DNA from: a virus | Taxonomy: Duplodnaviria > Caudoviricetes | Virus record (IMG/VR): IMGVR_UViG_3300029959_000012 | Span: 2,421-66,420 of that record | Length of the DNA: 64,000 bases | Reading direction: 5' to 3' (one strand) | In this document: one piece after another, positions 1 through 64,000 of the stretch | How the letters are laid out: each line of letters starts with the position of its first letter | Position numbering within the stretch: the stretch's first letter is position 1 | Notes under the pieces: model-generated | What the model was told of the DNA's origin: nothing | What the model saw: the letters and a program-made list of their open reading frames with translations, nothing else | Database searches by the model: none | Program-made: the position numbers and the translations under genes

Positions 1-125
1 ATGGCACAGATCTAACATATATAGCCACCAAAGCCGATCTATCAGTCATACCCGGCATCGGTAAAGTCAAGGAACGTCGCATCAAAGAACTTATCATCGG
101 TAAAAGTTCTGATTGGATGAAGTAA
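1..125 (+). CDS. 3' end of a helix-hairpin-helix protein (possibly an ERCC4-type nuclease), partial
   Basis: Frame 3 reads GTDLTYIATKADLSVIPGIGKVKERRIKELIIGKSSDWMK*. DLSVIPGIGK is a HhH motif. Confidence 0.55.
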   Translation, partial: GTDLTYIATKADLSVIPGIGKVKERRIKELIIGKSSDWMK

Positions 126-159
126 CAATATTTATCATCTACCATGCCCTATCTTTATT

Positions 160-303
160 ATGCAATTGAAGTCAATTGGACCATATGTTTATTGTGATCG
201 TTTAAAATGTGATGTATCAACTTATGATGAGTGTAGAAAGTGTAAATGGGTTGGAATAGTATCTGGTCATTGCTTTGATTGTCATTGGGACGACAAAAAG
301 TAA
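160..303 (+). CDS. small Cys-rich protein (47 aa)
   Basis: Manual translation MQLKSIGPYVYCDRLKCDVSTYDECRKCKWVGIVSGHCFDCHWDDKK; below the ORF-track cut-off. Confidence 0.4.
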   Translation: MQLKSIGPYVYCDRLKCDVSTYDECRKCKWVGIVSGHCFDCHWDDKK

Positions 304-333
304 ACTAAATGAAAAAGTATCAGCGTAAAAAAT

Positions 334-618
334 TTAGATGTGTTCCACCCCCATATTACAATTTTTAACCTCATAAAAACCAGGCCCAGTAAAATTCATA
401 ATATTATCTAGTTCATTTTTTAAATGTTCCACGTTTTCAGTTTCATCATGAATGATCCAAATATCCTCGCAATCTGGAATATCAACTGCAATCAACCTAT
501 ACTTTGGTGGATTAGTTTCAGCCTTATACTGTATATCAAATTGTAATATCATATCAAGATTCAATGCGGTAATAGTATGCCTTGTAGTTGAATAGAATTT
601 AAGATATCTTTGAAACAC
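334..618 (-). CDS. hypothetical protein
   Basis: 94-aa ORF, no recognisable motif. Confidence 0.45.
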   Translation of the reverse strand: MFQRYLKFYSTTRHTITALNLDMILQFDIQYKAETNPPKYRLIAVDIPDCEDIWIIHDETENVEHLKNELDNIMNFTGPGFYEVKNCNMGVEHI

Positions 619-782
619 AACACTATTATATAACCAACCACATATAATAATATTATGTTTCTAGAAAAATTAAAAGATCCAACAGTGTATGCAACCATAC
701 TATCAGTTGGAGGAGCATTCCTTGTTGCTAATTCTACAAAAGACATTAGACTACTTGGATTTTTAATAATGGTAATGTTCAT
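561..782 (-). CDS. small putative membrane protein
   Basis: Hydrophobic stretch IILLYVVGYIIVLCF; start uncertain. Confidence 0.3.
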   Translation of the reverse strand: MNITIIKNPSSLMSFVELATRNAPPTDSMVAYTVGSFNFSRNIILLYVVGYIIVLCFKDILNSIQLQGILLPH

Positions 783-845
783 AATTTATCTGGGAACATC
801 ACTACTTGGCGTTATGAATAACCTATAATAAACCAACAACTTATA

Positions 846-1223
846 ATGTATCCAACTCCATTTTATATTTATAAAGCGATTCAAGCGGCCAATGATAGTA
901 AATTGCACCACTTTAAACATGGCGCAGTAATATATGATAACAAAAATATATTATCAATTGGACATAACATTCCACACCGAGTTGCCAGTATGAGTAAATT
1001 TGGTTACAACAATAAAAAGATGTATTTACACGCCGAAAGCGACGCCATACTAAAATGTGATCACAACGATCTAAAAGGTGCAAATCTATTGGTTGTTCGA
1101 TCAAAACCCAATAAACTTTGCAATAGTAAACCGTGTATTAATTGCATGACTCTAATCTTGGAAGTTGGAATTCGTCATGTATATTATAGCACAGTTAATG
1201 GCGCTATCGTCCAACTTTTCTAA
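846..1223 (+). CDS. cytidine/deoxycytidylate deaminase family zinc enzyme
   Basis: HGAVI, SIGHN, HAE and PCxxC (PCINC) motifs. Confidence 0.9.
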   Translation: MYPTPFYIYKAIQAANDSKLHHFKHGAVIYDNKNILSIGHNIPHRVASMSKFGYNNKKMYLHAESDAILKCDHNDLKGANLLVVRSKPNKLCNSKPCINCMTLILEVGIRHVYYSTVNGAIVQLF

Positions 1224-1304
1224 AAATCTCCTTTCTAAAAGTCACAAAATTATAGCGCTTATAAACTCATCGTCACTAATTTTATATATCGCCAATTATA
1301 AATA

Positions 1305-2477
1305 TTGCACTGTGATAGTTTGACTTCGAATATTTATGACACTATTATGGACAATTTGAGGAATCGTGGTGCACTTTCACTTGAAGAGTATGCCCCACCC
1401 TACATTTGTTCATATGCGGTTCATGCATTTAATGTGATGAACCAAGGCAAACGCATCTACTGGATGGGTGAAAACATTCCAAATTTGCGCCTGCATGTTG
1501 TATTTGTTGCTCCTCCTGGCGGCATGAAGTCTTATTACCTTGAACAGTTTGGCATTGGCGACTATGGAATTTTTAAAAATACCAATATACAACTCGAAGT
1601 CAAACAAAATACAAATGAATCAGCCCTCATTGGAAATGTCTCTGTTCAAAACGGTAAGGTCATTAAACGCGAAGGAGAATTTGAGAAACATGACAAATCA
1701 ATTTTGATTATCGATGAATTTTCAGGTATGACTGAAGCATTCAAACAAACATTTAATAACCAGTTTGAAACACAACTACTTGCAGCACTCGATCATGGTA
1801 ACGTAAGTAAATCTCAAGCAGCAGGTGAAATCTCTTACAAAACTCACTTCACTCTTTGGGGTGGAGTTCAGCCCGCACGCTACGATCTTGCTCGTGGTAT
1901 GGGTCGTCGCATGTGTTTCAGTCTAAACCTACCAGATAAATTACAACGTAAAAAACTTCGTGATGCTATCTGGAATAGTCGTAACAAGCAACCAAATGTT
2001 GATAAGCATATCCAAATGCAGGAAGACATCAATGAATGGACCAACTCATTCGCTGAAATCGAACGCATCGACTACGATGAAAGCGTTAAGGATCTCTTTG
2101 AAGAACTTGATATTCAAGGTTTTGATATGACTGGTTATGAACGTATGATACTTGGTTATCATCTTGCAAAACACGGTGCTGAAAAACACATGGTGCTCCA
2201 CATTGAAGATCGAGAACTCCACGACACACTTATGCGTCAATATCACTGGCGTGAAGACATCATCAAGGGCCCGGATCTCATCCAACTGGCCAACCTCATC
2301 AAATGTTACGGCAACCACGAGGAAGACAAGGGCTACTACAGCATCAGTCGCAATGATCTCAACGATCTTGGCAGCACAGTCCAAATGTCTGTGGCCCAGA
2401 TTCACGAAAAAACCGAAGAGATGAAAAAGTTTGGTATGCTTACTAGCCAACACAATCAAATCATCCTTTATGAATGA
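1305..2477 (+). CDS. MCM-like AAA+ ATPase, putative replicative helicase
   Basis: Walker A VAPPGGMKS, Walker B LIIDEF, LAALDHGNVSKSQA resembling the MCM LEAMEQQTISIAKA segment, and a candidate arginine finger (GMGRR). Confidence 0.75.
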   Translation: MHCDSLTSNIYDTIMDNLRNRGALSLEEYAPPYICSYAVHAFNVMNQGKRIYWMGENIPNLRLHVVFVAPPGGMKSYYLEQFGIGDYGIFKNTNIQLEVKQNTNESALIGNVSVQNGKVIKREGEFEKHDKSILIIDEFSGMTEAFKQTFNNQFETQLLAALDHGNVSKSQAAGEISYKTHFTLWGGVQPARYDLARGMGRRMCFSLNLPDKLQRKKLRDAIWNSRNKQPNVDKHIQMQEDINEWTNSFAEIERIDYDESVKDLFEELDIQGFDMTGYERMILGYHLAKHGAEKHMVLHIEDRELHDTLMRQYHWREDIIKGPDLIQLANLIKCYGNHEEDKGYYSISRNDLNDLGSTVQMSVAQIHEKTEEMKKFGMLTSQHNQIILYE

Positions 2478-2547
2478 TACACATTAATTCTTTTCACCAC
2501 CCTATTTTATAATAACATTTAAATAATATCCGCACCAACCCACTAAT

Positions 2548-3054
2548 ATGCAAATTCCCGTCAGTCGAAAAACCATTCAGGAATTTGAAAAATATGGCAT
2601 CAACGTTAAGGATTTGATCGCAACTTACCTTCGTTATTATGCTAAACAGATTAACAAGCATGACTGGGATGAATACCAATATAAGTTATTTAACGCGCGT
2701 TTAAAAGAATTCCAGTTAACCGAGGAAGAACAACAAGTGTTAATGAAACTGCATCGCCAATATACCTTGCGTGAAATTCTATACTCCATTAATAGCGATG
2801 AATCCCATGATGAATGGTTACAACAACAACACATCGAAACAGTAATGAAACGATTGGCCATCATCGCTGAACGCTGCATCTCTAATGAAGACAAATTCAT
2901 GGAACTTGCCGAACCATATATCAATTCAATACTTGAATTTGATCCCAGTTTCGATCCCCATAAATACCTCGAAAACACCAAAAAATTCCATGCTATGTCA
3001 TATCGTGAACAAAAAGCCTATCGATGGATTGAAAAATTCACAATGAAGAGGTAG
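2548..3054 (+). CDS. hypothetical protein
   Basis: 168-aa ORF with an upstream AT-rich TATA-like tract. Confidence 0.65.
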   Translation: MQIPVSRKTIQEFEKYGINVKDLIATYLRYYAKQINKHDWDEYQYKLFNARLKEFQLTEEEQQVLMKLHRQYTLREILYSINSDESHDEWLQQQHIETVMKRLAIIAERCISNEDKFMELAEPYINSILEFDPSFDPHKYLENTKKFHAMSYREQKAYRWIEKFTMKR

Positions 3055-3098
3055 CGCTTCGCGCAAGCCTTTATTTTGTTTGGTAATATATCACAACA

Positions 3099-3199
3099 TT
3101 TATATAATGTTAAGATCCACCTGTATGTACCCCCCATTAAATAGCAACACAATGATAGAAGGTTACGCTTGTTGTTTCCTTCTTTGTTGTTTTGTTATG
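3099..3199 (+). ncRNA. dispersed hairpin sRNA-like element, copy E1
   Basis: TTTATATA, then GATCCACCTGTATGT, then a hairpin ending CTTTGTTGTTTTGTTATG. Confidence 0.65.
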
Positions 3200-3280
3200 G
3201 CGAGGCTGTTCGTTGGCACTTCTATTGTTCACGCCTATCATCTAACGCCGATATACTCTTATGTGGTAAATAACTGATTT

Positions 3281-3634
3281 GTGGTTATGATTCCAACGAT
3301 TATGGTCAAGAAGGGCGATACTCAACCTCTTGAATATACCATTGAAAAATATGTAGTTGAGAAGGGTGGTGTTATACCAGTTGATATATCAGGATGTCTT
3401 GTAAGTTTCTCGATGATCCGGGATGGGAACCTCACCTGGGATATCGATCAAGCATCGTGCACTGTTGTTACTGCAACTCAAGGTTTAGTAGAATACCCAT
3501 GGGATACCGATGAAACTGCAACCACTGGAATGTATCGTGCTAAATTCAGTGTGGTGGATCAGGATGATAAAATATGGTCATTTCCCGATTATGGTGTGCA
3601 GTGGATTTATATCTACGATGATGCAACAATGTAA
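3281..3634 (+). CDS. BppU N-terminal-like (baseplate upper) domain protein
   Basis: KKGDTQPLEYTI...VDISGCLVSFSM...GLVEYPW...TGMYRAKFSV pattern. Confidence 0.65.
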   Translation: MVMIPTIMVKKGDTQPLEYTIEKYVVEKGGVIPVDISGCLVSFSMIRDGNLTWDIDQASCTVVTATQGLVEYPWDTDETATTGMYRAKFSVVDQDDKIWSFPDYGVQWIYIYDDATM

Positions 3635-3722
3635 TAACCTTATAAACATTTCCACTAATTTTATAATATTGTTTGCATTTTATCCATTATATATAAATAC
3701 AATTAGGTTACACTTATTAGTA

Positions 3723-3926
3723 ATGAAACGTGTTGCTTACATCCATGATGTTAATGTTTGTGGAAGTGACTGTCCCTACTATGAACAAAACCTAGCCAAC
3801 AGTAAGATCACCTGTAACTATTTTGATCCACCTAAATTCATCAGTGGAAATCGATATTTGGTTGGTCAAGAATTTCCAGATTTCTGTGAACTCAAGGATG
3901 ACATCATCAACAATGGAGTGATGTAA
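3723..3926 (+). CDS. small Cys-rich protein (MKRVAYIHDVNVCGSDCPYY...)
   Basis: ATG at 3723 downstream of TATATAAA; the longer ORF call from 3510 overlaps the upstream gene. Confidence 0.6.
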   Translation: MKRVAYIHDVNVCGSDCPYYEQNLANSKITCNYFDPPKFISGNRYLVGQEFPDFCELKDDIINNGVM

Positions 3927-4013
3927 AAATATGTCGCATAATCAATCACATACAGTGTCTATAACCCAATGTAATGTTGGTTCCATATCAAACTTCAACG
4001 CGGAGATCATCTG

Positions 4014-4751
4014 ATGGTTAAAGTTGTTCTTGGGATTTCAGATACTCATGTTGGTAGTATGTATGGACTTTGTATGCCGAACATGGGATTTGTCCTAAAT
4101 GATGTTCAGCAGTTCCTCTGGGATCATTGGGTTGCAATGTGTAAGGCCATTGGTCATGTTGATTGTGTGATTTGTGATGGTGATATGATTGAAGGCATCA
4201 ACAAGAAAGAAGGCGCCAAACAAACCATACCCGATGTAATGATCCAGGTTAAGATGGCCAAAGCACTACTGTCTATGATCGATGCCGATAAATTTGTGTT
4301 TACTTGTGGCAGTCCATATCATGTTGGTTGCAATCCAAATGCTGATCAGATGTTGTGTGAAATGATGGGTGCCGAATATCTTGAAGAAGATGGCAACGTT
4401 GATGTAGATGACATAGTTATCCACGTTAGACACCACGCATCATACAGTAAAAATCCTGATGGTCGTTACAACAGTCAACAAAAAGACGCAATGATTATGC
4501 GCTTAAATGAGGATAAGGCCGACATCATTTTGCGTGGTCACACTCACCGTTTCAATTACAGTGGTAACATTCACAACATAACAATTAGTATTCCGTGTTG
4601 GAAATCACTTGATGCTTTCATGCGACGAAGCAGTTCAGAATTGCCTGATTGTGGCTACATTTTGATGAAGATTGATGGTGCCGATTATTCCTGGGATCAA
4701 ATGGTCTTCAATGTGCCCAACAAACTATTTAGAAAGCGCGTGAGGATTTAA
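4014..4751 (+). CDS. calcineurin-like metallophosphoesterase
   Basis: ISDTHVG, CDGDMIEG, HH and RGHTH metal-binding motifs. Confidence 0.85.
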   Translation: MVKVVLGISDTHVGSMYGLCMPNMGFVLNDVQQFLWDHWVAMCKAIGHVDCVICDGDMIEGINKKEGAKQTIPDVMIQVKMAKALLSMIDADKFVFTCGSPYHVGCNPNADQMLCEMMGAEYLEEDGNVDVDDIVIHVRHHASYSKNPDGRYNSQQKDAMIMRLNEDKADIILRGHTHRFNYSGNIHNITISIPCWKSLDAFMRRSSSELPDCGYILMKIDGADYSWDQMVFNVPNKLFRKRVRI

Positions 4752-4801
4752 TAACACTGTCAATCAATAATATTTTATAATTTCACACCACATATTATTG
4801 T

Positions 4802-5071
4802 ATGGGATATAGATTAACTATTGATGAAATTATTCAATCTATGAGAAATGATATTCATTTTAATAGTTGCATGGTTCAAGTAAAACTTGGAATTGATTAT
4901 GAAAAGATACACTTGTTAGATAGAATTGATATTAGAAATGTTTTAAACGATCTTGAATTTGCCATTGATATGAGAGAAGAACATTTTTCAAGCGATATGG
5001 ATTGCTATAGATGTTTATATAAAACACTCAAATGGAAAGAACAACTCTTCTTTGAAGATTTGAAAGAATAG
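4802..5071 (+). CDS. hypothetical protein
   Basis: 89-aa ORF with TTTTATAA about 30 nt upstream. Confidence 0.55.
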   Translation: MGYRLTIDEIIQSMRNDIHFNSCMVQVKLGIDYEKIHLLDRIDIRNVLNDLEFAIDMREEHFSSDMDCYRCLYKTLKWKEQLFFEDLKE

Positions 5072-5092
5072 AACAATTCATATAAGCAACAC

Positions 5093-5190
5093 CATAACAA
5101 AACAACAAAGAAGATCTGGAAACAAGTTCTAGACCTTCTATATTGTTTCGTCGTTGGGCACATACAAGTTGTTCTTAACGTTATATAAAA
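5093..5190 (-). ncRNA. dispersed hairpin sRNA-like element, copy E2
   Basis: Reverse strand: TTTTATATAA, AACTTGTATGTGCCC, about 22-bp hairpin, CTTTGTTGTTTTGTTATG. Confidence 0.65.
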
Positions 5191-5196
5191 CTATCG

Positions 5197-5358
5197 TTAG
5201 TTAGGACAATTTGCTAGTATCCAATCGCATTCTTCCTGGGTAATTTTACCTGCTGTGGCAAATGATTGAACCTGTGCAGCAGTAATGGTTCCTGCACAAT
5301 ATCTGGAGTATATTACTTTTGCTAATGCAGAAAGATCATCATAAGAATTAATTGCCAT
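5197..5358 (-). CDS. XkdX-like small tail-associated protein, copy 2 (53 aa)
   Basis: MAINSYDDLSALAKVIYSRY...AGKITQEECDWIL; paralog of 5451-5603. Confidence 0.65.
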   Translation of the reverse strand: MAINSYDDLSALAKVIYSRYCAGTITAAQVQSFATAGKITQEECDWILANCPN

Positions 5359-5449
5359 TATCAATCTCCTCTAATTCTTCTTCTACAATATATTGTTCGA
5401 TTGCATCTAATCTCTTTCTTAATCGTTCAATTTCTTTCTTATCATTCAT
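5348..5449 (-). CDS. small coiled-coil peptide (33 aa)
   Basis: MNDKKEIERLRKRLDAIEQYIVEEELEEIDNGN; abuts both neighbours and contains a GGAG before the next ATG. Confidence 0.45.
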   Translation of the reverse strand: MNDKKEIERLRKRLDAIEQYIVEEELEEIDNGN

Positions 5450-5450
5450 T

Positions 5451-5603
5451 TTAAACACTCTTTATAAAAATTGCTTCTTGTTCAGTAATCTTTTCTGCAA
5501 TCAGTAGTTTGTCTACATCATCTGCATTTACTTTGGTATTTTTAAATTGCATATACACGACTTTTGCTGTTGCTGATAATTCAGAATAATTTGAAATAGT
5601 CAT
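5451..5603 (-). CDS. XkdX-like small tail-associated protein, copy 1 (50 aa)
   Basis: MTISNYSELSATAKVVYMQF...AEKITEQEAIFIKSV; KITxxE motif in the usual position after tail fibre genes. Confidence 0.65.
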   Translation of the reverse strand: MTISNYSELSATAKVVYMQFKNTKVNADDVDKLLIAEKITEQEAIFIKSV

Positions 5604-5604
5604 T

Positions 5605-5868
5605 TTACAACCTCGATAATAAATCTTCTATAAATGCTTGTTCAATTGCTGATATTCGTTCTTCGTATGTTGGATTTAAATCTGGTTCCACTACTGGAGG
5701 TGTAACATTGACTACTGTGACTGCTCCAGTATAATCCAAATACGGTCTGTAGTTGTCTGGATCAATTGTTCTATCGTTTGCAACCTCCCAGATAACATAG
5801 TAATTCGTTCCGTCATTTCTCTCCCGGTAATCCCCGGAAGAAACTGTATAAATGTGTTTTTCGAACAT
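5605..5868 (-). CDS. XkdW-like tail fibre-associated protein
   Basis: C-terminal PTYEERISAIEQAFIE coiled-coil motif; lies between the fibre genes and the XkdX-like genes. Confidence 0.55.
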   Translation of the reverse strand: MFEKHIYTVSSGDYRERNDGTNYYVIWEVANDRTIDPDNYRPYLDYTGAVTVVNVTPPVVEPDLNPTYEERISAIEQAFIEDLLSRL

Positions 5869-6548
5869 TATTTTCTCCTAGTGAGCATCCACTGCGATTG
5901 TGGCAGTGCAATCCCTACGGTCAATCTGAATTCGGAAACATACCCTGCGAGACCATTTGCATACGCATTGTTTACATGTTCGCTCAAAAATACGATCCCG
6001 TCAGACGAATTTGCCGCCGATTCTGATGCCACATTTGACGTGCCTTTTGATACGCCATCTACGTAAGCAGTTAGAGTCGAACCTGACCGCGTAATGCATA
6101 GATGGTGTTTTAGCGTGTCCTGTGGAATCGCAATGTCAATATGGCGTGCAGCAGTTGTATAAAAATAAATCTTACCTGTTGCTGCACCATTTATTCTGAA
6201 TCCGAATACATCGTAGTTTGTTGAAACGGGGTTATCTGTCCGGTTAAACACGTAACCTTCAGATGTCGACGCATATCGCTGATATGTTATCTCGGCAGTG
6301 AAATTAACCGTTGTTAGGTCAAATGCTGATGAATCTGCAACAATTGCATATTTGCTACTTCCACCGGTAGAATATAGAGACCCTCCTACGAAAAGAGCAG
6401 GGGTTTTGACCAAACTGACCCCGGAAGATGAAATCGAGTTTCCTACCAGATCTTTGATTAATTCCCCGGTAAATCGCACATGGCATTTACAGCGGGGGTC
6501 GGGTCTGCGGATTCCGGCACCAACCCCTATTATTCCCGCAATCATCAT
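5868..6548 (-). CDS. LamG/concanavalin A-like receptor-binding domain protein
   Basis: NFTAEITY...HHLCITRSGSTLTAYVDGV...GYVSEFRLT. Confidence 0.8.
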   Translation of the reverse strand: MMIAGIIGVGAGIRRPDPRCKCHVRFTGELIKDLVGNSISSSGVSLVKTPALFVGGSLYSTGGSSKYAIVADSSAFDLTTVNFTAEITYQRYASTSEGYVFNRTDNPVSTNYDVFGFRINGAATGKIYFYTTAARHIDIAIPQDTLKHHLCITRSGSTLTAYVDGVSKGTSNVASESAANSSDGIVFLSEHVNNAYANGLAGYVSEFRLTVGIALPQSQWMLTRRK

Positions 6549-8959
6549 TACACCATCACAAATAGTAACATTGCAGAGAGATCTTGAGCGTCTTTTGCAG
6601 TGCCTTCAAGCGACATCAACCGAATTGGATCTCCATACACTACACCATATTTTGCAATATCTAAATCAACAGACGTGCCTTTTGTGGATGTATTGTCAAT
6701 TAATAACCCGGAATAATTGTTTGCAGAAATCACAGGAATTGCGATCCCATAGACACTGGTGGCATCCGGGTTTGTCACCCATGCTGCAACGGTTGCAACT
6801 TTTGTCGTTCCGACATAATCAGCGATTTTCCGGCTTTGACCTGCACCCGTTCCAGATGCAATCCGGATCCACATGTTGTTATAATAGTCATCGACAGCCG
6901 ACGAATCAGACTGCAATGTAATGGTGGTTGCTGCTCCTGCTTGCGCAGTGCCGTTTGCCAGCGCTGCCCCCATTCTGACGTTTACATATCCGTTGCTCGA
7001 TCCATCTACAACCCGGCTACTAAACAATGCACGGACCAATTTCGCTGGCCCTTGTCGCCAAGCCACAGTGTGGCCCAAATCAGATATGATCAAGTCTGCA
7101 TCGGTTGAATCTTCGTAATATCCAGGGATGAGAATTGGCATCTGAACCACGCCTGTTTTTGTGTAACGCAGAGCAGTAACATCCCCAGATAGTGATGCGC
7201 CGGCAATTGTCATTAGATTTGAAGTAATCGCGTCAATCACTCCGTAATATTTCGTCCCACCGATTGTATACTCAAGTCCGTATCCCGGAAACAAAATGGC
7301 GGTACGATCACTAGTCATCGTCAACGTAGATGTGCTGGCAGGCGTTGCAGTAAATGATCCAGATTCTGAAATCCAGTGGTCAGACGAACTCTGCTCATCT
7401 GCAGAAAGAACTCCACCAGCAATAGATAGTCGCGACCCGACTTTTATACCGCCCAGAGTGCTCCCGGATGCAGTGGGAAGAGAATACGGAGTTAAATCTA
7501 CATCCTGGTCGGGCATTGTAATGACACGGGTTGTCCCGGTTGTGACACTACCAGCGTCTATCCGGACTAGTTTTGTTGCGTCGGCAGGATCTTTTACCAA
7601 GGCGGTCGTGTCGGCAACGGGCAACGTAGTTCCACTTGGCAAATTAGTGAGATCACTTCCATCAAGGGCCGGTAGTTTCCCGCCGGTCTGAACTTGAACC
7701 ACGTCACCGGCATCGGTGCCAACATCCAATGCAGCAGCGGTTCCCAATGTCGGTTTGTTAAGGATTTGAGAATCGCCAGTTGCAGAATTCCAGTCAGCGT
7801 TTACATTGACTTCTGCTCCTGATGCGATACCATCGAGTTTGGTTTTGTCGGATCCTGACATCAACCCGGATGCACCAGCAGCGACGGCATTAGCAATGAC
7901 ATCCCCCCCACCGGTTACATGGTCTGTTGCATGGTCAACTGGAGTTCTAGCGTCAGATAATCGAGCATCGTTTCCTTGGCAAAATGTCCCTGCATCTGTC
8001 CCAACCGAACCAGCCTGAAGGATGCCACCAGTTCCGGTAATAATTGGTAATGTGGCGGTCTCACCAATTACTCCAGCATTGGTTATATTACCATGCGAAT
8101 GGCTTGTTGGTGTCCTTGCATCAGTAAACCGTGAGTCATCGCCCGCGGCAATAGTTCCAGTGGTCGTTCCAATCGCAAGACCATCTTTCAGAGTATTTGA
8201 GTTTGCTCCGTCCCACTGCGGTATTTTATTATCGGTATTTGTCGCGGGGCCAATAACATCACCAGTCCCAGAAGCAGTTGAACCGATCGTTATATCGTCA
8301 CCATTATTTGTAACAGTGACATTTGTACCAGCCTTAACTGTTTTAAACTGTAAGTCTACTCCAGATTTCTGTTTAAAGATTGTTCCTGCTCCATCTCCTA
8401 CATTACTTGCAGTATTAGATTCTCCTGGTGCAGCAGCATTAATTACAACATCATTTGTTTCAGAAGAAAGTGTGACATTTGTACCAGCCTTAATTCGCTT
8501 AAATTGAAGATCTACGCCAACTTTAGAACTGAATAATCCTTCACCATCATCTCCAGTTCCAAGATTTGAAGCAGTGTTTACTTCACCGGATCCACCACTA
8601 CCAACAGTAGATCTTTTTACCTTTTTAGTTGCAAAACTATCCTCACTATCCTCAATAATAAAAAGATCATCATCAACGAGTGTTGTCTTTTCAGTGAGAT
8701 CGTGGATTACTGGAAATGTCCCATTAGTTCCTGTAGGTCCAATAGGCCCTTGAATAGTTGGTGTAATATCAAGCCACGATGTAGTTGCCAACTTATACAT
8801 CTGCAGCGACTCTGTTCCCGTGATGTAAACTGGTAAGTTATCAACTAATTCACTTGGATGTGCTACAAAGTAAGCATCGCGAGCAGTAGTATCAACAAAA
8901 ATGTGATCGTCCGATACAACGATTGAACCACCACTATCAATTGAAGGTCTAAACACCAT
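6548..8959 (-). CDS. long tail fibre protein
   Basis: Gly/Thr/Ser-rich, short collagen-like GPIGPTG, internal repeat of NTASNxG...GVDLQFKxxKAGTNVT, and fibre motifs DARLSDARTP and LPTASGSTLGGIKVG. Confidence 0.85.
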   Translation of the reverse strand: MVFRPSIDSGGSIVVSDDHIFVDTTARDAYFVAHPSELVDNLPVYITGTESLQMYKLATTSWLDITPTIQGPIGPTGTNGTFPVIHDLTEKTTLVDDDLFIIEDSEDSFATKKVKRSTVGSGGSGEVNTASNLGTGDDGEGLFSSKVGVDLQFKRIKAGTNVTLSSETNDVVINAAAPGESNTASNVGDGAGTIFKQKSGVDLQFKTVKAGTNVTVTNNGDDITIGSTASGTGDVIGPATNTDNKIPQWDGANSNTLKDGLAIGTTTGTIAAGDDSRFTDARTPTSHSHGNITNAGVIGETATLPIITGTGGILQAGSVGTDAGTFCQGNDARLSDARTPVDHATDHVTGGGDVIANAVAAGASGLMSGSDKTKLDGIASGAEVNVNADWNSATGDSQILNKPTLGTAAALDVGTDAGDVVQVQTGGKLPALDGSDLTNLPSGTTLPVADTTALVKDPADATKLVRIDAGSVTTGTTRVITMPDQDVDLTPYSLPTASGSTLGGIKVGSRLSIAGGVLSADEQSSSDHWISESGSFTATPASTSTLTMTSDRTAILFPGYGLEYTIGGTKYYGVIDAITSNLMTIAGASLSGDVTALRYTKTGVVQMPILIPGYYEDSTDADLIISDLGHTVAWRQGPAKLVRALFSSRVVDGSSNGYVNVRMGAALANGTAQAGAATTITLQSDSSAVDDYYNNMWIRIASGTGAGQSRKIADYVGTTKVATVAAWVTNPDATSVYGIAIPVISANNYSGLLIDNTSTKGTSVDLDIAKYGVVYGDPIRLMSLEGTAKDAQDLSAMLLFVMV

Positions 8960-8976
8960 GATTTAACCTCCAAAAA

Positions 8977-9330
8977 TTAATACACGCCAGCCCCAGTCCC
9001 AATTATGAGATCTGTCATTGTAGAATTAACACTAAAGCATAAACTAACAACCTTGTTCTTTTTCAAGAAATAGGTCGAAAGCAACTGAAGTTTGGCTGGA
9101 TAATCTTTATTTGGATCAGTTAAATAATGTTTATAACCATTTTCATCAAGTAAATAATATTTACCTGCATCTTCCATCGTACATTGAATTGTAAGGGTCG
9201 TAATAAGACTATTATCAACACTTCCTGACAATTCTACGATCTCGGTATCAGCAGTTACTGATACTGGCAACTCTTCGTCATAGATGAGTTGAGGGAGATT
9301 GCGTAATTCTGTGACTCCTACGAATGCCAT
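8977..9330 (-). CDS. hypothetical protein of the tail region
   Basis: 117-aa ORF with AGGTGA Shine-Dalgarno and an upstream TATA box. Confidence 0.65.
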   Translation of the reverse strand: MAFVGVTELRNLPQLIYDEELPVSVTADTEIVELSGSVDNSLITTLTIQCTMEDAGKYYLLDENGYKHYLTDPNKDYPAKLQLLSTYFLKKNKVVSLCFSVNSTMTDLIIGTGAGVY

Positions 9331-9421
9331 GAGATTTCACCTTAACACCACTTATATAATTTACTTTATATAATCAAACTCATAACAAAATATTTATAAG
9401 TTCATAAAACTATCATCTAGT

Positions 9422-9871
9422 ATGCAAAACAGATTGGTAACGATACTACTTCTCTTGGTAATCTCCACAGGTGTATGCTATGCTGATAACGATCTCATGA
9501 CCACCATTATTGACAATGTAGTAAGTGATCAACTTTACAAACCATGTGTTGATTGCTATGATCCAAATCCAACACCTGCTCCAGTATATACCCCAGTCGG
9601 TGTTGACTTCATGATTAGTAATAGCCAAGTTCGCGCTGGACAACCTACCACCATTACTGGATTTCAAACAAGTGGAACAACCCTTGGTGATAACACATGG
9701 TGGCAATACACAATACAGAGTGGATCCGAAGTTAAAGTTCTCAATGGACAATCTATAACATTCAAACCCAAATCAAGTGGAAAAACCTACTATGTTGCAC
9801 TAACCGCACGAGACAGCACCCAGATGCTCAATGGTTACATCAAAAAGCAAGGTGCGATCAGATCGGTGTGA
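9422..9871 (+). CDS. secreted or membrane-anchored Ig/PKD-like protein
   Basis: Signal peptide (RLVTILLLLVISTGVCYA), Pro-rich linker and a beta-rich C-terminus; own TATA box; opposite strand to its neighbours. Confidence 0.65.
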   Translation: MQNRLVTILLLLVISTGVCYADNDLMTTIIDNVVSDQLYKPCVDCYDPNPTPAPVYTPVGVDFMISNSQVRAGQPTTITGFQTSGTTLGDNTWWQYTIQSGSEVKVLNGQSITFKPKSSGKTYYVALTARDSTQMLNGYIKKQGAIRSV

Positions 9872-9927
9872 AAAATTTAATTTACCCACTAGAATTTACC
9901 CCTCTATTTTTAGTAACCAACACAAAG

Positions 9928-10017
9928 TTTATATAGTGTGACGATCCACCTGTATGTACCCCACGTTAACTAAATGACAATAAGAGGGAGAAGTCCTTCT
10001 TTTGTTGTTTTGTTATG
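9928..10017 (+). ncRNA. dispersed hairpin sRNA-like element, copy E3
   Basis: TTTATATA, GATCCACCTGTATGTACCCC, hairpin, TTTTGTTGTTTTGTTATG. Confidence 0.65.
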
Positions 10018-10106
10018 GTGGCTGTTTTGACTATCCTTCGCTTAATTTGAAACCGTGGCGTATAGCGTCAATGGTGGATTCAGCCAGGTAACAATAGAAT
10101 TTCACT

Positions 10107-10192
10107 CATAACAAAACAACAAAAGGAGAATCTTCTCCCTTGTTATCTTATTACTTGGGGCACATACATATATGTTGACAATGTTATAAAAA
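10107..10192 (-). ncRNA. dispersed hairpin sRNA-like element, copy E4
   Basis: Reverse strand: TTTTTATAA, ATGTATGTGCCCC, about 20-bp hairpin, CTTTTGTTGTTTTGTTATG. Confidence 0.65.
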
Positions 10193-10193
10193 G

Positions 10194-12419
10194 TTATTGG
10201 TTGGTTTCTAGATCTTCCTCTGCGTATACGTTGTCTTCTAGTTCTATAGTTCTGAATATTACAAAGCCTGTTTTATCATCGTATTTAGCCATTTTGATGA
10301 GTTTGCTACCGAATTCGGTTATGAGGTTGATGATGTAGTGGCCAAGTTCATTGAAATTGTTATATATATTTTGGATACCTCGCTCATCTATACCTGGTTC
10401 TAATGGAACTTGGCGTTGCACACAATTACATGAATCATTGATGAATTGTCCAACTTTACAACGAATGTCCTGTATGGTGATTCCATCTATAAATGATTTG
10501 ATTGGAATTTGGGTTTCAGTATTTTCACTACAAGTTACATCATCCACGAGATTCAATATGCGGTAGTGGATGTTTATGGCATTGGTATAAGTTTTGGTGT
10601 TTGTCCCAAATGCATTGGTTGCTGTGAGTGATACTGTATAATTTCCATGGGTTGCAAATGCGTGGATATTACTTGATGTAGCAGGAGTTTCATCGCCGTA
10701 ATTCCACGAATATTCGGTGATTATATCATCGGGGATTGTGAGATTGGTGAACGTTATGGTGCACGGCAATGAAGGTCCAATGATATTCATATATGCTGGC
10801 TTGAAATTAGCATGTGGTGGAGTTCCTGTTGTAATTGTAATTGAATGTGATGAGAATTGGTGATAATTATTCCATATATTTAATGAAATGTTGTGATTGC
10901 CTGTGGTGTTGAATATATAAAGAGGTTCGTTTATGTCAGTTAATGTGGTGGAATCTATGTTCCAAACAATGCTAGTTGGATATTCTCCTAGAGATGTATC
11001 ATAGGTTGTTGTATTTTTGAATTGAATATTGCTTGGTATGGAAAGATCATCAAGTATAGTATAGGTGAAGTTTGTGTCTGGGATTGGGGTATCAACGGTG
11101 ATTGTTTTTGTTGATGGGAATTCATTGTAATGTTGTTGGTTTGAACTATATAGTGAGATTTCATAGGTTCCGGGCAAATTGTATATGTGAGTTGGGTGTT
11201 GATCAATACTTGTGTTTTCATCTCCAAATTGCCAAAACCATTCATTGGGAGATCCGTTTGATGTATCTGTGAGTGAAATTTTATTATTTATTTGAGTATA
11301 TGTGAATGAAGGTGTAATTGAAGGGGTATTTACTGTTATTGTTGCTTGTTTTGTATATAATGTATTGTCTGATGTAGAATTTGCACTTACAAATAAATTA
11401 TATGTACCATAAGTATCGTATGTATGATTTATTGTTGTTGGTAGTGATGGTATTGATTCTGTGTGTCCATCACCGTGATTAATTATAATGTTGTTTAATG
11501 ATATGGTAGATGATATTGTTGATGTAACTAGTAATGGGACAATCCCTGTAGTTGTTGATATGTATAAGTCTAATTCAGAATGTGATATGGATTCCTCATT
11601 GGTCCATGTGGAATGTGTTGGATCCGTGCTATAATTTCTAATTAATATATTTGAAAATTTAATGGTTATACCACTATACATGTCATGATCTAGCGAAAAT
11701 ACTCCAGTTGAGCCAATATCACTTGTTGAAATGTATTGGGTGTTGTTGATTTTGATGATTATCGATGATGAATTTCTCCAAATCTCAATTTTATAATCAG
11801 TGTTTGCCGTTAGTGGAGGATATGCTTTGATTTCACTACCAGCATAATATGATAGTTGGTTATAAGCATAGAATAATTTAACTGGGTTCGGTATGTTTAT
11901 TGCAGTACCATATTGATTGTCTTGTGATACATTGATTGTGGTTGTTATATATTCATTTCTAGATAAAGAGATCCCAGAAGTTATTGATCCAGATCCAGTA
12001 GAAGTTGTTTGTAACTTACCAGATACAATTGACCATGAACCAGAATTGATGGTCCACTTTGATAGATCACCGCTGAAATCATCAAATAAGATGAATGTGT
12101 TTGTTGCATTTGATTCAGAGGTGGCTATTGCATTTCCATAGTATATTTCAAGTGTGGTGTTTAAAATGGTTCCTATTTTTACCCATACTATTGCAGATAC
12201 CCCAGAAACGTAACTTTCAATCCAATATGGTTGTGGTAATCCTAATAATGCGAATCGCAGATCACTAAAGTTATCATTGCAGTGACCATTACAATACATT
12301 GTGGAATCAGATGAAGTTCCAGTTCCCTTATATATTGTTAATTTAACTTGGTAATTAGTTAGTTGTGTCGCAGAATTTAATATATGTGTTTGTTTATAAT
12401 TCCATAATTCATATACCAT
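10194..12419 (-). CDS. DUF2341 plus PKD-domain virion or adhesion protein
   Basis: N-terminal NYQVKLTI...FSDLRF...YWIES...VWVK...IYYGN (DUF2341) and several PKD repeats (WFWQFGDENTS...PTHIY..PGTYEISL; WNYGD...GNYTVSLTATN). Confidence 0.85.
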   Translation of the reverse strand: MVYELWNYKQTHILNSATQLTNYQVKLTIYKGTGTSSDSTMYCNGHCNDNFSDLRFALLGLPQPYWIESYVSGVSAIVWVKIGTILNTTLEIYYGNAIATSESNATNTFILFDDFSGDLSKWTINSGSWSIVSGKLQTTSTGSGSITSGISLSRNEYITTTINVSQDNQYGTAINIPNPVKLFYAYNQLSYYAGSEIKAYPPLTANTDYKIEIWRNSSSIIIKINNTQYISTSDIGSTGVFSLDHDMYSGITIKFSNILIRNYSTDPTHSTWTNEESISHSELDLYISTTTGIVPLLVTSTISSTISLNNIIINHGDGHTESIPSLPTTINHTYDTYGTYNLFVSANSTSDNTLYTKQATITVNTPSITPSFTYTQINNKISLTDTSNGSPNEWFWQFGDENTSIDQHPTHIYNLPGTYEISLYSSNQQHYNEFPSTKTITVDTPIPDTNFTYTILDDLSIPSNIQFKNTTTYDTSLGEYPTSIVWNIDSTTLTDINEPLYIFNTTGNHNISLNIWNNYHQFSSHSITITTGTPPHANFKPAYMNIIGPSLPCTITFTNLTIPDDIITEYSWNYGDETPATSSNIHAFATHGNYTVSLTATNAFGTNTKTYTNAINIHYRILNLVDDVTCSENTETQIPIKSFIDGITIQDIRCKVGQFINDSCNCVQRQVPLEPGIDERGIQNIYNNFNELGHYIINLITEFGSKLIKMAKYDDKTGFVIFRTIELEDNVYAEEDLETNQ

Positions 12420-12511
12420 GATTAAGGTTATTGTGTGATGTTTACTTTATAAAAAAGGAGTGAACAGTGTAAATTCTGTGAATATTATAAATTATGTGAA
12501 TGGTGTAAATT

Positions 12512-14659
12512 TTATAGCATTGAATTTGGTATAATATCTATGGCTGGAATGAATTGATTATCTGCTGAATTTGAAATTCCTATTAAATAATTGTTGTATG
12601 ATATTAAACTTACATGTCCATATGACATCACAATACCAGTATCAATAAATGTTTGATTTCCATCAAATACAACTAGTTGGTGACTATCTCTGCAAGTTCC
12701 ATATAATTTTCCATTATGTTCACAACACGTTCTTACTTGGAATCCAGAAGGAGCGCTAAAACTAACTGCGGTTGAACCAAAATCATTTAAGTTTGATAAC
12801 ATTGTAAATTTTTGGGAAGTTATTGCGAATACATATAGTTTATTATTAAATGGGATCATTGCGTATGCTCCAGAAACATCAGCAATTGTTTTGGTGTGTG
12901 GTATATTGCTTAAAATAGAGTCATAAACTCCATTTATATCATAAATTTGATCAAATAAGACACCCGTGGAATCCCCTTCATATGTTCCGTTCCATGTGCC
13001 AGTCCCTCCAATAAATCTATCATTAAAAATACATCCAGAACTAATAGAATTATCTATGTTAAATTCAAAACTATTAGTTATTGAAGTAATACTAGAATTA
13101 ATTAAATTATTATAACATCTACCACTTAAACAATATGATGAAATCAATCCAGAACCAGTTGAATATAATACTCCTCCGGCAGTTCCACCACATTCAAGAA
13201 ACCCAACTTTAATCCAATAATCAATACCATAAGATACAATATGAATAGCATTGTCATCTGGTGTAGTTGAGATTGATAATGATATAACTCCACCATTACC
13301 ATGAGTAAATTCTCCAATAGATACACAAATCATATCATTTATTACTGTTCCTTGTCCTCCATACATGGAATACCAAGATTTTGTGGGACTTGTTACGTTG
13401 ATATTGATACAACCATTTGTTATTTTTTCAATTGTTTTTGGAATTTTATCTGTGTAAATTTCTCCAGAGCAAACTAATACATTGTATGATTTTGTTAAAC
13501 CGGTTAATGTAGGGCCCATTGTAATGGTCGGGGGATCAAATGTATGTGATACAATTTTTCCGGTTTTTAATATGGCCGGACTTGAATTGTAATTTAGATC
13601 CCAAGTATAGTCATCATATGTATCTCCATTTAAACATTTGTTTGTTGGGGTTGATGTTATTTTGGCTGTTAAAGTTGCAGTTAAATCTGGTAAGGTATAA
13701 TTCCATAAACTTGCATTTACAGGTAATGGAAATAGTATTGGAAATGTGGTGCATCCGGTAAACGATATTTCATTTGTGGTGCAATGTGCTAAATAATCAA
13801 ATGGGAATGTTCCGTGGAATACTGTTGCTAAAATCCCATTACCACTATAAGTTAATAAATGCCAGACATCGTTATCATCTAAATAGAAGGTATAATCCCA
13901 ATATAAGTGTGAATTGTAATCTCCAGCCCAGATTTCGATATTATCGCAGTCAAATTTGTATTCAAAATATAAATCATATACACTGCCCCCACCATCTTCC
14001 CAAATATATGTTTCTGTCCCGTGGTTTGTTATACCGTAACCTAAAAATTTATAATGGGTTGGATATCCAAACAATCTAGGATCATCTGGTGTTGTTGGTA
14101 GAGGATTTAACTGACCAACTGCTGATGTTCTAAATGCTATTCTTGATTGAATACTACAATTTAAACATACGCATTTTGTGCTGCATGGTTTACAGCAACC
14201 AATTTCATATGTCTGTGATTGTGACTTTGTTTCTCTGAATGAAAATATATCCTCTTTATATTCAAGTGTGTTTGTAGTAAAATTATCATTTAATTTAACC
14301 CAATCTGGAACTGCTTCTGTTCCTTTATTAAACCATATTGAAACAAAATAAGATGGTATTTTTTCTCCGTAAGTTTCTATGAATATGTAATTTCTACCAG
14401 TTCGGCATTTCCTAACTTCAAAAATTGCTTCTGCTTCGTCACTTTGAGGTTCAAGAACGAATCTAATTGTAAAATATCCATTATATAAATACCCACAATT
14501 TGTTATTTTTGCATAAGTAGAATTATCACCATAATAAACAGGAGCACCAGGATCAGATGGTGAGTGAGTTTTATCGTTAACTAACGCAAATCTATGAAGC
14601 CATATATAACAATCAGATACCAGAGTGCCATAAACTCGTTGTTCATTTCCCACAATCAT
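12512..14659 (-). CDS. tail tip or adhesin-like structural protein
   Basis: 715 aa, beta-rich, one PKD-like segment (YTWDLN...VSHTF), within the tail module. Confidence 0.6.
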   Translation of the reverse strand: MIVGNEQRVYGTLVSDCYIWLHRFALVNDKTHSPSDPGAPVYYGDNSTYAKITNCGYLYNGYFTIRFVLEPQSDEAEAIFEVRKCRTGRNYIFIETYGEKIPSYFVSIWFNKGTEAVPDWVKLNDNFTTNTLEYKEDIFSFRETKSQSQTYEIGCCKPCSTKCVCLNCSIQSRIAFRTSAVGQLNPLPTTPDDPRLFGYPTHYKFLGYGITNHGTETYIWEDGGGSVYDLYFEYKFDCDNIEIWAGDYNSHLYWDYTFYLDDNDVWHLLTYSGNGILATVFHGTFPFDYLAHCTTNEISFTGCTTFPILFPLPVNASLWNYTLPDLTATLTAKITSTPTNKCLNGDTYDDYTWDLNYNSSPAILKTGKIVSHTFDPPTITMGPTLTGLTKSYNVLVCSGEIYTDKIPKTIEKITNGCININVTSPTKSWYSMYGGQGTVINDMICVSIGEFTHGNGGVISLSISTTPDDNAIHIVSYGIDYWIKVGFLECGGTAGGVLYSTGSGLISSYCLSGRCYNNLINSSITSITNSFEFNIDNSISSGCIFNDRFIGGTGTWNGTYEGDSTGVLFDQIYDINGVYDSILSNIPHTKTIADVSGAYAMIPFNNKLYVFAITSQKFTMLSNLNDFGSTAVSFSAPSGFQVRTCCEHNGKLYGTCRDSHQLVVFDGNQTFIDTGIVMSYGHVSLISYNNYLIGISNSADNQFIPAIDIIPNSML

Positions 14660-14766
14660 AATTATAATTTGTTTATAAAGGTATATTAAGTAATGTACAA
14701 GGATATAAATTGTGTGATTAATGTAAAAATTTTATATAATTACTTATATATATAAATAAGTATGGG

Positions 14767-15945
14767 TTATGTACCTCTGGTAATGAAAATTGTGACTAAT
14801 GCACGAGTTACTGTTGATGCTGAATCAACTACAAATTCGAAAATGTCACCAGATGTTACAGTTGTCGTCCATACAGTTAATGTTTGATTGGTGCCTTTGA
14901 ATGCCGATGTTATTGTGGGTTTATCAGTTGATGTTATACTGGTTGTTGTTGGGTAATTGGCATATGCGGCTTTCTTAACGTCCACTACAATGCTACCTGA
15001 AACATCGGATAAGATTGTCCATCCAGTTATTTCGCCATTGAATGGAATTTGTACAATGCCTTTTGAACCTGTGGTAATTGGTGATCCATTACCATCTATC
15101 ACAAATGATATATTCTCGGTGTTTGATAGGTTTCCTTGATGCCACACATCATAACCATCTACACTAATACCCGCATTAGAAGAATTTGCATACAATGTGA
15201 GTGTTGTAGAACCACCATATAGATCCACATTTGCATAATCTTGTCCAATATCTACATAGAATTTATTGGTGTAAGGAGGTGATCCAGCATCATTATATAC
15301 GCTTATATCAAATTCATTTTCGTAATTACTAATATTTACAAGAGAGATTGATGCATTTCCAAGAGATGATGTAATGCCAGTTGTTGCTGGCAAGTTACCA
15401 TCGTGATATAATACATGATTTGGATTTACACCATTTGCATCATACATTACTAGGTTTGATCCAGATGCTTTGATTCCAACTGCAGTTTCATCAAAATGGA
15501 TTCCGCTTGATCGTATCGGGATGTTGCTACCATCACCACCGTTACGAACATTTAGATATCCATCACCTAGTTTCAGTTCATATGCAGTTCCTTGTGACGA
15601 ATCTTCAAATCGAAATACATCACCGGCAATTTTACACAACGTTGTGGGTGTGTCGGAATTGATTGCTATAAATTGATATGCTGTAGAAATAGCATTTTTG
15701 CCGGTAACATCATTTTTTATAATGAAATTTCCAGTATCGTTGGTGAGTTTAACTCCATTGTTGTCGTTGTCTAATTGAAAATCAGATGATGGTGTTCCTC
15801 CATTTGATGCTGCAATAACTTCTGCTTTAGTGGATCCATCAAGTTTTGCTGAATTATCAACACTTAATTGACCTTCGGTTTTTCCATTTAAAGTTGTTGC
15901 ATTAGCAATTGTTGTAGAACCAATTGGTGGATTAAATAATGCCAT
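14767..15945 (-). CDS. tail fibre protein
   Basis: Probable start MALFNPP at 15945; NATTLNG/NSAKLDG and VWHQGN fibre motifs; C-terminal FVIDGNGSPITTGSKG domain. Confidence 0.7.
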   Translation of the reverse strand: MALFNPPIGSTTIANATTLNGKTEGQLSVDNSAKLDGSTKAEVIAASNGGTPSSDFQLDNDNNGVKLTNDTGNFIIKNDVTGKNAISTAYQFIAINSDTPTTLCKIAGDVFRFEDSSQGTAYELKLGDGYLNVRNGGDGSNIPIRSSGIHFDETAVGIKASGSNLVMYDANGVNPNHVLYHDGNLPATTGITSSLGNASISLVNISNYENEFDISVYNDAGSPPYTNKFYVDIGQDYANVDLYGGSTTLTLYANSSNAGISVDGYDVWHQGNLSNTENISFVIDGNGSPITTGSKGIVQIPFNGEITGWTILSDVSGSIVVDVKKAAYANYPTTTSITSTDKPTITSAFKGTNQTLTVWTTTVTSGDIFEFVVDSASTVTRALVTIFITRGT

Positions 15946-15952
15946 GATGATT

Positions 15953-16267
15953 TCACATACCTTCGAATACAGATACTTCCACATACACTACACTTCCTGT
16001 GCTTGCTAATCCACGAATTTTATACCCGTTTAATATTGTATGTTTTGCAGTGTCAGATGTTCCCGATCCTGCAGTGATTGATTGGCTTGGCAACAGACAT
16101 GCTAATTTCGTGTTGGATGCATCAGTTAACCATAATTCACAGGTTACTGCCGATCCACTGGTATTCACTAATTGGATTAGCAATGTTACGGCTTTGCTTG
16201 GAGCAACATATACATCTGTTTCAGACGTAGTTAAAATTGCAGTTTCACTATTTGGTGTTTTTGTCAT
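15953..16267 (-). CDS. small tail structural protein
   Basis: 104-aa beta-rich ORF coupled to the fibre genes. Confidence 0.6.
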   Translation of the reverse strand: MTKTPNSETAILTTSETDVYVAPSKAVTLLIQLVNTSGSAVTCELWLTDASNTKLACLLPSQSITAGSGTSDTAKHTILNGYKIRGLASTGSVVYVEVSVFEGM

Positions 16268-16329
16268 AATAATCTCCTAAATGTCATAATAATAATAAAT
16301 TCTTAAATATTAGGATAATTTCTTAAATG

Positions 16330-17406
16330 TTATCCTCCGAAAATTATGGAATAAGTGAGGGCGTCGTCTATGGTAGTAGTAATGTCGCCAGTTGTTGCAA
16401 ATTCATTAGCATGTTTTCCATCCAACATATCTGCATCTAGACCACTACCAGTTCCATCTGTTAAATGAGTAAATACTTTTCCACTATCAACATATAAGTA
16501 GGTTCCATCAGTTGTCAGTGATACGCTTGTTGGTTCCGTTGGAAATCCAATTACTAGGGTATCGTGAACTGTTGCATATTCACTAAATAAAGTGTGGATT
16601 GATAGATCTGCAGAACTTAACAAATCATTGGTTAGTAATTTTAGATTTCCACTATCATTGTATAATTGTGGTCCACTATTGCCAATTCTAAATGTTTCAT
16701 TTTGTGTGCCACCACTAGTCGGGAATGATGATAGAGATAGTTCACTATCAATTAGTTTGTGTCCTGTGGTTCCATCAAAAATTGGTATAGTCCCATTCAA
16801 TGATGATAATGGACCTTCAACATAAACATCGTTGATTTGTTTCCACTGTCCATCATCACATGCAAATCTATCTCCTGTTGGTGTTTCAGCACTTATTGAT
16901 TCACCAACTTTGATATAGTGTGCTGGTTCCATATAAGTGCCATTAAATTCGATACTATATCCTACAGGAAAATCAGTGAGATCTACATCTGAACCTGCCC
17001 ACGGTAAAAGGTTAAATGCATTTGTACCATCACCAATTTTAAACCGACCGGTAGGATCATTGGTAGTGTCGTTGAGTTCCAAGCATAATGTATATTTGGG
17101 ATACACAGTATTATTGGAATTCCAATTGCTGGCTGTATCTAATTTACCTTGTAGACGATATGTCCATTTATATAATGAATCATTATAATAGGGAATTTCA
17201 TCATCTACAGGAGCACGGGTATCAGTTGAACGACTTCCAATGCTGCCTGATGTATATGGGATGTCGGCCCACTGTCTAATCCCATCGCCAACCTTGATGT
17301 TGCCAGTATCTACACTTAACGCAACTTCACCATAAGGTATGATTGGATTATATGATAACCAGTTTGCCTCGGTTTCTGGGATTGTTCCATCAACAAATCG
17401 AAACAC
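16330..17406 (-). CDS. tail fibre protein with two Mtd-N/hyaluronidase-N-like domains
   Basis: NWLSYNPIIPYGEVALSVDTGNIKVGDG..W and a second copy ending GRFKIGDGTNAFNLLPW; C-terminal GSGLDADMLDGKH. Confidence 0.8.
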   Translation of the reverse strand: MFRFVDGTIPETEANWLSYNPIIPYGEVALSVDTGNIKVGDGIRQWADIPYTSGSIGSRSTDTRAPVDDEIPYYNDSLYKWTYRLQGKLDTASNWNSNNTVYPKYTLCLELNDTTNDPTGRFKIGDGTNAFNLLPWAGSDVDLTDFPVGYSIEFNGTYMEPAHYIKVGESISAETPTGDRFACDDGQWKQINDVYVEGPLSSLNGTIPIFDGTTGHKLIDSELSLSSFPTSGGTQNETFRIGNSGPQLYNDSGNLKLLTNDLLSSADLSIHTLFSEYATVHDTLVIGFPTEPTSVSLTTDGTYLYVDSGKVFTHLTDGTGSGLDADMLDGKHANEFATTGDITTTIDDALTYSIIFGG

Positions 17407-17414
17407 GAATATCT

Positions 17415-17735
17415 TTACTCCTGGGTAATAAGCCCATCATATCCAACATATATGGTGGTAGATCCAACATTTTTCACTGTGTAGTAATGATCGTTGGTTG
17501 GGTGAAACTCAACGTTAATGGACATCGATAGATTCATCATTTTGATGTTGTTGGTTCCATCAGTAGCATATAATTCACAGGATCCACCAAATGGTACAAT
17601 AATATTGTGGATGACCCATTCTTCAGATGCGCCTGATGGTTGAATGTTCATTGATTGTGTGGTGAGTAATTGAGTCCTTGCTGTAACTGCTTTGCCAATT
17701 GTCACGATTAACCACGACCATAGATAATCTTCCAA
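17415..17735 (-). CDS. hypothetical tail protein
   Basis: Co-directional ORF; the true start is probably the GTG near 17705. Confidence 0.55.
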   Translation of the reverse strand: MEDYLWSWLIVTIGKAVTARTQLLTTQSMNIQPSGASEEWVIHNIIVPFGGSCELYATDGTNNIKMMNLSMSINVEFHPTNDHYYTVKNVGSTTIYVGYDGLITQE

Positions 17736-18226
17736 ATCATACCGAAAGTTTCACCATTTACTACAGGCCAATTTCCAAAGGTTTGTCTACTGCCCATGTA
17801 ACCTCCTGTTAAGGTTGTATGGAGTCCCGCTTCCTGTAATGTGTAATCACCGGTGGACGTTGCCATAATAGCATACTGAACGGTATCAGGTAACAATGGA
17901 TCGCTACTATACGTATTCACGATGCTTGGTGTTACTGACCATCTTGTCATTACTGGACTTTTAAGATCCGTATATCCATAATTCGTACCACTGGTTCCAT
18001 CAATACCGACACTTGCATAAATATATTTGCTGGCTGTATAAACGGCTAAATCATTAATTGCGTAGTTAGTTAGTGCATCACCCGCACAGTTATACAATCC
18101 CAGTGATTTTAATATTCGTTGTAGTATGCTTGGATGATTATTAGTTTCTAGTGATTTATTCCATTCGCCATTATCACTTATTCTATACAATTCTATAATG
18201 TCCTGACATTTTGCTTTATCATTCAT
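17708..18226 (-). CDS. tail/baseplate structural protein
   Basis: ASVGIDGT...LQEAGL...SRQTF...GETFGMIWKI pattern typical of tail proteins. Confidence 0.6.
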   Translation of the reverse strand: MNDKAKCQDIIELYRISDNGEWNKSLETNNHPSILQRILKSLGLYNCAGDALTNYAINDLAVYTASKYIYASVGIDGTSGTNYGYTDLKSPVMTRWSVTPSIVNTYSSDPLLPDTVQYAIMATSTGDYTLQEAGLHTTLTGGYMGSRQTFGNWPVVNGETFGMIWKIIYGRG

Positions 18227-18251
18227 AATATAATACCTTGAAATTTACTAA

Positions 18252-19892
18252 TTATGGCATCCATGCAATTTCACTGTCACCAAATACATAGACATTCTTG
18301 TAAACATGATAATCTACATGGAATTTTACCTTATATTTATGATTTGTTGGATTTACCACATTTATTATATTAGGTTTAGTTTTGTCGAAAAAGAACAATT
18401 CGCTTGAACGAGTCCCATCTATACAATGAGTAAGTTGATCGCTGAACATAACTGTTCCATTGTTATAAATTGGAATAGATGTTGCAAAATTATTTACTAG
18501 AAATTCAATATAGTAGAGAGGTTCGTCTAATCGTGATTGTAAAACCACGCTATCTTTGTATGTATTGTATAGTCTCTCATAAAATACTGGATTAATTTCA
18601 GATCGTGCAACTGTAGCAACTTCATCAAATGACTTTTCTACATTATAAAATCGTAATTTACTTATATTATCAGTGAGTTCTGTGGTAGTTATTTTATCAT
18701 CAACGTCATCATTTACCTTGGTTGTAATTATAAATATAGCAGTTTCATCGTTGTCTGGAAGATCATCTTGAATTTTAACATCGATTGTATGATAATAATC
18801 ATCCGATGCAATCATTTGTGGGGTTATTACTTTTAGATAGTCACTGCTGTCGTCTGTGCCATGTTGAGATATTCTAATAAAGTCATCTTCTGACATAACT
18901 GCAGCAGCCTTCCAAATACATGTTGGGAAATCCGGGCCACTAGTATTTGGCATTGGTAACAATTCCACGCAAGTTGGAAAATAGACATTTTGTTTATCTA
19001 AATAAGTATCATAAAATGCATATACTTTTATAATTTCATCGAGTTGGTATCCCTGTGTAATACCATATATAGGATAATCCAATCCCGGTGTTCTTGTTTG
19101 CTCACTTCCCTTTGGAAGAGTAAAAATTTTTGCATATTGTTGTTTTTTATCACCTTCACTTCGCATATTCATCATTAAATTGTCTGTTCGATAATACCAG
19201 GTAAATTGAATATGAACATTATTTAATATACAGTTATATGCCAAATTGTTAGTTGCTGTAAATTTAAATTTTAATGGAGTTAATAACCCACGTTTAATAT
19301 CATATGTGCTATTTCCATTTGCATCGGTATCATGAAACCAATCTAACACAATCGGGGGCATACCTGGCCAAGTATCCATAGTAAACGTGCTTATCATTGT
19401 AGTGTAAATTGCAGCACTTGGATAACTTACTTCGCTACTCATCCCTTTTATAATATTTAACATGACATTACTATCATAAGTATAATTACCCTCATACCAA
19501 GTAGGCATTGCATCAGCAAGTGCAACTTTGGCTCCCCATTTTACATCAAAATGCCCATTTGGATCTTCAGTATCATTCACAGTATAATTTATCGTTATTT
19601 CTGCAATGTCATAAAATGCTGGTATCATAAATAAATTATCTAAATTGTAATCTGTGATGATCCCGGATGGTGGAGTGACAAGTGTGACTGGATCAACTTC
19701 TATTTCAATAGTTCCATTTGCAGATACTTCAACATTATTATATACTATATAACTACTGATTGCACTATTGTTGTTTGGTTGAGTATAAATTTTACGATCT
19801 GATAATTCTGTTATATTTGCAGTAATGTTTATGTCTCCAGTGCATTCTGGTGGAAGCACAAATGGCTTATTAGCAAAAACATCAATTTTCAT
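18252..19892 (-). CDS. putative tail tip structural protein
   Basis: 546 aa in the tail module with an upstream TATA box; no motif recognised. Confidence 0.55.
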   Translation of the reverse strand: MKIDVFANKPFVLPPECTGDINITANITELSDRKIYTQPNNNSAISSYIVYNNVEVSANGTIEIEVDPVTLVTPPSGIITDYNLDNLFMIPAFYDIAEITINYTVNDTEDPNGHFDVKWGAKVALADAMPTWYEGNYTYDSNVMLNIIKGMSSEVSYPSAAIYTTMISTFTMDTWPGMPPIVLDWFHDTDANGNSTYDIKRGLLTPLKFKFTATNNLAYNCILNNVHIQFTWYYRTDNLMMNMRSEGDKKQQYAKIFTLPKGSEQTRTPGLDYPIYGITQGYQLDEIIKVYAFYDTYLDKQNVYFPTCVELLPMPNTSGPDFPTCIWKAAAVMSEDDFIRISQHGTDDSSDYLKVITPQMIASDDYYHTIDVKIQDDLPDNDETAIFIITTKVNDDVDDKITTTELTDNISKLRFYNVEKSFDEVATVARSEINPVFYERLYNTYKDSVVLQSRLDEPLYYIEFLVNNFATSIPIYNNGTVMFSDQLTHCIDGTRSSELFFFDKTKPNIINVVNPTNHKYKVKFHVDYHVYKNVYVFGDSEIAWMP

Positions 19893-19969
19893 ATATTTGG
19901 TATCCTCTACTATTTGTCAACTTATATAAGTTATATAATTTATATAAATTATAACCAACATTAATTATC

Positions 19970-20007
19970 ATTTATATGTAACCTTTAAATTTATATGTAA
20001 CCTTTAA
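19970..20007. repeat. 19-bp tandem duplication ATTTATATGTAACCTTTAA x2
   Basis: Exact direct repeat overlapping the stop codon of 20004-21692. Confidence 0.9.
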
Positions 20008-21692
20008 CTGTTGTCTGGTTCACCGGCAACTATGTTGGCACTCGTCCATTTCATTGCTTCAGTTGGTGTTGGAGCCTCTGCACAAATTTGTAAATTTGCA
20101 CCGTAAATATCAAAAATACTTCGATAACTTGGCCCAATAATGACATCTGTCCCATCGTCCATTATTGTAACTTCTTTGATTTGCCATACAGAATCATTGG
20201 GATTGCTTAATGGATCACTATCATTATAATATCTTGGATTCATTGATGGAGTAATTGTGAGATCTCCAATTTGTTCAAAGTAATCTGCTTCTTTAAATTC
20301 GATAGTTCCTGCAGGAAATCTTACTTTATATTTTGATTTATCTACAATTACAAGATCTTCATAAACTTTTTGGGCATATGCATCCAATCCCATATCAATT
20401 AAACTAGTATTAAGTTTATATGCAATACTTTTGGCTTTCCCAGTTAATCCAGCCGGAGGATAACATTTTGCATTTCCATCTACATCAAATACTATTACAT
20501 AGTCTGGTTTTATAGTTTCATCATTTCCTGAAATCTTCTCACTATTTTCTATAAACCATTTTGATTTATTATTATCATTTAATGTTATTTTATCACGTAT
20601 AAATCCAGTTTCAATTTTATTTGTTTCATACCATATATATAGATTACACTGGTTTGTTAAAAATGATTCCAGTGCATTTCCTACGTTCATACCGCTGATA
20701 ACTTGAGTAGGCAACCAAACATTACTTCCTCTGCCTGGAATTGTTTTTAAACTTGCAATAACATTACTACGAAATGTTACTTCACTTGGCATAAAATCAA
20801 TTAAATCATGATCTACATAATTATTTTTTAATATTGTGTCTGCAACTTCTTTAACTTTTAATCGCTTACCATTGACATTGGTTCTAACCATTTGAGCAGG
20901 TTTAAATAATCCGGGCTTTGGATTGCAACATTTAACCTCATATAATGCACAACCATTTTCCCAACATTCATAAATAATTTCACCACTAGTTGTGTTACTT
21001 TTACTTTTAATAAATCCTTCAAAAAATACTTTATTTGGGACACTTGAACATGTTAATGACACTTTATCATACTGATCAAAATCTTGATCACGAAGTTGGA
21101 AAGTTGCTACATTTGTTTTAAATACTGAACAATGTAATTTTATATTGTAAATTGGATATGTAGTGCCTTCTATGTTGGCAAAGAACTGAACATTTTGAGA
21201 TTTCTTATTTGCACAATTTTCAGCATAAATTTTACTTTCAGCAGGATTCATCCAAACATAACCAAGTGATGCACTAAATTCATATTTGCCTATTTTCTTG
21301 GCATCCCGATTCCAAGTCCATTCATCAATTCGCCAATAAGCATTACCAAGTTCAGGAAGTTCAGAACTATTATTTGATTTTATGAACATCCCTAACTGTT
21401 TCTTATCATCATACTGTAATGGTGTTAGAAATGTTTCATCTTTAACTTCATTACCGATATCATTGATCATGTTGTTCTTGAATGAACCAACGATTCTACA
21501 TACACGTTCTTTCGGCCCTAGCGGTATAATTTCAGGAATGTTCCCGACTGTTATGATGGTAGATTCTAAACTCGTCGATACACTAATATCCTCGATATAA
21601 ACTTCGCTAGTTTGACCTACGGGTGATGGTGTTTTAATTGATCCATCGGAATTTGGAAGAACTTCTTTATAAACATTGAATTTAATGACCAT
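20004..21692 (-). CDS. baseplate hub/tail-associated (Tal-like) protein
   Basis: 562 aa, second gene after the tape-measure gene (Dit-Tal position). Confidence 0.55.
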   Translation of the reverse strand: MVIKFNVYKEVLPNSDGSIKTPSPVGQTSEVYIEDISVSTSLESTIITVGNIPEIIPLGPKERVCRIVGSFKNNMINDIGNEVKDETFLTPLQYDDKKQLGMFIKSNNSSELPELGNAYWRIDEWTWNRDAKKIGKYEFSASLGYVWMNPAESKIYAENCANKKSQNVQFFANIEGTTYPIYNIKLHCSVFKTNVATFQLRDQDFDQYDKVSLTCSSVPNKVFFEGFIKSKSNTTSGEIIYECWENGCALYEVKCCNPKPGLFKPAQMVRTNVNGKRLKVKEVADTILKNNYVDHDLIDFMPSEVTFRSNVIASLKTIPGRGSNVWLPTQVISGMNVGNALESFLTNQCNLYIWYETNKIETGFIRDKITLNDNNKSKWFIENSEKISGNDETIKPDYVIVFDVDGNAKCYPPAGLTGKAKSIAYKLNTSLIDMGLDAYAQKVYEDLVIVDKSKYKVRFPAGTIEFKEADYFEQIGDLTITPSMNPRYYNDSDPLSNPNDSVWQIKEVTIMDDGTDVIIGPSYRSIFDIYGANLQICAEAPTPTEAMKWTSANIVAGEPDNS

Positions 21693-21693
21693 G

Positions 21694-21750
21694 TTAAATT
21701 ACCTTAAATTACCTTAAATTACCTTAAATTACCTTAAATTACCTTAAATT
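21694..21750. repeat. 10-bp tandem repeat (TTAAATTACC)x5 + TTAAATT
   Basis: Exact repeats filling the space between two tail genes. Confidence 0.95.
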
Positions 21751-22235
21751 GTCTGTAGATCTTTATACCAACGCAGTAAGTTCAATTCAAATGTTAGGAG
21801 TGTTCGTTTACTAATATTTCTTCTCACAGTAAATGTATTAACAATCCACATCGAAGGATTCCCATCTTTATCAACTAAAGGCATTTCAGGAACAAGATCA
21901 CTACCAGATTGTACAGTTAGTATTGATCCCACCATAAATAAATTATAAATGTTGTTAGTGCCTGCAATACGATATGGTGCAATTCCAGATAATATACTAT
22001 TAATTTTATTATATTCTCCAATGCGCCCAGTTATCCTTACATTATCAGGTTGGCGACCTAATAATTGGGTTGTTGGAACACTAGATTGTCCACCAAATTG
22101 AATTTGTTTATTATTTGCCTTGGTGTCGTTTATTGTATAAATTTTGATGTTGTGGGTTGCTCCATCCTGAACCACAAATTTCTTTACACCATCATCCATA
22201 TCAATATTCAAAAATTGTTCCTTCAACACCAACAT
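21744..22235 (-). CDS. distal tail (Dit-like) protein
   Basis: 163 aa directly after the tape-measure gene; LGRQPDNVRITG motif. Confidence 0.55.
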   Translation of the reverse strand: MLVLKEQFLNIDMDDGVKKFVVQDGATHNIKIYTINDTKANNKQIQFGGQSSVPTTQLLGRQPDNVRITGRIGEYNKINSILSGIAPYRIAGTNNIYNLFMVGSILTVQSGSDLVPEMPLVDKDGNPSMWIVNTFTVRRNISKRTLLTFELNLLRWYKDLQTI

Positions 22236-22429
22236 AATATCATGGTGTTTTAATGTTTACAATATATAAAACACATGTATAGTTACTATATGATTAATAA
22301 ATAGTAAATGTATGGGGAAAATTAAAAATTATAGTGAGGTTAGATTATATTGAAGTTAGATTATAGTGAGGTTGGTGTTGTTCATTAACTGTATTAATTG
22401 TTCATAAATAATGAATGTGGTTTTAGATT

Positions 22430-25400
22430 TTAATTTCCACTTACATTGTTTCCGCGTTTTAATTCAGCGATCAATTCTTTGAATGTGTCAGTTATCATTT
22501 GCTTGAGTTGGCTATCTGTTGTTCCACTTACATTTAGACTAACATCCATTTTTTGATTGATGTTGGCGGTCTGTGGAGTTTCCTGTACAGGTTTATTGAC
22601 TTCTGGTAAAACAATGTTGGCTAATGTTGTTTGAGAACCAGTTGTGGTATTGTTACTTCCAAGGTAACCATTCTCAAAGCCATATTTGTTACCGTTGGGA
22701 TCTTCATAATAACTGGTCTTTCCAGTTGTTCCTTGTATCCACCAATTTCCACCACTTGGTTTTTGTGCTTCCATATTTGGCATTCCATTGGAAGTTAATA
22801 CATCGGATACAGATGCTTGTGCTTGAGCCTGCTGAATTTGAGTCTGATAAGTTTGCATTACTTCATTATAAATGCTATTGCGAGTGTCGTTTGATAAACT
22901 TCCTCCAAGTTTATTATCAACCAGTGCATTTTGGAATTGCGCATTCAGATCATTACCTGCTACAAATTTCCAATTCGATGAATCACCAATGATATCAGAT
23001 TGATTGGTTGCAACCTTCTTCTCGTTGAGTAAATCTGCTGGTAATCTCCCATTGAAAGAAGACATTGCATATGTATTTCCAAAGGTTGTTTCATTGGTGG
23101 TTTCCTTCCCTGCAACAAATTGAAGTGAACTTGTGTTTAACTTGTTGTTATAGTCAGCAATGGATCTTGCATTATCATCCATTGCTCTTGTTAACTTTAA
23201 AGTTGCTGTAGTTTGTTTGTTGTAAGCATTAATTGCTTGAGTTTGTGCTGTATCACCTTTCAGGATCTGTCCACTACGAGCAATGTTACTATTAGATGAT
23301 TGCCCAACATCGGTAATTGACATAGTTGCTGCACTTACCGTATCAATTGGTCGTTGAGTAAACAATGATAATGTTTGTTTACCTAATTCCTTTACAGTGT
23401 TAAGTATGCTTGGTAATGATTTTACAAATCCTTCCACTCCAATAAATAAACCAGCAGATTGATTTGCAGCAGAACTTCCCTGTGTTCTATTTATAAAGTC
23501 AGGAACATCGGTAATTGTTCGGAGGATCATCTTGCCAATGTTTGCTGGATCATATAAATTATCTATTAAACTTTTATTCTCAACCTGTATGTTGTTTTCT
23601 CCAAACTGGTTGAGTGGTTTAGTTACATAATCAGATGTAACATTGGATAGTGCCTGTCTTGGAACATCACTAGACCTCAATAACCTGAACATGTCTCCAA
23701 ACATTCCAGGCATAAGTTGAGTTATTGCACTGGTAACTCCTTTATAATTCTTTAAATCTTCTTGAGATTTATTTTCAACTCCCACACTTCCAAAGTAGTT
23801 ACCAGCATCACCCGTTAAAAATGATATTGGTGAATTTGGAAGTTTCTTTCCTTGTTCTGCTGCATTAAATACATCTATTGCTTCAATAACAGCAAGTGGG
23901 AGTGCTGCTTCGTCTGCGGCTCCTGCAAATTTAGTGATCCCACTTAATGCCTTTCCTGCGAATTTTCTTCTGGCTTCAGTGGAACCTTTTTCAGCAACAC
24001 GACCAAGACCGCCAGTTACACCACCGAAAATTGCACCCATCCCAACAATATTTGCAAGTGCGGCCTTTGCTTCTTCTGGACCTTGTGCAAATCCAGTAAG
24101 TGCCATCAAAATATCAGCATTTCCAGCCTTTGGTGCTTCAGTAATAGATCCCTTTAAAGTTGCTGCTGCTAATCCAGTTTTCCCATTCAATTCTGGTAAC
24201 TTGAAATTAAATCTTTGTGATTTAGTATTTGTATACGCATCTTTTAAAGTTCCATCTTCATTATATGCATCTGGGTTGTCATATACATTTACAGTTGACA
24301 AAGATCCCTTGTTAAATGTATTTTTAATTCCTTCAAATGCCTTACTAATCTTTGCAGATCTTGATATATCGCTACCAGTATCTTTCAATGTATTATCAAA
24401 TGCATCCTTGAATTTATTGAAAACTTCCTTTAACTTACCTACTCGTTCTTCGCCAAACAAGCGTCTCATTGCTTCATCAAATGCTTCTTTAATTCGTTCA
24501 GTTCTAGTTTTCTTAACTGGATCATCTTCTCCACTGGTTCTTTTTACTGGAGGCTCTTCACCAAATAACTTACGTGTGATTTCATCAAAGAAACCACGCT
24601 TTGTTGGATCGTCATTAGTTGGTTTCTTGTTAGGATCATCTTCTCCACCAGTTTTTGGTTTTCTTGTTACAGCATCAATTGCTTTACGAATAACTTCAAT
24701 TGGGCTAACACCACTACTAAATCCACCAAGAGTTGGTAATCCCATTTCCATTGCACTAGGTTCAGAACCATTTAAAGCACCACCACTGCCAGATCCATCC
24801 CAATTAGTAACCTCCACACGAATTGCATTTGGAGTTGCTGCATTCTTGAGCACTTTACTGGTGGTTTGATTGAAACCAGCACTGTCTGTTAGGGGTGTTG
24901 CTAACTGCGAGGTATTATATGAAGCATCGGATCTATATACTGTGGAACTGGTGTTGTTATACATCGAGGGTAGAGTTTGTATGCTGTCAACCCCATCTTT
25001 GAATTTGTTTCCACGTTCTAATGCTTCATATGCAGCGAAATTCTTCTTGTTTAGATCGGCTGGTATGACTCGTTCACCACGAGACAACATCGCTGGTATT
25101 GAATCACTAGTTGATGTTCCGGGACCATTCAAGTAATCAGTGCCATTTGCAAAACCACCAGTATTGTTTCCTGTTAATCTATCAATGAACCCTCCTATCA
25201 TTTTAGTTGGTGTTGGAATATCAGTCTTAAATACGTGATCTATTGCGCGACCAATGGCTTCCCAAGCAACTAATACTATAGCAAGATCTAATAATAGTGC
25301 ACCCATTGACAATGCTAAACCATCAGTTGCAACAGTTGCTATTAATATTGCTTTTGACATCGCATTGATATATGCACCGATCTTAAGGAATCCCGCACCT

Positions 25401-28400
25401 ACAGTGAATAATGCGCTGAATCCAGCGGTCAATGGCTGAATCAACAATGAAATCATCAAGAGTTGGGCACCCATTTGAATAAGCCATGGATTGTCAGCCA
25501 CAACTTTCATGATATTGACCATTGCCTTCACTGCGCTGATAATTTCTGGCACTGCAGTTGCAATTGATTGTAGTAAATCTTGTATTGCACCAACACTTTC
25601 TGGAGTTGACAATTCATCGAACAATCCTTGAACTTGCTTCATAATTTTATCACCAAAGTCATTACTACCGAAAACTTTGGCTCCAAGTGAAGCGAACATC
25701 GTGGTGATTGTACCTTGCATTGCAGTGATGTTCTTCCAAGCATCGAGCATGTCCTGTGAACTAACACCCATCTTTTCCATTACTTTGTCTGCTCGATTTG
25801 CACCAACTCCAAAGGCATTGGACATTCCAATATTCTTGAATAAACCTTCGACATCAGTTAATGGTTGAATGATCTTGGTAAGTCCACCTTCTATGGACAT
25901 TACAAGTCCTTGTATGGAGAAGTAAACTCCCATACTGGCCATACTGATAGATGCTGCTTTCCAAGAAATCTCACCAAACATTCCAGCAGCCTTATTAAGT
26001 TTGGACTGTTCAATACCCAATTTAGTAACTTTTTGTGTGGCTGTATCAAAGATTCCAGTCATCTTGGAATTACTAGAAACAACACCATTCAGTAAGTTGC
26101 TTTGTTCTTTCATTACATCGTTGGGATTAAATCCAGCACTGGTGATTCGACGTTGATCATTTGCTGATAATTCATTGAGACTTCCAGTGCTACCAACAGT
26201 AAACATTCTGGAAGTATCAGCCTTCCCGAATCTCTGATCTAGTTGTTCACGTAAAGTTCCTTGTGTGCCTGAAACATCAAGTATATTTTGAAGTTTGCTC
26301 TGGTAATCTTTACCAAAAGCACTAGTCAAACTTGCAATTTGTTCAATTTGAACTTTAAACTGATCATGAGTTTTCATTCCCATTTTAGCAAGTTCAGACT
26401 GGCCCGCTCGTGCAGTAATATCAGCACCAGCGATTTCCATGTTACCATCATATGCGGTTTTTGGAGTGAAGGTAACCATAGAACGTGCTTCTTTTTCTCT
26501 TATAACTCCATTGGAAATATTACTGATATGGCTTGTTATTGCTTCTTCAATTTCACTGAAATTCTTTTTGTTTTCACGTAGAGTATCACGTTCTGCACCA
26601 GTTGAATATCTTCCACCAACAATTGTGTTAACAGTTCCATGCACTGTTCCTTCTACTTCTTTGCGAGTGTGAATATTATCAACTATATCACCAATTTTGT
26701 CAAATATACCACCCATTCCTTGTAAATATTTATTTTCATTAATCTTGCGAGCAATGCCCTTTGGTAACATTCCACCCACTGGAGTTAATTGTTGATTATT
26801 TGGAGCAAATGGAATACCTAGAACATTGTCATTACTGACTCCATTACGATTGTAACCCATTTCCCCACGATAAACACCGAGTTCCAGTTCACTGAATGAT
26901 TTCTGTTGATATGGATTAGTACTTCCAAACATTACATCTTTAGATGGATTAATGTTAATTGGGGTATTTGCACCATGTTGTTTGAGTGCAGTAAACGGAT
27001 CTGCATTTTTACCAAAGCCATCTCTACCTTGTCCAAATATCCTATTAATGGTTGTTCCTAATTGTTGTCCATTTGTAGTAGTGTGAATAAGCGAAGCCAG
27101 TCCTTTGTCAAGTCCGGACAAGTTCTTAACGAGCATTGAAATTTCTTCAGCACTTTTAGAAACAACTGCGTCAAGTCCTTCCATTTGCTTTCCAAGGCTT
27201 ACTGTGGAAGTCCCAAATGCAGTAAAGTGATCCATGGTCATCTGAAGTGGATTCAATGAACTTGCAAATGAGTTACTTACAGCAGATACTTCAGGTAACT
27301 TCTGTGGCCCTTGAATAATATTTCCAAATAAATCAGTTTGTTTAAATCTTGGATCTTTTATATCAGTCCAACTTGCTTTTTGAACTGGATATATCCTTGA
27401 TGACATAAAATCATGGCTATCAGTTGAAACTGCATAACCTACTGTATCGTATCGTTCATTAGTAAATTTCGAAAGATCACCATCACGTCGCTTATTTGCT
27501 TCGACTCTACTTTCCTGCACTGGATTTTTAAACTTATACTCACCTTGAATCAAACCCCTTCTAACTTCTTCAATCAACCTTCCAACTGCCTTTTCCATTG
27601 ATGAAGCCAGCACCTCTGGATCCTTCTGAACATTACCACCTCTACGGGCATTTTGCTCCACCGCATTCAAGAAATTTGGATGCTGAATAACCTGATTCAT
27701 GAATTGTGGGAGTTCCATTCCCGGCTGGTAAGTTTCCTTGATCGGTTGCATCATTGTGGCACTTGGAAGTTTAACACCACGTTTTGGATTGTATTGTGCA
27801 CCATCCATGATACCCTGATTGAGCATCATCAATCCACTAAAGTATGGATTGTTGACTGCTTGTTGCATACCAATAGTTGCTAGCCCACTCAATCTTCTTT
27901 GGCGTTCTGATTCTGGATCTCCACCAAAAGCAAAACCAAGAAGTCCGCCATCCTTAAAAGCAGGCACTGTATTAAAAGTCGATGAAACCTTATTTAACAG
28001 CCCACCACTTTCAAGGGCTTTCCTCGTATTAAATGGCAATATGTAACTACCGGGTTCAAGATATCCAAATCCTTTGTCGTCACGTGGACCACCCGGCGCA
28101 TGAATCTCACTGATACCACTGGAATTAAATGTTGGTAAATTACCAAGTGATGCAAGTTCCCTGTTATCGAGTTTGGCATCACCTAGAGTAAATGCACGAA
28201 GTTTATCAAGTTGCTTTGGGTTTACTCCATGCTGCTTCATGTAACCAGCCGACAACTTCAATTCATCATTAGACAAATAAGCGGGTATGCCACCTTTACC
28301 ACCAGCAGCACGCTTCACCACTAGATCCATGACATTGCCAAATTGTCCACCATCAGCGAAGTATCTAAAGCCTTTTGGATCCTTGGTAAAACTATTTGCA

Positions 28401-31400
28401 ACAACACGACCCTGCATTCCCATGAACCGACTTAATTGTTCATCATTAGCACCAAGGCTCTTCATCTTCCAATTTAATGTGCTAGTTGGTAATCTTGGTG
28501 CATAAAACAAGAATTTGTTATATAGATCTGATTCACTAATGTGCTTATTGATACTTGACTCTAGAGCATTCCCAGATAACAACTTACCAACGCTACCTTC
28601 ATTCTTTACAGTATGTAAGTTTCGTAGTAAATCCCCACCATTTGCAAATGCTCTTACTGGGTGAATATTAAACAAATCATCTGCTATTTTTCTTTCAAAT
28701 GATCCACCGACTGGAGCAATCTTTAATTTTGATTGAATTAATCGTTCATATTCTGCAATTGGTTGTAATGATTCTTTTGGATCAATTCTGGTTCCAAGCA
28801 AATCACCGGGATTAATTATTTGTAATATATTTCCATTTTCTGCGAATTCACTTGCTATGTCTTCACGTGGGGTCATTGATGTAAAACTTGGTAAAATCCC
28901 AAATCCTTTTTTATTAAACTGTTTAAATATATTTTTAGATTTGTCTTCAGATAGTCCAGTAAATAATACAGAAAATGGATCATTTAATGGGTTTCTTGTT
29001 TCAAAATTTAATCGCTCAATAACACTTTCAATTTCTTCAATTTCACTAGGATTAATACCTTGAATATTTTTAAATTTTCTTGGATTAATCATATAACTTG
29101 AAATATTACCATACCCCGGCCCAGTCCAATAATTCAATGCATCTTTTCTTGTCATTGGACCACCATTTGCAAATCCACCTTCATTAAATGGCGTCGGGAT
29201 TGTTGACATCAATTGAGTTCCAAGACCTATGAACCCTGCAATTCCAGCACCCTGAAGCCCCATACTCATAATGTCATTACGATGAGATTTCAACTTGTCA
29301 AGCAATCCATATCGGTGACTAGATCTTGAATTCCCCATGAAGTTTAAATTTGGCAATGAATTAATACCCGGTGTTACTTTAGGAGCCTTCACACTCTTCA
29401 ATAATCGCTGCATACTGAATTGTGGGAGATTCTTACCAACACGAGTAAAATTATCTAATGCTTTAACTTTACCAAATATTCCTGATAAAGTTTTATTTAC
29501 ACTTGGAATTGATTTTGGTTGTTTGGTATTGACTTTGACTTGTGGACCAACTTGAGCATCATAATTTCTCAATGTTGATCTGGGAATTCCAAGTTCCATG
29601 AGACCAACTTCGTTTGATTTTAATAAGTTGCGAACATGTCGTGCCACGGTATTTCCAGTAGTTGGATCTCCTGAAATTTCACCAAATATTGGATTACGTG
29701 TCTGAACTCTTTTTATAGATTTAAGGAATTTATCACGTGCGTCACCGTCATTACCAAATGATTGAACCTTCTTAATGAAGTTATTATATGCAACAGTGCT
29801 GCGTTGTGCATAACCTTCCTTGATATACATCTCCTGTTGTGCTGGATCAATTCCATGACTATCAAGTAATTGCTTCATATCAGCAGTGTGACCACTCAAC
29901 GCCAAGTTCTTAACCAGATTCGATACAATGCTATTTTTGCTTGTATTGAAGTTTTTAGAAAGTTCCTGACTACCAGTAACATGTGGTGCTAATGACTGCT
30001 TAACTAGTTCACTAACATCACCGACTTTTCCATGCATTGTAAAATGTGCAGTGGAATATCGCTTGGCAATCTCGTCAAGGGGTATTCCTGCCAATGTAAG
30101 ATCATTTGCATAGTTCTTTAGAACTTCACCATAAGGAACCTTTACTGGCCCATTAGTGCCTTCCGCATAACCTTCAATTCGTCCACCATTAACAAATTTG
30201 CTTTTATTAATTTTTATAGATGATCTTGGAACTGGTCTTGCCATTTTAGCAATTTCAGTTGGAACTTTTAAAATTCCACTAGCATTTGGTATAGTTGTTG
30301 AAATTCTCCAATCTTTTAATTTATCTAACATTTCAATTGGTAATTTAACTTCATATAAGCCTTTACCTATACCATCTGCATACATTCGTGCAATATCTTC
30401 CCGACTTTCATCAACAAAGTATTGTCCTTTCCCAGATCCAGTTCCACCACGTAATATTCTTATCTGTTTTTCAGTATCTATATATTTTTGTTCAAGGAAT
30501 TTTTCAAATATAACTTGATCTGCACGAATTCGTCTTTCATCAGAATCCAACCCCCCATTCATGAAATTAGCAATTCCGCCGCGTGCATATGCACCGCGAT
30601 ATCCAATGGCTCGTGCTAAAACTTCAGTTGGTTTTTTCCAATAGTCATTATTGTCAAGTTTAAGTCCCTGGCTTCTCAATGCACGCTGAATCTGTCGCTG
30701 TGAACCCATTGATGACTTTGCATAAAATGCGTGTGCCATTTCGTGCATCAACGTTCGTTGAATTTGTTCTGGATCTTTAGTTAGTCTTGTAAATATAGAA
30801 CTTCCCATTGGATCCCAATACCCACGAACAGTTGGGGGTCTATTTAAATAATCGTCATGAGTAAAAAGTATTGGTTTGTTCTTTGTGATAACACTTAATG
30901 CTCGTTGCCAATGTTCTGGCATATTTCCCATAAATTTGTCAAAGTGTTCACCAAATCCCAATACAGCAGGTTTACTGTGAATATTTGGATCATATTGATT
31001 TGCCAGATTATTTACAATAATTTTATTAAATAGTTCAGCAACTTCATTGACTCGTTCAGCATCTTTACCCTTGGTAATCTGTAATGTTTTGTTTCCTCTA
31101 TAATTATCAATTAGATATTCAATTCCTCCACGAGACAACACTTTTCCAAGATTATAACTATTACCATATGAATTTGTCTTGATATTCACACGATTCAATA
31201 ATCCACCATTAGCCAACTGTATATGTCTACGTGGATCAATTTGTCCAGTGTAACTCATATATCGGGCATTATTCCTGATACCTTGTGGTGGAACTGGATC
31301 TCCTATTGCCTTGAACTTTTTAGCCAGATTCACATATAGAGGATCGGTATCTAACCTATTATCATGAGTTACTCCCTTGGGAACCATATGCTGATTCTTA

Positions 31401-31729
31401 TAGACTTTTTTGGCTCGTTCTGCTTTATACTTTAGATCAGCAATCCTTTTATCTTCGGCTTGTTTTGCTAAACTTCTTGCATCATATCCATGACCATACT
31501 GGGCGGCTGATGAAATTTGTGCTGATATATTCTGCGTGATGTTATTACTTGCAATTGGCTTTACACCTTCAACAATCTTACTTACCATTCGCGTGGCTTC
31601 TTCAATCCCACTTACATTTGGCTTATTTGGATTTTGATTATTGATAACAATATTCGAAAGTTCAGGTATGCTGAATTCACCTGATTCAAACATATCCATC
31701 AAATATTGTATGCCTTTTTTTGCGGACAT
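22430..31729 (-). CDS. giant tape-measure-like polyvalent protein (3099 aa) with metallopeptidase and ADP-ribosyltransferase-like modules
   Basis: Position after the tail chaperones; helical tape-measure core with hydrophobic segments (about 25.2-26.1 kb); GPGTSTSDSIPAMLSRGERVI tape-measure motif; HEMAH (30731-30745); ART-like segments. Confidence 0.85.
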   Translation of the reverse strand: MSAKKGIQYLMDMFESGEFSIPELSNIVINNQNPNKPNVSGIEEATRMVSKIVEGVKPIASNNITQNISAQISSAAQYGHGYDARSLAKQAEDKRIADLKYKAERAKKVYKNQHMVPKGVTHDNRLDTDPLYVNLAKKFKAIGDPVPPQGIRNNARYMSYTGQIDPRRHIQLANGGLLNRVNIKTNSYGNSYNLGKVLSRGGIEYLIDNYRGNKTLQITKGKDAERVNEVAELFNKIIVNNLANQYDPNIHSKPAVLGFGEHFDKFMGNMPEHWQRALSVITKNKPILFTHDDYLNRPPTVRGYWDPMGSSIFTRLTKDPEQIQRTLMHEMAHAFYAKSSMGSQRQIQRALRSQGLKLDNNDYWKKPTEVLARAIGYRGAYARGGIANFMNGGLDSDERRIRADQVIFEKFLEQKYIDTEKQIRILRGGTGSGKGQYFVDESREDIARMYADGIGKGLYEVKLPIEMLDKLKDWRISTTIPNASGILKVPTEIAKMARPVPRSSIKINKSKFVNGGRIEGYAEGTNGPVKVPYGEVLKNYANDLTLAGIPLDEIAKRYSTAHFTMHGKVGDVSELVKQSLAPHVTGSQELSKNFNTSKNSIVSNLVKNLALSGHTADMKQLLDSHGIDPAQQEMYIKEGYAQRSTVAYNNFIKKVQSFGNDGDARDKFLKSIKRVQTRNPIFGEISGDPTTGNTVARHVRNLLKSNEVGLMELGIPRSTLRNYDAQVGPQVKVNTKQPKSIPSVNKTLSGIFGKVKALDNFTRVGKNLPQFSMQRLLKSVKAPKVTPGINSLPNLNFMGNSRSSHRYGLLDKLKSHRNDIMSMGLQGAGIAGFIGLGTQLMSTIPTPFNEGGFANGGPMTRKDALNYWTGPGYGNISSYMINPRKFKNIQGINPSEIEEIESVIERLNFETRNPLNDPFSVLFTGLSEDKSKNIFKQFNKKGFGILPSFTSMTPREDIASEFAENGNILQIINPGDLLGTRIDPKESLQPIAEYERLIQSKLKIAPVGGSFERKIADDLFNIHPVRAFANGGDLLRNLHTVKNEGSVGKLLSGNALESSINKHISESDLYNKFLFYAPRLPTSTLNWKMKSLGANDEQLSRFMGMQGRVVANSFTKDPKGFRYFADGGQFGNVMDLVVKRAAGGKGGIPAYLSNDELKLSAGYMKQHGVNPKQLDKLRAFTLGDAKLDNRELASLGNLPTFNSSGISEIHAPGGPRDDKGFGYLEPGSYILPFNTRKALESGGLLNKVSSTFNTVPAFKDGGLLGFAFGGDPESERQRRLSGLATIGMQQAVNNPYFSGLMMLNQGIMDGAQYNPKRGVKLPSATMMQPIKETYQPGMELPQFMNQVIQHPNFLNAVEQNARRGGNVQKDPEVLASSMEKAVGRLIEEVRRGLIQGEYKFKNPVQESRVEANKRRDGDLSKFTNERYDTVGYAVSTDSHDFMSSRIYPVQKASWTDIKDPRFKQTDLFGNIIQGPQKLPEVSAVSNSFASSLNPLQMTMDHFTAFGTSTVSLGKQMEGLDAVVSKSAEEISMLVKNLSGLDKGLASLIHTTTNGQQLGTTINRIFGQGRDGFGKNADPFTALKQHGANTPININPSKDVMFGSTNPYQQKSFSELELGVYRGEMGYNRNGVSNDNVLGIPFAPNNQQLTPVGGMLPKGIARKINENKYLQGMGGIFDKIGDIVDNIHTRKEVEGTVHGTVNTIVGGRYSTGAERDTLRENKKNFSEIEEAITSHISNISNGVIREKEARSMVTFTPKTAYDGNMEIAGADITARAGQSELAKMGMKTHDQFKVQIEQIASLTSAFGKDYQSKLQNILDVSGTQGTLREQLDQRFGKADTSRMFTVGSTGSLNELSANDQRRITSAGFNPNDVMKEQSNLLNGVVSSNSKMTGIFDTATQKVTKLGIEQSKLNKAAGMFGEISWKAASISMASMGVYFSIQGLVMSIEGGLTKIIQPLTDVEGLFKNIGMSNAFGVGANRADKVMEKMGVSSQDMLDAWKNITAMQGTITTMFASLGAKVFGSNDFGDKIMKQVQGLFDELSTPESVGAIQDLLQSIATAVPEIISAVKAMVNIMKVVADNPWLIQMGAQLLMISLLIQPLTAGFSALFTVGAGFLKIGAYINAMSKAILIATVATDGLALSMGALLLDLAIVLVAWEAIGRAIDHVFKTDIPTPTKMIGGFIDRLTGNNTGGFANGTDYLNGPGTSTSDSIPAMLSRGERVIPADLNKKNFAAYEALERGNKFKDGVDSIQTLPSMYNNTSSTVYRSDASYNTSQLATPLTDSAGFNQTTSKVLKNAATPNAIRVEVTNWDGSGSGGALNGSEPSAMEMGLPTLGGFSSGVSPIEVIRKAIDAVTRKPKTGGEDDPNKKPTNDDPTKRGFFDEITRKLFGEEPPVKRTSGEDDPVKKTRTERIKEAFDEAMRRLFGEERVGKLKEVFNKFKDAFDNTLKDTGSDISRSAKISKAFEGIKNTFNKGSLSTVNVYDNPDAYNEDGTLKDAYTNTKSQRFNFKLPELNGKTGLAAATLKGSITEAPKAGNADILMALTGFAQGPEEAKAALANIVGMGAIFGGVTGGLGRVAEKGSTEARRKFAGKALSGITKFAGAADEAALPLAVIEAIDVFNAAEQGKKLPNSPISFLTGDAGNYFGSVGVENKSQEDLKNYKGVTSAITQLMPGMFGDMFRLLRSSDVPRQALSNVTSDYVTKPLNQFGENNIQVENKSLIDNLYDPANIGKMILRTITDVPDFINRTQGSSAANQSAGLFIGVEGFVKSLPSILNTVKELGKQTLSLFTQRPIDTVSAATMSITDVGQSSNSNIARSGQILKGDTAQTQAINAYNKQTTATLKLTRAMDDNARSIADYNNKLNTSSLQFVAGKETTNETTFGNTYAMSSFNGRLPADLLNEKKVATNQSDIIGDSSNWKFVAGNDLNAQFQNALVDNKLGGSLSNDTRNSIYNEVMQTYQTQIQQAQAQASVSDVLTSNGMPNMEAQKPSGGNWWIQGTTGKTSYYEDPNGNKYGFENGYLGSNNTTTGSQTTLANIVLPEVNKPVQETPQTANINQKMDVSLNVSGTTDSQLKQMITDTFKELIAELKRGNNVSGN

Positions 31730-31735
31730 TACTAG

Positions 31736-31759
31736 GATGTCGGCGTTTACTATTTATAA
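31736..31759 (-). promoter_or_regulatory. TATA box plus AACGCCGACATC element of the tape-measure gene promoter
   Basis: TTATAAAT-agta-AACGCCGACATC, 6 nt, ATG; the same element and spacing recur at 37689-37709 and 41199-41219. Confidence 0.55.
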
Positions 31760-31791
31760 CAGAAGTTGTATGTTAGTAATGTGATCACTAG

Positions 31792-31889
31792 TTTTATATA
31801 GTGTCAAGATCCACCTGTATGTGCACATCAGTAACGAAGCAATACAGAAAGCCTAGACTCGTTCTGGTTTTCTTTGTTGTTTTGTTATG
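31792..31889 (+). ncRNA. dispersed hairpin sRNA-like element, copy E5
   Basis: TTTTATATA, GATCCACCTGTATGTGCAC, 21-bp stem with one mismatch and several G:U pairs, CTTTGTTGTTTTGTTATG. Confidence 0.7.
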
Positions 31890-31971
31890 GCTAGGTATGT
31901 GCGCCTGTTTTAGCCTTGGATTGTCAATTAGACAGTAATGGTAGCGTTTTAAAAATAGAGTTTGGTGGTGA

Positions 31972-32337
31972 TTATTCAGTTGTTGGAGTTTCTGGTACTG
32001 CTGTTTTAGACTGTCGTGTGTTAGTCTGTGTCACGGTTACTGGACCATAGTTGTAATTTTCAGCGGCGGTGATGACATCTCTTCCAGGAGCATTTGCAGT
32101 TACAAGTCGCCCAATGCCCATGGTAAGTTGTTCGATGACTCCAACATTGTTGCCGATGTAAGCAATGGTAGATCCCGCGATGTTTGCCACACCGATTACA
32201 TTTGCAACAAACTGTCGATCCTCGCTATTGATAACTAGTAGGGAATTTGGCTGAACAATACCAACATCTGCGAGAGTTGCAGCGTATCTGCCACCCATTT
32301 CAGAAGTATAGTCTTTTCCAATTGAAATAACGTCCAT
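31972..32337 (-). CDS. hypothetical protein inserted between tail chaperone and tape-measure genes
   Basis: 121 aa, own TATA box, flanked by elements E5 and E6. Confidence 0.7.
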   Translation of the reverse strand: MDVISIGKDYTSEMGGRYAATLADVGIVQPNSLLVINSEDRQFVANVIGVANIAGSTIAYIGNNVGVIEQLTMGIGRLVTANAPGRDVITAAENYNYGPVTVTQTNTRQSKTAVPETPTTE

Positions 32338-32543
32338 ACTAGATTAGTGTGGTTTTACCATATATAATATGATATATTTCGTGTATATCTTTAAAATAGA
32401 AATGTAAACTCTAATTACGACTGGCATTCAACCGTCATGCAACTTCGACCACCGGCCAAAATCATCGGGTTTCGCGCTGATAGTCGTGTTGATGTTGAGA
32501 GCAAATGCACAGATATAAATCATCAAGGTAAACACCTCAATGC

Positions 32544-32641
32544 CATAACAAACAACAAAGGAATGGATCTGGATCGGATCTTGTTTCCTGTGTTATTAGT
32601 TAGGTTGTGCACATACAGGTTGTTTCTAATGTTATATATAA
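32544..32641 (-). ncRNA. dispersed hairpin sRNA-like element, copy E6
   Basis: Reverse strand: TTATATAT-type TATA, AACCTGTATGTGCAC, about 18-bp stem, CTTTGTTGTTTGTTATG. Confidence 0.65.
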
Positions 32642-32687
32642 TTTGCTGTTGTATATAACAAGGTGAATTATATAAAAGGTTGTGGGG

Positions 32688-32933
32688 CTAGGCTGGGCCT
32701 CTGCCTTTTATATCATTTATGTATTGATGATAGAATGCTTTTGCAACTGACAAGTTGAATAGGATGTGATTGGTCCATTCAGGATCTTCAAAGATTTCGT
32801 GGGCGAAGCATCCTTTATGCCAACACAATATACCGAGAAGTTTTTTGGTTTGTTCTTCTCGGTAAATATATTCATCTGGATCGTCTATTATGCCTTGGTA
32901 TAATTCATCATTCGTTAGTATTTCGAAAGTCAC
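32688..32933 (-). CDS. tail assembly chaperone, C-terminal (T-like) frame
   Basis: Overlaps the chaperone ORF in the +1 frame; size and position match lambda gpT. Confidence 0.65.
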   Translation of the reverse strand: MTFEILTNDELYQGIIDDPDEYIYREEQTKKLLGILCWHKGCFAHEIFEDPEWTNHILFNLSVAKAFYHQYINDIKGRGPA

Positions 32934-33462
32934 TGTTGTCTATCGATGAGTTTGACGAAACTGCACTAAACAACGAGTAGATATCACCCCATGGAATTTC
33001 ATCGAAAGAACTTGGTTCAATAAGAATGTTTGGAAGGATCTGTTCAACCCATTTATCCATTGATAGAAGGACGACTTCTTTGAGTCTTGGAGTTTCTAGA
33101 ACACGTTCAAGTTGAATGCCATTTTCATCGAGTAGTGGCACCATGATGGGTTTTCCATTTGCGTCAAGTTTGTTCTTGAGTTTTGGTTCACCGTTAGCAT
33201 CGAGAACTGGCTTACCTTTTTCGATGATGGGTTCAGTTTCAGGGATGAAAATTCCTTCTCGTGGACATTCACTTCGCACATTTTCAACTTCCATGAGAAT
33301 TCTGAAATGTTTCCAACCTAGTGAGCCCATTGGAACTTTCATTTTGAAGATTTCACTATCTTTATTACGAACCCAAATTTCACCCTTTGGAACTTCTAGA
33401 TCAGTAACCTTCACCATACTACTTTCGTTTGCTATTTCTTTCTTCGCTGCGGTCATCATCAC
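32908..33462 (-). CDS. tail assembly chaperone (G-like)
   Basis: Between the tail tube and tape-measure genes; followed by an overlapping out-of-frame ORF. Confidence 0.7.
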   Translation of the reverse strand: MMMTAAKKEIANESSMVKVTDLEVPKGEIWVRNKDSEIFKMKVPMGSLGWKHFRILMEVENVRSECPREGIFIPETEPIIEKGKPVLDANGEPKLKNKLDANGKPIMVPLLDENGIQLERVLETPRLKEVVLLSMDKWVEQILPNILIEPSSFDEIPWGDIYSLFSAVSSNSSIDNSDFRNTNE

Positions 33463-33527
33463 CTTGTCAAAAGTTTACTACTTATAAAGTGAGTGAATGG
33501 TGATTTGTCTATTTATAAATGGGAAAG

Positions 33528-34424
33528 TTATGAAAATGTAATTCCTGTGGTGCTTGATGAGGTGCATTTGAAATTTACTGTTCTTTGATATCGTTGACGA
33601 CCACTTGCGCTCCCAGATCCATCAGATAACCACAAATCGTCTAAAGTTATTGTTTGTATTGCTGGTGAAATTCCATCTGGATCATTAAATACAATTACAA
33701 GTGAACCTAATGATGCAGTATTTTTATTGGATGCTAATACTGCCGGTGGATAAGTTCCTGTGGTATCTCCAGTATATGCTACTCTACCAAGTAAGTTACT
33801 TGCATCTTTTGCTGCAAGTTCAAATGAACCTTCAATGGTAAGTTGATCACTTTGTATGATACTTTGTGTATATTCACTACCAATTACATAATCATCTGCT
33901 GATAAAGGTCGTGAAATCTTTAATGTTACTCCTGTTACTTTATAGCCACCAATCACTGCATTATAAAATACTGGAATTGGATCATCATATGATGGACTTG
34001 CGGTGACAGTTACAGAGGTTGTTGCAACAACGTCAGTTCCTACCCAATTGAAATTACATTTTGCAAATTCTCCAGCCTTCATTGATATTTCACAAGAATT
34101 CAATCCTATGCTTCCAAATATAAGTCCTTGGCCATATTCATCGGTGGTGGCTAATTTCTTGTACAGGGTGAAATCATTTGATACTCCTCCTCCAGTTTTG
34201 CCTAACAGACCATGTTCTATAAGATCTGTAAAAATTGCTGGACGATATGCAGCAGAAAATGATCCCGAACATGCAAAAGGCCCGCCCACTATCTTTGGTT
34301 CACCGGCAATATTTAGCGATTTTTCAGAGATCAAATTACGTTGAATTTGGTGTTGTGTATCAGTAATTGGTAAATGTATATATGAACTACCATCTGCTGA
34401 TATTGAAATTCCTCTGACTGCCAT
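33528..34424 (-). CDS. tail tube protein, paralog 2
   Basis: Aligns by eye with 34540-35700 (FYNAV, ISRPLSADDYVIGSEY versus LSRPIDTDDYLIGSEF). Confidence 0.7.
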   Translation of the reverse strand: MAVRGISISADGSSYIHLPITDTQHQIQRNLISEKSLNIAGEPKIVGGPFACSGSFSAAYRPAIFTDLIEHGLLGKTGGGVSNDFTLYKKLATTDEYGQGLIFGSIGLNSCEISMKAGEFAKCNFNWVGTDVVATTSVTVTASPSYDDPIPVFYNAVIGGYKVTGVTLKISRPLSADDYVIGSEYTQSIIQSDQLTIEGSFELAAKDASNLLGRVAYTGDTTGTYPPAVLASNKNTASLGSLVIVFNDPDGISPAIQTITLDDLWLSDGSGSASGRQRYQRTVNFKCTSSSTTGITFS

Positions 34425-34539
34425 ATTAAAGGAATTTGTATGATTTACTTTATATAATACAAGTTAATGGTAATATAATGATTAAAAAAGTTATGAGTTG
34501 GTGAAGTATAGGATTCTATATCCTTTACATACCATATAC

Positions 34540-35700
34540 TCATGCGGCGTTGTTTGCTGGATCGAATACGGCGATTTTGAATTTATCGGTGTTATTGATC
34601 TGTGCTTTCCAAGTGATAGTCTTGTTGAATTTCTGAAGTCCCTGTGCGCTTGCATTTGCTTCGGTAAGTTTACACTTGTTTGCAAGAATATATGTAACAA
34701 CTTTGTCACCGTTGGCACTGTGCAGGAGAATTTCAAGTTGTCCACTTGGAATCTGATTACCAAGGACTGTAGTTGAAGATCCTGAAACTGCACCAAAGTA
34801 TTCAAGCCGTCCCTGATCGAGAGTGTATACGCTGGATGATACTGAACCGGTCATAGTGTTGGAAATCTTATCGTAGTCGGCTGCAGATAGAGTAATGTTA
34901 CCACCAAGGTCGGTGATACCGTTGTAGATGAGATTTGCAAGGAATTCAGATCCGATGAGATAATCGTCGGTATCGATTGGCCGGGAAAGATTGATGCTGA
35001 ACTGTTGACATTTGAATGCTGCTACACTTCCACCTTCTGGAGTCCATTTAAGAACCGCGTTGTAGAACATTGCTGGATCTCCAGCGGGTTCGTTGGTAGA
35101 GTTATATCCAGTTGGGAAAACTTCAACTCTTCGGGCTACCCATGCGCAGTTGATCTGGGCAAACGCTTTTGCCTGAAGTGAAATTTCGGCAGATGATATA
35201 CCTACTCCTCGATAAACGCGAGTGGAACCTACACCTGCAGTAGATTTAGCATTATTATCTACGATTTTAAGTGCAAGGGTTGCTGGAACTACAGATAATT
35301 CATATGCATATCCATTTGAAGTTCCACCAGTTCCACCAGGTCTTGCGTATGCTACCGGAGTCTGATAACCCATGATTCCCATGAGCAGCCCGGATTCGTG
35401 GAAGTCCCAACCTCTAAATGCTCCATTGAAATTACCGGTTAGGTTATCAACACCACCATATATAGATGCGGGTGCTGCCTGATCAGTAGCTTCTTCAAGA
35501 ATAACATCACGCTTGGTTGATTCATCATGAGAAAGCATACGAAGTGTTTTAAATGCCGGAGTTGGGGTTGCACCACCATCAGACTGGTATTTAATGTAAT
35601 CGTTTGCTAGATCATACCCCTTGGCAATATTATAATTATTGACTTCAGTTTCGTCGTACGCTTTTGGGTCAGTTGTGACCGCTAACTGTCTTTGTACCAT
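34540..35700 (-). CDS. major tail tube protein
   Basis: Gene order, a tube-like beta-rich sequence and a GGAGGA Shine-Dalgarno. Confidence 0.75.
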   Translation of the reverse strand: MVQRQLAVTTDPKAYDETEVNNYNIAKGYDLANDYIKYQSDGGATPTPAFKTLRMLSHDESTKRDVILEEATDQAAPASIYGGVDNLTGNFNGAFRGWDFHESGLLMGIMGYQTPVAYARPGGTGGTSNGYAYELSVVPATLALKIVDNNAKSTAGVGSTRVYRGVGISSAEISLQAKAFAQINCAWVARRVEVFPTGYNSTNEPAGDPAMFYNAVLKWTPEGGSVAAFKCQQFSINLSRPIDTDDYLIGSEFLANLIYNGITDLGGNITLSAADYDKISNTMTGSVSSSVYTLDQGRLEYFGAVSGSSTTVLGNQIPSGQLEILLHSANGDKVVTYILANKCKLTEANASAQGLQKFNKTITWKAQINNTDKFKIAVFDPANNAA

Positions 35701-35814
35701 GTGTATTTATTCCTCCGCGCGTTAGGAAATAGCAAGGGCTATTTTTAAATTTTACCATATAAATAATGAGTGATCTATTGTGTTGGTGTGAAAAAAGTTT
35801 AAATATATAGTATG

Positions 35815-36231
35815 TTATGCGAATGGTTCAATACCAATATCTGTAGTCCAATCCAATTCAATTTCATAGACAGCAATCATATCCAATGTAGTTAAACTTC
35901 CTGGCATCTCTGGCTGCACGCTGGTAAATCTAAATCCAGTACACCAAGGAACTTCACTTATTTCTACTGCTTCAGTTACATTGGCAAGGATTTCACCTAC
36001 GACATATGGTAATTCATTTTGATTATCCAGATTCAAATGTATAGTAATTTCAACGTTCACATCATAACTCATCTGGGATTCAAGATCCAGTGGTATGCCA
36101 CTATAATACACCACGCATTCCTTGGCATTCAAAACATTGGTAATATCAGCATTTACATCATAGCCAAGTTCCCTTAAAGTATTCTCAACTATGACTTTGC
36201 AATCGTCGCGTCTAACAACTCTCCTAACCAT
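35815..36231 (-). CDS. tail terminator/completion protein
   Basis: 138-aa acidic protein upstream of the tail tube gene. Confidence 0.55.
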   Translation of the reverse strand: MVRRVVRRDDCKVIVENTLRELGYDVNADITNVLNAKECVVYYSGIPLDLESQMSYDVNVEITIHLNLDNQNELPYVVGEILANVTEAVEISEVPWCTGFRFTSVQPEMPGSLTTLDMIAVYEIELDWTTDIGIEPFA

Positions 36232-36281
36232 ATTAGTTGGGTGACGTTTACTTTATATATAGTGAAACATAATATTAATTC

Positions 36282-36407
36282 ATGAAGGTGCGATGTCCTT
36301 ATTGTGGGTGTGAAAGGGTGATGAAACGATGCAATATCAGTGAAGTTAAAGATAAGGATCCCAATGATATGGTGATGGTGTGTAAGAAGTGTTGGCGTTA
36401 CTTTTAA
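36282..36407 (+). CDS. small zinc-ribbon protein (41 aa)
   Basis: MKVRCPYCGC...VCKKCWRYF, with two CxxC pairs and TTTATATA about 30 nt upstream. Confidence 0.65.
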   Translation: MKVRCPYCGCERVMKRCNISEVKDKDPNDMVMVCKKCWRYF

Positions 36408-36464
36408 GTGCGATGTTTCAACTTGTATGATCGTTAGTTTTATATATCTACAACGCTAATATGG

Positions 36465-36730
36465 TAGTGTAAGATTCGTGGAGATCTTACAGCGAATACC
36501 TTGACGATATTTCATGGTTGACACTCCATTAACGCTTTCAACCCGAGAAAGGGCGGGTAAGTATCGTTGACAAAGGTGTTTCCTAGCATCTAATGAGTCA
36601 TGAATAGTCACACAACACGGCTGTCACCTTGTTGTTTTGTAAACGTGGAGGTTTTTCCCAGTGGTGTTACTCCCACATCATTGGTTTTTTACTTCACGTT
36701 TACAAAGTCATATGACAACTAGTTATTTTC
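36465..36730 (+). ncRNA. candidate structured RNA of about 265 nt
   Basis: TTTTATATAT at 36438; stems TGTAAGAT/ATCTTACA, TTGTAAACGTGGAG/CTTCACGTTTACAA and CCAGTGGTGT/ACATCATTGG; no ORF. Confidence 0.55.
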
Positions 36731-36738
36731 GCGTTAAA

Positions 36739-37680
36739 TTATCGTACGCTACGAATAAATCTCGCTTTTGGACCTTTTTCACCATGCCATAATGATTCTT
36801 CAGCGTATGCTTTTATAACTTCTTCGCGGGCTTTGTATCCTTTTCCGTTGAATTCTTTTAACCAATTTGCCTCGGTTTGTTCAATTTCCTTGGTATATTT
36901 TGGACTACCAGTTCTTCCCGCGCGCACTGCTGCAAGTTCCGATTTGTTGAGTATGCCCATATTGAGAATATATGCATCTATCTTTTTGTTTAAGCGTTGT
37001 TCGGCTTTTCTGATTTCTAGAACAAAAACTCGTTGCCATGCCGCCCATCTAGTTTTTGGTATTCCTTTCCATTTACCGTGTTTGACTCTGAAATCAAGTT
37101 TAGGAACATATGCACGTGGTCCTGCTTTGGCTCCACGTATTAATATTTCAACATAATCTCTATTATTAGTTTTAGCATATACTCGTGCCACATATAACAT
37201 TGCACCGAATGGAGTTACAGATCCTTGTTTAAGGGATCTGCGAAGTTGACCAGTATGTTGTCGGGTTGTATTATATTTTGATGAAGGTTTATTCGATGGA
37301 TGTGGTTTTCTATGTTTTAAACGATTGTAACCAACCCAACTTCCATTTATCCATGCACTGTATGCTGCTACCCGACGATTAAAATACTTATTGACGGTGT
37401 TATACCAAAATTTTTGAAGATATTTAACTTCTACTAGTATTAAGGCTTGGATGTCACGGGCCATTTTATTTGCTACATTGATTTGGGCTTGACGCGCATT
37501 ATCAATACGGTAATTTTTTGACATATAGAAGTAGGTGCCCTTACTAATTTGTAAGGAATTGATGCCTTTGTTAGTGCTTGGTTTGCTATGAAATATACTG
37601 GGATTAACTACTAAATTAAATATGCGCGTATTTGAATTTATTGGTGTTAATTTAATCGCTGCTGGATTTAAAAATGCCAT
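36739..37680 (-). CDS. neck/tail completion protein (HK97 gp10-like), basic
   Basis: HTGQLRRSL motif; position between the adaptor and terminator genes. Confidence 0.6.
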   Translation of the reverse strand: MAFLNPAAIKLTPINSNTRIFNLVVNPSIFHSKPSTNKGINSLQISKGTYFYMSKNYRIDNARQAQINVANKMARDIQALILVEVKYLQKFWYNTVNKYFNRRVAAYSAWINGSWVGYNRLKHRKPHPSNKPSSKYNTTRQHTGQLRRSLKQGSVTPFGAMLYVARVYAKTNNRDYVEILIRGAKAGPRAYVPKLDFRVKHGKWKGIPKTRWAAWQRVFVLEIRKAEQRLNKKIDAYILNMGILNKSELAAVRAGRTGSPKYTKEIEQTEANWLKEFNGKGYKAREEVIKAYAEESLWHGEKGPKARFIRSVR

Positions 37681-37728
37681 ACAAATTAGATCGGCGTTTA
37701 CAATTTAAAAATAGTATGTGGAATTATT

Positions 37729-38196
37729 TTATATTTGATTGTTAAGTCTATTTGTGCCAGTGTATCTGGGTCTTGGGCTATCAACAATGCTTGGGCCGAT
37801 AGCAAGTAATATGGGTTTATGTTCTTCAGTGAGCACTTTTGGTAATAAAGTTTCATCAAATTGAACACCAAATAAATAGGTTAGACATCGTTGACATTCA
37901 GCAGTATCATATACAACTTGAATTTGATTGGTTGATGGTCCACCATCCATTTGTTGTTCGGCCAATCTAGTGTAGTTACGATATCCAAGATACTTTGCAT
38001 AAGTTAAGATACATCGTGATAATGAGGTAGGTTTATATGCAATGTCTACGTCAACATCGAGGGTATCGCCTATCATTTTAATGATTTCATAGGCTTCATT
38101 GAGATCATTGTATGCAAGTTTTGTGTCATATCGATCGATACCTATTTCATTGAGACTATGGTAAAGTTTAGGTATCAAAGTGGATACATCAATCAT
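37729..38196 (-). CDS. head-tail adaptor protein
   Basis: Helical 155-aa protein immediately after the major capsid gene. Confidence 0.6.
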   Translation of the reverse strand: MIDVSTLIPKLYHSLNEIGIDRYDTKLAYNDLNEAYEIIKMIGDTLDVDVDIAYKPTSLSRCILTYAKYLGYRNYTRLAEQQMDGGPSTNQIQVVYDTAECQRCLTYLFGVQFDETLLPKVLTEEHKPILLAIGPSIVDSPRPRYTGTNRLNNQI

Positions 38197-38333
38197 AACA
38201 ACATGTGTAAGTTGTCTTTATAAAAAACAAATGATGGAGAGTTTCGTGTCATATGAATTTGTTACTAATTTATACTAAAATGTGCTAAATTAGTTTATAA
38301 AATATAATATAATATAAGTGAATATTATATTGT

Positions 38334-39290
38334 TTACTGGTTGCCCATGGTAAGTGGATCACAAACAGTGTTGAGAACCATGATACGATCGTTGTTGTTC
38401 TTCTGATTCTTGGAGTTTGGATAAACCATGGTACCGAAGTAACGAGTGTTAATCAAGTAATCAGTTCCTTCTCGTGCATCACGACCCTGTTCTACTTCAG
38501 GAACTTCAGAACCACTGTAGGTGTAATGATCTGCAGTTTCATCGGATTTAATGACACAGACAGTCTTTCCAACATAATTGAGTTTCTGTGAACCTACCCA
38601 TGTGATACCAAAGTTATCTCCTGCCCACTGGAAATCAGTAGTGTTGACCTGTGATCTGGTTACAAGGACATTTGCCTGTGACGCTTCGAAGAGTTTTGCT
38701 GGCTGACGAATCTGGGAATATAGTTTTGCTGGGTAATACACAACCATGTTGTTGATATCGTCTTCAGAGATCTTTGCAATATCCTTAGTAAATGCTGCAT
38801 CAATGAGATTGCCAAGGTCACCTGCTGGATCTGCTGCTGAAGTGTTCCACTTTGCTCCTGCAGTTGCAGATACACCGTAACTGGTGAGGAATGTTCGTAG
38901 GATTTCTAGATCTCGATTCCATGCAAAAGTCTTGGATGCGCTCTTAATGGAATTGGTGAGTTGTACTGCACGATCTAGTCGAATCTTGGACTCATCGGTA
39001 ATTTCTACACCACAACGATACTTGGTAAGGTGAATAACTTTCTCATATTGAGTTGGACGGCTGTAAGCACCGGTGGTACCTTCCCCAATCTCGAATAGTG
39101 GAGCAAGTTCATCATCCTGACAGAACATGTGAACATCAATATTTTCAGTAGTTCGCATATTAACTGCGTCGATAAATTCCATCTTACGAAATGTATTGAT
39201 ATCAACTAAACGAGATATGGCGGTCGATCCAGCCTTCAGTGCATTTTGAATTTCACTGTTCTGAATACCTAATGAATAAGTGTCTACCAT
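38334..39290 (-). CDS. major capsid protein (HK97 fold)
   Basis: 318 aa; EIGEG, KYRCGVEITDE and long helix FAWNRDLEIL; follows the protease and decoration genes. Confidence 0.85.
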   Translation of the reverse strand: MVDTYSLGIQNSEIQNALKAGSTAISRLVDINTFRKMEFIDAVNMRTTENIDVHMFCQDDELAPLFEIGEGTTGAYSRPTQYEKVIHLTKYRCGVEITDESKIRLDRAVQLTNSIKSASKTFAWNRDLEILRTFLTSYGVSATAGAKWNTSAADPAGDLGNLIDAAFTKDIAKISEDDINNMVVYYPAKLYSQIRQPAKLFEASQANVLVTRSQVNTTDFQWAGDNFGITWVGSQKLNYVGKTVCVIKSDETADHYTYSGSEVPEVEQGRDAREGTDYLINTRYFGTMVYPNSKNQKNNNDRIMVLNTVCDPLTMGNQ

Positions 39291-39301
39291 TTTATTTCAC
39301 C

Positions 39302-39892
39302 TCATGCTTTCTTAACTTGAACAAATTCTGGCTTCATTGCAACGAACTTTGCACCGTTTGCACCAGCAGAATTGTCAACTGGGTATTCTGCATATCCAAT
39401 GATGTAGTAACCAGAGATTGCTTTGGTTGCAAATCCACCATCGAATGCGGCGATTTCGTCACCAGCGTTAAATACAACACCTGCTTTAACAGGAACACCG
39501 ATAAGTTCAGATGCATTGAGTGGTGCAAAACTTAAAGAAGTCCAATTTGCAATAGATCCAGCATATGCAATGCCCTGTCCATCTGTTTCACCACAATTTG
39601 CAGTTAGTGGGAAGAGTTCATCGGTTGCACCTGGAAGTGGATGCTGTTTGTAAGTATTGACAAATGCGTAACCCTTGGCTTGTGATCCGCTGGTTGCTGG
39701 AATTGCAACGCGCTTGGTTGGAACTGCTGCAGCATCATAGGTGCTGGAAATTGCAAGATTTACAAGAATCCCTTCAAATTTAAACTGATATGGAGTCCTG
39801 TAACTCATATTTGTATTTTTATCCTGTAGCCTGCCACCATTCACAGAAGTGTTGGTGATCTGGCCTATATCGGAAAAATCATTGATGATCAT
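39302..39892 (-). CDS. capsid cement/decoration protein
   Basis: 196-aa beta-rich protein between protease and capsid genes (FNAGDEIAAFDGGFATKA...IIGYA). Confidence 0.6.
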   Translation of the reverse strand: MIINDFSDIGQITNTSVNGGRLQDKNTNMSYRTPYQFKFEGILVNLAISSTYDAAAVPTKRVAIPATSGSQAKGYAFVNTYKQHPLPGATDELFPLTANCGETDGQGIAYAGSIANWTSLSFAPLNASELIGVPVKAGVVFNAGDEIAAFDGGFATKAISGYYIIGYAEYPVDNSAGANGAKFVAMKPEFVQVKKA

Positions 39893-39992
39893 CTAATTTC
39901 ACCTTGGTTTTAAGTTTTATATATTTACCTTTATTTAAGTTAGTGGTGATTACAGAGTATATGATTATATAAAAATAATAGAAGTGTAAATT

Positions 39993-41174
39993 CTAGTTTC
40001 CAATGTATTTTCCAGATTCATCGAATAATGGAGCGAAAATTCCAAATTGTTCCTTGGTGAGATCTTCCATCATCCTGCGATGAACTTCGTTATTGGGACT
40101 ATTGATTCCTACTGCCGCAAGAGCACTAGAAATATCAACATAATTTTTATCTGCGGTAGATCCACCTACACTTGATACATCGGTGATTGGTGCTGACATA
40201 GGAGTCTTAATCGCGAAAGCCTCTTTATATTTGTCAAGCATCATGAGTTGAGTTTCCATGGACATGGAGTCATCAACCAGTTTCTTGGGTTCTGCAATAC
40301 CAAGTTTAGTGAGTTCAGCAAATCTTTCATCGCGCTGACGTTTTAGAAGTTTAGAATGCTCGGCTTCAAGTTTTGCTAACTTTTCAGCAAGTTCAGGTGG
40401 AACACTACTAGTGGGAGATTCAGTAATTGGTGCTTTAACTTCCGTGGTGACTTCAGGGGTGACTTCCGGGGTAACACCCTTAACGGCTTCTGCTACAGCA
40501 CCTTTAATGAGGTTCTGAAGTTCTTCTGGAGTCATACTAATCGTAGGCTGTACAGTTGGAGTAATTGGTTCTGGGGTTGTAACTGGTGTCATAATTGGAG
40601 TTTCCTGTTTAGTTTTATCGATGTTAGTTTGGTTAATTTTGTTAATTGATTCATTGAGATTGTCGATTTTCTTGGTAATTTCACTGAAGGAATCTGCCCA
40701 AGAATCAGTGGGGGTTGGTGGTGTAGTTCCTTCGGGGGCATCGAAATGGTGAATGCTGGTTGTGTAGGGTGTTTTGATCATACCTGGGTTATTGCTTAAA
40801 GCCCATCCATCATATGTAGCACCAACAACACGACCATTCACGCTATCAAGTTGAATTTCCGGAGAAATGTATTTGAATCCATTTTTCTGCTGTTCCTTGA
40901 AAGTTTTAGGATCGGTTATGAGTGACTTCTGTATGATCTTTTTGCCATCACTACTCAATATATATTTTTTAACTTCAGCAATAGGTTTACCATCATGTAT
41001 CGCTTTTCCTGGTGTAGTATCCTTGATGTTGTGATATATTTCTGACAACACATCTTCGTCTAAAGTGACTTTCTCACCTTTAGAATCGGTGAAAGTTCCA
41101 ACTTCTAGAATTGGACTTTCAATGGTATATGTGTCAATATCCTTTATTTGGGACATTATGCGAAGGATATTCAA
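39993..41174 (-). CDS. prohead protease/scaffold protein (Mu gpI-like)
   Basis: ILEVGTFTDSKG...HDG...YISPE...ALSNNPGM protease domain, followed by a Pro/Thr linker and coiled-coil scaffold. Confidence 0.8.
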   Translation of the reverse strand: MNILRIMSQIKDIDTYTIESPILEVGTFTDSKGEKVTLDEDVLSEIYHNIKDTTPGKAIHDGKPIAEVKKYILSSDGKKIIQKSLITDPKTFKEQQKNGFKYISPEIQLDSVNGRVVGATYDGWALSNNPGMIKTPYTTSIHHFDAPEGTTPPTPTDSWADSFSEITKKIDNLNESINKINQTNIDKTKQETPIMTPVTTPEPITPTVQPTISMTPEELQNLIKGAVAEAVKGVTPEVTPEVTTEVKAPITESPTSSVPPELAEKLAKLEAEHSKLLKRQRDERFAELTKLGIAEPKKLVDDSMSMETQLMMLDKYKEAFAIKTPMSAPITDVSSVGGSTADKNYVDISSALAAVGINSPNNEVHRRMMEDLTKEQFGIFAPLFDESGKYIGN

Positions 41175-41233
41175 GATTTACCTTTTATAAATCTAATGGA
41201 TCGGCGCATAGAATTAATAGTATATACAATAAC

Positions 41234-41323
41234 TTTATATAGTGTGAAGGACCACCTGTATGTTGACCCAAGTAGCAAGACGAACGGAAAAGGGGAATCT
41301 TCTTTTCTTGTTGTTTTGTTATG
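41234..41323 (+). ncRNA. dispersed hairpin sRNA-like element, copy E7
   Basis: TTTATATA, GACCACCTGTATGTT, about 22-bp stem, CTTGTTGTTTTGTTATG. Confidence 0.65.
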
Positions 41324-41411
41324 ATGGTTCTGCTGTTTTTAAATCGCTTGAATTGTAAGTTCGGGTCTTTTGGTAGGTATTGTTTTATAATATTACATCA
41401 TATGTATTGTT

Positions 41412-41729
41412 ATGATTTGTCCAATTATATCGAAAGGTAGTGATATATTTGAATGCGTAAAGGATAAGTGTGAGGCATGGGAGCCTGAATGCCGTTTATC
41501 TGAATCTAGTAAAGATTGTCATCATCCATGTTGGGGTGATGTTGCGTGTCATTGGTGCACTGGGTTCTGTAAGTTGATTGACAAACCAATTGAAATAATT
41601 GCACAAATGGAAGCACTTGACAAGGTAGAAAAAGAATTTAATAAACAAAGAATGAAGGATAGAGTTAAATCTAAAAAGTTTAGAGATGATCTTCCAGATG
41701 TGACACCTGGAGATATTGCATCATTTTAA
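41412..41729 (+). CDS. Cys-rich hypothetical protein
   Basis: MICPIIS...C..DKCEAW...CKL; TTTTATAA 29 nt upstream (leaderless type). Confidence 0.7.
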   Translation: MICPIISKGSDIFECVKDKCEAWEPECRLSESSKDCHHPCWGDVACHWCTGFCKLIDKPIEIIAQMEALDKVEKEFNKQRMKDRVKSKKFRDDLPDVTPGDIASF

Positions 41730-41732
41730 ATT

Positions 41733-43391
41733 TTATCCTTGATTTATTCTTTTTAATGGTTCGCGGGCTGCTGCATCACCAACATCGGTTGGTTGGGTGT
41801 TGGCGCTATGACGAGTTGTTGGATATTTTGGTGATTTAGTAGTAGAGTTGGTTGATATACCATCAGTTTCACCTTTGTCACTACCAAGGCTTTCGCGGGC
41901 CATTGCCTGATCCATTGATTTAGATTGGAGTGGAGTTGGTTTGACAATGTCTTTTCGCTGTTCTTCGGTAAGTGGTTTGAGGCCAATTTCTGCACGTATT
42001 TCTGCGCTAGTGCATTCACCGAGTTCTTTCTTCATGATGGCGTTTTTGTGATTGTCGATAGTGTTGCTGGACATGTCGTAACTAATTGTGCATTCGAGCC
42101 ATTCGACTGGATATTGCGAGTTTATTAGGGATAGACGTTCTTTGATGACTTTGAGTATGACACGTGATAGTTTGGTGGTCATTTGTTCGATCTTGAGTGA
42201 AGCGTAACTATAGATGGCGAGTTCACCCGCGTAATTTGAGGTGGATTGGCCCTTAATGATTGAAACGGGCATGTTTATGGCGCTGAAGATGCTCTCGGTA
42301 GTTTGATCGAGGAGTTCGTTGGCCTGGACGAAGTTGGCATTTTTGGGTTCGACATATTGCAGGGTTGTGGTGTCAAGGTGGACGAACGCGGCATCGGGTG
42401 CGGTGTTTTCGAGGGCTGATTTCTGCATTTCCACAGTGTTGGTTGCGTCTGACACCGCTTTTTGCATACGAACTTCGGGTGTGCCTACATATTGACCGGT
42501 TGAGAAGGATTCTCCTTGGATGCTGCAGTCTAGTTTGGGCATTGCTTTATATCGCCACATTGCATCGTTGGCCATTAATACACGACGATACCATACGGGG
42601 ATTACGGCGCGACGAAGTGGCGAAACTGCGTAGATTCCATAGGTGTTGCGACCCTTGCAATCTTCCACGTATATGGGTGTGTCTCGTAATCGAATGATGA
42701 CGAATTCATCTTTAGAGAGGATTTTTTGGCTTGGAAGTTGCTCATCGAGCACGAGGTAGTTGGCTTCGGTGATTAGGTTGTCATAACCAATTTGGTTCAT
42801 CGCGGGGTTGTGTATGCGATCCGGGTGATCGATGATTGTGACGCGATCATTGGGTAGGACTGTTATGGAGAGGTTTGATCGTATCCATAGGAATAAGTTG
42901 CCGTGGATTTGGAGGATGCTGGCCCACGCTTCGAGCATATCGCTGATGTAAAGTTCAGTACCCAATTTGTTAGCAACATCGACCATTTCAGATGCGAGGG
43001 CTTTCTTGGCCTTGTTGAATGTTATTGTGGTGTCATCATCAACATACAGGCTATTTGGCATGTTGTCCATTTCGCTGTCATTGACGAGGCTGAAGCACTT
43101 GAAGGCTTTGCGAACCATCAGGCTGCTGGCATCGATGCTAGTGGCGATTTCGGGTTCCATTACGTAGAGGTGTTCTAGAAGTTCATCACGGTTGTATCGC
43201 GTCATATCGCTGATGCTTTCAACGAAATTCACGAAGTTGCTTTGGCTGTATTGGGCGGCTAGACTACCTGCTATTGCGGGGTTGATGAAGTCAGCACTGG
43301 ATTGTTTGGAACTTTTGCTGCCATAAGGTGCGCTAAAATGGTGTTTTCGCGACGTTATGGAACGAGGATTGTAATTGGACTTTTTTGACAT
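41733..43391 (-). CDS. portal protein
   Basis: 552 aa between terminase and protease genes; YAVSPLRRA and IFSAINMPVSIIKG portal-type motifs. Confidence 0.8.
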   Translation of the reverse strand: MSKKSNYNPRSITSRKHHFSAPYGSKSSKQSSADFINPAIAGSLAAQYSQSNFVNFVESISDMTRYNRDELLEHLYVMEPEIATSIDASSLMVRKAFKCFSLVNDSEMDNMPNSLYVDDDTTITFNKAKKALASEMVDVANKLGTELYISDMLEAWASILQIHGNLFLWIRSNLSITVLPNDRVTIIDHPDRIHNPAMNQIGYDNLITEANYLVLDEQLPSQKILSKDEFVIIRLRDTPIYVEDCKGRNTYGIYAVSPLRRAVIPVWYRRVLMANDAMWRYKAMPKLDCSIQGESFSTGQYVGTPEVRMQKAVSDATNTVEMQKSALENTAPDAAFVHLDTTTLQYVEPKNANFVQANELLDQTTESIFSAINMPVSIIKGQSTSNYAGELAIYSYASLKIEQMTTKLSRVILKVIKERLSLINSQYPVEWLECTISYDMSSNTIDNHKNAIMKKELGECTSAEIRAEIGLKPLTEEQRKDIVKPTPLQSKSMDQAMARESLGSDKGETDGISTNSTTKSPKYPTTRHSANTQPTDVGDAAAREPLKRINQG

Positions 43392-43441
43392 TATACGGGT
43401 ACCTTTTATAATTTACATTTGATAAAATTACATGGCGGTGA

Positions 43442-43585
43442 TTATGAACGGTGAGATTTGACGTAGGTGAGTATGGATTCGGCGTATGTTTCGATGCGTT
43501 GGCGATCTTGGGTTGTGAGGTTTTCATATCGTTCGCCGTTGGCCATACAGATGAGTTCAGCAATGCCTTGGGTTATGTTTGACAT
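43442..43585 (-). CDS. small hypothetical protein (47 aa)
   Basis: MSNITQGIAELICMANGERYENL...; upstream TTTTATATA. Confidence 0.5.
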   Translation of the reverse strand: MSNITQGIAELICMANGERYENLTTQDRQRIETYAESILTYVKSHRS

Positions 43586-43680
43586 ATGTAAGGATTGGGT
43601 GTGAGATTTACAATATATAAAACACGTGTTGGAATTTTGAGTGAGTTAAAAATAGGTGGTGATTTATATATTTGTGGTGA

Positions 43681-45168
43681 TCAGAACCTTCGCATCATGA
43701 TGACTGGTTTGTAAGTTGCTCCGGTTTCATGACTTGTCAAATACCAGATACAATTTGCTACACAGTCGCTAACGTCCTTGCTTCCATTCCAAGGATGATC
43801 CGGCTTTATTTTTCCAGTCGCGGTCTGTTTCTTGACTAATTGTCTTGCTTCTCGAAGTAGCAATTCGTCGTGAACAACATCGAGTTGATATGGGCCTATT
43901 CCATCGTTAAGTTCAAGCCATTGGGAATATGCATCGATACCTGCTACATGTTTAACAAGTTCTATACCGTGATTTTTTACTTCTTCAAGTGTTTCTAAAT
44001 ACATATCAGTATCAAATATAAATGCTTGAACATGTAGTTTATTGATCCATTCTAAAATGTAATTTCTTATATCAGATGGTTTAATAAACGCTTCGTTTGA
44101 TGCTATTTTTTCAAATCGCTTAACTCCATCAATTATTATGTGTTCTCCTACTCTATAACCAACCGCAATACCAAAACTATCATTACGATATGCAGGATCT
44201 ATTGCCATTACGTGGTGGATGTGGTTATAATCATCTGGTAATTCATCTCGTTCAAATACATTGATCATTGGAGTGAGTCTAACTCCTCCTGGAAACATCA
44301 GTCCACCACTTACTTCTGGCTGATTAGCAAAGTCACGGTAGAAGATATCCATCTTATATTTGTATTCTTCACGAAGAACTTCTTCTGATACTTCTGGTGA
44401 AGGGTTGACTTCCCATGTCTTAAATGAAACAGCAAGGGTTAATTCTCCTTTTTCTGGAGTCATTTCTTCAAGTCCATCATAGTATAATTTATTAATTAGA
44501 CCATCTGTATATTGAACCGATGAAATTGCTACTACTTTGCCGTTTCGACCAAGAGTTTTTGTGGAATTGACAAATTTTGAATATATCATGTCACTTCCCA
44601 TCTTGGAATCTGTCTTTTGAAAAAGGTCAATCTCGTCAAAAAATGCCGCTTTTGCCGTATAACCGGCCGCGGTGGCTGCGTTGGCAGCACGGACCTGCAT
44701 AAAGACGTTTTTTTCTTCACATTCTATTCGATCTTCTTTATATTTTAAAGTCCAATACTTATTGATAAATTCAGATTCTTTTAAGAACCCAGATGCTAAT
44801 CTATATATACCATCTCTAGCCTGATCTGCTCCAGCAGCCACACAACTCACTACGATTGGCTGTATACTTACTAATCCGTAATGTTCTGCTGGGTTTTCAA
44901 GTGATATTAACTCAAAAAACTCGAAACATGCCATGGATGAAGCAAGTAAGGTCTTCCCAGCGCGCTGACCAATTCGAAGCACTAACTTCTTGTATTCTTG
45001 ATTTTGATCACTATACTTGTGTCGATAGAAATCTCTAACAATTTTTTCTTGTGCCGGGTATAGAGTTTTAAATCCTAAAACTTCTTTTATAAAATAAACA
45101 GGATCGTTTCTGCATTTATTGACTTCCTTTGAAAATTCAATACTTTCAGCAACAGAGTCAAATTTCAT
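43681..45168 (-). CDS. terL: terminase large subunit
   Basis: Walker A GQRAGKT, Walker B AFFDEID, nuclease AIDPAYRND and KDVSDCVA. Confidence 0.93.
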   Translation of the reverse strand: MKFDSVAESIEFSKEVNKCRNDPVYFIKEVLGFKTLYPAQEKIVRDFYRHKYSDQNQEYKKLVLRIGQRAGKTLLASSMACFEFFELISLENPAEHYGLVSIQPIVVSCVAAGADQARDGIYRLASGFLKESEFINKYWTLKYKEDRIECEEKNVFMQVRAANAATAAGYTAKAAFFDEIDLFQKTDSKMGSDMIYSKFVNSTKTLGRNGKVVAISSVQYTDGLINKLYYDGLEEMTPEKGELTLAVSFKTWEVNPSPEVSEEVLREEYKYKMDIFYRDFANQPEVSGGLMFPGGVRLTPMINVFERDELPDDYNHIHHVMAIDPAYRNDSFGIAVGYRVGEHIIIDGVKRFEKIASNEAFIKPSDIRNYILEWINKLHVQAFIFDTDMYLETLEEVKNHGIELVKHVAGIDAYSQWLELNDGIGPYQLDVVHDELLLREARQLVKKQTATGKIKPDHPWNGSKDVSDCVANCIWYLTSHETGATYKPVIMMRRF

Positions 45169-45208
45169 TTAGGAAAAAAGAATGTTTACTTTATATAAAC
45201 ATTGAGAA

Positions 45209-45751
45209 TTATTTGAGTAGGTGCATCACGCTATCCAATTTCTTCATGACACGTGGTTGACATTTATCGCATAGACATCCACCACTCAAAATATCAGTGA
45301 TGATATTGAGGTTTCCTTCGACTTGCAGGATTTTCGTTTCGGAATCACCAGCGTTCTTGAGTCTGCCTTGGAATTCACCGAGTTTTGTAAGTGAATTGTT
45401 CATTTCCTTGGTTAATTTGGTGATTTGATCGATGAGTATGCTATCTACGTTGCCATCTGCATCACGTTGATCGATGACTTCCTGTAGGAGATCTTTGAGA
45501 GTGCCATACATGAAGCCAAATTCATTGAGATAGAAATCAGGCGATGATATGACTGTTTTGTCGATACCATTGACATTCTTGGTCATTATCTGCATTTCGT
45601 GGTGATTGATGTGTTCTATGACATCTTCCTTGTCCATGTCGAAATGCCGGGCTAAATCTTCAAGTGTTACGTTGGGTTTGGTGTGAAAATCCCTGGTAAA
45701 TTTAAAACCGATGGGACCACTTCTACAAATCGGGCACAGTTCTTTATCCAT
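45209..45751 (-). CDS. terminase small subunit (putative)
   Basis: Directly upstream of terL; CPIC, HTH-like segment and coiled coil. Confidence 0.65.
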   Translation of the reverse strand: MDKELCPICRSGPIGFKFTRDFHTKPNVTLEDLARHFDMDKEDVIEHINHHEMQIMTKNVNGIDKTVISSPDFYLNEFGFMYGTLKDLLQEVIDQRDADGNVDSILIDQITKLTKEMNNSLTKLGEFQGRLKNAGDSETKILQVEGNLNIITDILSGGCLCDKCQPRVMKKLDSVMHLLK

Positions 45752-45806
45752 ATTAGGGTTTACCTTTTTAGTTTTGTTGGTGTTGATAACGATGGAAAGT
45801 CCACCA

Positions 45807-46349
45807 TTAATGATAGTGCATCAATTTTGCATTGTTTACTTTATTTAAATCAAGTGACTGGGTCATTACGATAGGTAAAGGTTTTACATCATCACCTTTA
45901 CTTACATTCACCTGTAATATAACGGGTGTTCCATCATCGATTGTATCACCATACTGTTCATCGATCATCTCTTCCACGCGATCTTTGTAGACTTCAACAA
46001 GGTTACCGTATCCGAAATGCTCTAGAACATTGAACATCAGATCTTGAACCTCCTCTAGATCCATGTCATCTTTCTGGGTATCTGGAATCATAAAGGTGGT
46101 AACATCAACAACATCGAATGGATCGTTATTTTTGTGGTAAGTGAGCATATTACGGAAGGAGATGATGCCCTGTGCTTTAGTTGGGGCAGTGAACAAGTAA
46201 ATTTCCATTTCACCTTGGGTAATGACAAACGTGTAAGTGGATTCTTCGGTTTCGTAGCATTTGTAAGTTAAGACACCTTCCAGTGATACGAAGTTGGTGG
46301 ATTTCTTTTGAAAAGTATCAGTATATTCGAAGGTTTGAATAAAAACCAT
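45807..46349 (-). CDS. hypothetical acidic protein
   Basis: 180-aa ORF with upstream TATA box. Confidence 0.65.
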   Translation of the reverse strand: MVFIQTFEYTDTFQKKSTNFVSLEGVLTYKCYETEESTYTFVITQGEMEIYLFTAPTKAQGIISFRNMLTYHKNNDPFDVVDVTTFMIPDTQKDDMDLEEVQDLMFNVLEHFGYGNLVEVYKDRVEEMIDEQYGDTIDDGTPVILQVNVSKGDDVKPLPIVMTQSLDLNKVNNAKLMHYH

Positions 46350-46418
46350 GCGAGGATGTTGGTGTTTAATCTATATAATATTTTGGGTAATAGTTAAATA
46401 AAAGAGTTATATTTGGTG

Positions 46419-47108
46419 TTAGCATACACCAGTTATTTTATGGATAAATGGATCATTGTAAGTGGTAAATTCTCCATTTTCAAATTTTATGTGTTTAAAT
46501 GATGGTTCTATGCGTATGTGTATTGAAATTGTTTCTATATCATCTTCTAAATTACAATTTGAAATATATAATTTTAGTGGTTTGTCTCTTATGATAAAAC
46601 TACATTCTGCACGATTCAATGGTATACAACCAACCCAAGTTATTCCTGGTTCATCACTCTTGATAAGTCTCACTGAAGTTTTATTTATCAGTCGTGGCGA
46701 TCTTATATATGCATATAGTTTTGTTGGATAATATACATACCATCTATTGAAATTATAAGATATATCGATCCCTTTCTTTACATCTTCTGCTATTTTACAA
46801 TCTTCATCATTCCATTTTAATTGTGCTTCGGATGTAGATGATGTAAATTTTCCCAGACTAAATAATATTGAATTATCAATTTCATTTGCAAAGGAATTTG
46901 CTATTAATTTAACAAGGTTTTCATAAAAATCTGATTCAGTTAGCCATGAAGCATTGTCAATTAATGCATCCTTATTAATCTTATAACAAAATTTTAGATC
47001 TTTTTCAAAATTATCTTCACAATTTGTATAAACTTCACATGCGTCTATAAAATTCAATGATTTTAATATGCGTTTAATAATGTCGTTACTATCTAGTAGA
47101 TATTCCAT
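46419..47108 (-). CDS. truncated major capsid protein paralog (229 aa)
   Basis: VYYPTKLYAYIRSP versus MCP VYYPAKLYSQIRQP; GITWVG in both; FANEIDNSIL versus FAWNRDLEIL. Confidence 0.8.
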   Translation of the reverse strand: MEYLLDSNDIIKRILKSLNFIDACEVYTNCEDNFEKDLKFCYKINKDALIDNASWLTESDFYENLVKLIANSFANEIDNSILFSLGKFTSSTSEAQLKWNDEDCKIAEDVKKGIDISYNFNRWYVYYPTKLYAYIRSPRLINKTSVRLIKSDEPGITWVGCIPLNRAECSFIIRDKPLKLYISNCNLEDDIETISIHIRIEPSFKHIKFENGEFTTYNDPFIHKITGVC

Positions 47109-47197
47109 GATATATAATATGTTTCATTAATATTTATTGTTTTGTATTAACATTAAGTATCATACATTATTAGTATGGTAAAAGTTCATATGTAGTT

Positions 47198-47464
47198 ATG
47201 ATATTAGAGTGTTTGATTGCGATTGGAGTTATATTAACTGTTGGTTATATGATATTGCAAATGTGGATGCAGAGTAAAGTTGTGCCACAAATCGAGTTAG
47301 ATACAAGTGATCTGGTGTTTAATAGAGAGGGGCTGTGCCCAGAATGTTACAGTGATGATGTAGAAGTTTGTTACGTGGATGAACTGTTTAAAAAGGGTAA
47401 GTATGGGATTTGTCAAAATCCAAATTGTGGACTGGCTTTTGATCTACCAGAAGATAATGTTTAA
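47198..47464 (+). CDS. membrane-anchored zinc-ribbon protein
   Basis: N-terminal TM helix; CPEC and CQNPNC. Confidence 0.7.
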   Translation: MILECLIAIGVILTVGYMILQMWMQSKVVPQIELDTSDLVFNREGLCPECYSDDVEVCYVDELFKKGKYGICQNPNCGLAFDLPEDNV

Positions 47465-47718
47465 TTACTTATCCCATTTAATTTATATACAGAGTGATTA
47501 GAGGTTATAACAACATCAACATTTACACTCACTCCGTTTTTATCATCACTACCTTCTACATTTTCAATGAATTTAAATGGTGACAATTTAACTGTTAGGG
47601 CTTTTCCATCTATTACAAGTGCGCTATTAGCGTTGTTGAGGTAGTTGAGTTTTTGACTCCCGATAAATGTCACTGTTGTTATCTTTCCATGAAGTTGTAA
47701 CATCGCGTTCACCTGCAA
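47461..47718 (-). CDS. capsid-derived fragment, C-terminal part
   Basis: TFIGSQKLNY versus MCP TWVGSQKLNY. Confidence 0.6.
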   Translation of the reverse strand: MQVNAMLQLHGKITTVTFIGSQKLNYLNNANSALVIDGKALTVKLSPFKFIENVEGSDDKNGVSVNVDVVITSNHSVYKLNGISN

Positions 47719-47923
47719 TTGCAGCGAGATTTCGTATAATTACATTATCAAGGTTGTGTGCGATAATTTTAGATGCAGAACTAATTACTTCATCTTCTGA
47801 TAGATTTTTATCTACTAGCGCGGTGTATTTAACGCCATTGTTTTCAGAATCAAATACTAAATCTATAACTTTTGCAAACTCCATGCGTTCGGAAATACTC
47901 TTTTGGAATTTTTCTTTATCCAT
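47627..47923 (-). CDS. capsid-derived fragment, N-terminal part
   Basis: RMEFAKVI versus MCP KMEFIDAV; SASKIIAHNLDNVIIRNL versus SASKTFAWNRDLEILRTF. Confidence 0.65.
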   Translation of the reverse strand: MDKEKFQKSISERMEFAKVIDLVFDSENNGVKYTALVDKNLSEDEVISSASKIIAHNLDNVIIRNLAAIAGERDVTTSWKDNNSDIYRESKTQLPQQR

Positions 47924-48134
47924 AACTATAAAATGTATTTAATAATATATAACAGTTACTATATCAATAAATTTATATATTAGTAATATTATACAATAAT
48001 ATGTCATTTTGAATTGGCGTTCGACTGACTTATAATGGGATTTTAGTTATTACCTACTGCGGGGAGATCCTACCCGTCGAAAAGTTGGATCCCCACCTGC
48101 AACTTTTATAAATCTGCACGACATATAATTATGT

Positions 48135-48386
48135 ATGCGTGAATGTTTTAAATGTGGTCAACTTTTAGATGATAGTGAATTTTATGTGAGAAGTGATGGT
48201 GGAATTCGCCACGTTTGTAAAGAATGTATATTGAAACGATGTAGTTATGTTAGACATTGTAAAGTCACCATTGATACAGGTGTTGCTCAATATTATTGGT
48301 CCGAAATAAAGGACTTGTATGATTTAGTTGGGCAAAAGAATACAAGTATCATAAAATTAATGAAGTTAACAGTGAATACAATTTGA
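48135..48386 (+). CDS. zinc-finger protein
   Basis: CFKCGQLLDDSEFY...CKEC, the zinc knuckle often found N-terminal to HNH/endonuclease VII domains. Confidence 0.7.
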   Translation: MRECFKCGQLLDDSEFYVRSDGGIRHVCKECILKRCSYVRHCKVTIDTGVAQYYWSEIKDLYDLVGQKNTSIIKLMKLTVNTI

Positions 48387-48528
48387 AAGTTCATCATAGA
48401 CTTATTGAAATTGGTGTTATTAAAAGTTTGAATAAGCATAAACAACTTTCATATAAAGTTTTCAGACTTTCTACTAGCGCAATTGATTATATCGAAAACA
48501 AGGAAAGTTGTAGTAAGAATTTGAAGAT

Positions 48529-49911
48529 TTAAATATCTAGATCTTCAAATCTAGTAACATCACTAATATTTTTATCACTGCGTAATTGCTTATAAATAGG
48601 AAATCTCGCAGATTTACCCGTTTTGTAACTTGGGCTGTCGCTAACTTCGAAAAATTCGATTTCTACGCAATGCTTTGGATTTACTATTACACATTCAGAT
48701 GATGTTTCAATGATGTCATTGGATAATAATTTGGTGAACATTTCTAGATCGTAGTCGTTAAGGCCGCTCCCACATTTACAAAATTCAGTGAGGTTGCCTT
48801 CAAACCAAATGCTACAGATGAGTGCGCCTATCTTTCCCTCGCGTTTGCCAGTGCCAAAGGTGTAGCCAGTAATGGCGAGATCGATTGTATCGACATTGCG
48901 TTTTACTTTGAGCCATTTACGCTCGTGTGGATAATATGGATCGTTCAAACCTTTGGTGATTATGCCTTCGTAGCCATTGGTCATTGCATATTCAAAGGCC
49001 ACTTCTGGATCTGTGAACTTCTTGGACAACATTTCTTCTGGGAATAATACTTCTAATTCTTCACGACGCATATAATATGGACAATCAATTACCGATACCT
49101 CATTTATATATAGAATATCGAATATAACTGGATGAAGATTATTTGAAAGATTCATTGCGTCCTGACCACGCATTGAATCGGTAATAAGTTCCATGTCTAG
49201 GATGATACTTGTTATCGTTGCATTGGCATGTTTACACAATTCATGGAGTTGTTCACCGATGTAAGGTATTTTATCGCTGATGTCTTCACAGCGTCTACTA
49301 TATAATCGCCATTCGCCATTGTTTAGATGAAATAACGCTCTAAAACCATCCATTTTCAATTCGGACATCGTATCACCCTCTATTTGTAATTTGGCCTTGG
49401 CAAGCATTGGTCTGATGGTCTGGAATGGTTTGATGCCATGGTAATTGTTGCGTAGGATTAGTTCGATGTCATTACAGGTGAAGTAATGTGTGCGGATTTC
49501 TGGGTTGTTGGTGAGTTGACCTATTACATCTAGGACAAGGTTGTCGCTCATACCAATTGATAGGTTATTAAGCATGATTTTGACTAGGTATGTTTTCATT
49601 AATGGTGTGCATCGACTCATCAACCTACTGATTACCTCGGTATTGTGGATCGGTGATTTATTCAACGCCGTTATACTATTCCATAATTCCTGTAGGGTTA
49701 TGGGTGTGAAGTCCAGTGTGGCTTGGTTATTGCGGAATTTCTTGAAAAGTTGAGTGCCAACACCGGTTATTTTTTCGTTGAGAAGTATACGACAAACGAC
49801 GATTCGATCTTCGGCGTTAAGTGTGCGTAGGTATTCTAGTAGGGTTGATTGCTTGGTGGCCTTTTTATTACTGTTGGCTATGGTATCAAGTGTGGCAACG
49901 AATTGTTTCAT
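48529..49911 (-). CDS. lig: ATP-dependent DNA ligase
   Basis: ELKMDG (KxDG), ILDMELI, IFDILY, YEGIITK, WLKVK and a C-terminal OB fold (RFPIYKQLRSDK). Confidence 0.95.
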   Translation of the reverse strand: MKQFVATLDTIANSNKKATKQSTLLEYLRTLNAEDRIVVCRILLNEKITGVGTQLFKKFRNNQATLDFTPITLQELWNSITALNKSPIHNTEVISRLMSRCTPLMKTYLVKIMLNNLSIGMSDNLVLDVIGQLTNNPEIRTHYFTCNDIELILRNNYHGIKPFQTIRPMLAKAKLQIEGDTMSELKMDGFRALFHLNNGEWRLYSRRCEDISDKIPYIGEQLHELCKHANATITSIILDMELITDSMRGQDAMNLSNNLHPVIFDILYINEVSVIDCPYYMRREELEVLFPEEMLSKKFTDPEVAFEYAMTNGYEGIITKGLNDPYYPHERKWLKVKRNVDTIDLAITGYTFGTGKREGKIGALICSIWFEGNLTEFCKCGSGLNDYDLEMFTKLLSNDIIETSSECVIVNPKHCVEIEFFEVSDSPSYKTGKSARFPIYKQLRSDKNISDVTRFEDLDI

Positions 49912-49963
49912 AACTATATATTTAGTTTTATATAGATATGAAGTTGTCGTTTAGGTAAAAAAG

Positions 49964-50563
49964 TTATGATGTTGGTTTTAGTGTTGCTTCTAGGTAGAGA
50001 GTTATTACAAATCTACCTGCGTTGTCTGATTGTATCATTGGTATTGCTTCACCAGTGAATATATGTGGATCTGGTTTGAATACTAGTGTGTTGTTGATGG
50101 TTTCGATTAGATTTTTAACAACGTTCTCTGGATTTATTTCAAAGATGTCTTCAGCGAATCTAAATTTCTGCATTGGGTAATTGTCTAGGCTCTTCGTTTC
50201 AGTTAAATTATAATTTGAAATTAAGAATTTTATGATATATGTTTCCATATTTTTAGTTAGTTCTGGATCTGGTTTTGGAATAAATGGATATTTTGATGAC
50301 ATCTGATTGTAAATGTAAGATGGAATATAATCATTGTATATATACTTTCCTTTTATCCAATGTAAAAGAACTTCATCTATATCTTTACGAATTTTACAAG
50401 TATCAGTTAGTCTGAAATTGAATACGGAAATGTCTTCAAATTCATTAGTTGGCGTCGTAATTGAAACAAGATCTTCTCCATCTCGTGGATCACGACCAGT
50501 TCTTACCAATTTTAGATTGTGTTTCTTAAAAAAGTCTACTACTTCGGGATGTTCAAATCGCAT
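49964..50563 (-). CDS. hypothetical protein
   Basis: 199-aa ORF with upstream TATA box. Confidence 0.6.
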   Translation of the reverse strand: MRFEHPEVVDFFKKHNLKLVRTGRDPRDGEDLVSITTPTNEFEDISVFNFRLTDTCKIRKDIDEVLLHWIKGKYIYNDYIPSYIYNQMSSKYPFIPKPDPELTKNMETYIIKFLISNYNLTETKSLDNYPMQKFRFAEDIFEINPENVVKNLIETINNTLVFKPDPHIFTGEAIPMIQSDNAGRFVITLYLEATLKPTS

Positions 50564-50700
50564 ACTAATATATAATAATGTTATATTATATAAAAGTTAC
50601 TAGAATAGATTACTAGAATGTTAATGGGTTGATTCCCATTACATTTTTAGTGTGAACACGTAACAGGGTGATTAATGCGCAGATGATAAAACTATACGCT

Positions 50701-50907
50701 TTAATTACTGGTTACAAAGTTTACATCATCGGCGCTGATGGTGACTGCTCCACGATGAAGTGCAGCGGCTTCAGCCTTTCTGGTTACATCGGTGATGTAG
50801 TCTTCAGTCTTTGCAACGAGAACTTTCTTTGCTTCGTCACCAATTCGGGTCTTTTCGGCGGTTACGGACTTTGCGATTCTTACAACTGATGCTTCTGGTA
50901 GTGACAT
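50701..50907 (-). CDS. archaeal histone (HMf-like)
   Basis: MSLPEASVVRIAK...RIGDEAKKVL...AALHRGAVTISADDV aligns with HMfB MELPIAPIGRII...RVSDDARITL...ARHAGRKTIKAEDI. Confidence 0.9.
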   Translation of the reverse strand: MSLPEASVVRIAKSVTAEKTRIGDEAKKVLVAKTEDYITDVTRKAEAAALHRGAVTISADDVNFVTSN

Positions 50908-51071
50908 GATACTAATTCCTAACTAGTGAGATCGGTGTTCAAAAGGTTAATTTGAAGCATTCAAATCACACTGGTGTAATATAGAGTTGCATTTAATAGT
51001 ATATAAAACTAGCGTAATAAAAGGGTGTGGATATATTGTTGGTGGGGTTGAAAACACTAGTGCGCATGTAA

Positions 51072-52178
51072 TTACTGGTAGAAACTTAATGGTTGTGGTA
51101 TCCAACGTGGATCGTTTTTATAGAAATCATCATCAATTAATTTTTGATATGCAGGATCATTTGCTGCATAATATGTAATTATCTCATTTCCATTTTTATC
51201 ATAACTATAAACTGCTGCTTTTAAATTAGGATCTACAGGAGTGCCATAATTATTATCTATTATGAATTTGTCATAATCAGCAGTAGTTTTATATGAATAT
51301 TGAGTTGGTTCTATTTTCGACGTTTCTTCCATTGATTTTCGTACTTCAGATGTTTTGTCATCATAATCAATATTTGAGGTGTAATCAACAATTGATGTGT
51401 AATCGTTGTTATTATTGTTGTTACTATTGTAATGTTTACTGTTATCTATCACGCTGTTTGTATTGATTGCTGATGCCCATGCTTCAGCCATTCCAGGGAA
51501 TTTAATGTTATTGACTTGATCTTGAACATCTTTATCGTAACAAGCATATGTCACCATTATAGGATTGGGAATTACATTGTTTGGTGATACTTTCATGAAT
51601 TGGTTATCTGACCAAAATTTGGTGTTGGCTACTGCAGTTAGATCGTTGTCTAGTTGTTTGTTGGTGTACATGGCGAAGTCTAATCCTGTGTAGTGTTTGG
51701 CAACTTCTCTGGTGTATTTTTGATACCATGCGTCAATGTAGTTGTTGACTTCGCTTTGGTTACCATTGAAGTGTTTAATGTAAACCGATGGATCTATTAT
51801 GTAATCAAATCCATTGGGACTACATGTTGCTATGTGGCTATCACTTGTTGTAGCAGTGAATCTATGATTAAGGAGTTTCCCACCACCAAGTTGTAGTCCT
51901 TCACCTACATTTGCATAACCAAGGGGGATATTCGGTGTGAAGACTCGGGCATTGTCGAATGGACTTTTAATGTGTATGCCTGGATTTAGTTGTTGATGAT
52001 TAAGGCTACCAAGTTGATTACTAGATACTATGACAAAGAACGGCGATATGATGACGAATATCACTATTAGTGCACATATGGTTAAGAAGATTAGGAATCC
52101 TGCGAAACCGTGATCTGATAGAACGATCAGGAAGATAATTATCAACAGTATGACTACTGGGACTAGTATTAGATCCAT
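51072..52178 (-). CDS. membrane protein with SPFH/band-7-like region
   Basis: Two N-terminal TM helices followed by LNPGIHIKSPF. Confidence 0.5.
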   Translation of the reverse strand: MDLILVPVVILLIIIFLIVLSDHGFAGFLIFLTICALIVIFVIISPFFVIVSSNQLGSLNHQQLNPGIHIKSPFDNARVFTPNIPLGYANVGEGLQLGGGKLLNHRFTATTSDSHIATCSPNGFDYIIDPSVYIKHFNGNQSEVNNYIDAWYQKYTREVAKHYTGLDFAMYTNKQLDNDLTAVANTKFWSDNQFMKVSPNNVIPNPIMVTYACYDKDVQDQVNNIKFPGMAEAWASAINTNSVIDNSKHYNSNNNNNNDYTSIVDYTSNIDYDDKTSEVRKSMEETSKIEPTQYSYKTTADYDKFIIDNNYGTPVDPNLKAAVYSYDKNGNEIITYYAANDPAYQKLIDDDFYKNDPRWIPQPLSFYQ

Positions 52179-52279
52179 AACAGTATTGACACCTGTAAGT
52201 ATTTAGAAGTGTCGTTTGGGTAACGGTGATAGGCTACAGGGTTTGGCGATTAAAATAGAGGGTGAGATTTGAACGCCGA

Positions 52280-52705
52280 TCAATCGGGCACGTAGTCGCC
52301 AACACGGGGTTCATCACTGATGATTTCAAGGGTGTATACAGGAGACTTGATCTCTTCCGTGAATCGTTCATTGGTCATAACGCCGCCTACGAACTGGATG
52401 GTGTAGGTTGCTGGCTTTGGGACTTCATGGATATATCGCATTGGAACATCGAAAGCATAGAGTTTGTAGCCTTTGGCCTTGGTCTGTTCGGTGTTAGTGC
52501 CCATGTAAGTTTCATTCTTGCGAACTTTTACGATGTCACCATTGAAGATGAGGCCAATCACGTTGGGGACATTTGGATCTAGATCGGTGATAGCGACAAA
52601 GAGTTTTCCATTGGAGTTTCCAACAAGTTCGGTGGTCGTGGTGGTGATTTTTTCAACTGGAGCATCTACATCGGTAGTAGAAATGCCTGCAAATTTGAAG
52701 TTCAT
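52280..52705 (-). CDS. hypothetical protein
   Basis: 141-aa ORF; TTTTATATA 30 nt upstream. Confidence 0.7.
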   Translation of the reverse strand: MNFKFAGISTTDVDAPVEKITTTTTELVGNSNGKLFVAITDLDPNVPNVIGLIFNGDIVKVRKNETYMGTNTEQTKAKGYKLYAFDVPMRYIHEVPKPATYTIQFVGGVMTNERFTEEIKSPVYTLEIISDEPRVGDYVPD

Positions 52706-52788
52706 ACAACATAGATGTTGTGTTTAAGTTATATAAAACTATATGTTACAAGGTTAGTAGTGTATGGATCCGCGATAGTAACACAAGG

Positions 52789-52881
52789 TTAATATGTTGG
52801 TAATGACCACCTGTATGTGCCCATTAGTGACAAGACAAAAGAAGGGCGAGGGAAACCTTGTCCTTTGTTTGTTTTGTTATG
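52789..52881 (+). ncRNA. dispersed hairpin sRNA-like element, copy E8
   Basis: GACCACCTGTATGTGCCC, 24-bp stem (one mismatch) closed by a GAAA tetraloop, ending GTTTTGTTATG. Confidence 0.7.
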
Positions 52882-52995
52882 AGGTTGATTCTGTGCGTTG
52901 TGGGCTCTGTTTTGAAAATCTAGTTGATTTGGTAGGCATTGAAAGGTTTATTGGCGTGCGATAGTTTTATATAGTTTGGCAACATAGATGTATCC

Positions 52996-53634
52996 ATGGT
53001 ATTTAAACTTTGGCCGAAGCAGCAAGAGATTGTAGATAAGGTTTTGGCATATAAATATAGTAGTGTTGTTCGTCTTGGGTTTCGCAGTGGTAAAACTACA
53101 ATGGCTATGTGGTTAACAAATGAATATTTAAAGATGGATAAAAATGTAGTATATGTTACTTCTACGTTAGATATGGCGAGAACTTTATTTAATGTGTATG
53201 TGGATTTGTTTGACGTTGCAAGTGGATGTTGTTTTGTTAAGGATTTAAAGGTAAATTATTATGCTACTAAATGTATGCAGGAAGTTTGTGACGCGAGTGT
53301 TAAGTTTAGATCTGGTGAAAGTTTTTTGAACATGGATGAGGGGTATGATGTTGTTATTGTTGATGAACCAGATCTTTTGCATTTTAAGTCTGTCGCTAGG
53401 AAGAGTTTATTTTGTAGTGAGATTATAAAATGTAATTATGGTGGGGATGTTAAAGTTGTGTTGATAGGAACACCGGCGGTGAGTGATGATACTAGTTTGA
53501 TGTATTCGCTTCCTGGTAATGTTATTAAGATGTCTACATGTGAAGTTAATCCATTGTTCACTAGGGAGATGTTGGAAGAAGAGTTTAAGTTTGCGATTGA
53601 TAGAATAAAAAGAGATTTTTTAATAGAAGATTAG
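52996..53634 (+). CDS. stand-alone terminase ATPase-domain paralog (no nuclease domain)
   Basis: LWPKQQEIV, RLGFRSGKT, VIVDEPD, and STCEVNPLFTREMLEEEFKFAIDRIKRDF versus TerL KTWEVNPSPEVSEEVLREEYKYKMDIFYRDF. Confidence 0.85.
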   Translation: MVFKLWPKQQEIVDKVLAYKYSSVVRLGFRSGKTTMAMWLTNEYLKMDKNVVYVTSTLDMARTLFNVYVDLFDVASGCCFVKDLKVNYYATKCMQEVCDASVKFRSGESFLNMDEGYDVVIVDEPDLLHFKSVARKSLFCSEIIKCNYGGDVKVVLIGTPAVSDDTSLMYSLPGNVIKMSTCEVNPLFTREMLEEEFKFAIDRIKRDFLIED

Positions 53635-53687
53635 TTGTTATTTACCGTAGGGTGTTGGGAGATGGAATCTCCTGACATGTGAATCTC

Positions 53688-53945
53688 CTAACTTTTGATT
53701 TCTGCGTTGACGCCCAGATCATCGTTGATTTTTAGTGCGATTGGTACAACTGCTTTGCCGACTTCGGCGTACTCGGCGTCGGTCCAAACGTGATCGAGGT
53801 TTCCTTGGAGAATTTTGTTGATGACGTTAAGCACCATTTGGATGTAGGCGAGCGCCAGGGCTAGTTTTTTGCTGTAGTTGTAGGCAATTGGGATTGCGGC
53901 TACGAGGGCTCCGATTATGAAGGTTAGTATGGTTATTGGATCCAT
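53688..53945 (-). CDS. holin-like small membrane protein
   Basis: N-terminal TM helix plus an amphipathic helix; 85 aa. Confidence 0.45.
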   Translation of the reverse strand: MDPITILTFIIGALVAAIPIAYNYSKKLALALAYIQMVLNVINKILQGNLDHVWTDAEYAEVGKAVVPIALKINDDLGVNAEIKS

Positions 53946-53994
53946 AGTGGTGTGTTGGCGTTTACCTTTTATAAAATGAATGAACGGTTAAGGA

Positions 53995-54228
53995 TCATTC
54001 GGTGTAACCGCCTGGTTCGCATTCGAGACAACAATAGAGTTGATCTTTTTGTAGGGTGGCGAAGGGTTTTTGACAGGTGGTGCATGTTCGTTTATATTTG
54101 GAGGTGTGGAGTAGGCTGTTATTGGGGCCTGCGCAATACTTGGAACAGAAGATGGCGCGATAACGGCGGATTTCGTTGGGTTGGGTGGCGAATATGGTGT
54201 GACAGTGTTCACATCGTCGGTGTAACAT
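53995..54228 (-). CDS. zinc-finger protein (TRASH/MYM-like repeats)
   Basis: CEHC...FCSKYC and CTTC...YCCLEC. Confidence 0.7.
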   Translation of the reverse strand: MLHRRCEHCHTIFATQPNEIRRYRAIFCSKYCAGPNNSLLHTSKYKRTCTTCQKPFATLQKDQLYCCLECEPGGYTE

Positions 54229-54311
54229 AACTGGTTAGGTTGGTGTTAGGAGTATATATGTATGGTGGTAATGTGTTGGTATTTTATAATATGTGGGTGT
54301 AATTATATTGT

Positions 54312-54584
54312 ATGGGAAAGTTTAAATTAGAGTTGATTGAAGAACGTTGTGAGGACATTAAGGATAGTAAATCTGGAAAAGTTGGACACAGGAGAGTAGA
54401 TACATATGAATATAATGGGGACGACGATGGTATTTATGTGTGTGTCGAAGAGTATAAGAGAAACTATGATGATAGTGTGTATCCAGATTTTGAAATTACT
54501 GTGAGATGTGATAATCGAAGTGATGGTAAGGAAATTGTTGAGAAGATTAGGGATTTTGTGTTTAGTTTGCAGGGTGGAGTTTAG
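54312..54584 (+). CDS. hypothetical protein
   Basis: 90 aa; TTTTATAA 30 nt upstream. Confidence 0.65.
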   Translation: MGKFKLELIEERCEDIKDSKSGKVGHRRVDTYEYNGDDDGIYVCVEEYKRNYDDSVYPDFEITVRCDNRSDGKEIVEKIRDFVFSLQGGV

Positions 54585-54857
54585 TCGTTTGGGTAATAGC
54601 GATAAGGTAAGTTTATAATTTTTTGCTTGACCATGTTGTGTGTCGTTAGGGTTAAATTGGTGAGATTTTTATAAATTTTTTATGAGTGGGTATCAAATAT
54701 GTTGAGTGGGTATCGTTAGGGTAAAGTTGAAAAATGGTGAAGTGATAGATAACAAGGTGCTTGTGGCAGGTCCGGCCCTATAGGCTTATAATTTTTATTC
54801 CTCCACAACTTCCACAATCTCCTATATAAATCCTCCTATTAACCCGGCAAAATAATC

Positions 54858-55044
54858 CTCCACATATATAAAACTAACTCATCCCGCGCATAAATTATCG
54901 TTTCACTTCATATATAAATCTATCTAAATGATCCTCCACATAGTATATAAAACTAACTGATCAACCTGGTCATCCGCGCACATAAAATCCCTATATAAAC
55001 TTATCCATTCACAGTGTGAACAAAAACTCCACATATATAAAACT
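54858..55044. repeat. three copies of CTCCACA(TAG)TATATAAAACTA
   Basis: At 54858, 54934 and 55027; each is followed by a CGCGCA-containing segment. Confidence 0.85.
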
Positions 55045-55251
55045 ACCTGCTAGACGCGCAATCTAAAAATGTGTGCGCTTTAACACCACGTAACACGATC
55101 ACCACTATTCGTATGCCAAAACCCTTCTAGTTTTATCTATCAAAACATATAAAACTCTAAAACAATCACATAAGCACGATATAGCACCCGGTCACCTATC
55201 CATCCGCTCATACCAACCCCTACAAATAAAGTGATTATTGTGCTCAAATTT

Positions 55252-55358
55252 ATCTATATAGATCACAATATGGATCTATATAGTTATCACACCGATCTAT
55301 ATAGAATGTAAAGTTTCCTTTACAAAATATATAGATCCATATTGTGATCTATATAGAT
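55252..55358. repeat. 31-bp perfect inverted repeat with CTATATAG palindromic units
   Basis: 55252-55282 is the reverse complement of 55328-55358. Confidence 0.9.
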
Positions 55359-55381
55359 TTTCTTCAAATATATAGGAAAAA

Positions 55382-55397
55382 TTCGACAATTGTCGAA
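55382..55397. repeat. 16-bp perfect palindrome TTCGACAATTGTCGAA
   Basis: Read directly from the sequence. Confidence 0.9.
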
Positions 55398-56010
55398 GTC
55401 GAACGGTTTGAAAAAGAAGGCCAAATTGAAGTTTAAATAAAATCGGAAGATTTGATCTCTGATTATTTATTTGGTATCCAGCGAAGTGTGATATAGCACA
55501 CAAAAAAAAATAACCTCAAATTCTAAATGGTTTTGGTGCGCATGGCTTAAAAATGCTTAAATTTTTTCAGAACAAAAAAAAAATACGGAAAGGTCTAATG
55601 TTTTGAAATTGTCAGTAGGGGTTAATTCTGAAAATAGTGAATTTAATTTTTGTATCGTTTGGAGAAGTATATAGGCTCAAAAATCAACCGATATATATAT
55701 AGTCTGAGGCAGGAGAGAGGGTTAAAACACCTATCAGCATTATATAAAAATATCAAATCTCAAATCTAACCATTTTAATACAATTTCAACCTTCAAAAAA
55801 TAACCCCAAATTAAGCGATTTCACAACTATAATATATAATATAATAAAGAGATAAACCCAACGATATAAAAATAAAATATTAACATACACTATCTATCTT
55901 TCCCATATATAAAGACATCGGTAAAAATCCACCCAAACGATACACAAAAATAAATCCAAATCCAAAATATCCCCCGTTTCAAAAGTGCGCATGTATCATC
56001 ATGTTGATGA

Positions 56011-56040
56011 TAAACCATGATAAACCATGATAAACCATGA
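56011..56040. repeat. (TAAACCATGA)x3 tandem repeat
   Basis: Read directly from the sequence. Confidence 0.9.
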
Positions 56041-56638
56041 ACATTCTCACCACCCAAAATATCCTGCAACTTTTGAAAACCATCAAAGAACATCCCTGTG
56101 CAAAACAACTACATCCCAATACTAAACTCCATATCATCACCATAATCACCTAAAATCTCCAACACAACAAATCCTATACCCACGCTCATCACCTAATAGC
56201 GACCCGCTATAAAACTCCTATATAAATCTATCTCCAAAATATCGTTCATTGTCTTATACCACATCGTCAATCACCATATAAAATAACTCCAAAATGTCCA
56301 GATAATCATTTCAGCGCTCCTAACAATCTCAAAAAATCCACTACCAAATTTCCACCCGATTTCATCCATATATTCAACCCTAACGACAACTATATATCCT
56401 CACAAGTAGACATTATAGTGTATCAGGTGAGAGCCTAATACAACGTGAAGACGATTACAAACGCGGTGAGGCGCGTTAATCGTTCGAAAGATCCCCAATG
56501 CCTCAGCACAAGTGTTATCGCCTATACCAGTCCCAATTGGGCAACTGACTGTATAGGCGATAACATCTTGAAACATTCCCGTAGAGCAAAGCGAGCCTTA
56601 AAACTCCTTTGCGCGGAGAAACAGGAACACAAAAAACC

Positions 56639-57232
56639 ATGACCATGAAAAACATAAGCAAAAACTACGAGAACGCAACCGATCTGATCGAGACCGATCC
56701 CTACAACAATAATCAACAAGCAGGAATCTACCTCTCCCTAGACTGGCAGGACGAGACCGCCGATGTCATCACAAAGTACCGTGATGGCAGTACATCTTTC
56801 GCGGTCTATCACAACCTGATAGATTTGATCCGTCTGCCTGACAACGTAGATGCAAAAACCATACATGACACTATCACCGATCTACTCCCCCGCCTAGATA
56901 TCATCCTAGCAGGCTTTTCCAATGACTGGGAGGACGGTCACATGACCGATGACGCGGCTGACGGATTCAATTCATTGGTCTATGACATCGAAGAAGATCG
57001 CATCATCCGGACTCATGACGGTGGACTCTATGATGCAGCCGACTGGTTTGTAGACACACCAGACGAGATCACCGCCACCACAACTGATGATGAAATAACC
57101 ACCATTGCCAGTGACCACCAATTTTATGCATCCTGTGACAACGTTGTCATTCGCGGAGGTCTCGAATCAATCATCAACCACTTTCTTTCCCTCCGCGATA
57201 AATTACAAACCAATGATAAGGATAACTCATAA
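56639..57232 (+). CDS. acidic early protein, hypothetical
   Basis: Probable start MTMKNISK; first gene of the + strand early cluster. Confidence 0.7.
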   Translation: MTMKNISKNYENATDLIETDPYNNNQQAGIYLSLDWQDETADVITKYRDGSTSFAVYHNLIDLIRLPDNVDAKTIHDTITDLLPRLDIILAGFSNDWEDGHMTDDAADGFNSLVYDIEEDRIIRTHDGGLYDAADWFVDTPDEITATTTDDEITTIASDHQFYASCDNVVIRGGLESIINHFLSLRDKLQTNDKDNS

Positions 57233-57253
57233 AAACAAGGGATCACAATCATC

Positions 57254-57352
57254 ATGACCAACAAACAAGTAACCATAACCGCGCTCTTCATCCTAAACAA
57301 CATATTACTCTATATTACTGTCATCCTTTCCATTCTCAAAAAAGCATTCTAA
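57254..57352 (+). CDS. small membrane peptide (32 aa)
   Basis: MTNKQVTITALFILNNILLYITVILSILKKAF. Confidence 0.45.
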   Translation: MTNKQVTITALFILNNILLYITVILSILKKAF

Positions 57353-57387
57353 AAACATCTAAAATTTAAACAGGAGTAAACAAAACC

Positions 57388-57981
57388 ATGACAATTTTAA
57401 GCATAATCAAACCGGAATCGCTGACCGAATTCAAAAAACACCTTCAATTCATGGAATATATCGATCTATACCACTACCCAAAAACAAACGAAATTATCAT
57501 CCGATCGCACATTAACCGGACCACAAACGATAAAATAAAAACCGAATATTTCCTCATATACAAACTCCCCGGCAGCATAAGTATTCGAAATTCACCAAAA
57601 ACACAGATCACCATAGATCCAGCCCTACCCACCCATATCCACATATCAGGATATCCCGATCACTACCAACTGAAAACCCTCTTATCCATGTATACAGGAC
57701 GCGACACCGAATCACTATTTATCGAAGCCTACCCCGACAACACAAGCGAACGCTTCGAAAAATTAAACCTCATCCAAGAAACTATCAGCATCAACCTAAA
57801 AGACAGTGCCAAAAAATCATCTCATCTATCAACCGTATGGACAGATCTAAAAGCCTTTACCCAAATAAACAACATATACGAAACATCATCCCAATATAAA
57901 CACGAAATAATAACCTTCAACAACACCAAAGATCACGATCACTTAACATACCTTCAAACCAACACCACAATAATCTGGTAA
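57388..57981 (+). CDS. hypothetical early protein
   Basis: 197 aa; ACAGGAG Shine-Dalgarno. Confidence 0.7.
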   Translation: MTILSIIKPESLTEFKKHLQFMEYIDLYHYPKTNEIIIRSHINRTTNDKIKTEYFLIYKLPGSISIRNSPKTQITIDPALPTHIHISGYPDHYQLKTLLSMYTGRDTESLFIEAYPDNTSERFEKLNLIQETISINLKDSAKKSSHLSTVWTDLKAFTQINNIYETSSQYKHEIITFNNTKDHDHLTYLQTNTTIIW

Positions 57982-58095
57982 CCAATAATTATTAACTTTT
58001 AAAGTAGTTAACAAGGGCTCACTCCCCTATGATTAAATTCAAGTGTATCCCTTTAAGATCACTTGTTAAAAACCTCAAACAGGAGCAAAACCATT

Positions 58096-58752
58096 ATGTC
58101 AAACAACAATGAAGAAACTAACTACAATGGCTGGACCAATTACGAAACATGGTATATAAATCTCTGGCTCACCAACGATCAATCATCATATAACTACTGG
58201 TCATCAGTAACCAATGAATGCACCAGTATCCATGAACTATCAGAACAAATCAAAGATGACATAGACAAAAACAACCCCTTATCATCTGAATCATCCCTCT
58301 ATAGCGATCTCCTCTCATCCGCTATCTCATCCTGTAACTTCTACGAAATCGCCCAAAGTTTCTGGCAAGATTTCCGTCCAAGTGTAATTGAAAAAGCAAA
58401 AGAAGACGCAGCATTAATGATCGAAGCCTTCAATGCATCAAAAGATGATCCAGACTGCATAAACAATAACACCAATTACGATGAACCCTACATATCAGTC
58501 TATTACGGCAGCATCCTAGATCTCACACCATCAGGAAAATACTACACACCATTCGCAAATTCAAACATAACCGAAGATGAAGCCGACGCAGATGAAACCT
58601 ACTGGTCTGAACTCGAATCCGTCCTATCATCTCATAACCTCTGGTACGAATCAGGTGAAGGCGATCCCCTTGATATCTACATATGCGGTCATATCGAAGA
58701 AACCGAAGATAACGATTCAAGTGAAAACAAAGTAACCAATGTTCAGGAGTAA
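58096..58752 (+). CDS. early protein with N-terminal YNGWTNYETW domain (DUF7249-like)
   Basis: YNGWTNYETWYINLWLTND motif seen in viral early genes; ATG 58096 follows an AGGAG. Confidence 0.7.
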   Translation: MSNNNEETNYNGWTNYETWYINLWLTNDQSSYNYWSSVTNECTSIHELSEQIKDDIDKNNPLSSESSLYSDLLSSAISSCNFYEIAQSFWQDFRPSVIEKAKEDAALMIEAFNASKDDPDCINNNTNYDEPYISVYYGSILDLTPSGKYYTPFANSNITEDEADADETYWSELESVLSSHNLWYESGEGDPLDIYICGHIEETEDNDSSENKVTNVQE

Positions 58753-58759
58753 ACCAAAT

Positions 58760-58996
58760 ATGTCTAATCCCAAAGCACAAACTCTTTCAAGCATCAACAG
58801 CGAAATAAAAAGGTTGCAAACCTACATAAACAAATACAGCACATCACCAAACCCCTTACATCAAATGAAACTCATCACCTATCGTGCTGATCTCACAGCC
58901 CTCATAGATCTTCGCTCCCAAATGAAACTTCAATACCAAAAAGAAAAATTACTACGTTCTCACCCACATTTAAAAGATGAACTTAACAAGTTTTAA
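58760..58996 (+). CDS. hypothetical early protein
   Basis: ATG 58760 after CAGGAG. Confidence 0.6.
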   Translation: MSNPKAQTLSSINSEIKRLQTYINKYSTSPNPLHQMKLITYRADLTALIDLRSQMKLQYQKEKLLRSHPHLKDELNKF

Positions 58997-59026
58997 AAAC
59001 TAAAAAAAAAAAAGGAGAATCATATT

Positions 59027-59266
59027 ATGAAAAACAAACCATTGTCCCTCAAAGGTGGATTTAAAAATCCCGATCTAATCGATGACATAAATGAGTTAAG
59101 AGATTATGTCAGATATACCATAGATATATGTAATAGTCAAAAAGATCAAATAACCGATCTAAAAATCTCCTATGAGAGACTTTTATATTGTCATAGTCAA
59201 ATAAAAAGAAATATAATTGAAGAATTAGACTCATTGGAATCTAAAATACTTGAACAAAGTAACTAA
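59027..59266 (+). CDS. hypothetical coiled-coil protein
   Basis: AAGGAG Shine-Dalgarno. Confidence 0.6.
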   Translation: MKNKPLSLKGGFKNPDLIDDINELRDYVRYTIDICNSQKDQITDLKISYERLLYCHSQIKRNIIEELDSLESKILEQSN

Positions 59267-59269
59267 CAG

Positions 59270-59689
59270 GTGACAATCATGATTGAACAACTTCAAACAA
59301 TCCCTAACGACCTAATTAACGATCACCGTTACCATTTCCTCACCGGTGACATAAACTTTAAAACATACGGTGGTGCATGGTATAAACTAGATGGCCCTAA
59401 CGACTATGCTATTATAGAACTTCACAACCTTGAAACAGACATAAACGACACAACCAGCAGTAAATACCTCATAACCGAATCCTGCATAGATCTCAACACA
59501 ATAACCCTACCAACCCTCACAAGTGCCCTCAAATGCTATGGACTAACCATCGAATCACCCAACATAACCCTACAAACAGTAATCGAAGCCCTTCACTCAT
59601 ATGGAGGCTACACAACAGATCACCTTTATACCAACAACTACCTCAAAGGCCTTGCATACTTCGGTCTAACAAAACCATCACACAATTAA
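59270..59689 (+). CDS. hypothetical early protein
   Basis: GDINFKTYGGAWY motif; part of a tightly packed operon. Confidence 0.65.
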   Translation: MTIMIEQLQTIPNDLINDHRYHFLTGDINFKTYGGAWYKLDGPNDYAIIELHNLETDINDTTSSKYLITESCIDLNTITLPTLTSALKCYGLTIESPNITLQTVIEALHSYGGYTTDHLYTNNYLKGLAYFGLTKPSHN

Positions 59690-59702
59690 AAAGGTAATCA
59701 AA

Positions 59703-59909
59703 ATGAAATTCCGATCATATCAAATAAAACTCACCAAAAACTACAATAATACAACATTCATCTTTGATCTCATAATCAAAGATCTCACCCATAACCTCTA
59801 TCACGATCACACAATAACCATATACATCCAACAAAACGATCTAATCTCATATCCAACCCTAATATCAGATCTCACTAACAATAGCATTGATAAAACTCTC
59901 TACCAGTAA
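59703..59909 (+). CDS. hypothetical protein
   Basis: AAGGT Shine-Dalgarno; co-directional. Confidence 0.5.
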   Translation: MKFRSYQIKLTKNYNNTTFIFDLIIKDLTHNLYHDHTITIYIQQNDLISYPTLISDLTNNSIDKTLYQ

Positions 59910-59966
59910 CCCTTACTTTTAACTAAACAACCTAAAAATTTAATTCTAAAAAGGAAAACTCCAAAC

Positions 59967-60179
59967 ATGACAAACATTAAATCAATGAAAAAATTTACTC
60001 GTAATGAATCCTTCACAATGAACAATGGAGGTAATCGAACGATCTATCTAGAAACAGAATCACATAGAATCGGTTACTTCCCACTTTCAACCGAAGATTC
60101 TACTTACCTCCAAACAGTCCCCTACACAAAAGGCCATTATCGATCATGGCCCACCAATGATCCAACCTGTCCCGAATAA
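59967..60179 (+). CDS. hypothetical protein
   Basis: AAGGA Shine-Dalgarno; co-directional. Confidence 0.5.
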   Translation: MTNIKSMKKFTRNESFTMNNGGNRTIYLETESHRIGYFPLSTEDSTYLQTVPYTKGHYRSWPTNDPTCPE

Positions 60180-60319
60180 TGATCACCTACTTTTATAATC
60201 ACCACACAACAAAAAGGTGAGTTATAGAGGTTCAGTCCTCAAAAAGTATTTAAGTGCTTCGCACAGGCTTCGAATTCTGAACAAAGATTGCTTCGCAAAT
60301 GCTTTAAAAATTTAAAGGA

Positions 60320-60514
60320 ATGATATACATCATGAACCAAATTATAAACAACCTAGAGGAACAAATATCTTCCTATGATCGCACAATTGAAATAAACGAC
60401 ATGATAGAACATTATGGAGTAGAAGCCATACTAACCCGTATGTCAGTATACTACCAAAAAGAAACCATACAAGCATTAAACACCGATTTCATCTCTAAAA
60501 ATCTCAAGGAATGA
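60320..60514 (+). CDS. hypothetical protein
   Basis: Co-directional; coupled to the next ORF. Confidence 0.5.
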   Translation: MIYIMNQIINNLEEQISSYDRTIEINDMIEHYGVEAILTRMSVYYQKETIQALNTDFISKNLKE

Positions 60515-60711
60515 TATCCACTATGAAGCAATTAAAAAACAACCTCTATCAAAAAGTGATCCACCACACGCAATTTAGCACTGAATGCATCTATTGCCCA
60601 CGTAACAAAACCTCCCACATAATCAAAGTCACCCGTGACATCAATCAAATCCCCATAACTCATATCATCCACTGCCTAACACCCGACTGTTCCCACAACA
60701 AACAGGAGTAA
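60511..60711 (+). CDS. small zinc-binding protein
   Basis: CIYC and HCLTPDC. Confidence 0.5.
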   Translation: MISTMKQLKNNLYQKVIHHTQFSTECIYCPRNKTSHIIKVTRDINQIPITHIIHCLTPDCSHNKQE

Positions 60712-60719
60712 ACCCAACT

Positions 60720-60995
60720 ATGCCACACGATTTAAACATAATAGATAAAGAACAGGAAGATACTTTTATCATTACATATGATCACCTTGAAAACAAAACA
60801 TTAAACTTATATTTTTGTGAAAAATCACAATTAGAATCACTTAAATCTCATCGTTCACAATTATATCCCTTTCATTTATATGATGATGACCATAACCTAA
60901 TATATTCCGGGCTTTCATCATCCAAAGATTCAATGAGTCCTATTGACATGTTCGGATTCAATGACTCTGGATGTACCGAAATTAAATATATCTAA
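60720..60995 (+). CDS. conserved viral hypothetical protein
   Basis: FHLYDDDHNLIYSG...PIDMFG..DSGCTEIKY motif; ACAGGAG Shine-Dalgarno. Confidence 0.65.
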   Translation: MPHDLNIIDKEQEDTFIITYDHLENKTLNLYFCEKSQLESLKSHRSQLYPFHLYDDDHNLIYSGLSSSKDSMSPIDMFGFNDSGCTEIKYI

Positions 60996-61397
60996 TTTTA
61001 TAAATATTTATAAAACTATTTTTATATAAAATAAAATAATTCACAATTGTGAATATAAAACTATTAATATATAAATAATATTATAAAACTATCATTATAA
61101 AATTATTCGTTTTTCACCGGATTTCAAAAACCTCATAAACTCCTCTAACTACCAAACCACAACTAATTTCCAGTTATTTTTCACATATTACCGCGCAAAT
61201 CATCCATTTCAAAAACCAACCACAAATAAACTAAATAACAACCAAATCCTATATATTACTGGAAACTAATTTTCAACCACACCCGCATATTACCGGCGCC
61301 CAAATCACATTTCAAAACATTACACCTCAATCTATCCACCAAAACATTTAACTACAATTAAAGCCAATATAGTATATACACAGGAGCACCATCGACC

Positions 61398-61559
61398 ATG
61401 ACACAAAAATGTAATCACATCTTCGTCCACCACATGACCTCTGAATGGATCGACGACACTCACTACATCATTGTCTATCAATGCGTCAACTGTAAAGCAG
61501 AACAACGCCAACACCTCACATTGCAAGAAACAATCATCTATGAATGTGAAGATCTCTAA
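61398..61559 (+). CDS. small Cys/His-rich protein (53 aa)
   Basis: MTQKCNHIF...CVNC; CAGGAG upstream. Confidence 0.5.
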   Translation: MTQKCNHIFVHHMTSEWIDDTHYIIVYQCVNCKAEQRQHLTLQETIIYECEDL

Positions 61560-61588
61560 ACTACTAAATTAAAAAGGAAAACCCTAGT

Positions 61589-61774
61589 ATGACATTTAAC
61601 AACGAATTCACCGAACAAGACCTCTACACCGATCTCTCCCGTGTATCTCGCAACCTCTTCCAAGTTGCACGAGATCTAGAAACCGAAGGCGACAAATTCA
61701 CCGCATCAGAAATCGATGAACAACTCATTATCATCAATGACATACTTTCCAAATTGGAGATTGATGCACCATGA
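61589..61774 (+). CDS. hypothetical protein
   Basis: AAGGA Shine-Dalgarno; coupled to the next ORF. Confidence 0.55.
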   Translation: MTFNNEFTEQDLYTDLSRVSRNLFQVARDLETEGDKFTASEIDEQLIIINDILSKLEIDAP

Positions 61775-62040
61775 CAACCATAACCCTACCAAACCAACCA
61801 ACTACCGCCCTCACCCTAACCGAAACTTCCCAAGCCATCGAAGCCCGCATCATCCCCCTGATCACCCACCACAACCACATCATAGCAGCCTTGTCATCAA
61901 CACCGAATGCAACTTATACATCTCAAAACATCAGCACCGAATTTAACAAACTACTATCTGACATCACCAAAGCCCAGGCAGCCCTCGACAAAGCCTACCT
62001 ATCCATCGGCGCCTACCAAATCAAACACCATCTCATCTAA
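61771..62040 (+). CDS. hypothetical protein
   Basis: ATGA overlap with the previous ORF. Confidence 0.55.
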   Translation: MTTITLPNQPTTALTLTETSQAIEARIIPLITHHNHIIAALSSTPNATYTSQNISTEFNKLLSDITKAQAALDKAYLSIGAYQIKHHLI

Positions 62041-62305
62041 CGATGAGGCGCCAGCGCAAGCCTCACAACTAGATGCTTCGCACAAGCCCTGCTTTCCACT
62101 TACAAAACTAAAAGGACAACATCAAAATGACACGATCAATCCGCGTTTACGACAACTCAACCTGCGAAACCTGTCCATACTACCAGATCACTAACTCCAG
62201 TGCCTGTAACCAATACATCCGAACAACCAACGGTAAATGTAATCATCCAGAGTCAAGCACGTGCTCCAACGTATCCACCATCTTCATTGATGAGGAATAA
62301 TAAGT

Positions 62306-62605
62306 ATGATCGTACCAACTGAAAAGTTTAATCCACAAGGACTTCAAAAATCCACTTTCGATTACTACATCAACGAAGCAGAAAAACTAATCACATCAGG
62401 ATCCTCAAGCGATTTAAAAACAGCAGAAATCATCCTTACAATGCTCAACGACTACATAACCCATGATCATGAATTCCTCTGCCTAAAGTGCAAAAATGCA
62501 ATCGACTACCCAGACAGCCTCCAATGTAAATTCAACCTTACCAACGACTTCAGATGTCCAAAATTTGAAGATTTCTCCACCATACCAGCAATGATAACAC
62601 CATAG
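62306..62605 (+). CDS. hypothetical zinc-binding protein
   Basis: CLKC...C...C; GAGGA Shine-Dalgarno. Confidence 0.55.
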   Translation: MIVPTEKFNPQGLQKSTFDYYINEAEKLITSGSSSDLKTAEIILTMLNDYITHDHEFLCLKCKNAIDYPDSLQCKFNLTNDFRCPKFEDFSTIPAMITP

Positions 62606-62616
62606 GAGCCCTAACA

Positions 62617-62856
62617 TTGTCACCTAACACTCCATCTACAAACTGTCTCCACCACCTAGATCCAGACAACCCCACCACAGTCACCCACATAACATGCAAA
62701 TCATGTCACAAAACCCTACCCACTACCGCCTACTATCCCTGTATGATAACCAACAAACAATTCACCTGTAAAGAATGCCACAAATTACAACGGCGTCGAA
62801 GGTATTTAATCCAAAGTGCATTACATAAATCAAACAATGACAATAGTAAACAATAA
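62617..62856 (+). CDS. zinc-finger protein
   Basis: CKSCHKTLPTTAYY...CKECHK..RRRR; similar in type to 48135-48386. Confidence 0.6.
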   Translation: MSPNTPSTNCLHHLDPDNPTTVTHITCKSCHKTLPTTAYYPCMITNKQFTCKECHKLQRRRRYLIQSALHKSNNDNSKQ

Positions 62857-62857
62857 C

Positions 62858-62957
62858 TATTTATACCATAACAACCTACCTGTATGTGCACACTTACCTA
62901 ACATCACGTAACAGAACTTCAAGGCATGTTCCTTGTTGTTCTTTTCGTTTTGTTATG
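62858..62957 (+). ncRNA. dispersed hairpin sRNA-like element, copy E9
   Basis: TATTTATA, CTACCTGTATGTGCAC, interrupted long stem ending CGTTTTGTTATG. Confidence 0.6.
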
Positions 62958-63080
62958 ACTGGTTATTCGATTGCATTGTCTATCCTTGTTAAATGTATAA
63001 CCATGCTATACAATGTCACGCATATTATATCGAAATCTATTGTGTTAGTTTTATATAACTTCAAAACAAATAACTACACC

Positions 63081-64000
63081 ATGACACTTTACACTAAAGC
63101 CGAGTTTGTGGAACTAGCCTTGCAAAAAAATGTTGAGGGAGCCTACATTCACCCAGAATATCGCCGTTTCTACATCAAAAATCTCAACTCACTAACAGCC
63201 GATAACAATTCAGGAAAGCCCCTCAAAGGTTTCATCACCATCTGTGAAACATGCAATGGCATCTTTTTGGGGCACCGCACCGATGGAACTATGTGTGATA
63301 ATTGTGCGGAATCACGATTAAAGCCCTCTCAACAACTCAATGAATCCTATATAGAAGACACACATACCGATCAGGAAATAACCAAAACATTGCGATCCAG
63401 TAAACTCACAAATTACACCGCTGAAGACATCAAACATATCAAAGAACTTAAAAAACAAGAAAAGTTATCATCGGCATCCACACGCCACTGCGCATACTGT
63501 GACACAACCATAAGCAGTTACGAGAACACCACACCACTAGGTCGCCTCTATTGTGGCCCCATACATCGCCGCCTAGCAGACAAAGGCTACCAACCTGTCA
63601 CATTCATCTGCCACCACTGCAACAAACACTTCAAGGCCGTCCACTATCAATATGCACTGTTCTGCTGCGACGAATGCCACAACGCATATAAAACAATTCA
63701 CCCATCGCTCTATAAAACCCTCATGCGAAACAAACCATACAAATATCTATCCAACGAAACATATGACACCGATCAATACATACTGGATCTTATCAACATG
63801 GAAATCAACAAAGAAATTAGCCGCTATCTAGAAGCCAACACACCAAAAAACACCGAGCCAACCACCCCTCTAACCTACAAAGTCCGAACATATTTCCGCA
63901 ACATCGTAAACAATCGCGCCGAAACCCTCAATATATATGACGATTCCACCATAAACAGAAATGCCCCCGAAAAAATCACACCTCGTCAAACAGTTTTAGG
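63081..64000 (+). CDS. multi-zinc-finger protein, runs off the window
   Basis: Open from ATG 63081 (TTTTATATA about 32 nt upstream); CETC, CDNC, CAYC, CHHC and CCDEC. Confidence 0.7.
   Translation, partial: MTLYTKAEFVELALQKNVEGAYIHPEYRRFYIKNLNSLTADNNSGKPLKGFITICETCNGIFLGHRTDGTMCDNCAESRLKPSQQLNESYIEDTHTDQEITKTLRSSKLTNYTAEDIKHIKELKKQEKLSSASTRHCAYCDTTISSYENTTPLGRLYCGPIHRRLADKGYQPVTFICHHCNKHFKAVHYQYALFCCDECHNAYKTIHPSLYKTLMRNKPYKYLSNETYDTDQYILDLINMEINKEISRYLEANTPKNTEPTTPLTYKVRTYFRNIVNNRAETLNIYDDSTINRNAPEKITPRQTVL

What the first reader, a model, noticed from the sequence alone, without database searches (positions are those of the whole stretch)
3099..62957. Nine dispersed, individually promoted hairpin elements: candidate new viral small-RNA family
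Seen in the sequence: nine intergenic copies at 3099+, 5190-, 9928+, 10192-, 31792+, 32641-, 41234+, 52789+ and 62858+. All share one architecture: a TATA-like box (weakest in E8), a conserved (CCA)CCTGTATGT(G/A)C motif, a short variable linker, a long imperfect hairpin (about 14-24 bp) with a variable loop, and a conserved 3' arm CTTTGTTGTTTTGTTATG. The 5' arm differs in every copy but keeps pairing, largely through G:U wobbles (E5: 20 of 21 positions pair; E8: 23 of 24 with a GAAA tetraloop). This fixes the functional strand and points to selection on single-stranded structure plus a sequence-specific 3' arm. The TATA-to-motif spacing matches the TATA-to-ATG spacing of leaderless genes here (27-32 nt), which puts the start site near TGTATG. 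Reading frames are not conserved between copies. Inference: about 70-80-nt viral sRNAs. Options are decoys for a host RNA-binding protein (archaeal SmAP/Lsm binds U-rich RNA), RNA antitoxin or anti-defence mimics, or a scaffold followed by a variable 3' guide as in TnpB/Cas12 RNAs. I do not recognise this element from any known family.
Basis: partly seen in the sequence, partly recalled or inferred. Interest (0 to 1): 0.92.

Follow-up and report, generated by a model that had tools for sequence, protein, structure and literature searches.

The report
Promoter-hairpin RNA units in archaeal virus
An uncultivated tailed archaeal virus carries about 15 copies of a roughly 100-base unit (own promoter, strand-specific hairpin, often a T-run stop signal) that most likely make a new family of small structured RNAs at gene-module borders; no RNA data were available to show that they are transcribed.

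Summary
All nine copies lie at the stated places and are far beyond chance. Six more lie on a second contig that is probably the other half of the same ~131-kb virus. Diverged copies occur in at least four, probably five, related uncultivated viruses, partly at the same gene junctions.

The hairpin is strand-specific: 102 G·U against 4 A·C oppositions in 31 copies. It covaries (88.7% of cells paired against 75.8% shuffled and 52-65% slid). A TATA box that the search model did not include lies upstream of nearly every copy. A T-run follows within 30 nt in 20 of 31 copies (background 19%).

The genes after E6, E7, E8 and E9 have their own leaderless promoters, so those four elements are separate transcription units, not leaders. 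Rfam holds nothing like them.

Best reading: a new family of small (~65-105 nt) structured viral RNAs with a family-specific promoter. They sit at module borders, often as inward-facing pairs around 0-5 accessory genes.

The closest analogues are T4-type PeSL promoter/stem-loop cassettes and halovirus HF2 promoter repeats. The TnpB-guide option has no support. The SmAP-decoy option could not be tested (host unknown). Other notes on this genome had already recorded the convergent pairs.

The parts
3099..3199 (+). E1: TATA box, CCTGTATGT initiator motif and a 23-pair hairpin. No T-run within 70 nt. It follows the stop of ORF 2548-3054 and is the left, sense member of the pair around the genes at 3281-5071.
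   Evidence: (66.4 bits)
5093..5190 (-). E2: the same unit on the minus strand. It is the right, antisense member of the E1/E2 pair. No T-run within 70 nt.
   Evidence: (67.5 bits)
9928..10028 (+). E3: unit plus tail, with a T4 run at 10025-10028. It follows the plus-strand ORF 9422-9871 (weak PKD match) and converges on E4, with 89 nt between the hairpins.
   Evidence: (70.9 bits)
10107..10192 (-). E4: its TATA box starts 2 nt after the stop of the 741-aa PKD protein gene (10194-12419, minus strand). It converges on E3.
   Evidence: 58.6 bits
31792..31911 (+). E5: unit plus tail, with a T4 run at 31908-31911. It lies back-to-back with the promoter of the 3099-aa tape-measure gene (TATA at 31759, minus strand). 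It is the antisense member of the E6/E5 pair.
   Evidence: (84 bits)
32544..32642 (-). E6: it follows the tail-chaperone ORFs and is the sense member of the pair around the 121-aa ORF (31972-32337). That ORF has its own TATA box at 32368.
   Evidence: (62.3 bits)
41234..41340 (+). E7: unit plus tail, with a T5 run at 41336-41340. It is antisense to the portal-side late genes and back-to-back with the promoter at 41191 (minus strand). Tail bases 41328-41351 are perfectly complementary to plus-strand bases 62405-62428.
   Evidence: (68.1 bits)
52789..52913 (+). E8: weak TATA box (TTAATATG), a 24-pair hairpin with a GAAA loop, and a T4 run at 52910-52913. It sits at the switch from minus-strand to plus-strand genes. 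The 212-aa gene downstream has its own TATA box at 52966.
   Evidence: (70.2 bits)
62858..62957 (+). E9: its TATA box starts 2 nt after the stop of ORF 62617-62856. The long ORF downstream most likely starts at 63078, from its own TATA box at 63050.
   Evidence: (61.6 bits)

Best explanation
The elements are genes for a virus-specific family of small non-coding RNAs in an uncultivated tailed archaeal virus. The virus is about 131 kb, seen as two contigs that carry 9 and 6 copies. Each unit has its own archaeal promoter of a distinct class: a BRE-like stretch, a TATA box, a shared proximal motif (RYGTNAAGAWCCACC) and an initiator (TGTATGTGC). Transcription is predicted to start at about GTGC. 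The predicted RNA is 65-105 nt long. It has a short C-rich 5' end, a 19-27-pair imperfect hairpin and a short G/U-rich tail, and in about two thirds of copies it ends at an oligo-U tract. The lower stem pairs a conserved U/G-rich 3' strand with a purine-rich 5' strand through many G·U pairs. I infer that the conserved lower stem and 3' strand form a recognition module for a protein, because they change together in all copies of a virus, while the apical stem and loop vary freely as long as they pair. The units sit at borders between gene modules. They lie either directly after a gene's stop codon or back-to-back with a late promoter, and often form inward-facing pairs around 0-5 accessory genes. 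I therefore think the RNAs, or the act of making them, regulate or insulate transcription at these borders. This could work by stopping incoming transcription at the hairpin and U tract and by sending short sense and antisense transcripts into the bracketed cassette. As dispersed repeats, they may also act as recombination points for cassette exchange. Shown: the anatomy, the strand-specific selection, the promoter and T-run association, the independence from downstream genes, and the conservation across viruses. Inferred: transcription itself, the RNA ends, the protein partner and the regulatory role.
For: Non-chance repeat family. Strong sense-only folding, z = -4 to -8, with the antisense strand much weaker in 7 of 9 copies. 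In 31 copies from 6 viruses, helices hold 545 Watson-Crick pairs, 102 G·U and only 4 A·C oppositions. Covariation on 22 sequences: 88.7% of cells paired against 75.8% shuffled (0 of 500 shuffles reach it) and 52-65% when slid; 15 of 19 pairs change on both sides. The TATA box was not in the model but is present in 24 of 31 copies against 3.8% background, with near-TATA boxes in the rest. A T-run of 4 or more within 30 nt occurs in 20 of 31 copies against 19% (p = 5e-8), and of 5 or more in 8 of 31 against 6.7%. In G002 the tail and T6 terminator are themselves conserved among three of its six copies (c, d, f). The genes after E6, E7, E8 and E9 have their own TATA boxes at leaderless spacing. 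No frame is conserved. The same junctions are occupied in relatives with 46-49% portal or TerL identity. A convergent pair lies between the tail chaperone and the tape-measure gene in G000, G002, L105 and L112. An antisense copy lies after the portal gene in G000 and L105. Copies within a virus resemble each other more than copies at the same junction in other viruses do (3' arm 0.72 against 0.55 identity). Rfam has no match.
Against: Eleven of 31 copies have no T-run of 4 or more within 30 nt, so some may read through. E1 has no separate promoter before the next ORF and may double as its promoter and leader. Much of the lower-stem variation is A/G or C/U change opposite a fixed U/G strand. 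Any transition there keeps pairing, so that part of the covariation is weak evidence. The covariation alignment was fitted to the model. No partner protein was identified, and no LSM, RNase III or TnpB gene reaches its cut-off in the virus records. The T-rich 3' arm could be read simply as an archaeal terminator. The host is unknown.
Confidence: 0.55

Rival explanations
1. The elements are composite promoter/terminator punctuation cassettes, in the manner of T4-type PeSLs or the T7 promoter plus RNase III-site combinations. Their job would be done in cis on DNA and nascent RNA. The hairpin and U-rich arm would stop or process transcripts arriving from the upstream gene, and the promoter would restart transcription. 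The short RNA would be a by-product, and recombination between copies would shuffle accessory genes.
For: Six of nine copies start 2-57 nt after the stop of a co-directional gene. The 3' arm is an interrupted U tract, and T-runs follow it. Pairs bracket accessory cassettes of 0-5 genes, one of which encodes a metallophosphoesterase. The junctions are variable between relatives: a 121-aa ORF in G000 against an empty pair in G002, L105 and L112. PeSLs have this composition and this association with ORFans (PMC2839356, PMC4122927).
Against: E5, E7 and E8 have no co-directional gene upstream to terminate. Here the hairpin lies downstream of the start site and would stop the unit's own transcripts. 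Archaeal RNAP is known to terminate at oligo-T without a hairpin, so the selected 20-25-bp sense-strand fold is not explained. Four downstream genes use their own promoters. No presence/absence polymorphism or recombinant junction was seen.
Confidence: 0.22
2. The elements are the roughly 100-bp terminal inverted repeats of non-autonomous mobile cassettes. The empty pairs would be MITE-like, the loaded pairs small transposons and the single copies solo ends. The inward-facing promoter would be duplicated simply because the two ends are the same sequence.
For: At least nine inward-facing pairs were found across four viruses. Cargo size varies from 0 to 5 genes. Copies within a genome are more alike than copies at the same position in other viruses.
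Against: No transposase lies in any cargo. No conserved outer termini or target-site duplications were found; similarity ends 8-10 nt upstream of the TATA box, in what looks like a BRE. Pair positions are syntenic in viruses that share only 46-49% protein identity. The 102:4 G·U to A·C asymmetry requires selection on one strand of each end. About half of the copies are solitary.
Confidence: 0.08
3. The elements are 5' leaders or attenuators of the downstream genes. The hairpin and T-run would form a regulated terminator, read through with the help of a factor, so that the elements control expression of the genes that follow.
For: E1, E6, E7, E8 and E9 have co-directional ORFs within about 210 nt. 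E1 has no other promoter before ORF 3281-3634. The order promoter, linear motif, hairpin, terminator resembles lambda nut and HK022 put leaders (established knowledge).
Against: The genes after E6, E7, E8 and E9 carry their own TATA boxes at leaderless spacing. E2, E3 and E5 have no co-directional gene downstream, and E3 and E4 face each other across 89 nt. The terminal ATG is not conserved in relatives.
Confidence: 0.08
4. The elements are single-stranded DNA hairpins used in replication or site-specific recombination, such as ssi or attC-like sites, and are not RNA.
For: G·T pairs are tolerated in ssDNA hairpins. Structure is conserved while sequence is not, as in attC sites (established knowledge).
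Against: The TATA box lies at a fixed distance and in a fixed orientation. T-runs follow the hairpin. Both orientations occur at the same locus, so there is no link to replication direction. No integrase or HUH nuclease was noted in the proteins scanned.
Confidence: 0.03

Closest known systems
PeSL (promoter-early stem-loop) cassettes of T4-type phages (Arbiol et al. 2010, PMC2839356; Comeau et al. 2014, PMC4122927)
   Same: Dozens of dispersed intergenic repeats that combine a strong promoter with a stem-loop containing G·T pairs. They flank accessory or orphan genes between conserved modules, are genome-specific in sequence, and are proposed to punctuate transcription and mediate cassette shuffling.
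   Different: PeSLs use sigma-70 promoters. Their stem-loop lies within or beside the promoter, before the start site, and is short and GC-rich. All copies are co-directional with the genes and run into an SD sequence and start codon. Here the promoter is an archaeal TATA type, the 20-25-bp A/U/G·U hairpin is transcribed, the unit is often followed by its own T-run, and inward-facing pairs and antisense copies are common.
Class I/II intergenic repeats of halovirus HF2 (Russ, Pfeiffer and Dyall-Smith 2021, PMC8707807)
   Same: A tailed archaeal virus with repeated intergenic sequences that contain BRE, TATA and a conserved initiator-region motif. They are shown to be promoters, and their positions are conserved among related viruses.
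   Different: HF2 repeats are 29-58 bp promoters only, with no transcribed hairpin or terminator. They head long mRNAs of up to 35 kb. There is no sequence similarity, and the host is a high-GC haloarchaeon.
Phage T7 promoter plus RNase III-site combinations (Dunn and Studier 1983; recalled from my own knowledge, not checked here)
   Same: About ten dispersed intergenic imperfect hairpins of roughly 20-25 bp, several directly downstream of phage promoters, that punctuate polycistronic transcription.
   Different: All T7 sites are in the sense orientation and act as processing sites for host RNase III. No RNase III gene was found in these virus records, and most archaea lack the enzyme (from my own knowledge).
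Guide RNAs with a scaffold and 3' guide (TnpB omega RNA, Cas12 crRNA) and viral RNA anti-CRISPRs (repeat mimics)
   Same: A conserved structured part followed by a variable 3' tail. They are individually promoted and present in many copies in a virus.
   Different: No TnpB or Cas gene reaches its cut-off in G000, G001 or G002. Tails are 5-28 nt before the T-run. Three of the six tails in G002 are conserved. Only the E7 tail has a target-like match. The whole hairpin sequence is not conserved, as a CRISPR repeat would be.

Membership tests
Any Rfam 15 family | A covariance-model match at or near the gathering score | tested here: not met
   The only hits are MIR5998 at 36-38 bits against a gathering score of 180, across the E3/E4 inverted pair on both strands, and mir-1277 at 32 against 81 elsewhere. 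Both are artefacts of long inverted repeats.
PeSL-type promoter/stem-loop cassette | A repeated intergenic unit that combines a promoter and a stem-loop | tested here: met
PeSL-type promoter/stem-loop cassette | The stem-loop lies within or upstream of the promoter core and acts as terminator for the upstream gene; the unit is co-directional with, and abuts, the downstream gene's start | tested here: not met
   The hairpin lies about 15 nt downstream of the predicted start. E2, E3, E5 and E7 are antisense to their neighbours, and downstream genes have their own promoters.
PeSL-type promoter/stem-loop cassette | Recombination between copies causes indels or mini-circles | not testable with these tools
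   This needs strain variants or inverse PCR. Only near-identical second assemblies (L098, L111) were available.
HF2-type promoter-bearing intergenic repeat | A conserved repeat containing BRE, TATA and an initiator motif, with positions conserved among related viruses | tested here: met
   motifs; synteny. Promoter activity itself was not tested.
MITE / TIR transposon | Conserved outermost termini and flanking target-site duplication | tested here: not met
   the flanks of nine pairs show no shared termini or direct repeats.
MITE / TIR transposon | A transposase in autonomous copies | tested here: not met
   the cargo comprises a metallophosphoesterase, a weak BppU_N match and unknown proteins. 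There is no transposase domain.
TnpB/Cas12-type guide RNA | A cognate RuvC nuclease gene next to or near the RNA | tested here: not met
   nothing reaches the PF07282 cut-off in G000, G001 or G002. The only TnpB seen (L110) is on the other strand and is one insertion in one relative.
TnpB/Cas12-type guide RNA | A variable 3' segment that matches targets | tested here: inconclusive
   One of 15 tails (E7) has a perfect 24-nt antisense match within the virus. The others are at chance level. The host genome is unknown.
Small protein-coding gene (leaderless micro-ORF) | A conserved reading frame and peptide | tested here: not met
   the frames differ, four copies stop after 4-7 codons, and the predicted start lies after the ATG.
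Stand-alone small RNA gene (generic) | Own promoter, conserved strand-specific structure and own terminator | tested here: met
   The terminator is present in 20 of 31 copies only.
Stand-alone small RNA gene (generic) | A discrete transcript is detected | not testable with these tools

The most novel reading that the evidence does not exclude
The units encode a trans-acting class of archaeal-virus small RNAs. The conserved G·U-rich lower stem and U/G-rich strand would form a scaffold bound by a dedicated viral or host protein. The variable tail or apex would supply specificity. The perfect 24-nt complementarity of the E7 tail to a gene of the same virus would then be the first visible target, with the other targets lying in the unknown host. 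This would be a protein-guided antisense or decoy system with no described counterpart in archaeal viruses.
Probability: 0.2. Interest if true: 0.85.

Novelty: new variant of a known kind. Interest (0 to 1): 0.62.

Why it matters
Non-coding RNAs of archaeal viruses are almost unexplored, and this virus clade has no match in the phage and archaeal-virus genome collection searched. I know of no comparable case in archaeal viruses of a multi-copy, structurally constrained RNA family with its own promoter class that is conserved at the same junctions across deeply diverged relatives. It offers a handle on how these viruses organise transcription, because at least two promoter classes are visible: the element class and a late TATA+GTAAAC class. 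It also bears on how accessory gene cassettes are bracketed and perhaps exchanged. If the RNAs act in trans, they would point to a new protein-RNA partnership in virus-host conflict. The covariance model built here can be used to find more members and, through them, hosts and metatranscriptomes.

Tried and rejected
1. Coding reading. Frames are not conserved and many copies stop early.

2. A closing helix between the C-rich 5' end and the G-rich tail. It looked convincing in E5, E8 and G002, but it is no better than shuffled tails (mean z -0.42; 2 of 31 at p <= 0.05). It reflects composition only.

3. Tails or apical loops as antisense guides to the virus itself. Only the E7 tail matches.

4. 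Target-site duplications or shared termini around pairs. None were found.

5. Rfam. Nothing real.

6. Exact-pattern scans of viral, genome and metagenome collections. They found only this virus again (L001/G001, and L098 = G001 at 99.98%) plus chance hits in bacterial MAGs that the model rejects.

7. The described phage and archaeal-virus collection. No DNA or portal match.

8. TerL- and portal-based scans of IMG/VR. Only G002 was found.

10. The genome search could not take Logan loci or draw relatives of a virus record. Relatives are therefore known only within +/-10 kb of the portal gene.

11. Host assignment through the DNA ligase. Uninformative.

12. One script call returned no answer and was repeated in smaller parts.

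Full report
**What the window is**

The window is bases 2421-66420 of a 66,420-base IMG/VR virus record, which CheckV rates as 46% complete. The record encodes:
- a large terminase (43681-45168, minus strand) and a weak portal match (41733-43391, minus strand);
- tail-tube-like proteins and a 3099-aa tape-measure-size protein;
- a 741-aa protein with PKD domains and a 358-aa protein with an Mtd_N domain;
- an ATP-dependent DNA ligase.

Genes are preceded by TATA boxes at leaderless spacing. Relatives carry a histone-fold gene and a terminase domain named after a Methanocaldococcus provirus. This is therefore an archaeal tailed virus, and its host is not known.

A second IMG/VR contig (G001, 64.6 kb) shares no proteins with the first. 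Its end overlaps the end of this record by 146 bases at 98% identity. It carries PolB, a UvrD-type helicase, a RuvB-like ATPase, NAMPT and an RNA ligase. It is most likely the other half of the same ~131-kb genome. The virus has no match in the described phage and archaeal-virus collection.

**The observation**

A covariance model built from the transcribed part only, without the TATA region, recovers exactly nine copies in this record at 58-84 bits. It finds five strong and one weak copy in G001.

Each copy folds into a 19-27-pair hairpin with z = -4 to -8 against dinucleotide shuffles. The reverse complement folds much less well in seven of nine copies. Reading frames are not conserved. Rfam holds nothing like the family.

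**Relatives**

Pattern scans of the viral, genome and metagenome collections returned only this virus again, plus chance hits. Protein-based retrieval found related uncultivated viruses with 42-57% portal identity.

Diverged but recognisable copies occur in G002, L105, L110 and L112. L108 has one weak hit. In L113 I saw a more diverged unit by eye that the model did not detect. All share:
- a TATA box about 18-20 nt upstream;
- an ATG(T/G)(G/T)NCCC-type initiator region;
- a hairpin with a purine-rich 5' strand and a U/G-rich 3' strand that ends in TTTTGTTWWG.

The terminal ATG of the window's copies is therefore not a conserved start codon.

**Evidence that an RNA fold is selected**

- In 31 curated copies the helices contain 545 Watson-Crick pairs, 102 G·U pairs and only 4 A·C oppositions. 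A DNA palindrome decaying neutrally would give similar numbers of the last two.
- On 22 sequences, 88.7% of cells pair, against 75.8% after shuffling (0 of 500 shuffles reach it) and 52-65% with slid partners. Fifteen of 19 pairs change on both sides.
- Two caveats apply. The alignment was fitted to the model. In the lower stem, every transition in the 5' strand keeps pairing with the fixed U/G strand, so the fully different but still paired apical stems are the stronger evidence.

**Evidence for separate transcription units**

- A strict TATA octamer lies in the expected upstream window in 24 of 31 copies, against 3.8% of random positions. The other seven have near-TATA boxes.
- A run of four or more T starts within 30 nt after the hairpin in 20 of 31 copies, against 19% background (p = 5e-8).
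- In G002 the tail and T6 run are conserved among three of its six copies.
- The genes downstream of E6, E7, E8 and E9 each have their own TATA box at leaderless spacing, at 32368 (minus), 41384, 52966 and 63050. Those four elements are therefore not their leaders. E1 may be an exception.
- The element promoters share a proximal motif (RYGTNAAGAWCCACC) that differs from the TATA+GTAAAC motif of the structural genes. At least two promoter classes therefore exist.
- From the spacing in leaderless genes, the predicted start is at GTGC, just after the motif's ATG.

**Arrangement**

Six of nine copies begin 2-57 nt after the stop of a co-directional gene. The other three (E5, E7, E8) lie back-to-back with a late promoter.

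Inward-facing pairs bracket accessory genes:
- E1/E2 around the ORFs at 3281-5071, which include a metallophosphoesterase and a weak BppU_N match;
- E6/E5 around one 121-aa ORF;
- two pairs in G001 around three and five genes.

E3/E4 and the pairs in G002, L105 and L112 are empty. The member on the 5' side of the cargo is always in the sense orientation.

A pair between the tail chaperone and the tape-measure gene is present in four viruses. An antisense copy after the portal gene is present in two. Even so, copies within a virus are more alike than copies at the same junction in different viruses. This points to concerted evolution, or to co-evolution with a virus-specific factor.

**Interpretation**

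The best-supported reading is a family of small structured RNAs made from a dedicated promoter class. The conserved lower stem and U/G strand would serve as a recognition module, and the RNAs would act at module borders.

The main rival is a PeSL-like punctuation cassette in which the RNA is incidental (PMC2839356, PMC4122927). HF2 shows that promoter-bearing repeats with conserved positions exist in tailed archaeal viruses (PMC8707807).

- The mobile-element reading is weakened by the absence of termini, target duplications and a transposase.
- The leader reading is weakened by the independent promoters of the downstream genes.
- The TnpB/Cas12-guide idea is weakened by the absence of an effector gene.
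- Only one target-like match exists: E7 tail bases 41328-41351 are perfectly complementary to 62405-62428. It remains unexplained.
- A 5'-3' closing helix is not supported.

**Limits**

No expression data could be obtained. Relatives are known only within +/-10 kb of the portal gene. The host is unknown. Function is inferred.

Noticed in passing
window 63855-64000 and G001 (L055) 4469-4614: The last 146 bases of this record match the end of IMGVR_UViG_3300029959_000014 at 98% identity, in reverse orientation. The two contigs share no proteins. One carries the structural genes and the other the replication genes (PolB, helicase, NAMPT, RNA ligase), so they are probably two halves of one ~131-kb virus.
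   Followed up: partly
window 41328-41351 (+) and 62405-62428: The 24 nt that start 4 nt after the E7 hairpin are perfectly complementary to the plus strand inside ORF 62306-62605 (E = 2e-8). No other element tail has such a match. The stretch includes E7's own T5 run.
   Followed up: partly
window, upstream of minus-strand structural genes, e.g. 31759, 37711, 45199, 53975: Late and structural gene promoters share a TATA box followed directly by (A/T)(A/G)GTAAAC, then the ATG about 22 nt on. The same TATA+GGTAAAC motif is seen in relative L108. This promoter class is distinct from that of the hairpin elements.
   Followed up: partly
window 54600-56300: This stretch has few long ORFs and more than ten TTTATATA boxes on the minus strand, several only 33-48 nt apart (54830-55041). 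It also holds a 10-nt tandem repeat (56007-56040). It may be an origin or another set of small transcription units.
   Followed up: no
window 36252-36700 (+): Inside the late operon, antisense to it, lies a leaderless 41-aa ORF with paired Cys motifs (CxxC...CxxC; ATG at 36282) and its own TATA box. A second TATA box at 36439 is followed by about 230 nt of highly structured sequence that ends in T6 (36685-36690) and contains TTGTTGTTTTGT. The same junction in relative L110 holds a true element copy plus a TnpB insertion.
   Followed up: partly
G002 (L068) 11444-14287; L106 8054-9901; L110 7776-9701: The terminase large-subunit gene is far longer in several relatives (947 aa in G002, against 495 here). 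In L106 and L110 it carries intein and HNH Pfam hits on record (faint for the intein in L110). This suggests an intein in TerL.
   Followed up: no
L110 17033-18151: A TnpB (OrfB_IS605 plus Cas12f1-like_TNB) gene is inserted in the middle of the late structural operon of one relative, next to element copy 110b.
   Followed up: no
window 9973-10150: The Rfam 'MIR5998' hits on both strands arise only because E3 and E4 form one long inverted repeat. They are not a microRNA.
   Followed up: yes

Follow-up and report, generated by a model that had tools for sequence, protein, structure and literature searches.

The window analysed here, a stretch of 64,000 nt, encodes a giant tail tape measure protein (P0001) in which roughly the first 1260 residues are a chain of exchangeable modules bounded by a short glycine-rich motif. 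In the model that we favour, and to which we assign a probability of about 0.6, these residues are modular cargo that would be delivered at infection. On the analogy of other phages, the ruler is probably an enzyme carrier as well.

A giant tape measure protein gene

P0001 is a single open reading frame of 3099 aa at 22430-31729 on the minus strand, free of stops and frame breaks. The earlier note had described a protein of this length, and each of the motifs that it quoted was located at its position. By its place among the tail genes and by a PHROG match, the product is a tail tape measure, encoded by an uncultured tailed virus of ∼130 kb. The PHROG search aligned the tape measure family phrog_23013 with aa 2185-2304 (E 3.8e-5), and the gene order runs from portal, capsid and two tail-tube genes (two Phage_tube_2 genes at 33528-35700) through P0001 to the distal tail genes, which carry Mtd_N and PKD/DUF2341 domains. 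The same order recurs in five relatives, all independent assemblies. Hydropathy analysis places hydrophobic segments at aa 2089-2164, and the protein has a C-terminal FAxGG / GE-x-V element in common with lambda gpH. The virus record is ∼46% complete, while its relatives reach 127-143 kb. The features of the gene, with the evidence for each, are as follows.

22430..31729, minus strand: tape measure protein gene P0001 (ORF, PHROG match, gene order)
31202..31729, minus strand: module 1 (aa 1-176), no assigned family, LANGG at its end (weak homolog in the L019 tape measure)
30551..31201, minus strand: module 2 (aa 177-393), zincin-like HExxH metallopeptidase fold (HExxH conservation, AF2, Foldseek, VIA)
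30182..30550, minus strand: module 3 (aa 394-516), orphan (homologs in two other tape measures)
29159..30181, minus strand: module 4 (aa 517-857), conserved N-terminal domain of the tape measure family (homologs in relatives)
29160..29174, minus strand: left copy of an exact 15-nt direct repeat, ATTTGCAAATGGTGG, coding for (x)FANGG (repeat search)
28634..29158, minus strand: module 5 (aa 858-1032), Alt/C3-type ADP-ribosyltransferase-like (hhalign, ESM-atlas)
28635..28649, minus strand: right copy of the same exact 15-nt direct repeat (repeat search)
28346..28633, minus strand: module 6 (aa 1033-1128), no assigned function, FANGG / FADGG on either side (homologs in relatives)
27944..28345, minus strand: modules 7-8 (aa 1129-1262), short units (likeness to the tape measure C-terminal element, lambda gpH 733-775)
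25940..27943, minus strand: presumed ruler region (aa 1263-1930), little conserved (by exclusion, position ahead of the conserved core)
25040..25939, minus strand: conserved tape measure core (aa 1931-2230), hydrophobic (alignment with five relatives, hydropathy)

Modules bounded by a recurrent motif

The stretch from aa 1 to ∼1262 resolves into eight modules with [F/Y]-A-x-G-G between them. About 1150 aa had previously been placed ahead of the core, a figure that is too low: the motif-bounded modules extend as far as aa 1262, with the membrane-type core beginning near aa 1930. Across 12 related giant tape measures, [FY]AxGG is seen 49 times against 1.67 expected (∼29-fold), and in P0001 itself 5 times against 0.11 expected. 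The ends of the homology blocks that define the modules fall within a few residues of copies of the motif. At the DNA level, the two copies of the exact 15-nt repeat bracket module 5 with a spacing of 525 nt, or 175 codons.

Module 4, which ends in a Gly/hydrophobic stretch followed by FNEGG-FANGG, lies at or near the N-terminus of the relatives L021 (46% identical), P0002, P0007, P0003 and L024 as judged by BLAST, and P0005 is a fragment of it. Homologs of module 6 are found in P0004/L022 (57% identical) and P0006 (47%), each with the motif at both ends. The short modules 7-8, with the last F-x-x-GG motifs at aa 1239 and 1258, resemble the tape measure C-terminal element G-x-G-T-S-x-S-D-S-I-P-A ... 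G-E-x-V. Beyond them, the ruler region gave a weak BLAST match to P0004/L022 at its end only. The core aligns with five relatives at 30-42% identity, and its hydrophobic segments are followed by GGFANGT (25139-25159) and then by GPGTSTSDSIPAMLSRGERVIP (25061-25126).

Searching Pfam with the whole of P0001 and with each module returned only sub-threshold matches to LPD1, SprT-like and DUF6782, which fell on module 2. In the Pfam and PHROG searches, module 1 matched no family, and modules 1, 3, 6 and 7 showed no enzymatic signature. Sequence searches of the PDB with the first 1200 aa and with profiles A1 and A2 found nothing meaningful.

Module 2 resembles zincin-type metallopeptidases

The HExxH motif of module 2 (HEMAH, aa 329-333, 30731-30745) sits inside helix 144-162 of the AF2 model, and its H, E and H are invariant across five modules that share 18-39% identity, which makes it more than a fortuitous match. 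A putative third metal ligand of the gluzincin type, Glu369, lies in PTEVLARA (30608-30631; model helix 191-204), within the stretch KKPTEVLARA that starts at aa 365. An E-x-[LF]-[AF] equivalent of this site is present in P0002, P0003 and L018, and is ambiguous in L025. The AF2 model, with a pLDDT of 63.9 overall and 80-93 in the core, has the topology helix, three strands, HExxH helix, Glu helix.

Nearly all of the Foldseek matches listed for this model are zinc metallopeptidases or zincins (best E 0.04), and the best structural matches are metallopeptidases or HExxH-fold proteins (anthrax lethal factor, IrrE, Wss1). VIA comparison gave Z 7.1 with an rmsd of 4.6 over 129 residues against anthrax lethal factor 574-753, and Z 7.1 against IrrE. 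These structural scores are middling, and the case rests on the uniformity of the match list. The metallo-protease family phrog_87 also matched module 2 (E 0.0024), and the ESM atlas returned unnamed viral clusters only.

The evidence supports a model-based assignment of module 2 to the zincin-type HExxH metallopeptidase fold that polyvalent proteins also carry. The earlier note had proposed an HExxH metallopeptidase as in the MPTase domains of those proteins; the zincin fold stands on HExxH conservation, AF2, Foldseek and VIA, and membership of the polyvalent MPTase family does not. Since MPTase-PolyVal (PF18818) gave no match to module 2 at E <= 10, we regard the module as a predicted member of the zincin superfamily that lies outside that Pfam family.

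Module 5 is distantly similar to Alt, and module 3 is an orphan

T4 Alt belongs to PF03496, together with VIP2 and the C2/C3 toxins, and is a virion-packaged R-S-E ADP-ribosyltransferase that is injected; it is a head protein and not part of the tape measure. When module 5 was compared by hhalign with a nine-sequence alignment of Alt proteins, the score was 31.1 (P 4.5e-4) against 13.3 +/- 2.5 for shuffled controls (max 19.4), while the other modules compared with Alt gave P 0.24-0.76. All four motif blocks are collinear in this alignment, the shared elements being Y-x-G-x-G-Y-x-x-I, the strand before the catalytic position, F-x-S-x-[ST] and E-x-E. In P0001 they correspond to YWTGPGYGNIS (29099-29131, aa 867), VLFTG (28955-28969), FTSMT (28871-28885, aa 949) and EYE (28745-28753, aa 993).

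The only homolog of module 5, in P0003, is 44% identical. The S-T-S-type motif (F-T-S-M-T in P0001, F-M-S-A-T in P0003) aligns with FVSTS of Alt, and E-Y-E and E-K-E align with its E-x-E; the two copies agree in the Ser, the Thr and both Glu. In contrast, the catalytic Arg that Alt carries in L-Y-R-[GS] is replaced: the expected position holds Thr in V-L-F-T-G of P0001 and Ser in A-L-Y-S-G of P0003. The likeness to Alt is at the profile-profile level only. PF03496 gave no match to module 5 at E <= 10, profile A1 gave none in the T4 genome, and nothing was found by tblastn of module 5 against 50,697 phage records, by homolog searches with the ART region at tape-measure length and the ART alignment at domain length, or by an IMG/VR scan with the ART alignment. 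The top ESM-atlas clusters for module 5 belong to PF03496 (0.93), a weak lead, and an AF2 model built from the two-sequence alignment (pLDDT 40) is confident only in the N-terminal helices.

These comparisons support a relationship between module 5 and Alt/C3-type ADP-ribosyltransferases, through a sequence similarity that is real but weak. What had been called an Alt/C2-type ADP-ribosyltransferase thus keeps the profile similarity, the S-x-T and the E-x-E, and loses the catalytic Arg and the PF03496 match. With the Arg gone, activity is doubtful, and module 5 may be an enzyme that has diverged, a domain that binds or hydrolyses NAD, or inactive.

A second, short ART-like module had been read into module 3 from ILRGG, GQYF, IARMYA and GLYEVK at aa 425-462 (30361-30457). 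Profile comparison found no significant similarity of module 3 to Alt or to module 5 (P 0.05-0.24), and we dropped this reading: module 3 is an orphan that is not detectably ART-like by this method. It has homologs in two other tape measures only (L020, 49% identical; P0004, 26%), and a homolog search with its alignment at lengths of 67-231 aa returned none.

Module shuffling among related giant tape measures

Among 1.84 billion representative proteins, seven match P0001, of which five are giant proteins (1635-4862 aa) that carry different modules at different positions. An IMG/VR scan with a single core sequence retrieved nothing, while a six-sequence core alignment retrieved eight further loci with related giant tape measures, several of them with homologous modules. 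When the modules were compared one by one by BLAST, each was found in a different subset of the 12 tape measures: the HExxH module is present in five and the [FY]AxGG motif in all 12. Domains above the Pfam cut-offs appear in the relatives, with a GNAT acetyltransferase domain in the tape measures of P0003, L018, L019 and L023 and an HD phosphohydrolase domain in those of P0007 and L019. They occupy the same region as the modules of P0001, in shuffled order. Unrelated enzyme-type domains are thus strung in one polypeptide, zincin-like and ART-like in P0001, and GNAT, HD, zincin-like and ART-like in its relatives. On the strength of the GNAT and HD domains, carrying enzymes on the tape measure is a trait of the family as a whole.

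The window is part of a viral contig derived from a metagenome, and the long reading frame could in principle have arisen by chimeric assembly, or by the artefactual joining of a tape measure gene to one for a polyvalent protein. Chimeric assembly, also raised in the earlier note, is unlikely, and we give this explanation very little credence. Five independent assemblies have the same gene order around the giant tape measure, with modules ahead of the same core, and related giant tape measures are encoded at the eight further loci, several of them with homologous modules. For modules 2, 3, 5 and 6, every homolog found is part of a tape measure, and the frame of P0001 is unbroken.

Comparison with known systems

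Tape measures are usually treated as rulers and channel formers, and one experimental case of an N-terminal enzyme exists, so that an enzyme on a tape measure is already precedented. Gp96 of Thermus phage P23-45, a tape measure of 5002 aa, bears a virion RNA polymerase at its N-terminus (Chaban et al. 2024, PMC10770324). Like P0001, gp96 is a giant tape measure, and its N-terminal enzyme is a virion component with a proposed action at entry; gp96 also has metallopeptidase and membrane domains. The likeness is one of architecture: gp96 carries one large polymerase and not a chain of small exchangeable cassettes, and no ART-like, GNAT or HD module has been reported for it. In T5 pb2 and mycobacteriophage TM4 Tmp, an enzyme domain is likewise embedded in the tape measure and acts at entry, as proposed here. 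Those domains are wall hydrolases that lie within the protein or at its C-terminal end, whereas the zincin, ART-like, GNAT and HD modules of the P0001 family are N-terminal.

Polyvalent proteins also combine unrelated enzyme domains in one polypeptide, the zincin MPTase being the commonest, and their delivery with DNA and possible self-processing have been predicted (Iyer et al. 2017, PMC5512222). MPTase, ART and GNAT domains are typical of them (PMC5512222, PMC7824862). P0001 shares the string of enzyme domains and differs in its carrier, a tape measure, and in its similarity to an Alt-type ART. Polyvalent proteins are packaged in the head or transferred by a T4SS, and Iyer et al. do not present them as tape measures, the word 'tape' being absent from their paper. 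The ARTs among them are of the Tox-ART-HYD2 clade, and the Alt/VIP2 type is stated to be absent from genuine polyvalent proteins (PMC5512222). In the literature searched, fusions of a tape measure with an ART are not described.

The motif itself leads to lambda gpH, which has FATGG at residue 733 and YATGG at 778, followed by a G-E-F-V element. This arrangement resembles both the GGFANGT...SRGERVIP that follows the core of P0001 and the motifs between its modules, though in gpH the motif occurs twice, near the C-terminus, and enzyme modules are absent. The cleaved C-terminal fragment of gpH includes approximately residues 690-817, with FATGG and YATGG inside it (PMC12617516). The cut falls in this general region of gpH, and any role assigned to the motif is conjectural even in lambda.

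Proposed function and alternatives

We propose that the ruler and membrane-type core are preceded by a ∼1260-residue chain of cassettes that would be exchangeable independently of one another, and that these are bounded by [F/Y]-A-x-G-G, a motif found also in the Gly-rich C-terminal part of ordinary tape measures, lambda gpH among them. Here the cargo would include the zincin and the ART-like domain, with GNAT or HD cassettes in relatives instead. It would leave the tail with the tape measure at infection, as the N-terminal RNA polymerase of P23-45 gp96 has been shown to do, and would then act on host targets; injection, processing and host take-over are all modelled on what other phages do (P23-45 gp96, T4 Alt). 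The motif might act as a flexible joint or else be cleaved during processing, possibly by the zincin in those tape measures that have one; at the DNA level, it may in addition offer microhomology for exchanging cassettes. The missing catalytic Arg of module 5, the absent Pfam matches for ART and polyvalent-type MPTase and the middling structural scores of module 2 count against the cargo model, as do two further considerations. Several copies of folded 20-kDa domains have no obvious fit in the lumen of a tail tube, and the N-terminus of a tape measure is head-proximal, so that it would leave last.

A more far-reaching version, which we consider doubtful, is that P0001 would be a polyprotein-style vehicle: the motifs would be cut by the zincin or another protease to free a strain-specific cocktail of ART-like, GNAT and HD domains at entry, the motif DNA would be the recombination handle for swapping cassettes, and the hosts would possibly be methanogenic archaea. 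Since the HExxH module occurs in 5 of the 12 tape measures and the motif in all of them, and lambda has the motif without the peptidase, cleavage in cis by the zincin is not the general role of the motif. A different role for cleavage is conceivable, in which the N-terminal modules are assembly-related or decayed remnants that are trimmed at F-A-x-G-G during tail maturation, with the zincin as maturation protease, and never reach the host. The motif does come from the region of the lambda gpH cut, the ART-like module has no catalytic Arg, and modules 1, 3, 6 and 7 have no enzymatic signature. We nevertheless think trimming unlikely: the relatives keep GNAT and HD domains above Pfam cut-offs, HExxH and E-x-E persist in copies that have otherwise diverged, the zincin is missing from most relatives, and the lambda fragment remains in the particle after the cut.

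The enzymes could also act on the cell envelope, with the metallopeptidase breaching a protein layer or wall peptides in the manner of T5 pb2 and TM4 Tmp. Wall-degrading domains on tape measures are well documented (PMC1796659, PMC12617516), and a protease would suit hosts with protein sheaths, one relative being binned with Methanospirillum. This reading appears quite improbable in view of the structural neighbours of module 2, zincins that work inside the cell or on specific substrates (IrrE, Wss1, lethal factor) and not M23/LytM wall peptidases, the cytoplasmic cofactors or targets that GNAT, HD and ART-type domains need, and the late exit that an N-terminal position implies. If the cargo model is correct, the tape measure would be a general and evolvable platform for effector delivery, parallel to the head-packaged polyvalent proteins, and the unexplained Gly-rich cleavage region of lambda gpH would gain a testable role.

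Host assignment

The virus had been called archaeal in the earlier note, an attribution that the present evidence does not support. Sigma-70-like promoters are not enriched in the window (83 versus 86 +/- 8) and terminator-like hairpins mildly so (20 versus 10.5 +/- 3), and neither count decides between a bacterial and an archaeal host. Relatives are binned in one Methanospirillum MAG and in two bacterial MAGs. Across 201 genomes of the order to which the Methanospirillum MAG belongs, the large terminase is found in only one, which is that MAG itself.

A giant tape measure gene assembled from modules

The window covers most of a 66,420-base IMG/VR virus record judged ~46% complete, and its minus strand carries a classical tailed-virus late module.

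Late-module features
43681–45168, minus strand, large terminase with distant similarity to cyanophage terminases
41733–43391, minus strand, portal
34540–35700 and 33528–34424, minus strand, two adjoining Phage_tube_2 tail-tube paralogs
22430–31729, minus strand, uninterrupted tape measure ORF of 3099 codons
Minus strand, tail-tip and fibre genes with Mtd_N, PKD and DUF2341 domains

The giant ORF matches a PHROG tape-measure family at residues 2185–2304 and has hydrophobic segments at residues 2089–2164, so that, judged from sequence and its place in the late module, it is a tape measure protein, as an earlier note had read it; the motifs quoted in that note are all found where it placed them. 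The first 1200 residues, searched with full HMMER against 1.84 billion representative proteins, gave no more than seven matches, five of them giant proteins (1635–4862 aa) in which different modules were matched at different positions. The contigs of these five giant relatives, 13 to 131 kb long and from five independent assemblies, conserve the gene order around the giant tape measure, and eight further loci were retrieved with a six-sequence alignment of the tape measure core.

The first 1262 residues are divided into eight modules by copies of a short motif, [F/Y/L]-A/x-x-G-G, read in the sequence at residues 172, 389, 512, 848/853, 1028, 1124, 1239 and 1258. Across 12 non-redundant tape measures the strict form [FY]AxGG occurs 49 times versus 1.67 expected from shuffling (5 versus 0.11 in the window's protein), and the ends of homology blocks lie at most a few residues away from a copy of the motif. 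Module-by-module BLAST against all relatives gave a mosaic distribution: module 4 (residues 517–857) is the usual N-terminal domain of the family, while module 2 has a counterpart in the related protein P0002 (794–1002), module 3 in the tape measure of locus L020 (528–634), module 5 only in the related protein P0003 (545–709), and module 6 in P0004, L022 and P0006. The conserved gene order in five assemblies and the recurring modules make a chimeric assembly of the giant ORF, on these comparisons, very unlikely.

After the core, at residues 2191–2223, the window protein carries GGFANGT followed by GPGTSTSDSIPAMLSRGERVIP. The lambda gene H product has the same element within its Gly-rich C-terminal region, with FATGG at residue 733, YATGG at residue 778 and then G-E-F-V. 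Conversion of gpH to gpH* removes a ~14-kDa piece from that region, the cut being located to the region rather than to an exact residue, and gpH residues ~690–817 are unresolved in the structure (PMC12617516). Since lambda gpH has the motif and the same element follows the core here, the motif reads as a general tape measure feature, multiplied in this protein and fencing its modules; it may be a cleavage site.

A zincin-like module and an ART-like cassette without the catalytic arginine

Pfam gave only sub-threshold matches for the HExxH module (module 2, residues 177–393), to LPD1, SprT-like and DUF6782, and PF18818 (MPTase-PolyVal) did not match it; the PHROG family phrog_87, ‘metallo-protease’, matched at E 0.0024. 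Modules of this type occur in five tape measures at 18–39% identity to the window copy, with H, E and H invariant; four of them also keep a Glu farther downstream, on a helix of the form E-x-[LF]-[AF]. An AF2 model from the module alignment (mean pLDDT 63.9, core 80–93; pTM 0.64) places a helix, three strands, the HExxH-bearing helix and a later Glu369-bearing helix in the order described for the zincin topology (PMC5512222). Structural scores are middling: Foldseek returned no match at E ≤ 0.001 for this model, and VIA-align gave Z 7.1 both to anthrax lethal factor 574–753 and to IrrE. The Foldseek matches listed are nearly all zinc metallopeptidases (lethal factor, Wss1, IrrE/PprI, PPEP-1, deuterolysin), and because this list is uniform and the ligands are conserved, a zincin fold is the clear reading of the model, with a probability of about 0.85. 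The metallopeptidase that the earlier note proposed is supported at the level of the fold.

That note had also seen an Alt/C2-type ADP-ribosyltransferase (ART) in module 5 (residues 858–1032), whose sole homolog, in P0003, is 44% identical. Pfam, PDB sequence search and phage tblastn gave no match to this module, and its AF2 prediction reached only pLDDT 40. Against an alignment of nine Alt-family (PF03496) domains from T4-like phages, hhalign gave P 4.5e-4 and a score of 31.1, versus 13.3 ± 2.5 (maximum 19.4) for 60 column shuffles and P 0.24–0.76 for the other modules. The alignment is collinear across four blocks.

Blocks shared by the ART module and the Alt family
Block 1: Y-W-T-G-P-G-Y-G-N-I in the module, Y-x-G-S-G-Y-x-D-I-N in the family
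Block 2: V-L-F-T-G in the module, L-Y-R-G/S in the family
Block 3: F-T-S-M-T in the module, F-V-S-T-S in the family
Block 4: E-Y-E in the module, E-x-E in the family

In the ESM atlas the module lies closest to clusters of PF03496 (0.93, with 172 shared features), a weak lead of low recognition value. The window copy and P0003 have the Ser, the Thr and the two Glu in common, and the catalytic Arg position holds Thr in the former and Ser in the latter. The profile similarity and the kept S/T and E-x-E residues suggest an Alt/C3-type ART-like fold, which we consider likely; with the Arg absent, it is uncertain that the domain is active, and the label of canonical R-S-E enzyme should be avoided. 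The module is bracketed by an exact direct repeat encoding FANGG, at a spacing that fits an in-frame cassette.

28635–28649 and 29160–29174, two copies of the 15-nt repeat ATTTGCAAATGGTGG, 525 nt apart

The ‘short ART-like’ module of the same note (module 3, residues 394–516) loses that reading: comparisons with Alt and with module 5 gave nothing significant, its homologs lie in two other tape measures only, a search for homologs of 67–231 aa found none, and we treat it as an orphan.

Predicted enzymes ahead of the ruler

That enzymes are carried ahead of the ruler in this family is best supported by the relatives, whose corresponding regions contain predicted GNAT acetyltransferase domains (P0003, L018, L019, L023) and HD domains (P0007, L019) above the Pfam cut-offs. 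The concept of an enzyme on a tape measure is already published: the N-terminal ~1100 residues of gp96, the tape measure of Thermus phage P23-45, are a virion RNA polymerase, which the authors propose stays attached to the tape measure pore as it acts (PMC10770324). Polyvalent proteins supply a conceptual frame, one without tape measures and explicitly excluding Alt-type ARTs, whereas here a tape measure carries an Alt-type ART-like domain; no tape measure–ART fusion was described in the literature searched. New here is a tape measure family whose cassettes include a zincin and an ART-like domain lacking the Arg; it is a further instance of a known concept.

By analogy with gp96, and also with injected T4 Alt and polyvalent proteins (PMC5512222), the particle would probably carry the cargo together with its tape measure and bring it to the host at entry. 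The zincin may process the module chain or attack host proteins, and the motif may serve as a cut site, flexible joint or recombination handle; however, most relatives have the motif without the zincin, and the missing catalytic Arg tempers an effector role for the ART-like module. Delivery must also accommodate a tape measure N-terminus that is head-proximal and folded domains that would crowd the tail-tube lumen.

Host setting

Relatives are binned in Methanospirillum, Syntrophaceae and Saccharibacteria MAGs, which suggests anaerobic consortia as the setting. Among 201 genomes from the order to which this methanogen belongs, the terminase is found in one, the Methanospirillum MAG itself, and promoter and terminator scans give no decision on host type. 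The ‘archaeal virus’ of the earlier note is a possible reading. In the relative L004, a protein upstream of the portal (1–497) matches Pfam MJ0330_N, which takes its name from a protein of Methanocaldococcus jannaschii; this may link that one relative to archaea.

Other features of the window and its relatives

Relatives have two or three Phage_tube_2 copies (three in L002), and one, L005, has an IS605-type OrfB/TnpB gene (Cas12f1-like_TNB; 6749–7888) between its tail-tube and tape measure genes. Beyond its first core, the 4862-aa tape measure of L004 (P0004; 10001–24589) has a second half that resembles a tape measure and contains long V-x-N-I/V-S repeats as well as Gly/Ser/Ala-rich ones. The window's tape measure has an internal duplication in its C-terminal third (24498–24542 and 24612–24656, minus strand), with two units of ~38 codons that follow the pattern T/S-G-G/E-E-D-D-P-x-K-K ... 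L-F-G-E-E; relatives have long Asp/Lys-rich stretches at this position. A 358-aa tail protein (16330–17406, minus strand) has an Mtd_N domain. In Bordetella phage BPP-1, diversity-generating retroelements target Mtd, the major tropism determinant; the window ORFs that were scanned showed no reverse transcriptase. At ~54000–64000 the strand composition switches sharply (GC skew +0.32 to −0.36, AT skew −0.1 to +0.25) and ORFs of at least 100 aa are scarce; small early genes on the plus strand probably fill this region. A dCMP/cytidine deaminase (846–1223), a calcineurin-like phosphoesterase (4014–4751) and a three-domain ATP-dependent DNA ligase (48529–49911) are viral nucleotide-metabolism and replication genes.

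Follow-up and report, generated by a model that had tools for sequence, protein, structure and literature searches.

[quoted passage not shown] The gene is intact and the protein, which we call a mini-MCP, has the HK97 fold, with a truncated N-arm, an E-loop reduced to a stub and trimmed loops in the A- and P-domains. It belongs to a new protein family that is rare, optional and formerly unnamed. The predicted role of ORF229 is that of a functional, optional accessory protein that binds the MCP and modulates or interferes with capsid assembly, a reading to which we assign a probability of roughly one in three (0.35).

The window (the whole stretch of DNA analysed here, 64,000 nucleotides) makes up most of a 66-kb IMG/VR virus record whose source is groundwater metagenomes. 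DNA of the virus was present in two groundwater DNA runs only, and there was no RNA run among the listed holders. The head and packaging block lies on the minus strand and comprises the genes for TerL (43681-45168), the portal (41733-43391), a scaffold/protease-like protein (39993-41174), a 196-aa head protein and a protein of 318 aa (38334-39290). The 318-aa protein gave a weak match to a PHROG major head protein (phrog_1650), and its relatives, which are 43-54% identical to it, bear the Pfam domain PF25209 (Phage_capsid_4). Because of these relatives, and of the location of the gene between the scaffold/protease and neck genes, we assigned the 318-aa protein as the MCP and parent-type paralog. 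Histone-fold proteins and an ATP-dependent DNA ligase are encoded by the window and by its relatives. One relative, L017 (NZ_DAONKG010000008.1), is a 25-kb contig with a GC content of 38% that was binned with a Methanospirillum sp. MAG. Its collinearity with the window starts at a 141-aa gene and continues over the ligase gene and the packaging, head and tail genes, with 25-48% protein identity, and its binning is either a possible host clue or that of a misplaced viral contig. In view of the histone-fold proteins, the ligase and the presence of L017 in a Methanospirillum MAG, we conclude that the window represents an uncultured lineage of archaeal tailed viruses, possibly with methanogen hosts. 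No relatives of this lineage were found among GenBank phages, and searching the PDB by sequence gave no solved relatives. In another relative, L001, the TerL protein (L001:3542-6328, 928 aa) is interrupted by an intein that includes a LAGLIDADG endonuclease domain (Pfam Intein_splicing and LAGLIDADG_3) and divides the homology to the TerL of the window into two blocks.

A truncated HK97-fold paralog of the major capsid protein

A sequence-only reading of this DNA had proposed that ORF229 and the MCP share a series of motifs in the same order. All five motifs were recovered in both proteins, and their order is identical: FIDA (residue 20 in ORF229 and 39 in the MCP), the spine-helix motif (FANEIDNSIL at 73 and FAWNRDLEIL at 122), KWN (98 and 147), VYYP (125 and 184) and GITWVG (155 and 228). 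BLASTP aligned the two proteins over 126 residues with 29% identity (E = 2e-10). When the mini-MCP family was compared with nine MCPs by profile-profile alignment (hhalign), a probability of 99.5% and an E-value of 1.5e-22 were obtained over 112 columns. The similarity of ORF229 to the MCP is well beyond chance. The homology begins at the EF motif, close to where the E-loop region starts, and reaches as far as the C-terminal strand. Conservation is best from the spine helix through the A-domain core, a stretch that includes the W, YYPxKLYxxIR and ITWVGxxLN motifs.

The same reading had pointed to a shorter segment between FIDA and the spine helix and to a truncated N-terminus, and both were found: the segment measures 53 residues in ORF229 against 83 in the MCP, and the N-terminus is 19 residues shorter. 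The open frame upstream of the ORF229 ATG could provide five extra codons at most, and the DNA beyond encodes an opposite-strand gene. Therefore, the truncation is real and is no artefact of start-codon choice. In a joint alignment, ORF229 is shorter than the MCP by 89 residues in all. The missing parts are approximately the first 19 residues of the MCP, about 30 residues between EF(I)DA and the spine helix, and three further deletions that remove two A-domain loop segments and part of the C-terminal P-domain region. ORF229 matched no family in Pfam or PHROGs, including the anti-defence families in those two databases. A weak match to Tsp45I in this search (E = 0.047) was dismissed as due to chance.

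The structure of ORF229 was predicted with AlphaFold2 using a 12-row alignment of mini-MCPs and MCPs. The model (pLDDT 78, pTM 0.78) contains an N-terminal helix (residues 7-17), a beta-hairpin (24-30 and 38-43) and a 30-residue spine helix (58-87), followed by the strands of the A- and P-domains. This is the canonical HK97 layout, with spine helix, P-domain sheet and A-domain in order. A Foldseek search with the model returned HK97-fold proteins exclusively, with a probability of 1.0. Encapsulin and phage MCP scores lay within about 1 Z unit of each other, and we attribute the lead of the encapsulins, in effect a tie, to their similar size. Instead of a long E-loop hairpin reaching over the neighbouring subunit, the model has a 20-residue hairpin (24-43), and instead of an extended N-arm, just the helix before the EF motif. 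The two elements had been described as apparently lacking. Both are indeed truncated, but the E-loop persists as a stub hairpin and helix 7-17 is kept. BLASTP, hhalign, the model and Foldseek all bear out the assignment of ORF229 as a capsid paralog of the HK97 fold whose N-arm and E-loop are truncated, and structure prediction, which had been put forward as the test of the paralogy, left that claim standing. The model of the MCP itself (pLDDT 52) was too poor for a three-dimensional comparison of the E-loops or for interface modelling. A prediction of the complex of MCP and ORF229, run with a separate alignment for each protein, scored 0.01, which speaks neither for nor against binding. The ESM Atlas model of ORF229 had a pLDDT of 0.31 and its structural neighbours were meaningless.

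The mini-MCP family and its broken member

An exhaustive phmmer search of 1.84 billion representatives detected three relatives of ORF229, namely P0008 (211 aa, E = 2e-13), P0009 (161 aa) and P0010 (191 aa), and two more, P0011 (200 aa) and P0012 (175 aa), came from a profile search. ORF229 thus has five intact relatives, of 161-211 aa, out of 1.84 and 5.8 billion proteins. A word-indexed search with ORF229 alone produced only the match to itself. No further mini-MCPs were detected in IMG/VR, searched with the family alignment and three single members, among GenBank phages, or in the PDB searched by sequence; the JGI metagenomes likewise contained no further mini-MCPs, yielding MCPs plus L007 only. 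P0008 to P0012 share their deletions relative to the MCPs. Invariant among the mini-MCPs are the W, YYPxKL, G and LN residues and a common C-terminal motif, and ORF229 keeps every invariant residue. The signature of the family (ORF229, P0008-P0012 and a broken copy described below; 161-229 aa) consists of the EF motif, a short hairpin, the spine helix, PW(N/D)xxN, YYPxKL, I(T/N)W(V/I)G, LN and a C-terminal motif resembling I(H/Y)x(I/L)(T/N)(G/N)(I/V)(S/C). ORF229 carries this signature and matches the family HMM with an E-value of 8e-78.

The family is highly divergent. ORF229 is at most 34% identical to the other intact members, and the same mostly holds among the members themselves. In a maximum-likelihood tree of seven mini-MCPs and nine MCPs, the branch that separates the two groups has a support of 100/99. 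The end branches of five of the seven mini-MCPs measure 1.2-2.5 substitutions per site, those of the near-identical pair P0009/P0011 being short, against 0.1-0.6 for the MCPs. Most family members lie on short contigs, and the faster rate of the mini-MCPs is read from the comparison of the window with the relative L008 and from the branch lengths of the tree. P0009 and P0011, the sole pair close enough to measure, gave a dN of 0.10 and a dS of 0.61, that is a dN/dS of 0.17, which indicates purifying selection in this pair. Inactivating mutations in homologs had been named beforehand as what would speak against the proposal; the survey of the five homologs, all intact, and the dN/dS of the one testable pair did not reveal them. 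Neither Pfam, PHROG, the source names nor a literature search provided a description of this family or of its like in archaeal viruses.

An ORF related to the P0009 type was observed on another contig. P0013 (L018:591-1157) combines a KilA-N domain ORF with the final 43 codons of a mini-MCP of the P0009 type, the two being joined in frame, and the DNA of L018 is 98% identical to that of L005 (183-668, P0009-type) over the last 213 nt only. A strain almost identical to the P0009 virus may thus have exchanged the first three quarters of its mini-MCP gene for the KilA-N ORF, or the fusion may be an assembly chimera on short contigs.

The earlier survey of the window had reported a single capsid paralog here, and in doing so had overlooked a second, broken member of the family about 350 bp upstream of ORF229, as well as the patchy occurrence of the family and the unusual base composition of ORF229. 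This copy A (47461-47923 overall, minus strand) is split between two reading frames. Its front part (ORF98, 47627..47923, minus strand) encodes the N-terminal half as far as the conserved Trp motif SWKDNNSDI and matches HMM positions 3-89 (E = 5e-8). The back part, in the different ORF85 frame (47461..47718, minus strand), encodes the C-terminal third, from VTFIGSQKLNY to YKLNGISN, which is the C-terminal motif of the family, and matches HMM positions 135-196 (E = 1.5e-7). A tblastn search with the MCP also detected copy A (47530-47715, E = 0.027). The frame changes between the two parts, and some 45 profile positions, among them the invariant YYPxKL, are absent, as after an out-of-frame internal deletion. 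At the deletion junction (47663..47674, minus strand), the 12 bases AGTGACATTTAT are read as SDI(Y), which is family-like, in one frame and as VTFI in the other, which suggests a deletion between short repeats.

The sequence of copy A is identical in a separate Logan assembly, possibly from the same sample as the window, and the region is present without a single difference in a contig from a second groundwater sample and study (X2 record 13, 47044-48100). An assembly error behind the frameshift is unlikely, as the same sequence was found in the Logan assembly and in the second sample. A programmed frameshift is ruled out by the loss of the 45 or so profile positions. Copy A is closest to P0008 (34% identity), and its identity to ORF229 is just 22%, so the pair did not arise by a recent tandem duplication.

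Locus, distribution and expression signals

ORF229 is located about 7 kb from the MCP gene, in a variable slot bounded upstream by the ATP-dependent DNA ligase gene (48529..49911, minus strand; Pfam DNA_ligase_A_M) and downstream by the conserved ORF180a (45807..46349, minus strand), after which come ORF180b, TerL and the portal gene. ORF180b encodes a zinc-ribbon protein which, from its position, we guess to be the small terminase. Two small zinc-ribbon genes on the opposite strand are interleaved with the mini-MCP copies. The first (47198..47464, plus strand), between the two copies, encodes an 88-aa Cys4 zinc-ribbon protein whose N-terminus is hydrophobic. L008 has a homolog of this protein beside its mini-MCP, and L001 has one with no mini-MCP nearby. 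The second (48135-48386, plus strand) encodes a small Cys4 zinc-ribbon protein with weak PHROG matches to Lar-like restriction alleviation and endonuclease families (E about 1e-3). The immediate neighbours of ORF229 are the 88-aa zinc-ribbon protein and ORF180a, and no cargo-type gene, targeting peptide or enzyme match adjoins it. Between the second zinc-ribbon gene and copy A, an ORF-free stretch (48040-48125, minus-strand reading) contains the inverted repeat GGGGATCC...GGATCTCCCC, flanked by GCAGGT...GCAGTAGG and matching neither tRNA nor Rfam models. The tRNA and Rfam scans of the whole 45-50 kb region revealed no elements.

The gene order of other family members places the mini-MCP in a corresponding position. 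The contig of P0008 carries, on one strand, the mini-MCP, a 172-aa gene, a 188-aa gene and the start of TerL, an order that mirrors ORF229-ORF180a-ORF180b-TerL. In L008, a histone gene is followed by the mini-MCP (P0012), by two small opposite-strand genes, one of which is the homolog of the 47198-47464 zinc-ribbon gene, and by the ORF180a homolog. From the order in L008, copy A therefore corresponds in position to P0012, and ORF229, located between the zinc-ribbon gene and ORF180a, is additional. Three other relatives, L001, L002 and L017, have MCPs 44-48% identical to that of the window and collinear head and packaging modules. No mini-MCP was found in them by tblastn and HMM searches of about 10 kb on either side of the MCP gene, and in L017 the ligase gene is directly followed by the ORF180a homolog. 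The mini-MCP thus appears to be optional, in a variable slot before the packaging genes. The conserved retention in related viruses that had been suggested as a check is patchy: intact homologs are kept in some viruses, and are missing from the stretches of L001, L002 and L017.

A contig of the second groundwater sample (X2) joins position 49960 to position 46393 with 13 other letters in between, at a depth of 13 against 4-6 for the full-length form. This joint, which is of low likeness, may hint at a related strain without either mini-MCP copy, the ligase or the two zinc-finger genes, where the gene at 49964-50563 and ORF180a are adjacent.

The mini-MCP also differs from its surroundings in its rate of change and its composition. 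Between the window and L008, it is the least conserved of the shared genes, with 26% identity against 35-54% for the others. The GC content of ORF229 (0.274) and its GC3 (0.157) are the lowest among 16 neighbouring genes, the corresponding values for the MCP being 0.42 and 0.36.

We compared the sequences upstream of the gene starts between 36739 and 52705. A GGTG/GGTA ribosome-binding-like motif is present 6-12 nt before the ATG of the MCP, 196-aa protein, scaffold, portal and ORF180b genes. This motif is missing from ORF229, copy A, ORF199, the ligase gene, ORF180a and TerL, but these have AT-rich TATA-like boxes about 20-35 nt upstream. In the case of ORF229 (upstream region 47109..47197, minus strand), the TATA-like box lies about 19-33 nt before the ATG. 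This arrangement suggests that genes with the box and without GGTG are leaderless first genes of separate transcripts, and that ORF229 would have its own promoter and a leaderless or short-leader mRNA. CGCCGAYC, a candidate late-promoter motif, had no match on either strand of 44971-48824, a region that covers the upstream sequences of ORF229, copy A, ORF180a, ORF180b and TerL.

Possible roles and comparison with known systems

In solved HK97-fold shells, the subunits of a capsomer touch each other mainly through the helices of the A-domain, the HK97 E-loop rests over the spine helix of a neighbour, and the N-arms link neighbouring subunits and capsomers (PMC8346489; PMC8569155). ORF229 would be an old, fast-diverging offshoot of an HK97-type MCP that has kept the core (spine helix, P-domain sheet and A-domain) and lost the parts that lock a shell together, namely the start of the N-arm, the greater part of the E-loop and a number of surface loops. 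Since the A-domain region of the capsomer contacts is conserved and the N-arm and E-loop are cut, we infer that the protein could dock onto MCP-type subunits without being interlocked into the lattice. The conserved motifs may, on the other hand, just represent the core of the fold and not an interface. If docking occurs, the assembly affected could be that of the virus itself, or that of a co-infecting relative or parasite with a similar MCP, and ORF229 would be no regular building block. To our knowledge, no virus-encoded interference factor of this kind has been described. The roles that the sequence-only reading had put forward, a capsid-size modulator, an anti-satellite or superinfection interference factor and a decoy for capsid-sensing defence, stand as hypotheses.

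The main rival to a role in interference is that ORF229 is a vertex (penton) subunit that occupies the fivefold positions, with the MCP in the hexamers, and possibly fixes the size or shape of the head. Whereas both characterised MCP paralogs, T4 gp24 and SaPIbov5 Ccm, do make pentons, both also retain the E-loop and the N-arm that are cut in ORF229. The gene also lies 7 kb from that of the MCP, within a variable slot; it seems to have a promoter of its own, and no neighbouring gene is more deviant in base composition. The syntenic L001, L002 and L017, whose MCPs are 44-48% identical to that of the window, have no mini-MCP within about 10 kb of the MCP gene, and the sister copy A has been left broken. 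We therefore regard a vertex role as rather unlikely. Should ORF229 nevertheless prove to be a vertex protein, it would be the first reported for archaeal tailed viruses.

A different proposal is that ORF229 acts on host immunity, as a soluble mimic of unassembled capsid protein that occupies or misleads a sensor of the HK97 fold (a STAND protein of the Avs7/8/10 type, or a motif sensor like CapRel or Lit). The fold-sensing Avs7/8/10 proteins wrap around the MCP A-domain, and archaea, too, are rich in STAND NTPases (bioRxiv 10.64898/2026.01.04.697583). The A-domain belongs to the core that the mini-MCP has kept, and the gene behaves as an accessory gene, with fast divergence, patchy presence and replacement. 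The same genome also carries a truncated TerL-like gene, TerL being another known target of Avs. However, Avs sensors are activated by binding of their target, so that a faithful mimic should trigger immunity instead of preventing it. Moreover, no capsid sensor is known for the likely hosts, and the searches of Pfam and PHROGs gave no match to an anti-defence family. On balance such a decoy seems improbable.

ORF229 could also be a duplicated or imported capsid gene without present function, on the same path as copy A. The broken state of that copy, the GC3 of 0.157 and very long branch of ORF229, the possible loss of most of the gene to a KilA-N ORF in a strain of the P0009 virus, and the lack of the gene in several relatives would all fit with decay. 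This is difficult to reconcile with the maintenance of a 229-codon open frame at 27% GC, where stop codons arise easily, with the retention of all family-invariant residues and a confident HK97 model, and with the existence of five other intact members at 34% identity or less and a dN/dS of 0.17 where it could be measured. Decay is thus very improbable as an explanation of ORF229. Least probable of all is a self-assembling mini-shell or facet, whether an encapsulin-like compartment or a mini-capsid, as the encapsulin scores tie with those of phage MCPs within about 1 Z unit for reasons of size, no cargo-type gene or targeting peptide is evident nearby, and the E-loop stub argues against a closed lattice.

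The sequence-only reading had further grouped ORF229 with a TerL paralog as a set of self-mimics. ORF212 (212 aa; 52996-53634, plus strand) resembles the ATPase part of TerL: it matches the PHROG TerL family (phrog_2, E = 1.9e-6) and, around Walker A, the TerL of the window itself (E = 3e-5), and its C-terminal 42 residues resemble the linker of the L001 TerL. L007 and L008 have no ORF212 between the homologs of its flanking genes. It is therefore plausible, as far as these comparisons go, that ORF212 is a second optional, truncated paralog of a core packaging protein. The set stands as an observation, of a weakly TerL-like protein that two relatives do without, and goes no further. A broader and doubtful extension is that archaeal tailed viruses would possess a class of "anti-capsid" proteins, stripped capsid copies of fast turnover that dock either on the MCPs of competitors, be these co-infecting relatives or parasites that steal capsids, or on the capsid sensors of the host, with the effect of poisoning or blinding their targets, the virus's own MCP having diverged far enough to escape. 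Together with the TerL-like gene, such proteins would point to a general and so far undescribed strategy of self-mimicry derived from core virion proteins.

If the preferred reading is correct and ORF229 binds the MCP, it would be a natural, genetically encoded modulator or inhibitor of capsid assembly. It would also offer a way into conflicts between viruses, or between virus and host, in methanogen-type archaea. The mini-MCP shows gain, loss and replacement, as is typical of conflict genes. As a minimal HK97 core of 161-229 aa, the family may also serve to separate the requirements of folding from those of assembly.

Compared with the MCP of its own virus, ORF229 shares the spine helix, the W, YYPxKLYxxIR and ITWVGxxLN motifs and the fold, with significant homology, but stands apart on a long branch supported at 100/99 and by its other location, promoter type, base composition and optional presence. 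Truncated HK97-fold proteins are also known from cells. The Family 4 "A-domain" encapsulins (DUF1884, PF08967) are mostly archaeal and have no evident role in shell building (PMC8346489). They are proteins of about 100 aa that consist of the A-domain only, encoded in operons with enzymes, whereas ORF229 retains the P-domain and the spine helix, has a viral context and matches no Pfam family. ORF229 has neither the cargo operon or targeting peptide of a Family 1 encapsulin nor the A-domain-only architecture of Family 4.

We know of only two kinds of capsid-protein paralogs with a known job, T4 gp24 and Ccm, both full-size penton builders. The vertex protein gp24 is a full-size HK97 protein that is encoded beside gp23 and conserved in T4-like phages, whereas ORF229 is stripped down, far from the MCP gene and patchy in its distribution. 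Ccm resembles ORF229 in being an HK97-fold MCP paralog outside the normal position of a capsid gene, and it has an effect on assembly and is unable to form capsids by itself (PMC8569155). It had been cited as the precedent for ORF229, and holds as an example of a capsid paralog that acts on assembly. The parallel is otherwise weaker, since Ccm is encoded by a satellite, keeps the N-arm, the E-loop and the delta domain, and builds pentons (PMC8569155). ORF229, in contrast, is encoded by a virus, between the ligase and packaging genes, has no delta domain, and has its N-arm and E-loop cut. It does not have the full N-arm and E-loop of these penton paralogs, and is neither conserved together with the MCP, like gp24, nor carried by a satellite, like Ccm. 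The mini-MCP is therefore a different kind of paralog, conserved but optional, in which the core for capsomer contacts was kept and the interlocking arms were dropped.

Follow-up and report, generated by a model that had tools for sequence, protein, structure and literature searches.

[quoted passage not shown]

The stretch of DNA analysed here (the window) comprises 64 kb of a 66.4-kb IMG/VR record, for which CheckV gives a completeness of 46%. An ORF of 212 codons, referred to here as mini-TerL, lies in this window at a distance from the gene for the full-length large terminase subunit (TerL). The first-pass annotation, made from the sequence alone, had read this ORF as a separate copy of the terminase ATPase domain. 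The reading frame is real, and the longest ORF in the other frames across it is no more than 45 aa. The features of the locus, and the packaging and capsid genes to which it is compared, are as follows.

52996..53634, + strand: mini-TerL ORF, 212 aa, stand-alone terminase-type ATPase domain
52966-52973, + strand: TATA box TTTATATA, 22 nt 5′ of the mini-TerL ATG
52782-52894, + strand: repeat element copy E8, a TATA-plus-hairpin element directly upstream of mini-TerL
52280..52705, − strand: gene for a 141-aa protein with no assigned family, divergent neighbour of mini-TerL
53688..53945, − strand: gene for an 85-aa protein with a hydrophobic N-terminus, convergent neighbour of mini-TerL
43681..45168, − strand: TerL, 495 aa, full-length, MJ0330_N-type ATPase plus nuclease, of the same family as the putative source of mini-TerL
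41733-43391, − strand: portal
38334-39290, − strand: major capsid protein (MCP)

Mini-TerL and terL occupy separate sites on opposite strands, as had been annotated, and the distance between them was measured as 7.8 kb. Mini-TerL is located outside the packaging module (the portal gene is also 7.8 kb off, on the opposite strand), and its surroundings consist of small uncharacterised genes. No Pfam, PHROG or Atlas assignment was obtained for the 141-aa neighbour. Beyond the 85-aa gene, a 77-aa protein (53995-54228, −) contains four CxxC-type pairs and is zinc-ribbon-like; its match to the HNH endonuclease phrog_1271 (E 2.9e-5) is confined to the C-terminal part of that family, and it showed no HNH catalytic motif. 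Other genes in the window encode a 3099-aa tape-measure-like giant protein, an ATP-dependent DNA ligase and, from the first reading of the sequence, a histone.

Relatives of the window TerL are binned in a Methanospirillum MAG and also in bacterial MAGs, which makes an archaeal host probable but unproven. The window sequence is carried by two groundwater DNA metagenomes, and no RNA dataset is among the listed runs. The metagenome contigs were identical to the window wherever they were compared, and the listed contigs of the second groundwater sample (X2) span the mini-TerL ORF incompletely. In X2, a contig with a depth of 13 (versus about 5) joins position 49960 to position 46393 with 13 other letters between them, and loose ends occur at 46414 and 49935. 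This suggests that the 3.5-kb segment with the capsid paralogues and the DNA ligase is missing from a co-occurring strain. One paralogue of the MCP, a protein of 229 aa (46419-47108, −), was detected by BLASTP (E 2e-10, 29% identity over 126 residues); together with mini-TerL, this gives cut-down paralogues of two morphogenesis proteins in one virus.

Examination of the upstream region of mini-TerL supported the TATA box that had been annotated there. The octamer TTTATATA is six-fold enriched in the window (50 occurrences against 8.4 expected), and is typically found about 22–25 nt 5′ of start codons. The 141-aa gene has its own TTTATATA box (52730-52737, −), 25 nt 5′ of its start. E8, which does adjoin mini-TerL as the first-pass annotation had stated, is located between the promoters of these two genes, and terminates in a terminator-like hairpin and T-run (52841-52876) ahead of the mini-TerL promoter. 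The presence of the TATA box, and of the E8 hairpin and T-run between the divergent genes, indicates that mini-TerL has its own promoter, and the spacing of 22 nt between box and ATG implies a leaderless transcript. Judging from these signals, mini-TerL is probably transcribed into a leaderless mRNA under the control of its own TATA box, with no dependence on the late structural operons.

E8 is one copy of a dispersed element, in which a TATA box, GATCCACCTGTATGT, a hairpin and TTGTTGTTTTGTTATGG follow each other in this order. No Rfam match was found for this family. Its copies are distributed as follows.

3092-3210, 9921-10030, 31786-31895, 41227-41336 and 52782-52894 (E8), + strand: dispersed element copies
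5155-5199, 32606-32643 and 62855-62892, − strand: dispersed element copies

The + strand copies at 31786, 41227 and 52782 lie a short way upstream of minus-strand operons that run in the opposite direction and start at 31729, 41174 and 52705, respectively. E8 therefore seems to be tied to the start of the operon of the 141-aa gene, and not to mini-TerL.

Comparison of mini-TerL with the TerL of the same virus by BLASTP gave an alignment of the Walker A region only (30 bits). A TerL profile was constructed from 28 aligned sequences out of 46 homologues collected, and hhalign matched mini-TerL residues 3-209 to TerL residues 33-281 of this profile (probability 98.3%, E 1.8e-14), bearing out the alignment to the TerL ATPase domain that had been made by eye. 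In a ranking of PHROG families, terminase phrog_2 came first (E 1.9e-6), with helicase phrog_16 at 3.6e-5. Pfam gave only sub-threshold P-loop matches, and a PDB sequence search with mini-TerL gave no match. When the whole record was searched with the TerL profile, the matches were to both ends of the mini-TerL ORF and to terL, with no other match. The identity of mini-TerL to TerLs is 17–26%, and the TerL of its own virus (24%) is not the closest, indicating that mini-TerL is an old derivative and no fresh duplicate.

MAFFT alignments (A3 and A4) contained the shared blocks PKQ-EI, G-x-R-S-G-K-T, V-D-E and T-x-E-V-N-P...EE(F/Y)K...RDF. The corresponding positions in mini-TerL are given below.

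53020..53022, + strand: Gln9, in the PKQ-EI block, invariant in 32/32 aligned sequences
53077..53097, + strand: Walker A, G28-F-R30-S-G32-K33-T34, with G28 and K33 invariant, and R30 and G32 nearly invariant
53350..53367, + strand: Walker B, V-V-I-V-D123-E124, with D123 invariant and E124 nearly invariant in TerLs
53464..53475, + strand: position of motif III (coupling motif) in the alignments, I-G-T-P, where TerLs have I-S-S
53536..53619, + strand: lid/linker block, T181-C-E-V-N-P...EE-F-K...R-D-F208, the most TerL-like part

Mini-TerL retains Q9, G28, R30, G32, K33, D123, E124, T181 and N185. The Walker A Arg is common to 28/28 aligned TerLs, and Gln9 is presumably at the site where TerLs carry the adenine-binding Q motif, a role taken from TerL structures. 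The lid/linker block was matched by the TerL profile on its own (E 1.7e-4), and within it the near-invariant Trp of the TerL sequence T-W-E-V-N-P is replaced by Cys (position 182). At motif III, mini-TerL has G158-T159 versus S-S in at least 90% of TerLs, so that one hydroxyl residue is retained.

Structure prediction led to the same family. AF2 with alignment A4 as input gave a model with pLDDT 79 and pTM 0.80, in which residues 74-98 had pLDDT below 50, while prediction from the single sequence was unusable (pLDDT 39). In a Foldseek search with the AF2 model, the top 11 rows were all TerL ATPase domains (P74-26, T4 gp17, Sf6 gp2, D6E). The AF2 alignment included TerL sequences, so this model is not independent of the homology; the ESM Atlas single-sequence model (pTM 0.81) is independent of it. 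The neighbours of the Atlas model were terminase clusters in 10/10 structure rows (TM 0.72–0.80), the best being an MJ0330_N cluster, and an Atlas feature search placed mini-TerL at 0.96 to Terminase_6N clusters. The predicted fold is the TerL ATPase fold including the lid subdomain, and the poorly modelled middle segment is Cys-rich. In the structural comparison, SF2 helicases and NAT10 came closely behind the TerLs, with Z of 15.0 and below. These models indicate that mini-TerL is a whole TerL ATPase domain, similar in extent to the crystallised P74-26 domain, and no mere fragment. The comparisons with TerL by profile and by AlphaFold that the first-pass annotation had proposed thus upheld its assignment.

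Classification of mini-TerL as an SF2 helicase was considered and rejected. The protein is a single 212-aa domain, not two RecA-like domains with motifs I–VI; the Pfam scores were 15.7 bits for DEAD (cut-off 26) and 13.9 bits for ResIII (cut-off 22.5); and helicases were below all TerLs in the structural rankings. Unrelated SF2 helicases had been named at first pass as the homologs that would speak against a terminase origin, and the closest homologs found were terminases.

The alignment also defined what mini-TerL lacks. Its start corresponds to TerL position ~31–33, so that the first ~32 residues of TerL are missing, among them the clade-invariant D22, F26 and L31. Its end corresponds to TerL position ~283, about 15–20 residues short of the nuclease block, in agreement with the earlier reading that it stops just ahead of the nuclease domain. 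Two clade-specific loops of TerL are shortened. A second nuclease domain was sought in the 66-kb record, and none was found. Having neither a nuclease nor the first ~32 residues of TerL, and being outside the packaging cluster, mini-TerL could not function as a terminase by itself. It is scarcely credible that it forms one half of a split second terminase whose nuclease half lies elsewhere. The record is 46% complete, with further genes outside it, and the Atlas has many clusters of ~200–260 aa that contain Terminase_6N only, both of which would fit such an arrangement. Against this, the nuclease half is lacking both from the record and from the genes beside the related copy on contig L004 described below, the N-terminal segment of TerL is missing as well, and mini-TerL is isolated from the packaging genes.

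Many TerLs of this clade contain an intein (PF14890), and some also contain HNH (PF13392) or Hint-type domains. The sequences concerned are P0004, P0006, P0008, P0009, P0016, P0018, P0019, P0021, P0029, P0033, P0038 and P0045. The window TerL is intein-free.

To place mini-TerL among its relatives, a full HMMER search of 1.84 billion representatives was carried out. It recovered only two, P0049 (192 aa) and P0048 (142 aa), with 33–38% identity to mini-TerL. No further members were found by a word-indexed search, by a profile search, or in IMG/VR, GTDB genomes and GenBank phages, and the JGI metagenomes gave the same contig again and no further member. Mini-TerL was not present within 10 kb on either side of terL in the related contigs L006 and L007, nor in the shorter stretch of L008, nor in five MAGs with related TerLs. 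This scarcity, and the absence from related contigs and from the five MAGs, suggest that mini-TerL is dispensable.

The two relatives share the boundaries of mini-TerL wherever their ends are readable. Both P0048 and P0049 begin with M-x-(F/Y)-K-L-(W/Y)-P-K-Q, like mini-TerL, and P0049 ends at the same point just past the lid. The start is hence the same in 3/3 members, and the end is the same in the two members in which it can be read. In P0049, Walker B has D-N, not D-E, and motif III reads I-G-G. P0048 is short, yet its contig L004 encodes the remainder of the gene in another frame, as detected by tblastn. This copy contains a single frameshift inside an A5/T5 run (L004:3440-3500), and the downstream frame is intact (...F-G-T-P...Y-E-I-N-P-T-I-S-K-E-M...), with F-G-T-P at the position of motif III. 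Possible explanations of the frameshift are an error of assembly, a recent mutation and programmed slippage.

The Logan contig L004, from a distant virus, also carries homologues of the 141-aa protein (51% identity) and of the 85-aa protein (27% identity, E 1e-8). The mini-TerL gene is inverted relative to these syntenic genes, and no E8-like element was found upstream of it.

The base composition of the gene is unusual for the window. Across the mini-TerL ORF, the + strand GC skew is +0.46 to +0.53, and the sense strand is strongly G-over-C and T-rich, unlike that of the majority of window genes, which is C- and A-rich. The copy on contig L003 (P0049) has a skew of +0.55, as in the window, and in L004 the copy is rich in A and shows no skew. 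The frame stays open over its 212 codons within a stretch of 34% GC. We infer that the skew reflects a strand-specific mutational bias, which mini-TerL has endured with its motifs kept, pointing to selection.

A 90-aa ORF is present 3′ of mini-TerL, on the same strand, both in the window (54312-54584, +) and in L003 (L003:656-928). The sense strands of these ORFs are extremely G-over-C, with skews of +0.69 in the window and about +0.4 in L003. The similarity between the two ORFs was not significant (E 0.12).

These observations bear on the possibility that mini-TerL is a relic with no function, left from an old partial duplication of terL and drifting to loss. Several of them fit such a gene: the family is very rare and missing from relatives, the L004 copy is frameshifted in its A5/T5 run, Walker B Glu and motif III are lost from P0049, G strongly outweighs C on the sense strand (skew +0.5), and the middle segment combines many Cys residues with a poor model. 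However, 212 intact codons in AT-rich DNA, at 17–26% identity to TerL, would be unexpected in a gene free of selection. The start and the ATP-site residues are largely kept across three copies that are only 33–38% identical, the L004 frame downstream of the frameshift is intact and conserved, indicating that the frameshift is recent or an assembly error, and the promoter is canonical. The first-pass annotation had itself allowed for a decaying duplicate; mini-TerL is no simple case of this, since boundaries and motifs are conserved over deep divergence, although one relative is frameshifted and one is without the catalytic Glu. Overall, we regard a relic as distinctly improbable. Judged from the sequences of the three members, mini-TerL is a rare, dispensable and long-maintained accessory gene, with constant boundaries, to the extent that these are readable, and a largely conserved ATP site.

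Downstream of mini-TerL, the GC skew of the + strand flips abruptly from +0.72 to −0.48 at about 54.78 kb. Beside this flip are two 59-nt direct repeats (54821 and 54990), six minus-strand TTTATATA boxes, and a 34-nt inverted repeat (55252-55358) with 97% complementarity. The contigs of both metagenomes break within 54600-55400, and the k-mer depth rises 2–5 fold over 55252-55357. The region 54600-55400 is thus a candidate for an origin, a terminus or an invertible/hairpin end. A search of 52–56 kb with Rfam gave only chance hairpin matches at the inverted repeat.

The position of the gene raises the question whether mini-TerL is an autonomous NTPase of TerL descent, employed in a non-packaging job such as replication, recombination or early take-over. 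The window protein retains the full catalytic set and has a weak likeness to helicase families, and its gene is 1.2 kb from the skew switch and repeat cluster (54.8–55.4 kb), which is origin- or terminus-like, with the DNA ligase and histone genes nearby. We nevertheless consider this role unlikely, given that mini-TerL has one RecA-like domain, with no added nucleic-acid-binding domain or second RecA domain, and that every helicase Pfam score was under threshold. Relative to TerL it is most conserved in the terminase-specific lid/linker block, and the catalytic Glu is lost in P0049.

The first-pass annotation had offered three conceivable roles: a decoy for Avs sensors, a dominant-negative poison of foreign packaging motors, and a regulator of the virus's own motor. 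The explanation that we favour, with belief and doubt about evenly balanced, is that mini-TerL is an old derivative of an MJ0330-type TerL ATPase that acts as a binding look-alike. It probably arose from the MJ0330-type TerL lineage of its virus group, through an old duplication and truncation, and has been retained as a rare accessory gene. The protein is predicted to bind ATP, and would not cut DNA. Its catalytic residues suggest that ATP hydrolysis by the window protein is probably possible, although hydrolysis would be non-essential to the family, since one member (P0049) has D-N. Work on P74-26 and structural models of terminase rings reportedly have the lid/linker block in contact with the neighbouring subunit, and in other systems the contacts with the small terminase and the portal are made by parts of TerL outside the ATPase domain. 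That the lid/linker block is retained without the nuclease, and that one relative no longer has the catalytic Glu, points to a role exerted through nucleotide-dependent binding.

We propose more tentatively, and with doubt outweighing belief, that the product is a nucleotide-loaded look-alike of TerL, which would bind a partner of the TerL ATPase domain, and would tune or poison packaging without performing it. Candidates are neighbouring subunits of TerL within the motor ring, or a different TerL partner, of its own or of a competing virus. A complex prediction for TerL (A1) with mini-TerL (A2) gave a score of 0.00, which weighs neither way.

Among known systems, the closest to mini-TerL are the ATPase domains of TerLs themselves, including those of its own TerL, P74-26 TerL (1-256), the T4 gp17 N-domain, Sf6 gp2, D6E and HK97. 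Mini-TerL differs from them in being encoded alone, without the nuclease and the ~32 N-terminal residues, and in having GT for SS and Cys for Trp at position 182. Packaging ATPases of the phi29 gp16 type are terminase-family ATPases that work without an active nuclease. However, phi29 gp16 is the sole packaging ATPase and has a C-terminal prohead/pRNA-binding domain, whereas mini-TerL has no extra domain and is accompanied by a full TerL.

Stand-alone proteins of this kind have been described in bacterial phages. T4 vs.8 (219 aa) is TerL-ATPase-like, contains Walker A and Walker B, and activates EcAvs2 (Evans et al. 2026, PMC13601566). Ksap2 of phage Bas60, a small protein with a weakly TerL-ATPase-like fold, binds and activates Avs2 (Béchon et al. 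2024, PMC11564622), and resembles mini-TerL in being a small protein with likeness to the TerL ATPase fold. Like vs.8, mini-TerL is a protein of ~200 aa, derived from a terminase ATPase, with Walker A/B, encoded besides a full TerL, at a distance from the terminase gene and within a non-structural region. Yet hhalign detected no specific sequence kinship between vs.8 and the mini-TerL family (probability 4.6%, compared with 43.7% for vs.8 against the TerL family), and the boundaries of the two proteins differ. Vs.8 has ~85 residues before Walker A and stops soon past Walker B, with no lid, whereas in mini-TerL Walker A is preceded by 27 residues and the lid is retained. The absence of kinship and the differing boundaries suggest an independent origin and a convergent resemblance.

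Genes for a 'truncated large terminase' adjoin terL in Rak2-like jumbo phages (CBB_274) and in the Sinorhizobium phages phiM12 and phiN3 (PMC5259590). Compared by description, these phages resemble the window virus in having a second, incomplete terminase gene besides a complete one, but theirs is beside terL, in bacterial phages of the T4 superfamily, whereas mini-TerL is distant from terL, and its virus has a histone gene and promoters of archaeal type.

In a further possibility, which includes the decoy proposed at first pass, mini-TerL would serve anti-defence, with the free ATPase domain engaging and blunting sensors of the TerL fold (Avs1–3, Upx) or another defence. The TerL ATPase domain alone activates Avs2 and Upx, Upx and Avs occur in archaea, and Evans et al. 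suggest that small TerL-like proteins may act in anti-defence and that sensors subsequently came to recognise them (PMC13601566). The location of mini-TerL outside the structural module, its own promoter, and its rare and patchy spread, which is typical for accessory counter-defence genes, agree with this role, and the loss of the catalytic Glu in one member fits a protein that only binds. However, Avs sensors are switched on when bound to the ATPase fold (PMC13601566, PMC11564622), and both tested analogues, T4 vs.8 and Ksap2, trigger Avs2 toxicity rather than suppress it. Because Avs proteins oligomerise and fire on binding, an extra ligand should add signal, not titrate it. No match to a PADLOC or anti-defence family was obtained, other than a sub-threshold match to the HamB helicase in PADLOC. 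The behaviour of the tested analogues and the firing of Avs proteins on binding make a decoy less likely, and we consider an anti-defence role quite improbable.

A bolder reading, which is improbable as well, would have mini-TerL act in either interference with packaging or evasion of sensing. Mini-TerL would then be a weapon or shield made from the packaging motor, an early-expressed and ATP-loaded protein that enters and stalls the packaging rings of rivals or satellites, or neutralises terminase-fold sensors of the host. If this were true, mini-TerL would be the first of the vs.8-like proteins to be interpretable in functional terms, and the first in a virus with archaeal-type features.

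With the binding look-alike as the favoured reading, mini-TerL joins a class that is already known from T4 vs.8, Rak2-like CBB_274 and phiM12. Stand-alone copies of the terminase ATPase recur in unrelated tailed viruses (T4 vs.8, Rak2-like, phiM12-like), and interest in them is sharpened by the finding that such proteins are sensed by Avs2 immune sensors. The two syntenic partner genes, encoding the 141-aa and 85-aa proteins, could guide experiments on mini-TerL. By its sequence, mini-TerL would be an independently derived member of this class with an intact catalytic site, and the first pointed to with archaeal-type features. This suggests that a lineage of uncultured viruses whose promoters are archaeal-type, and which has a histone gene, came to the same solution on its own.
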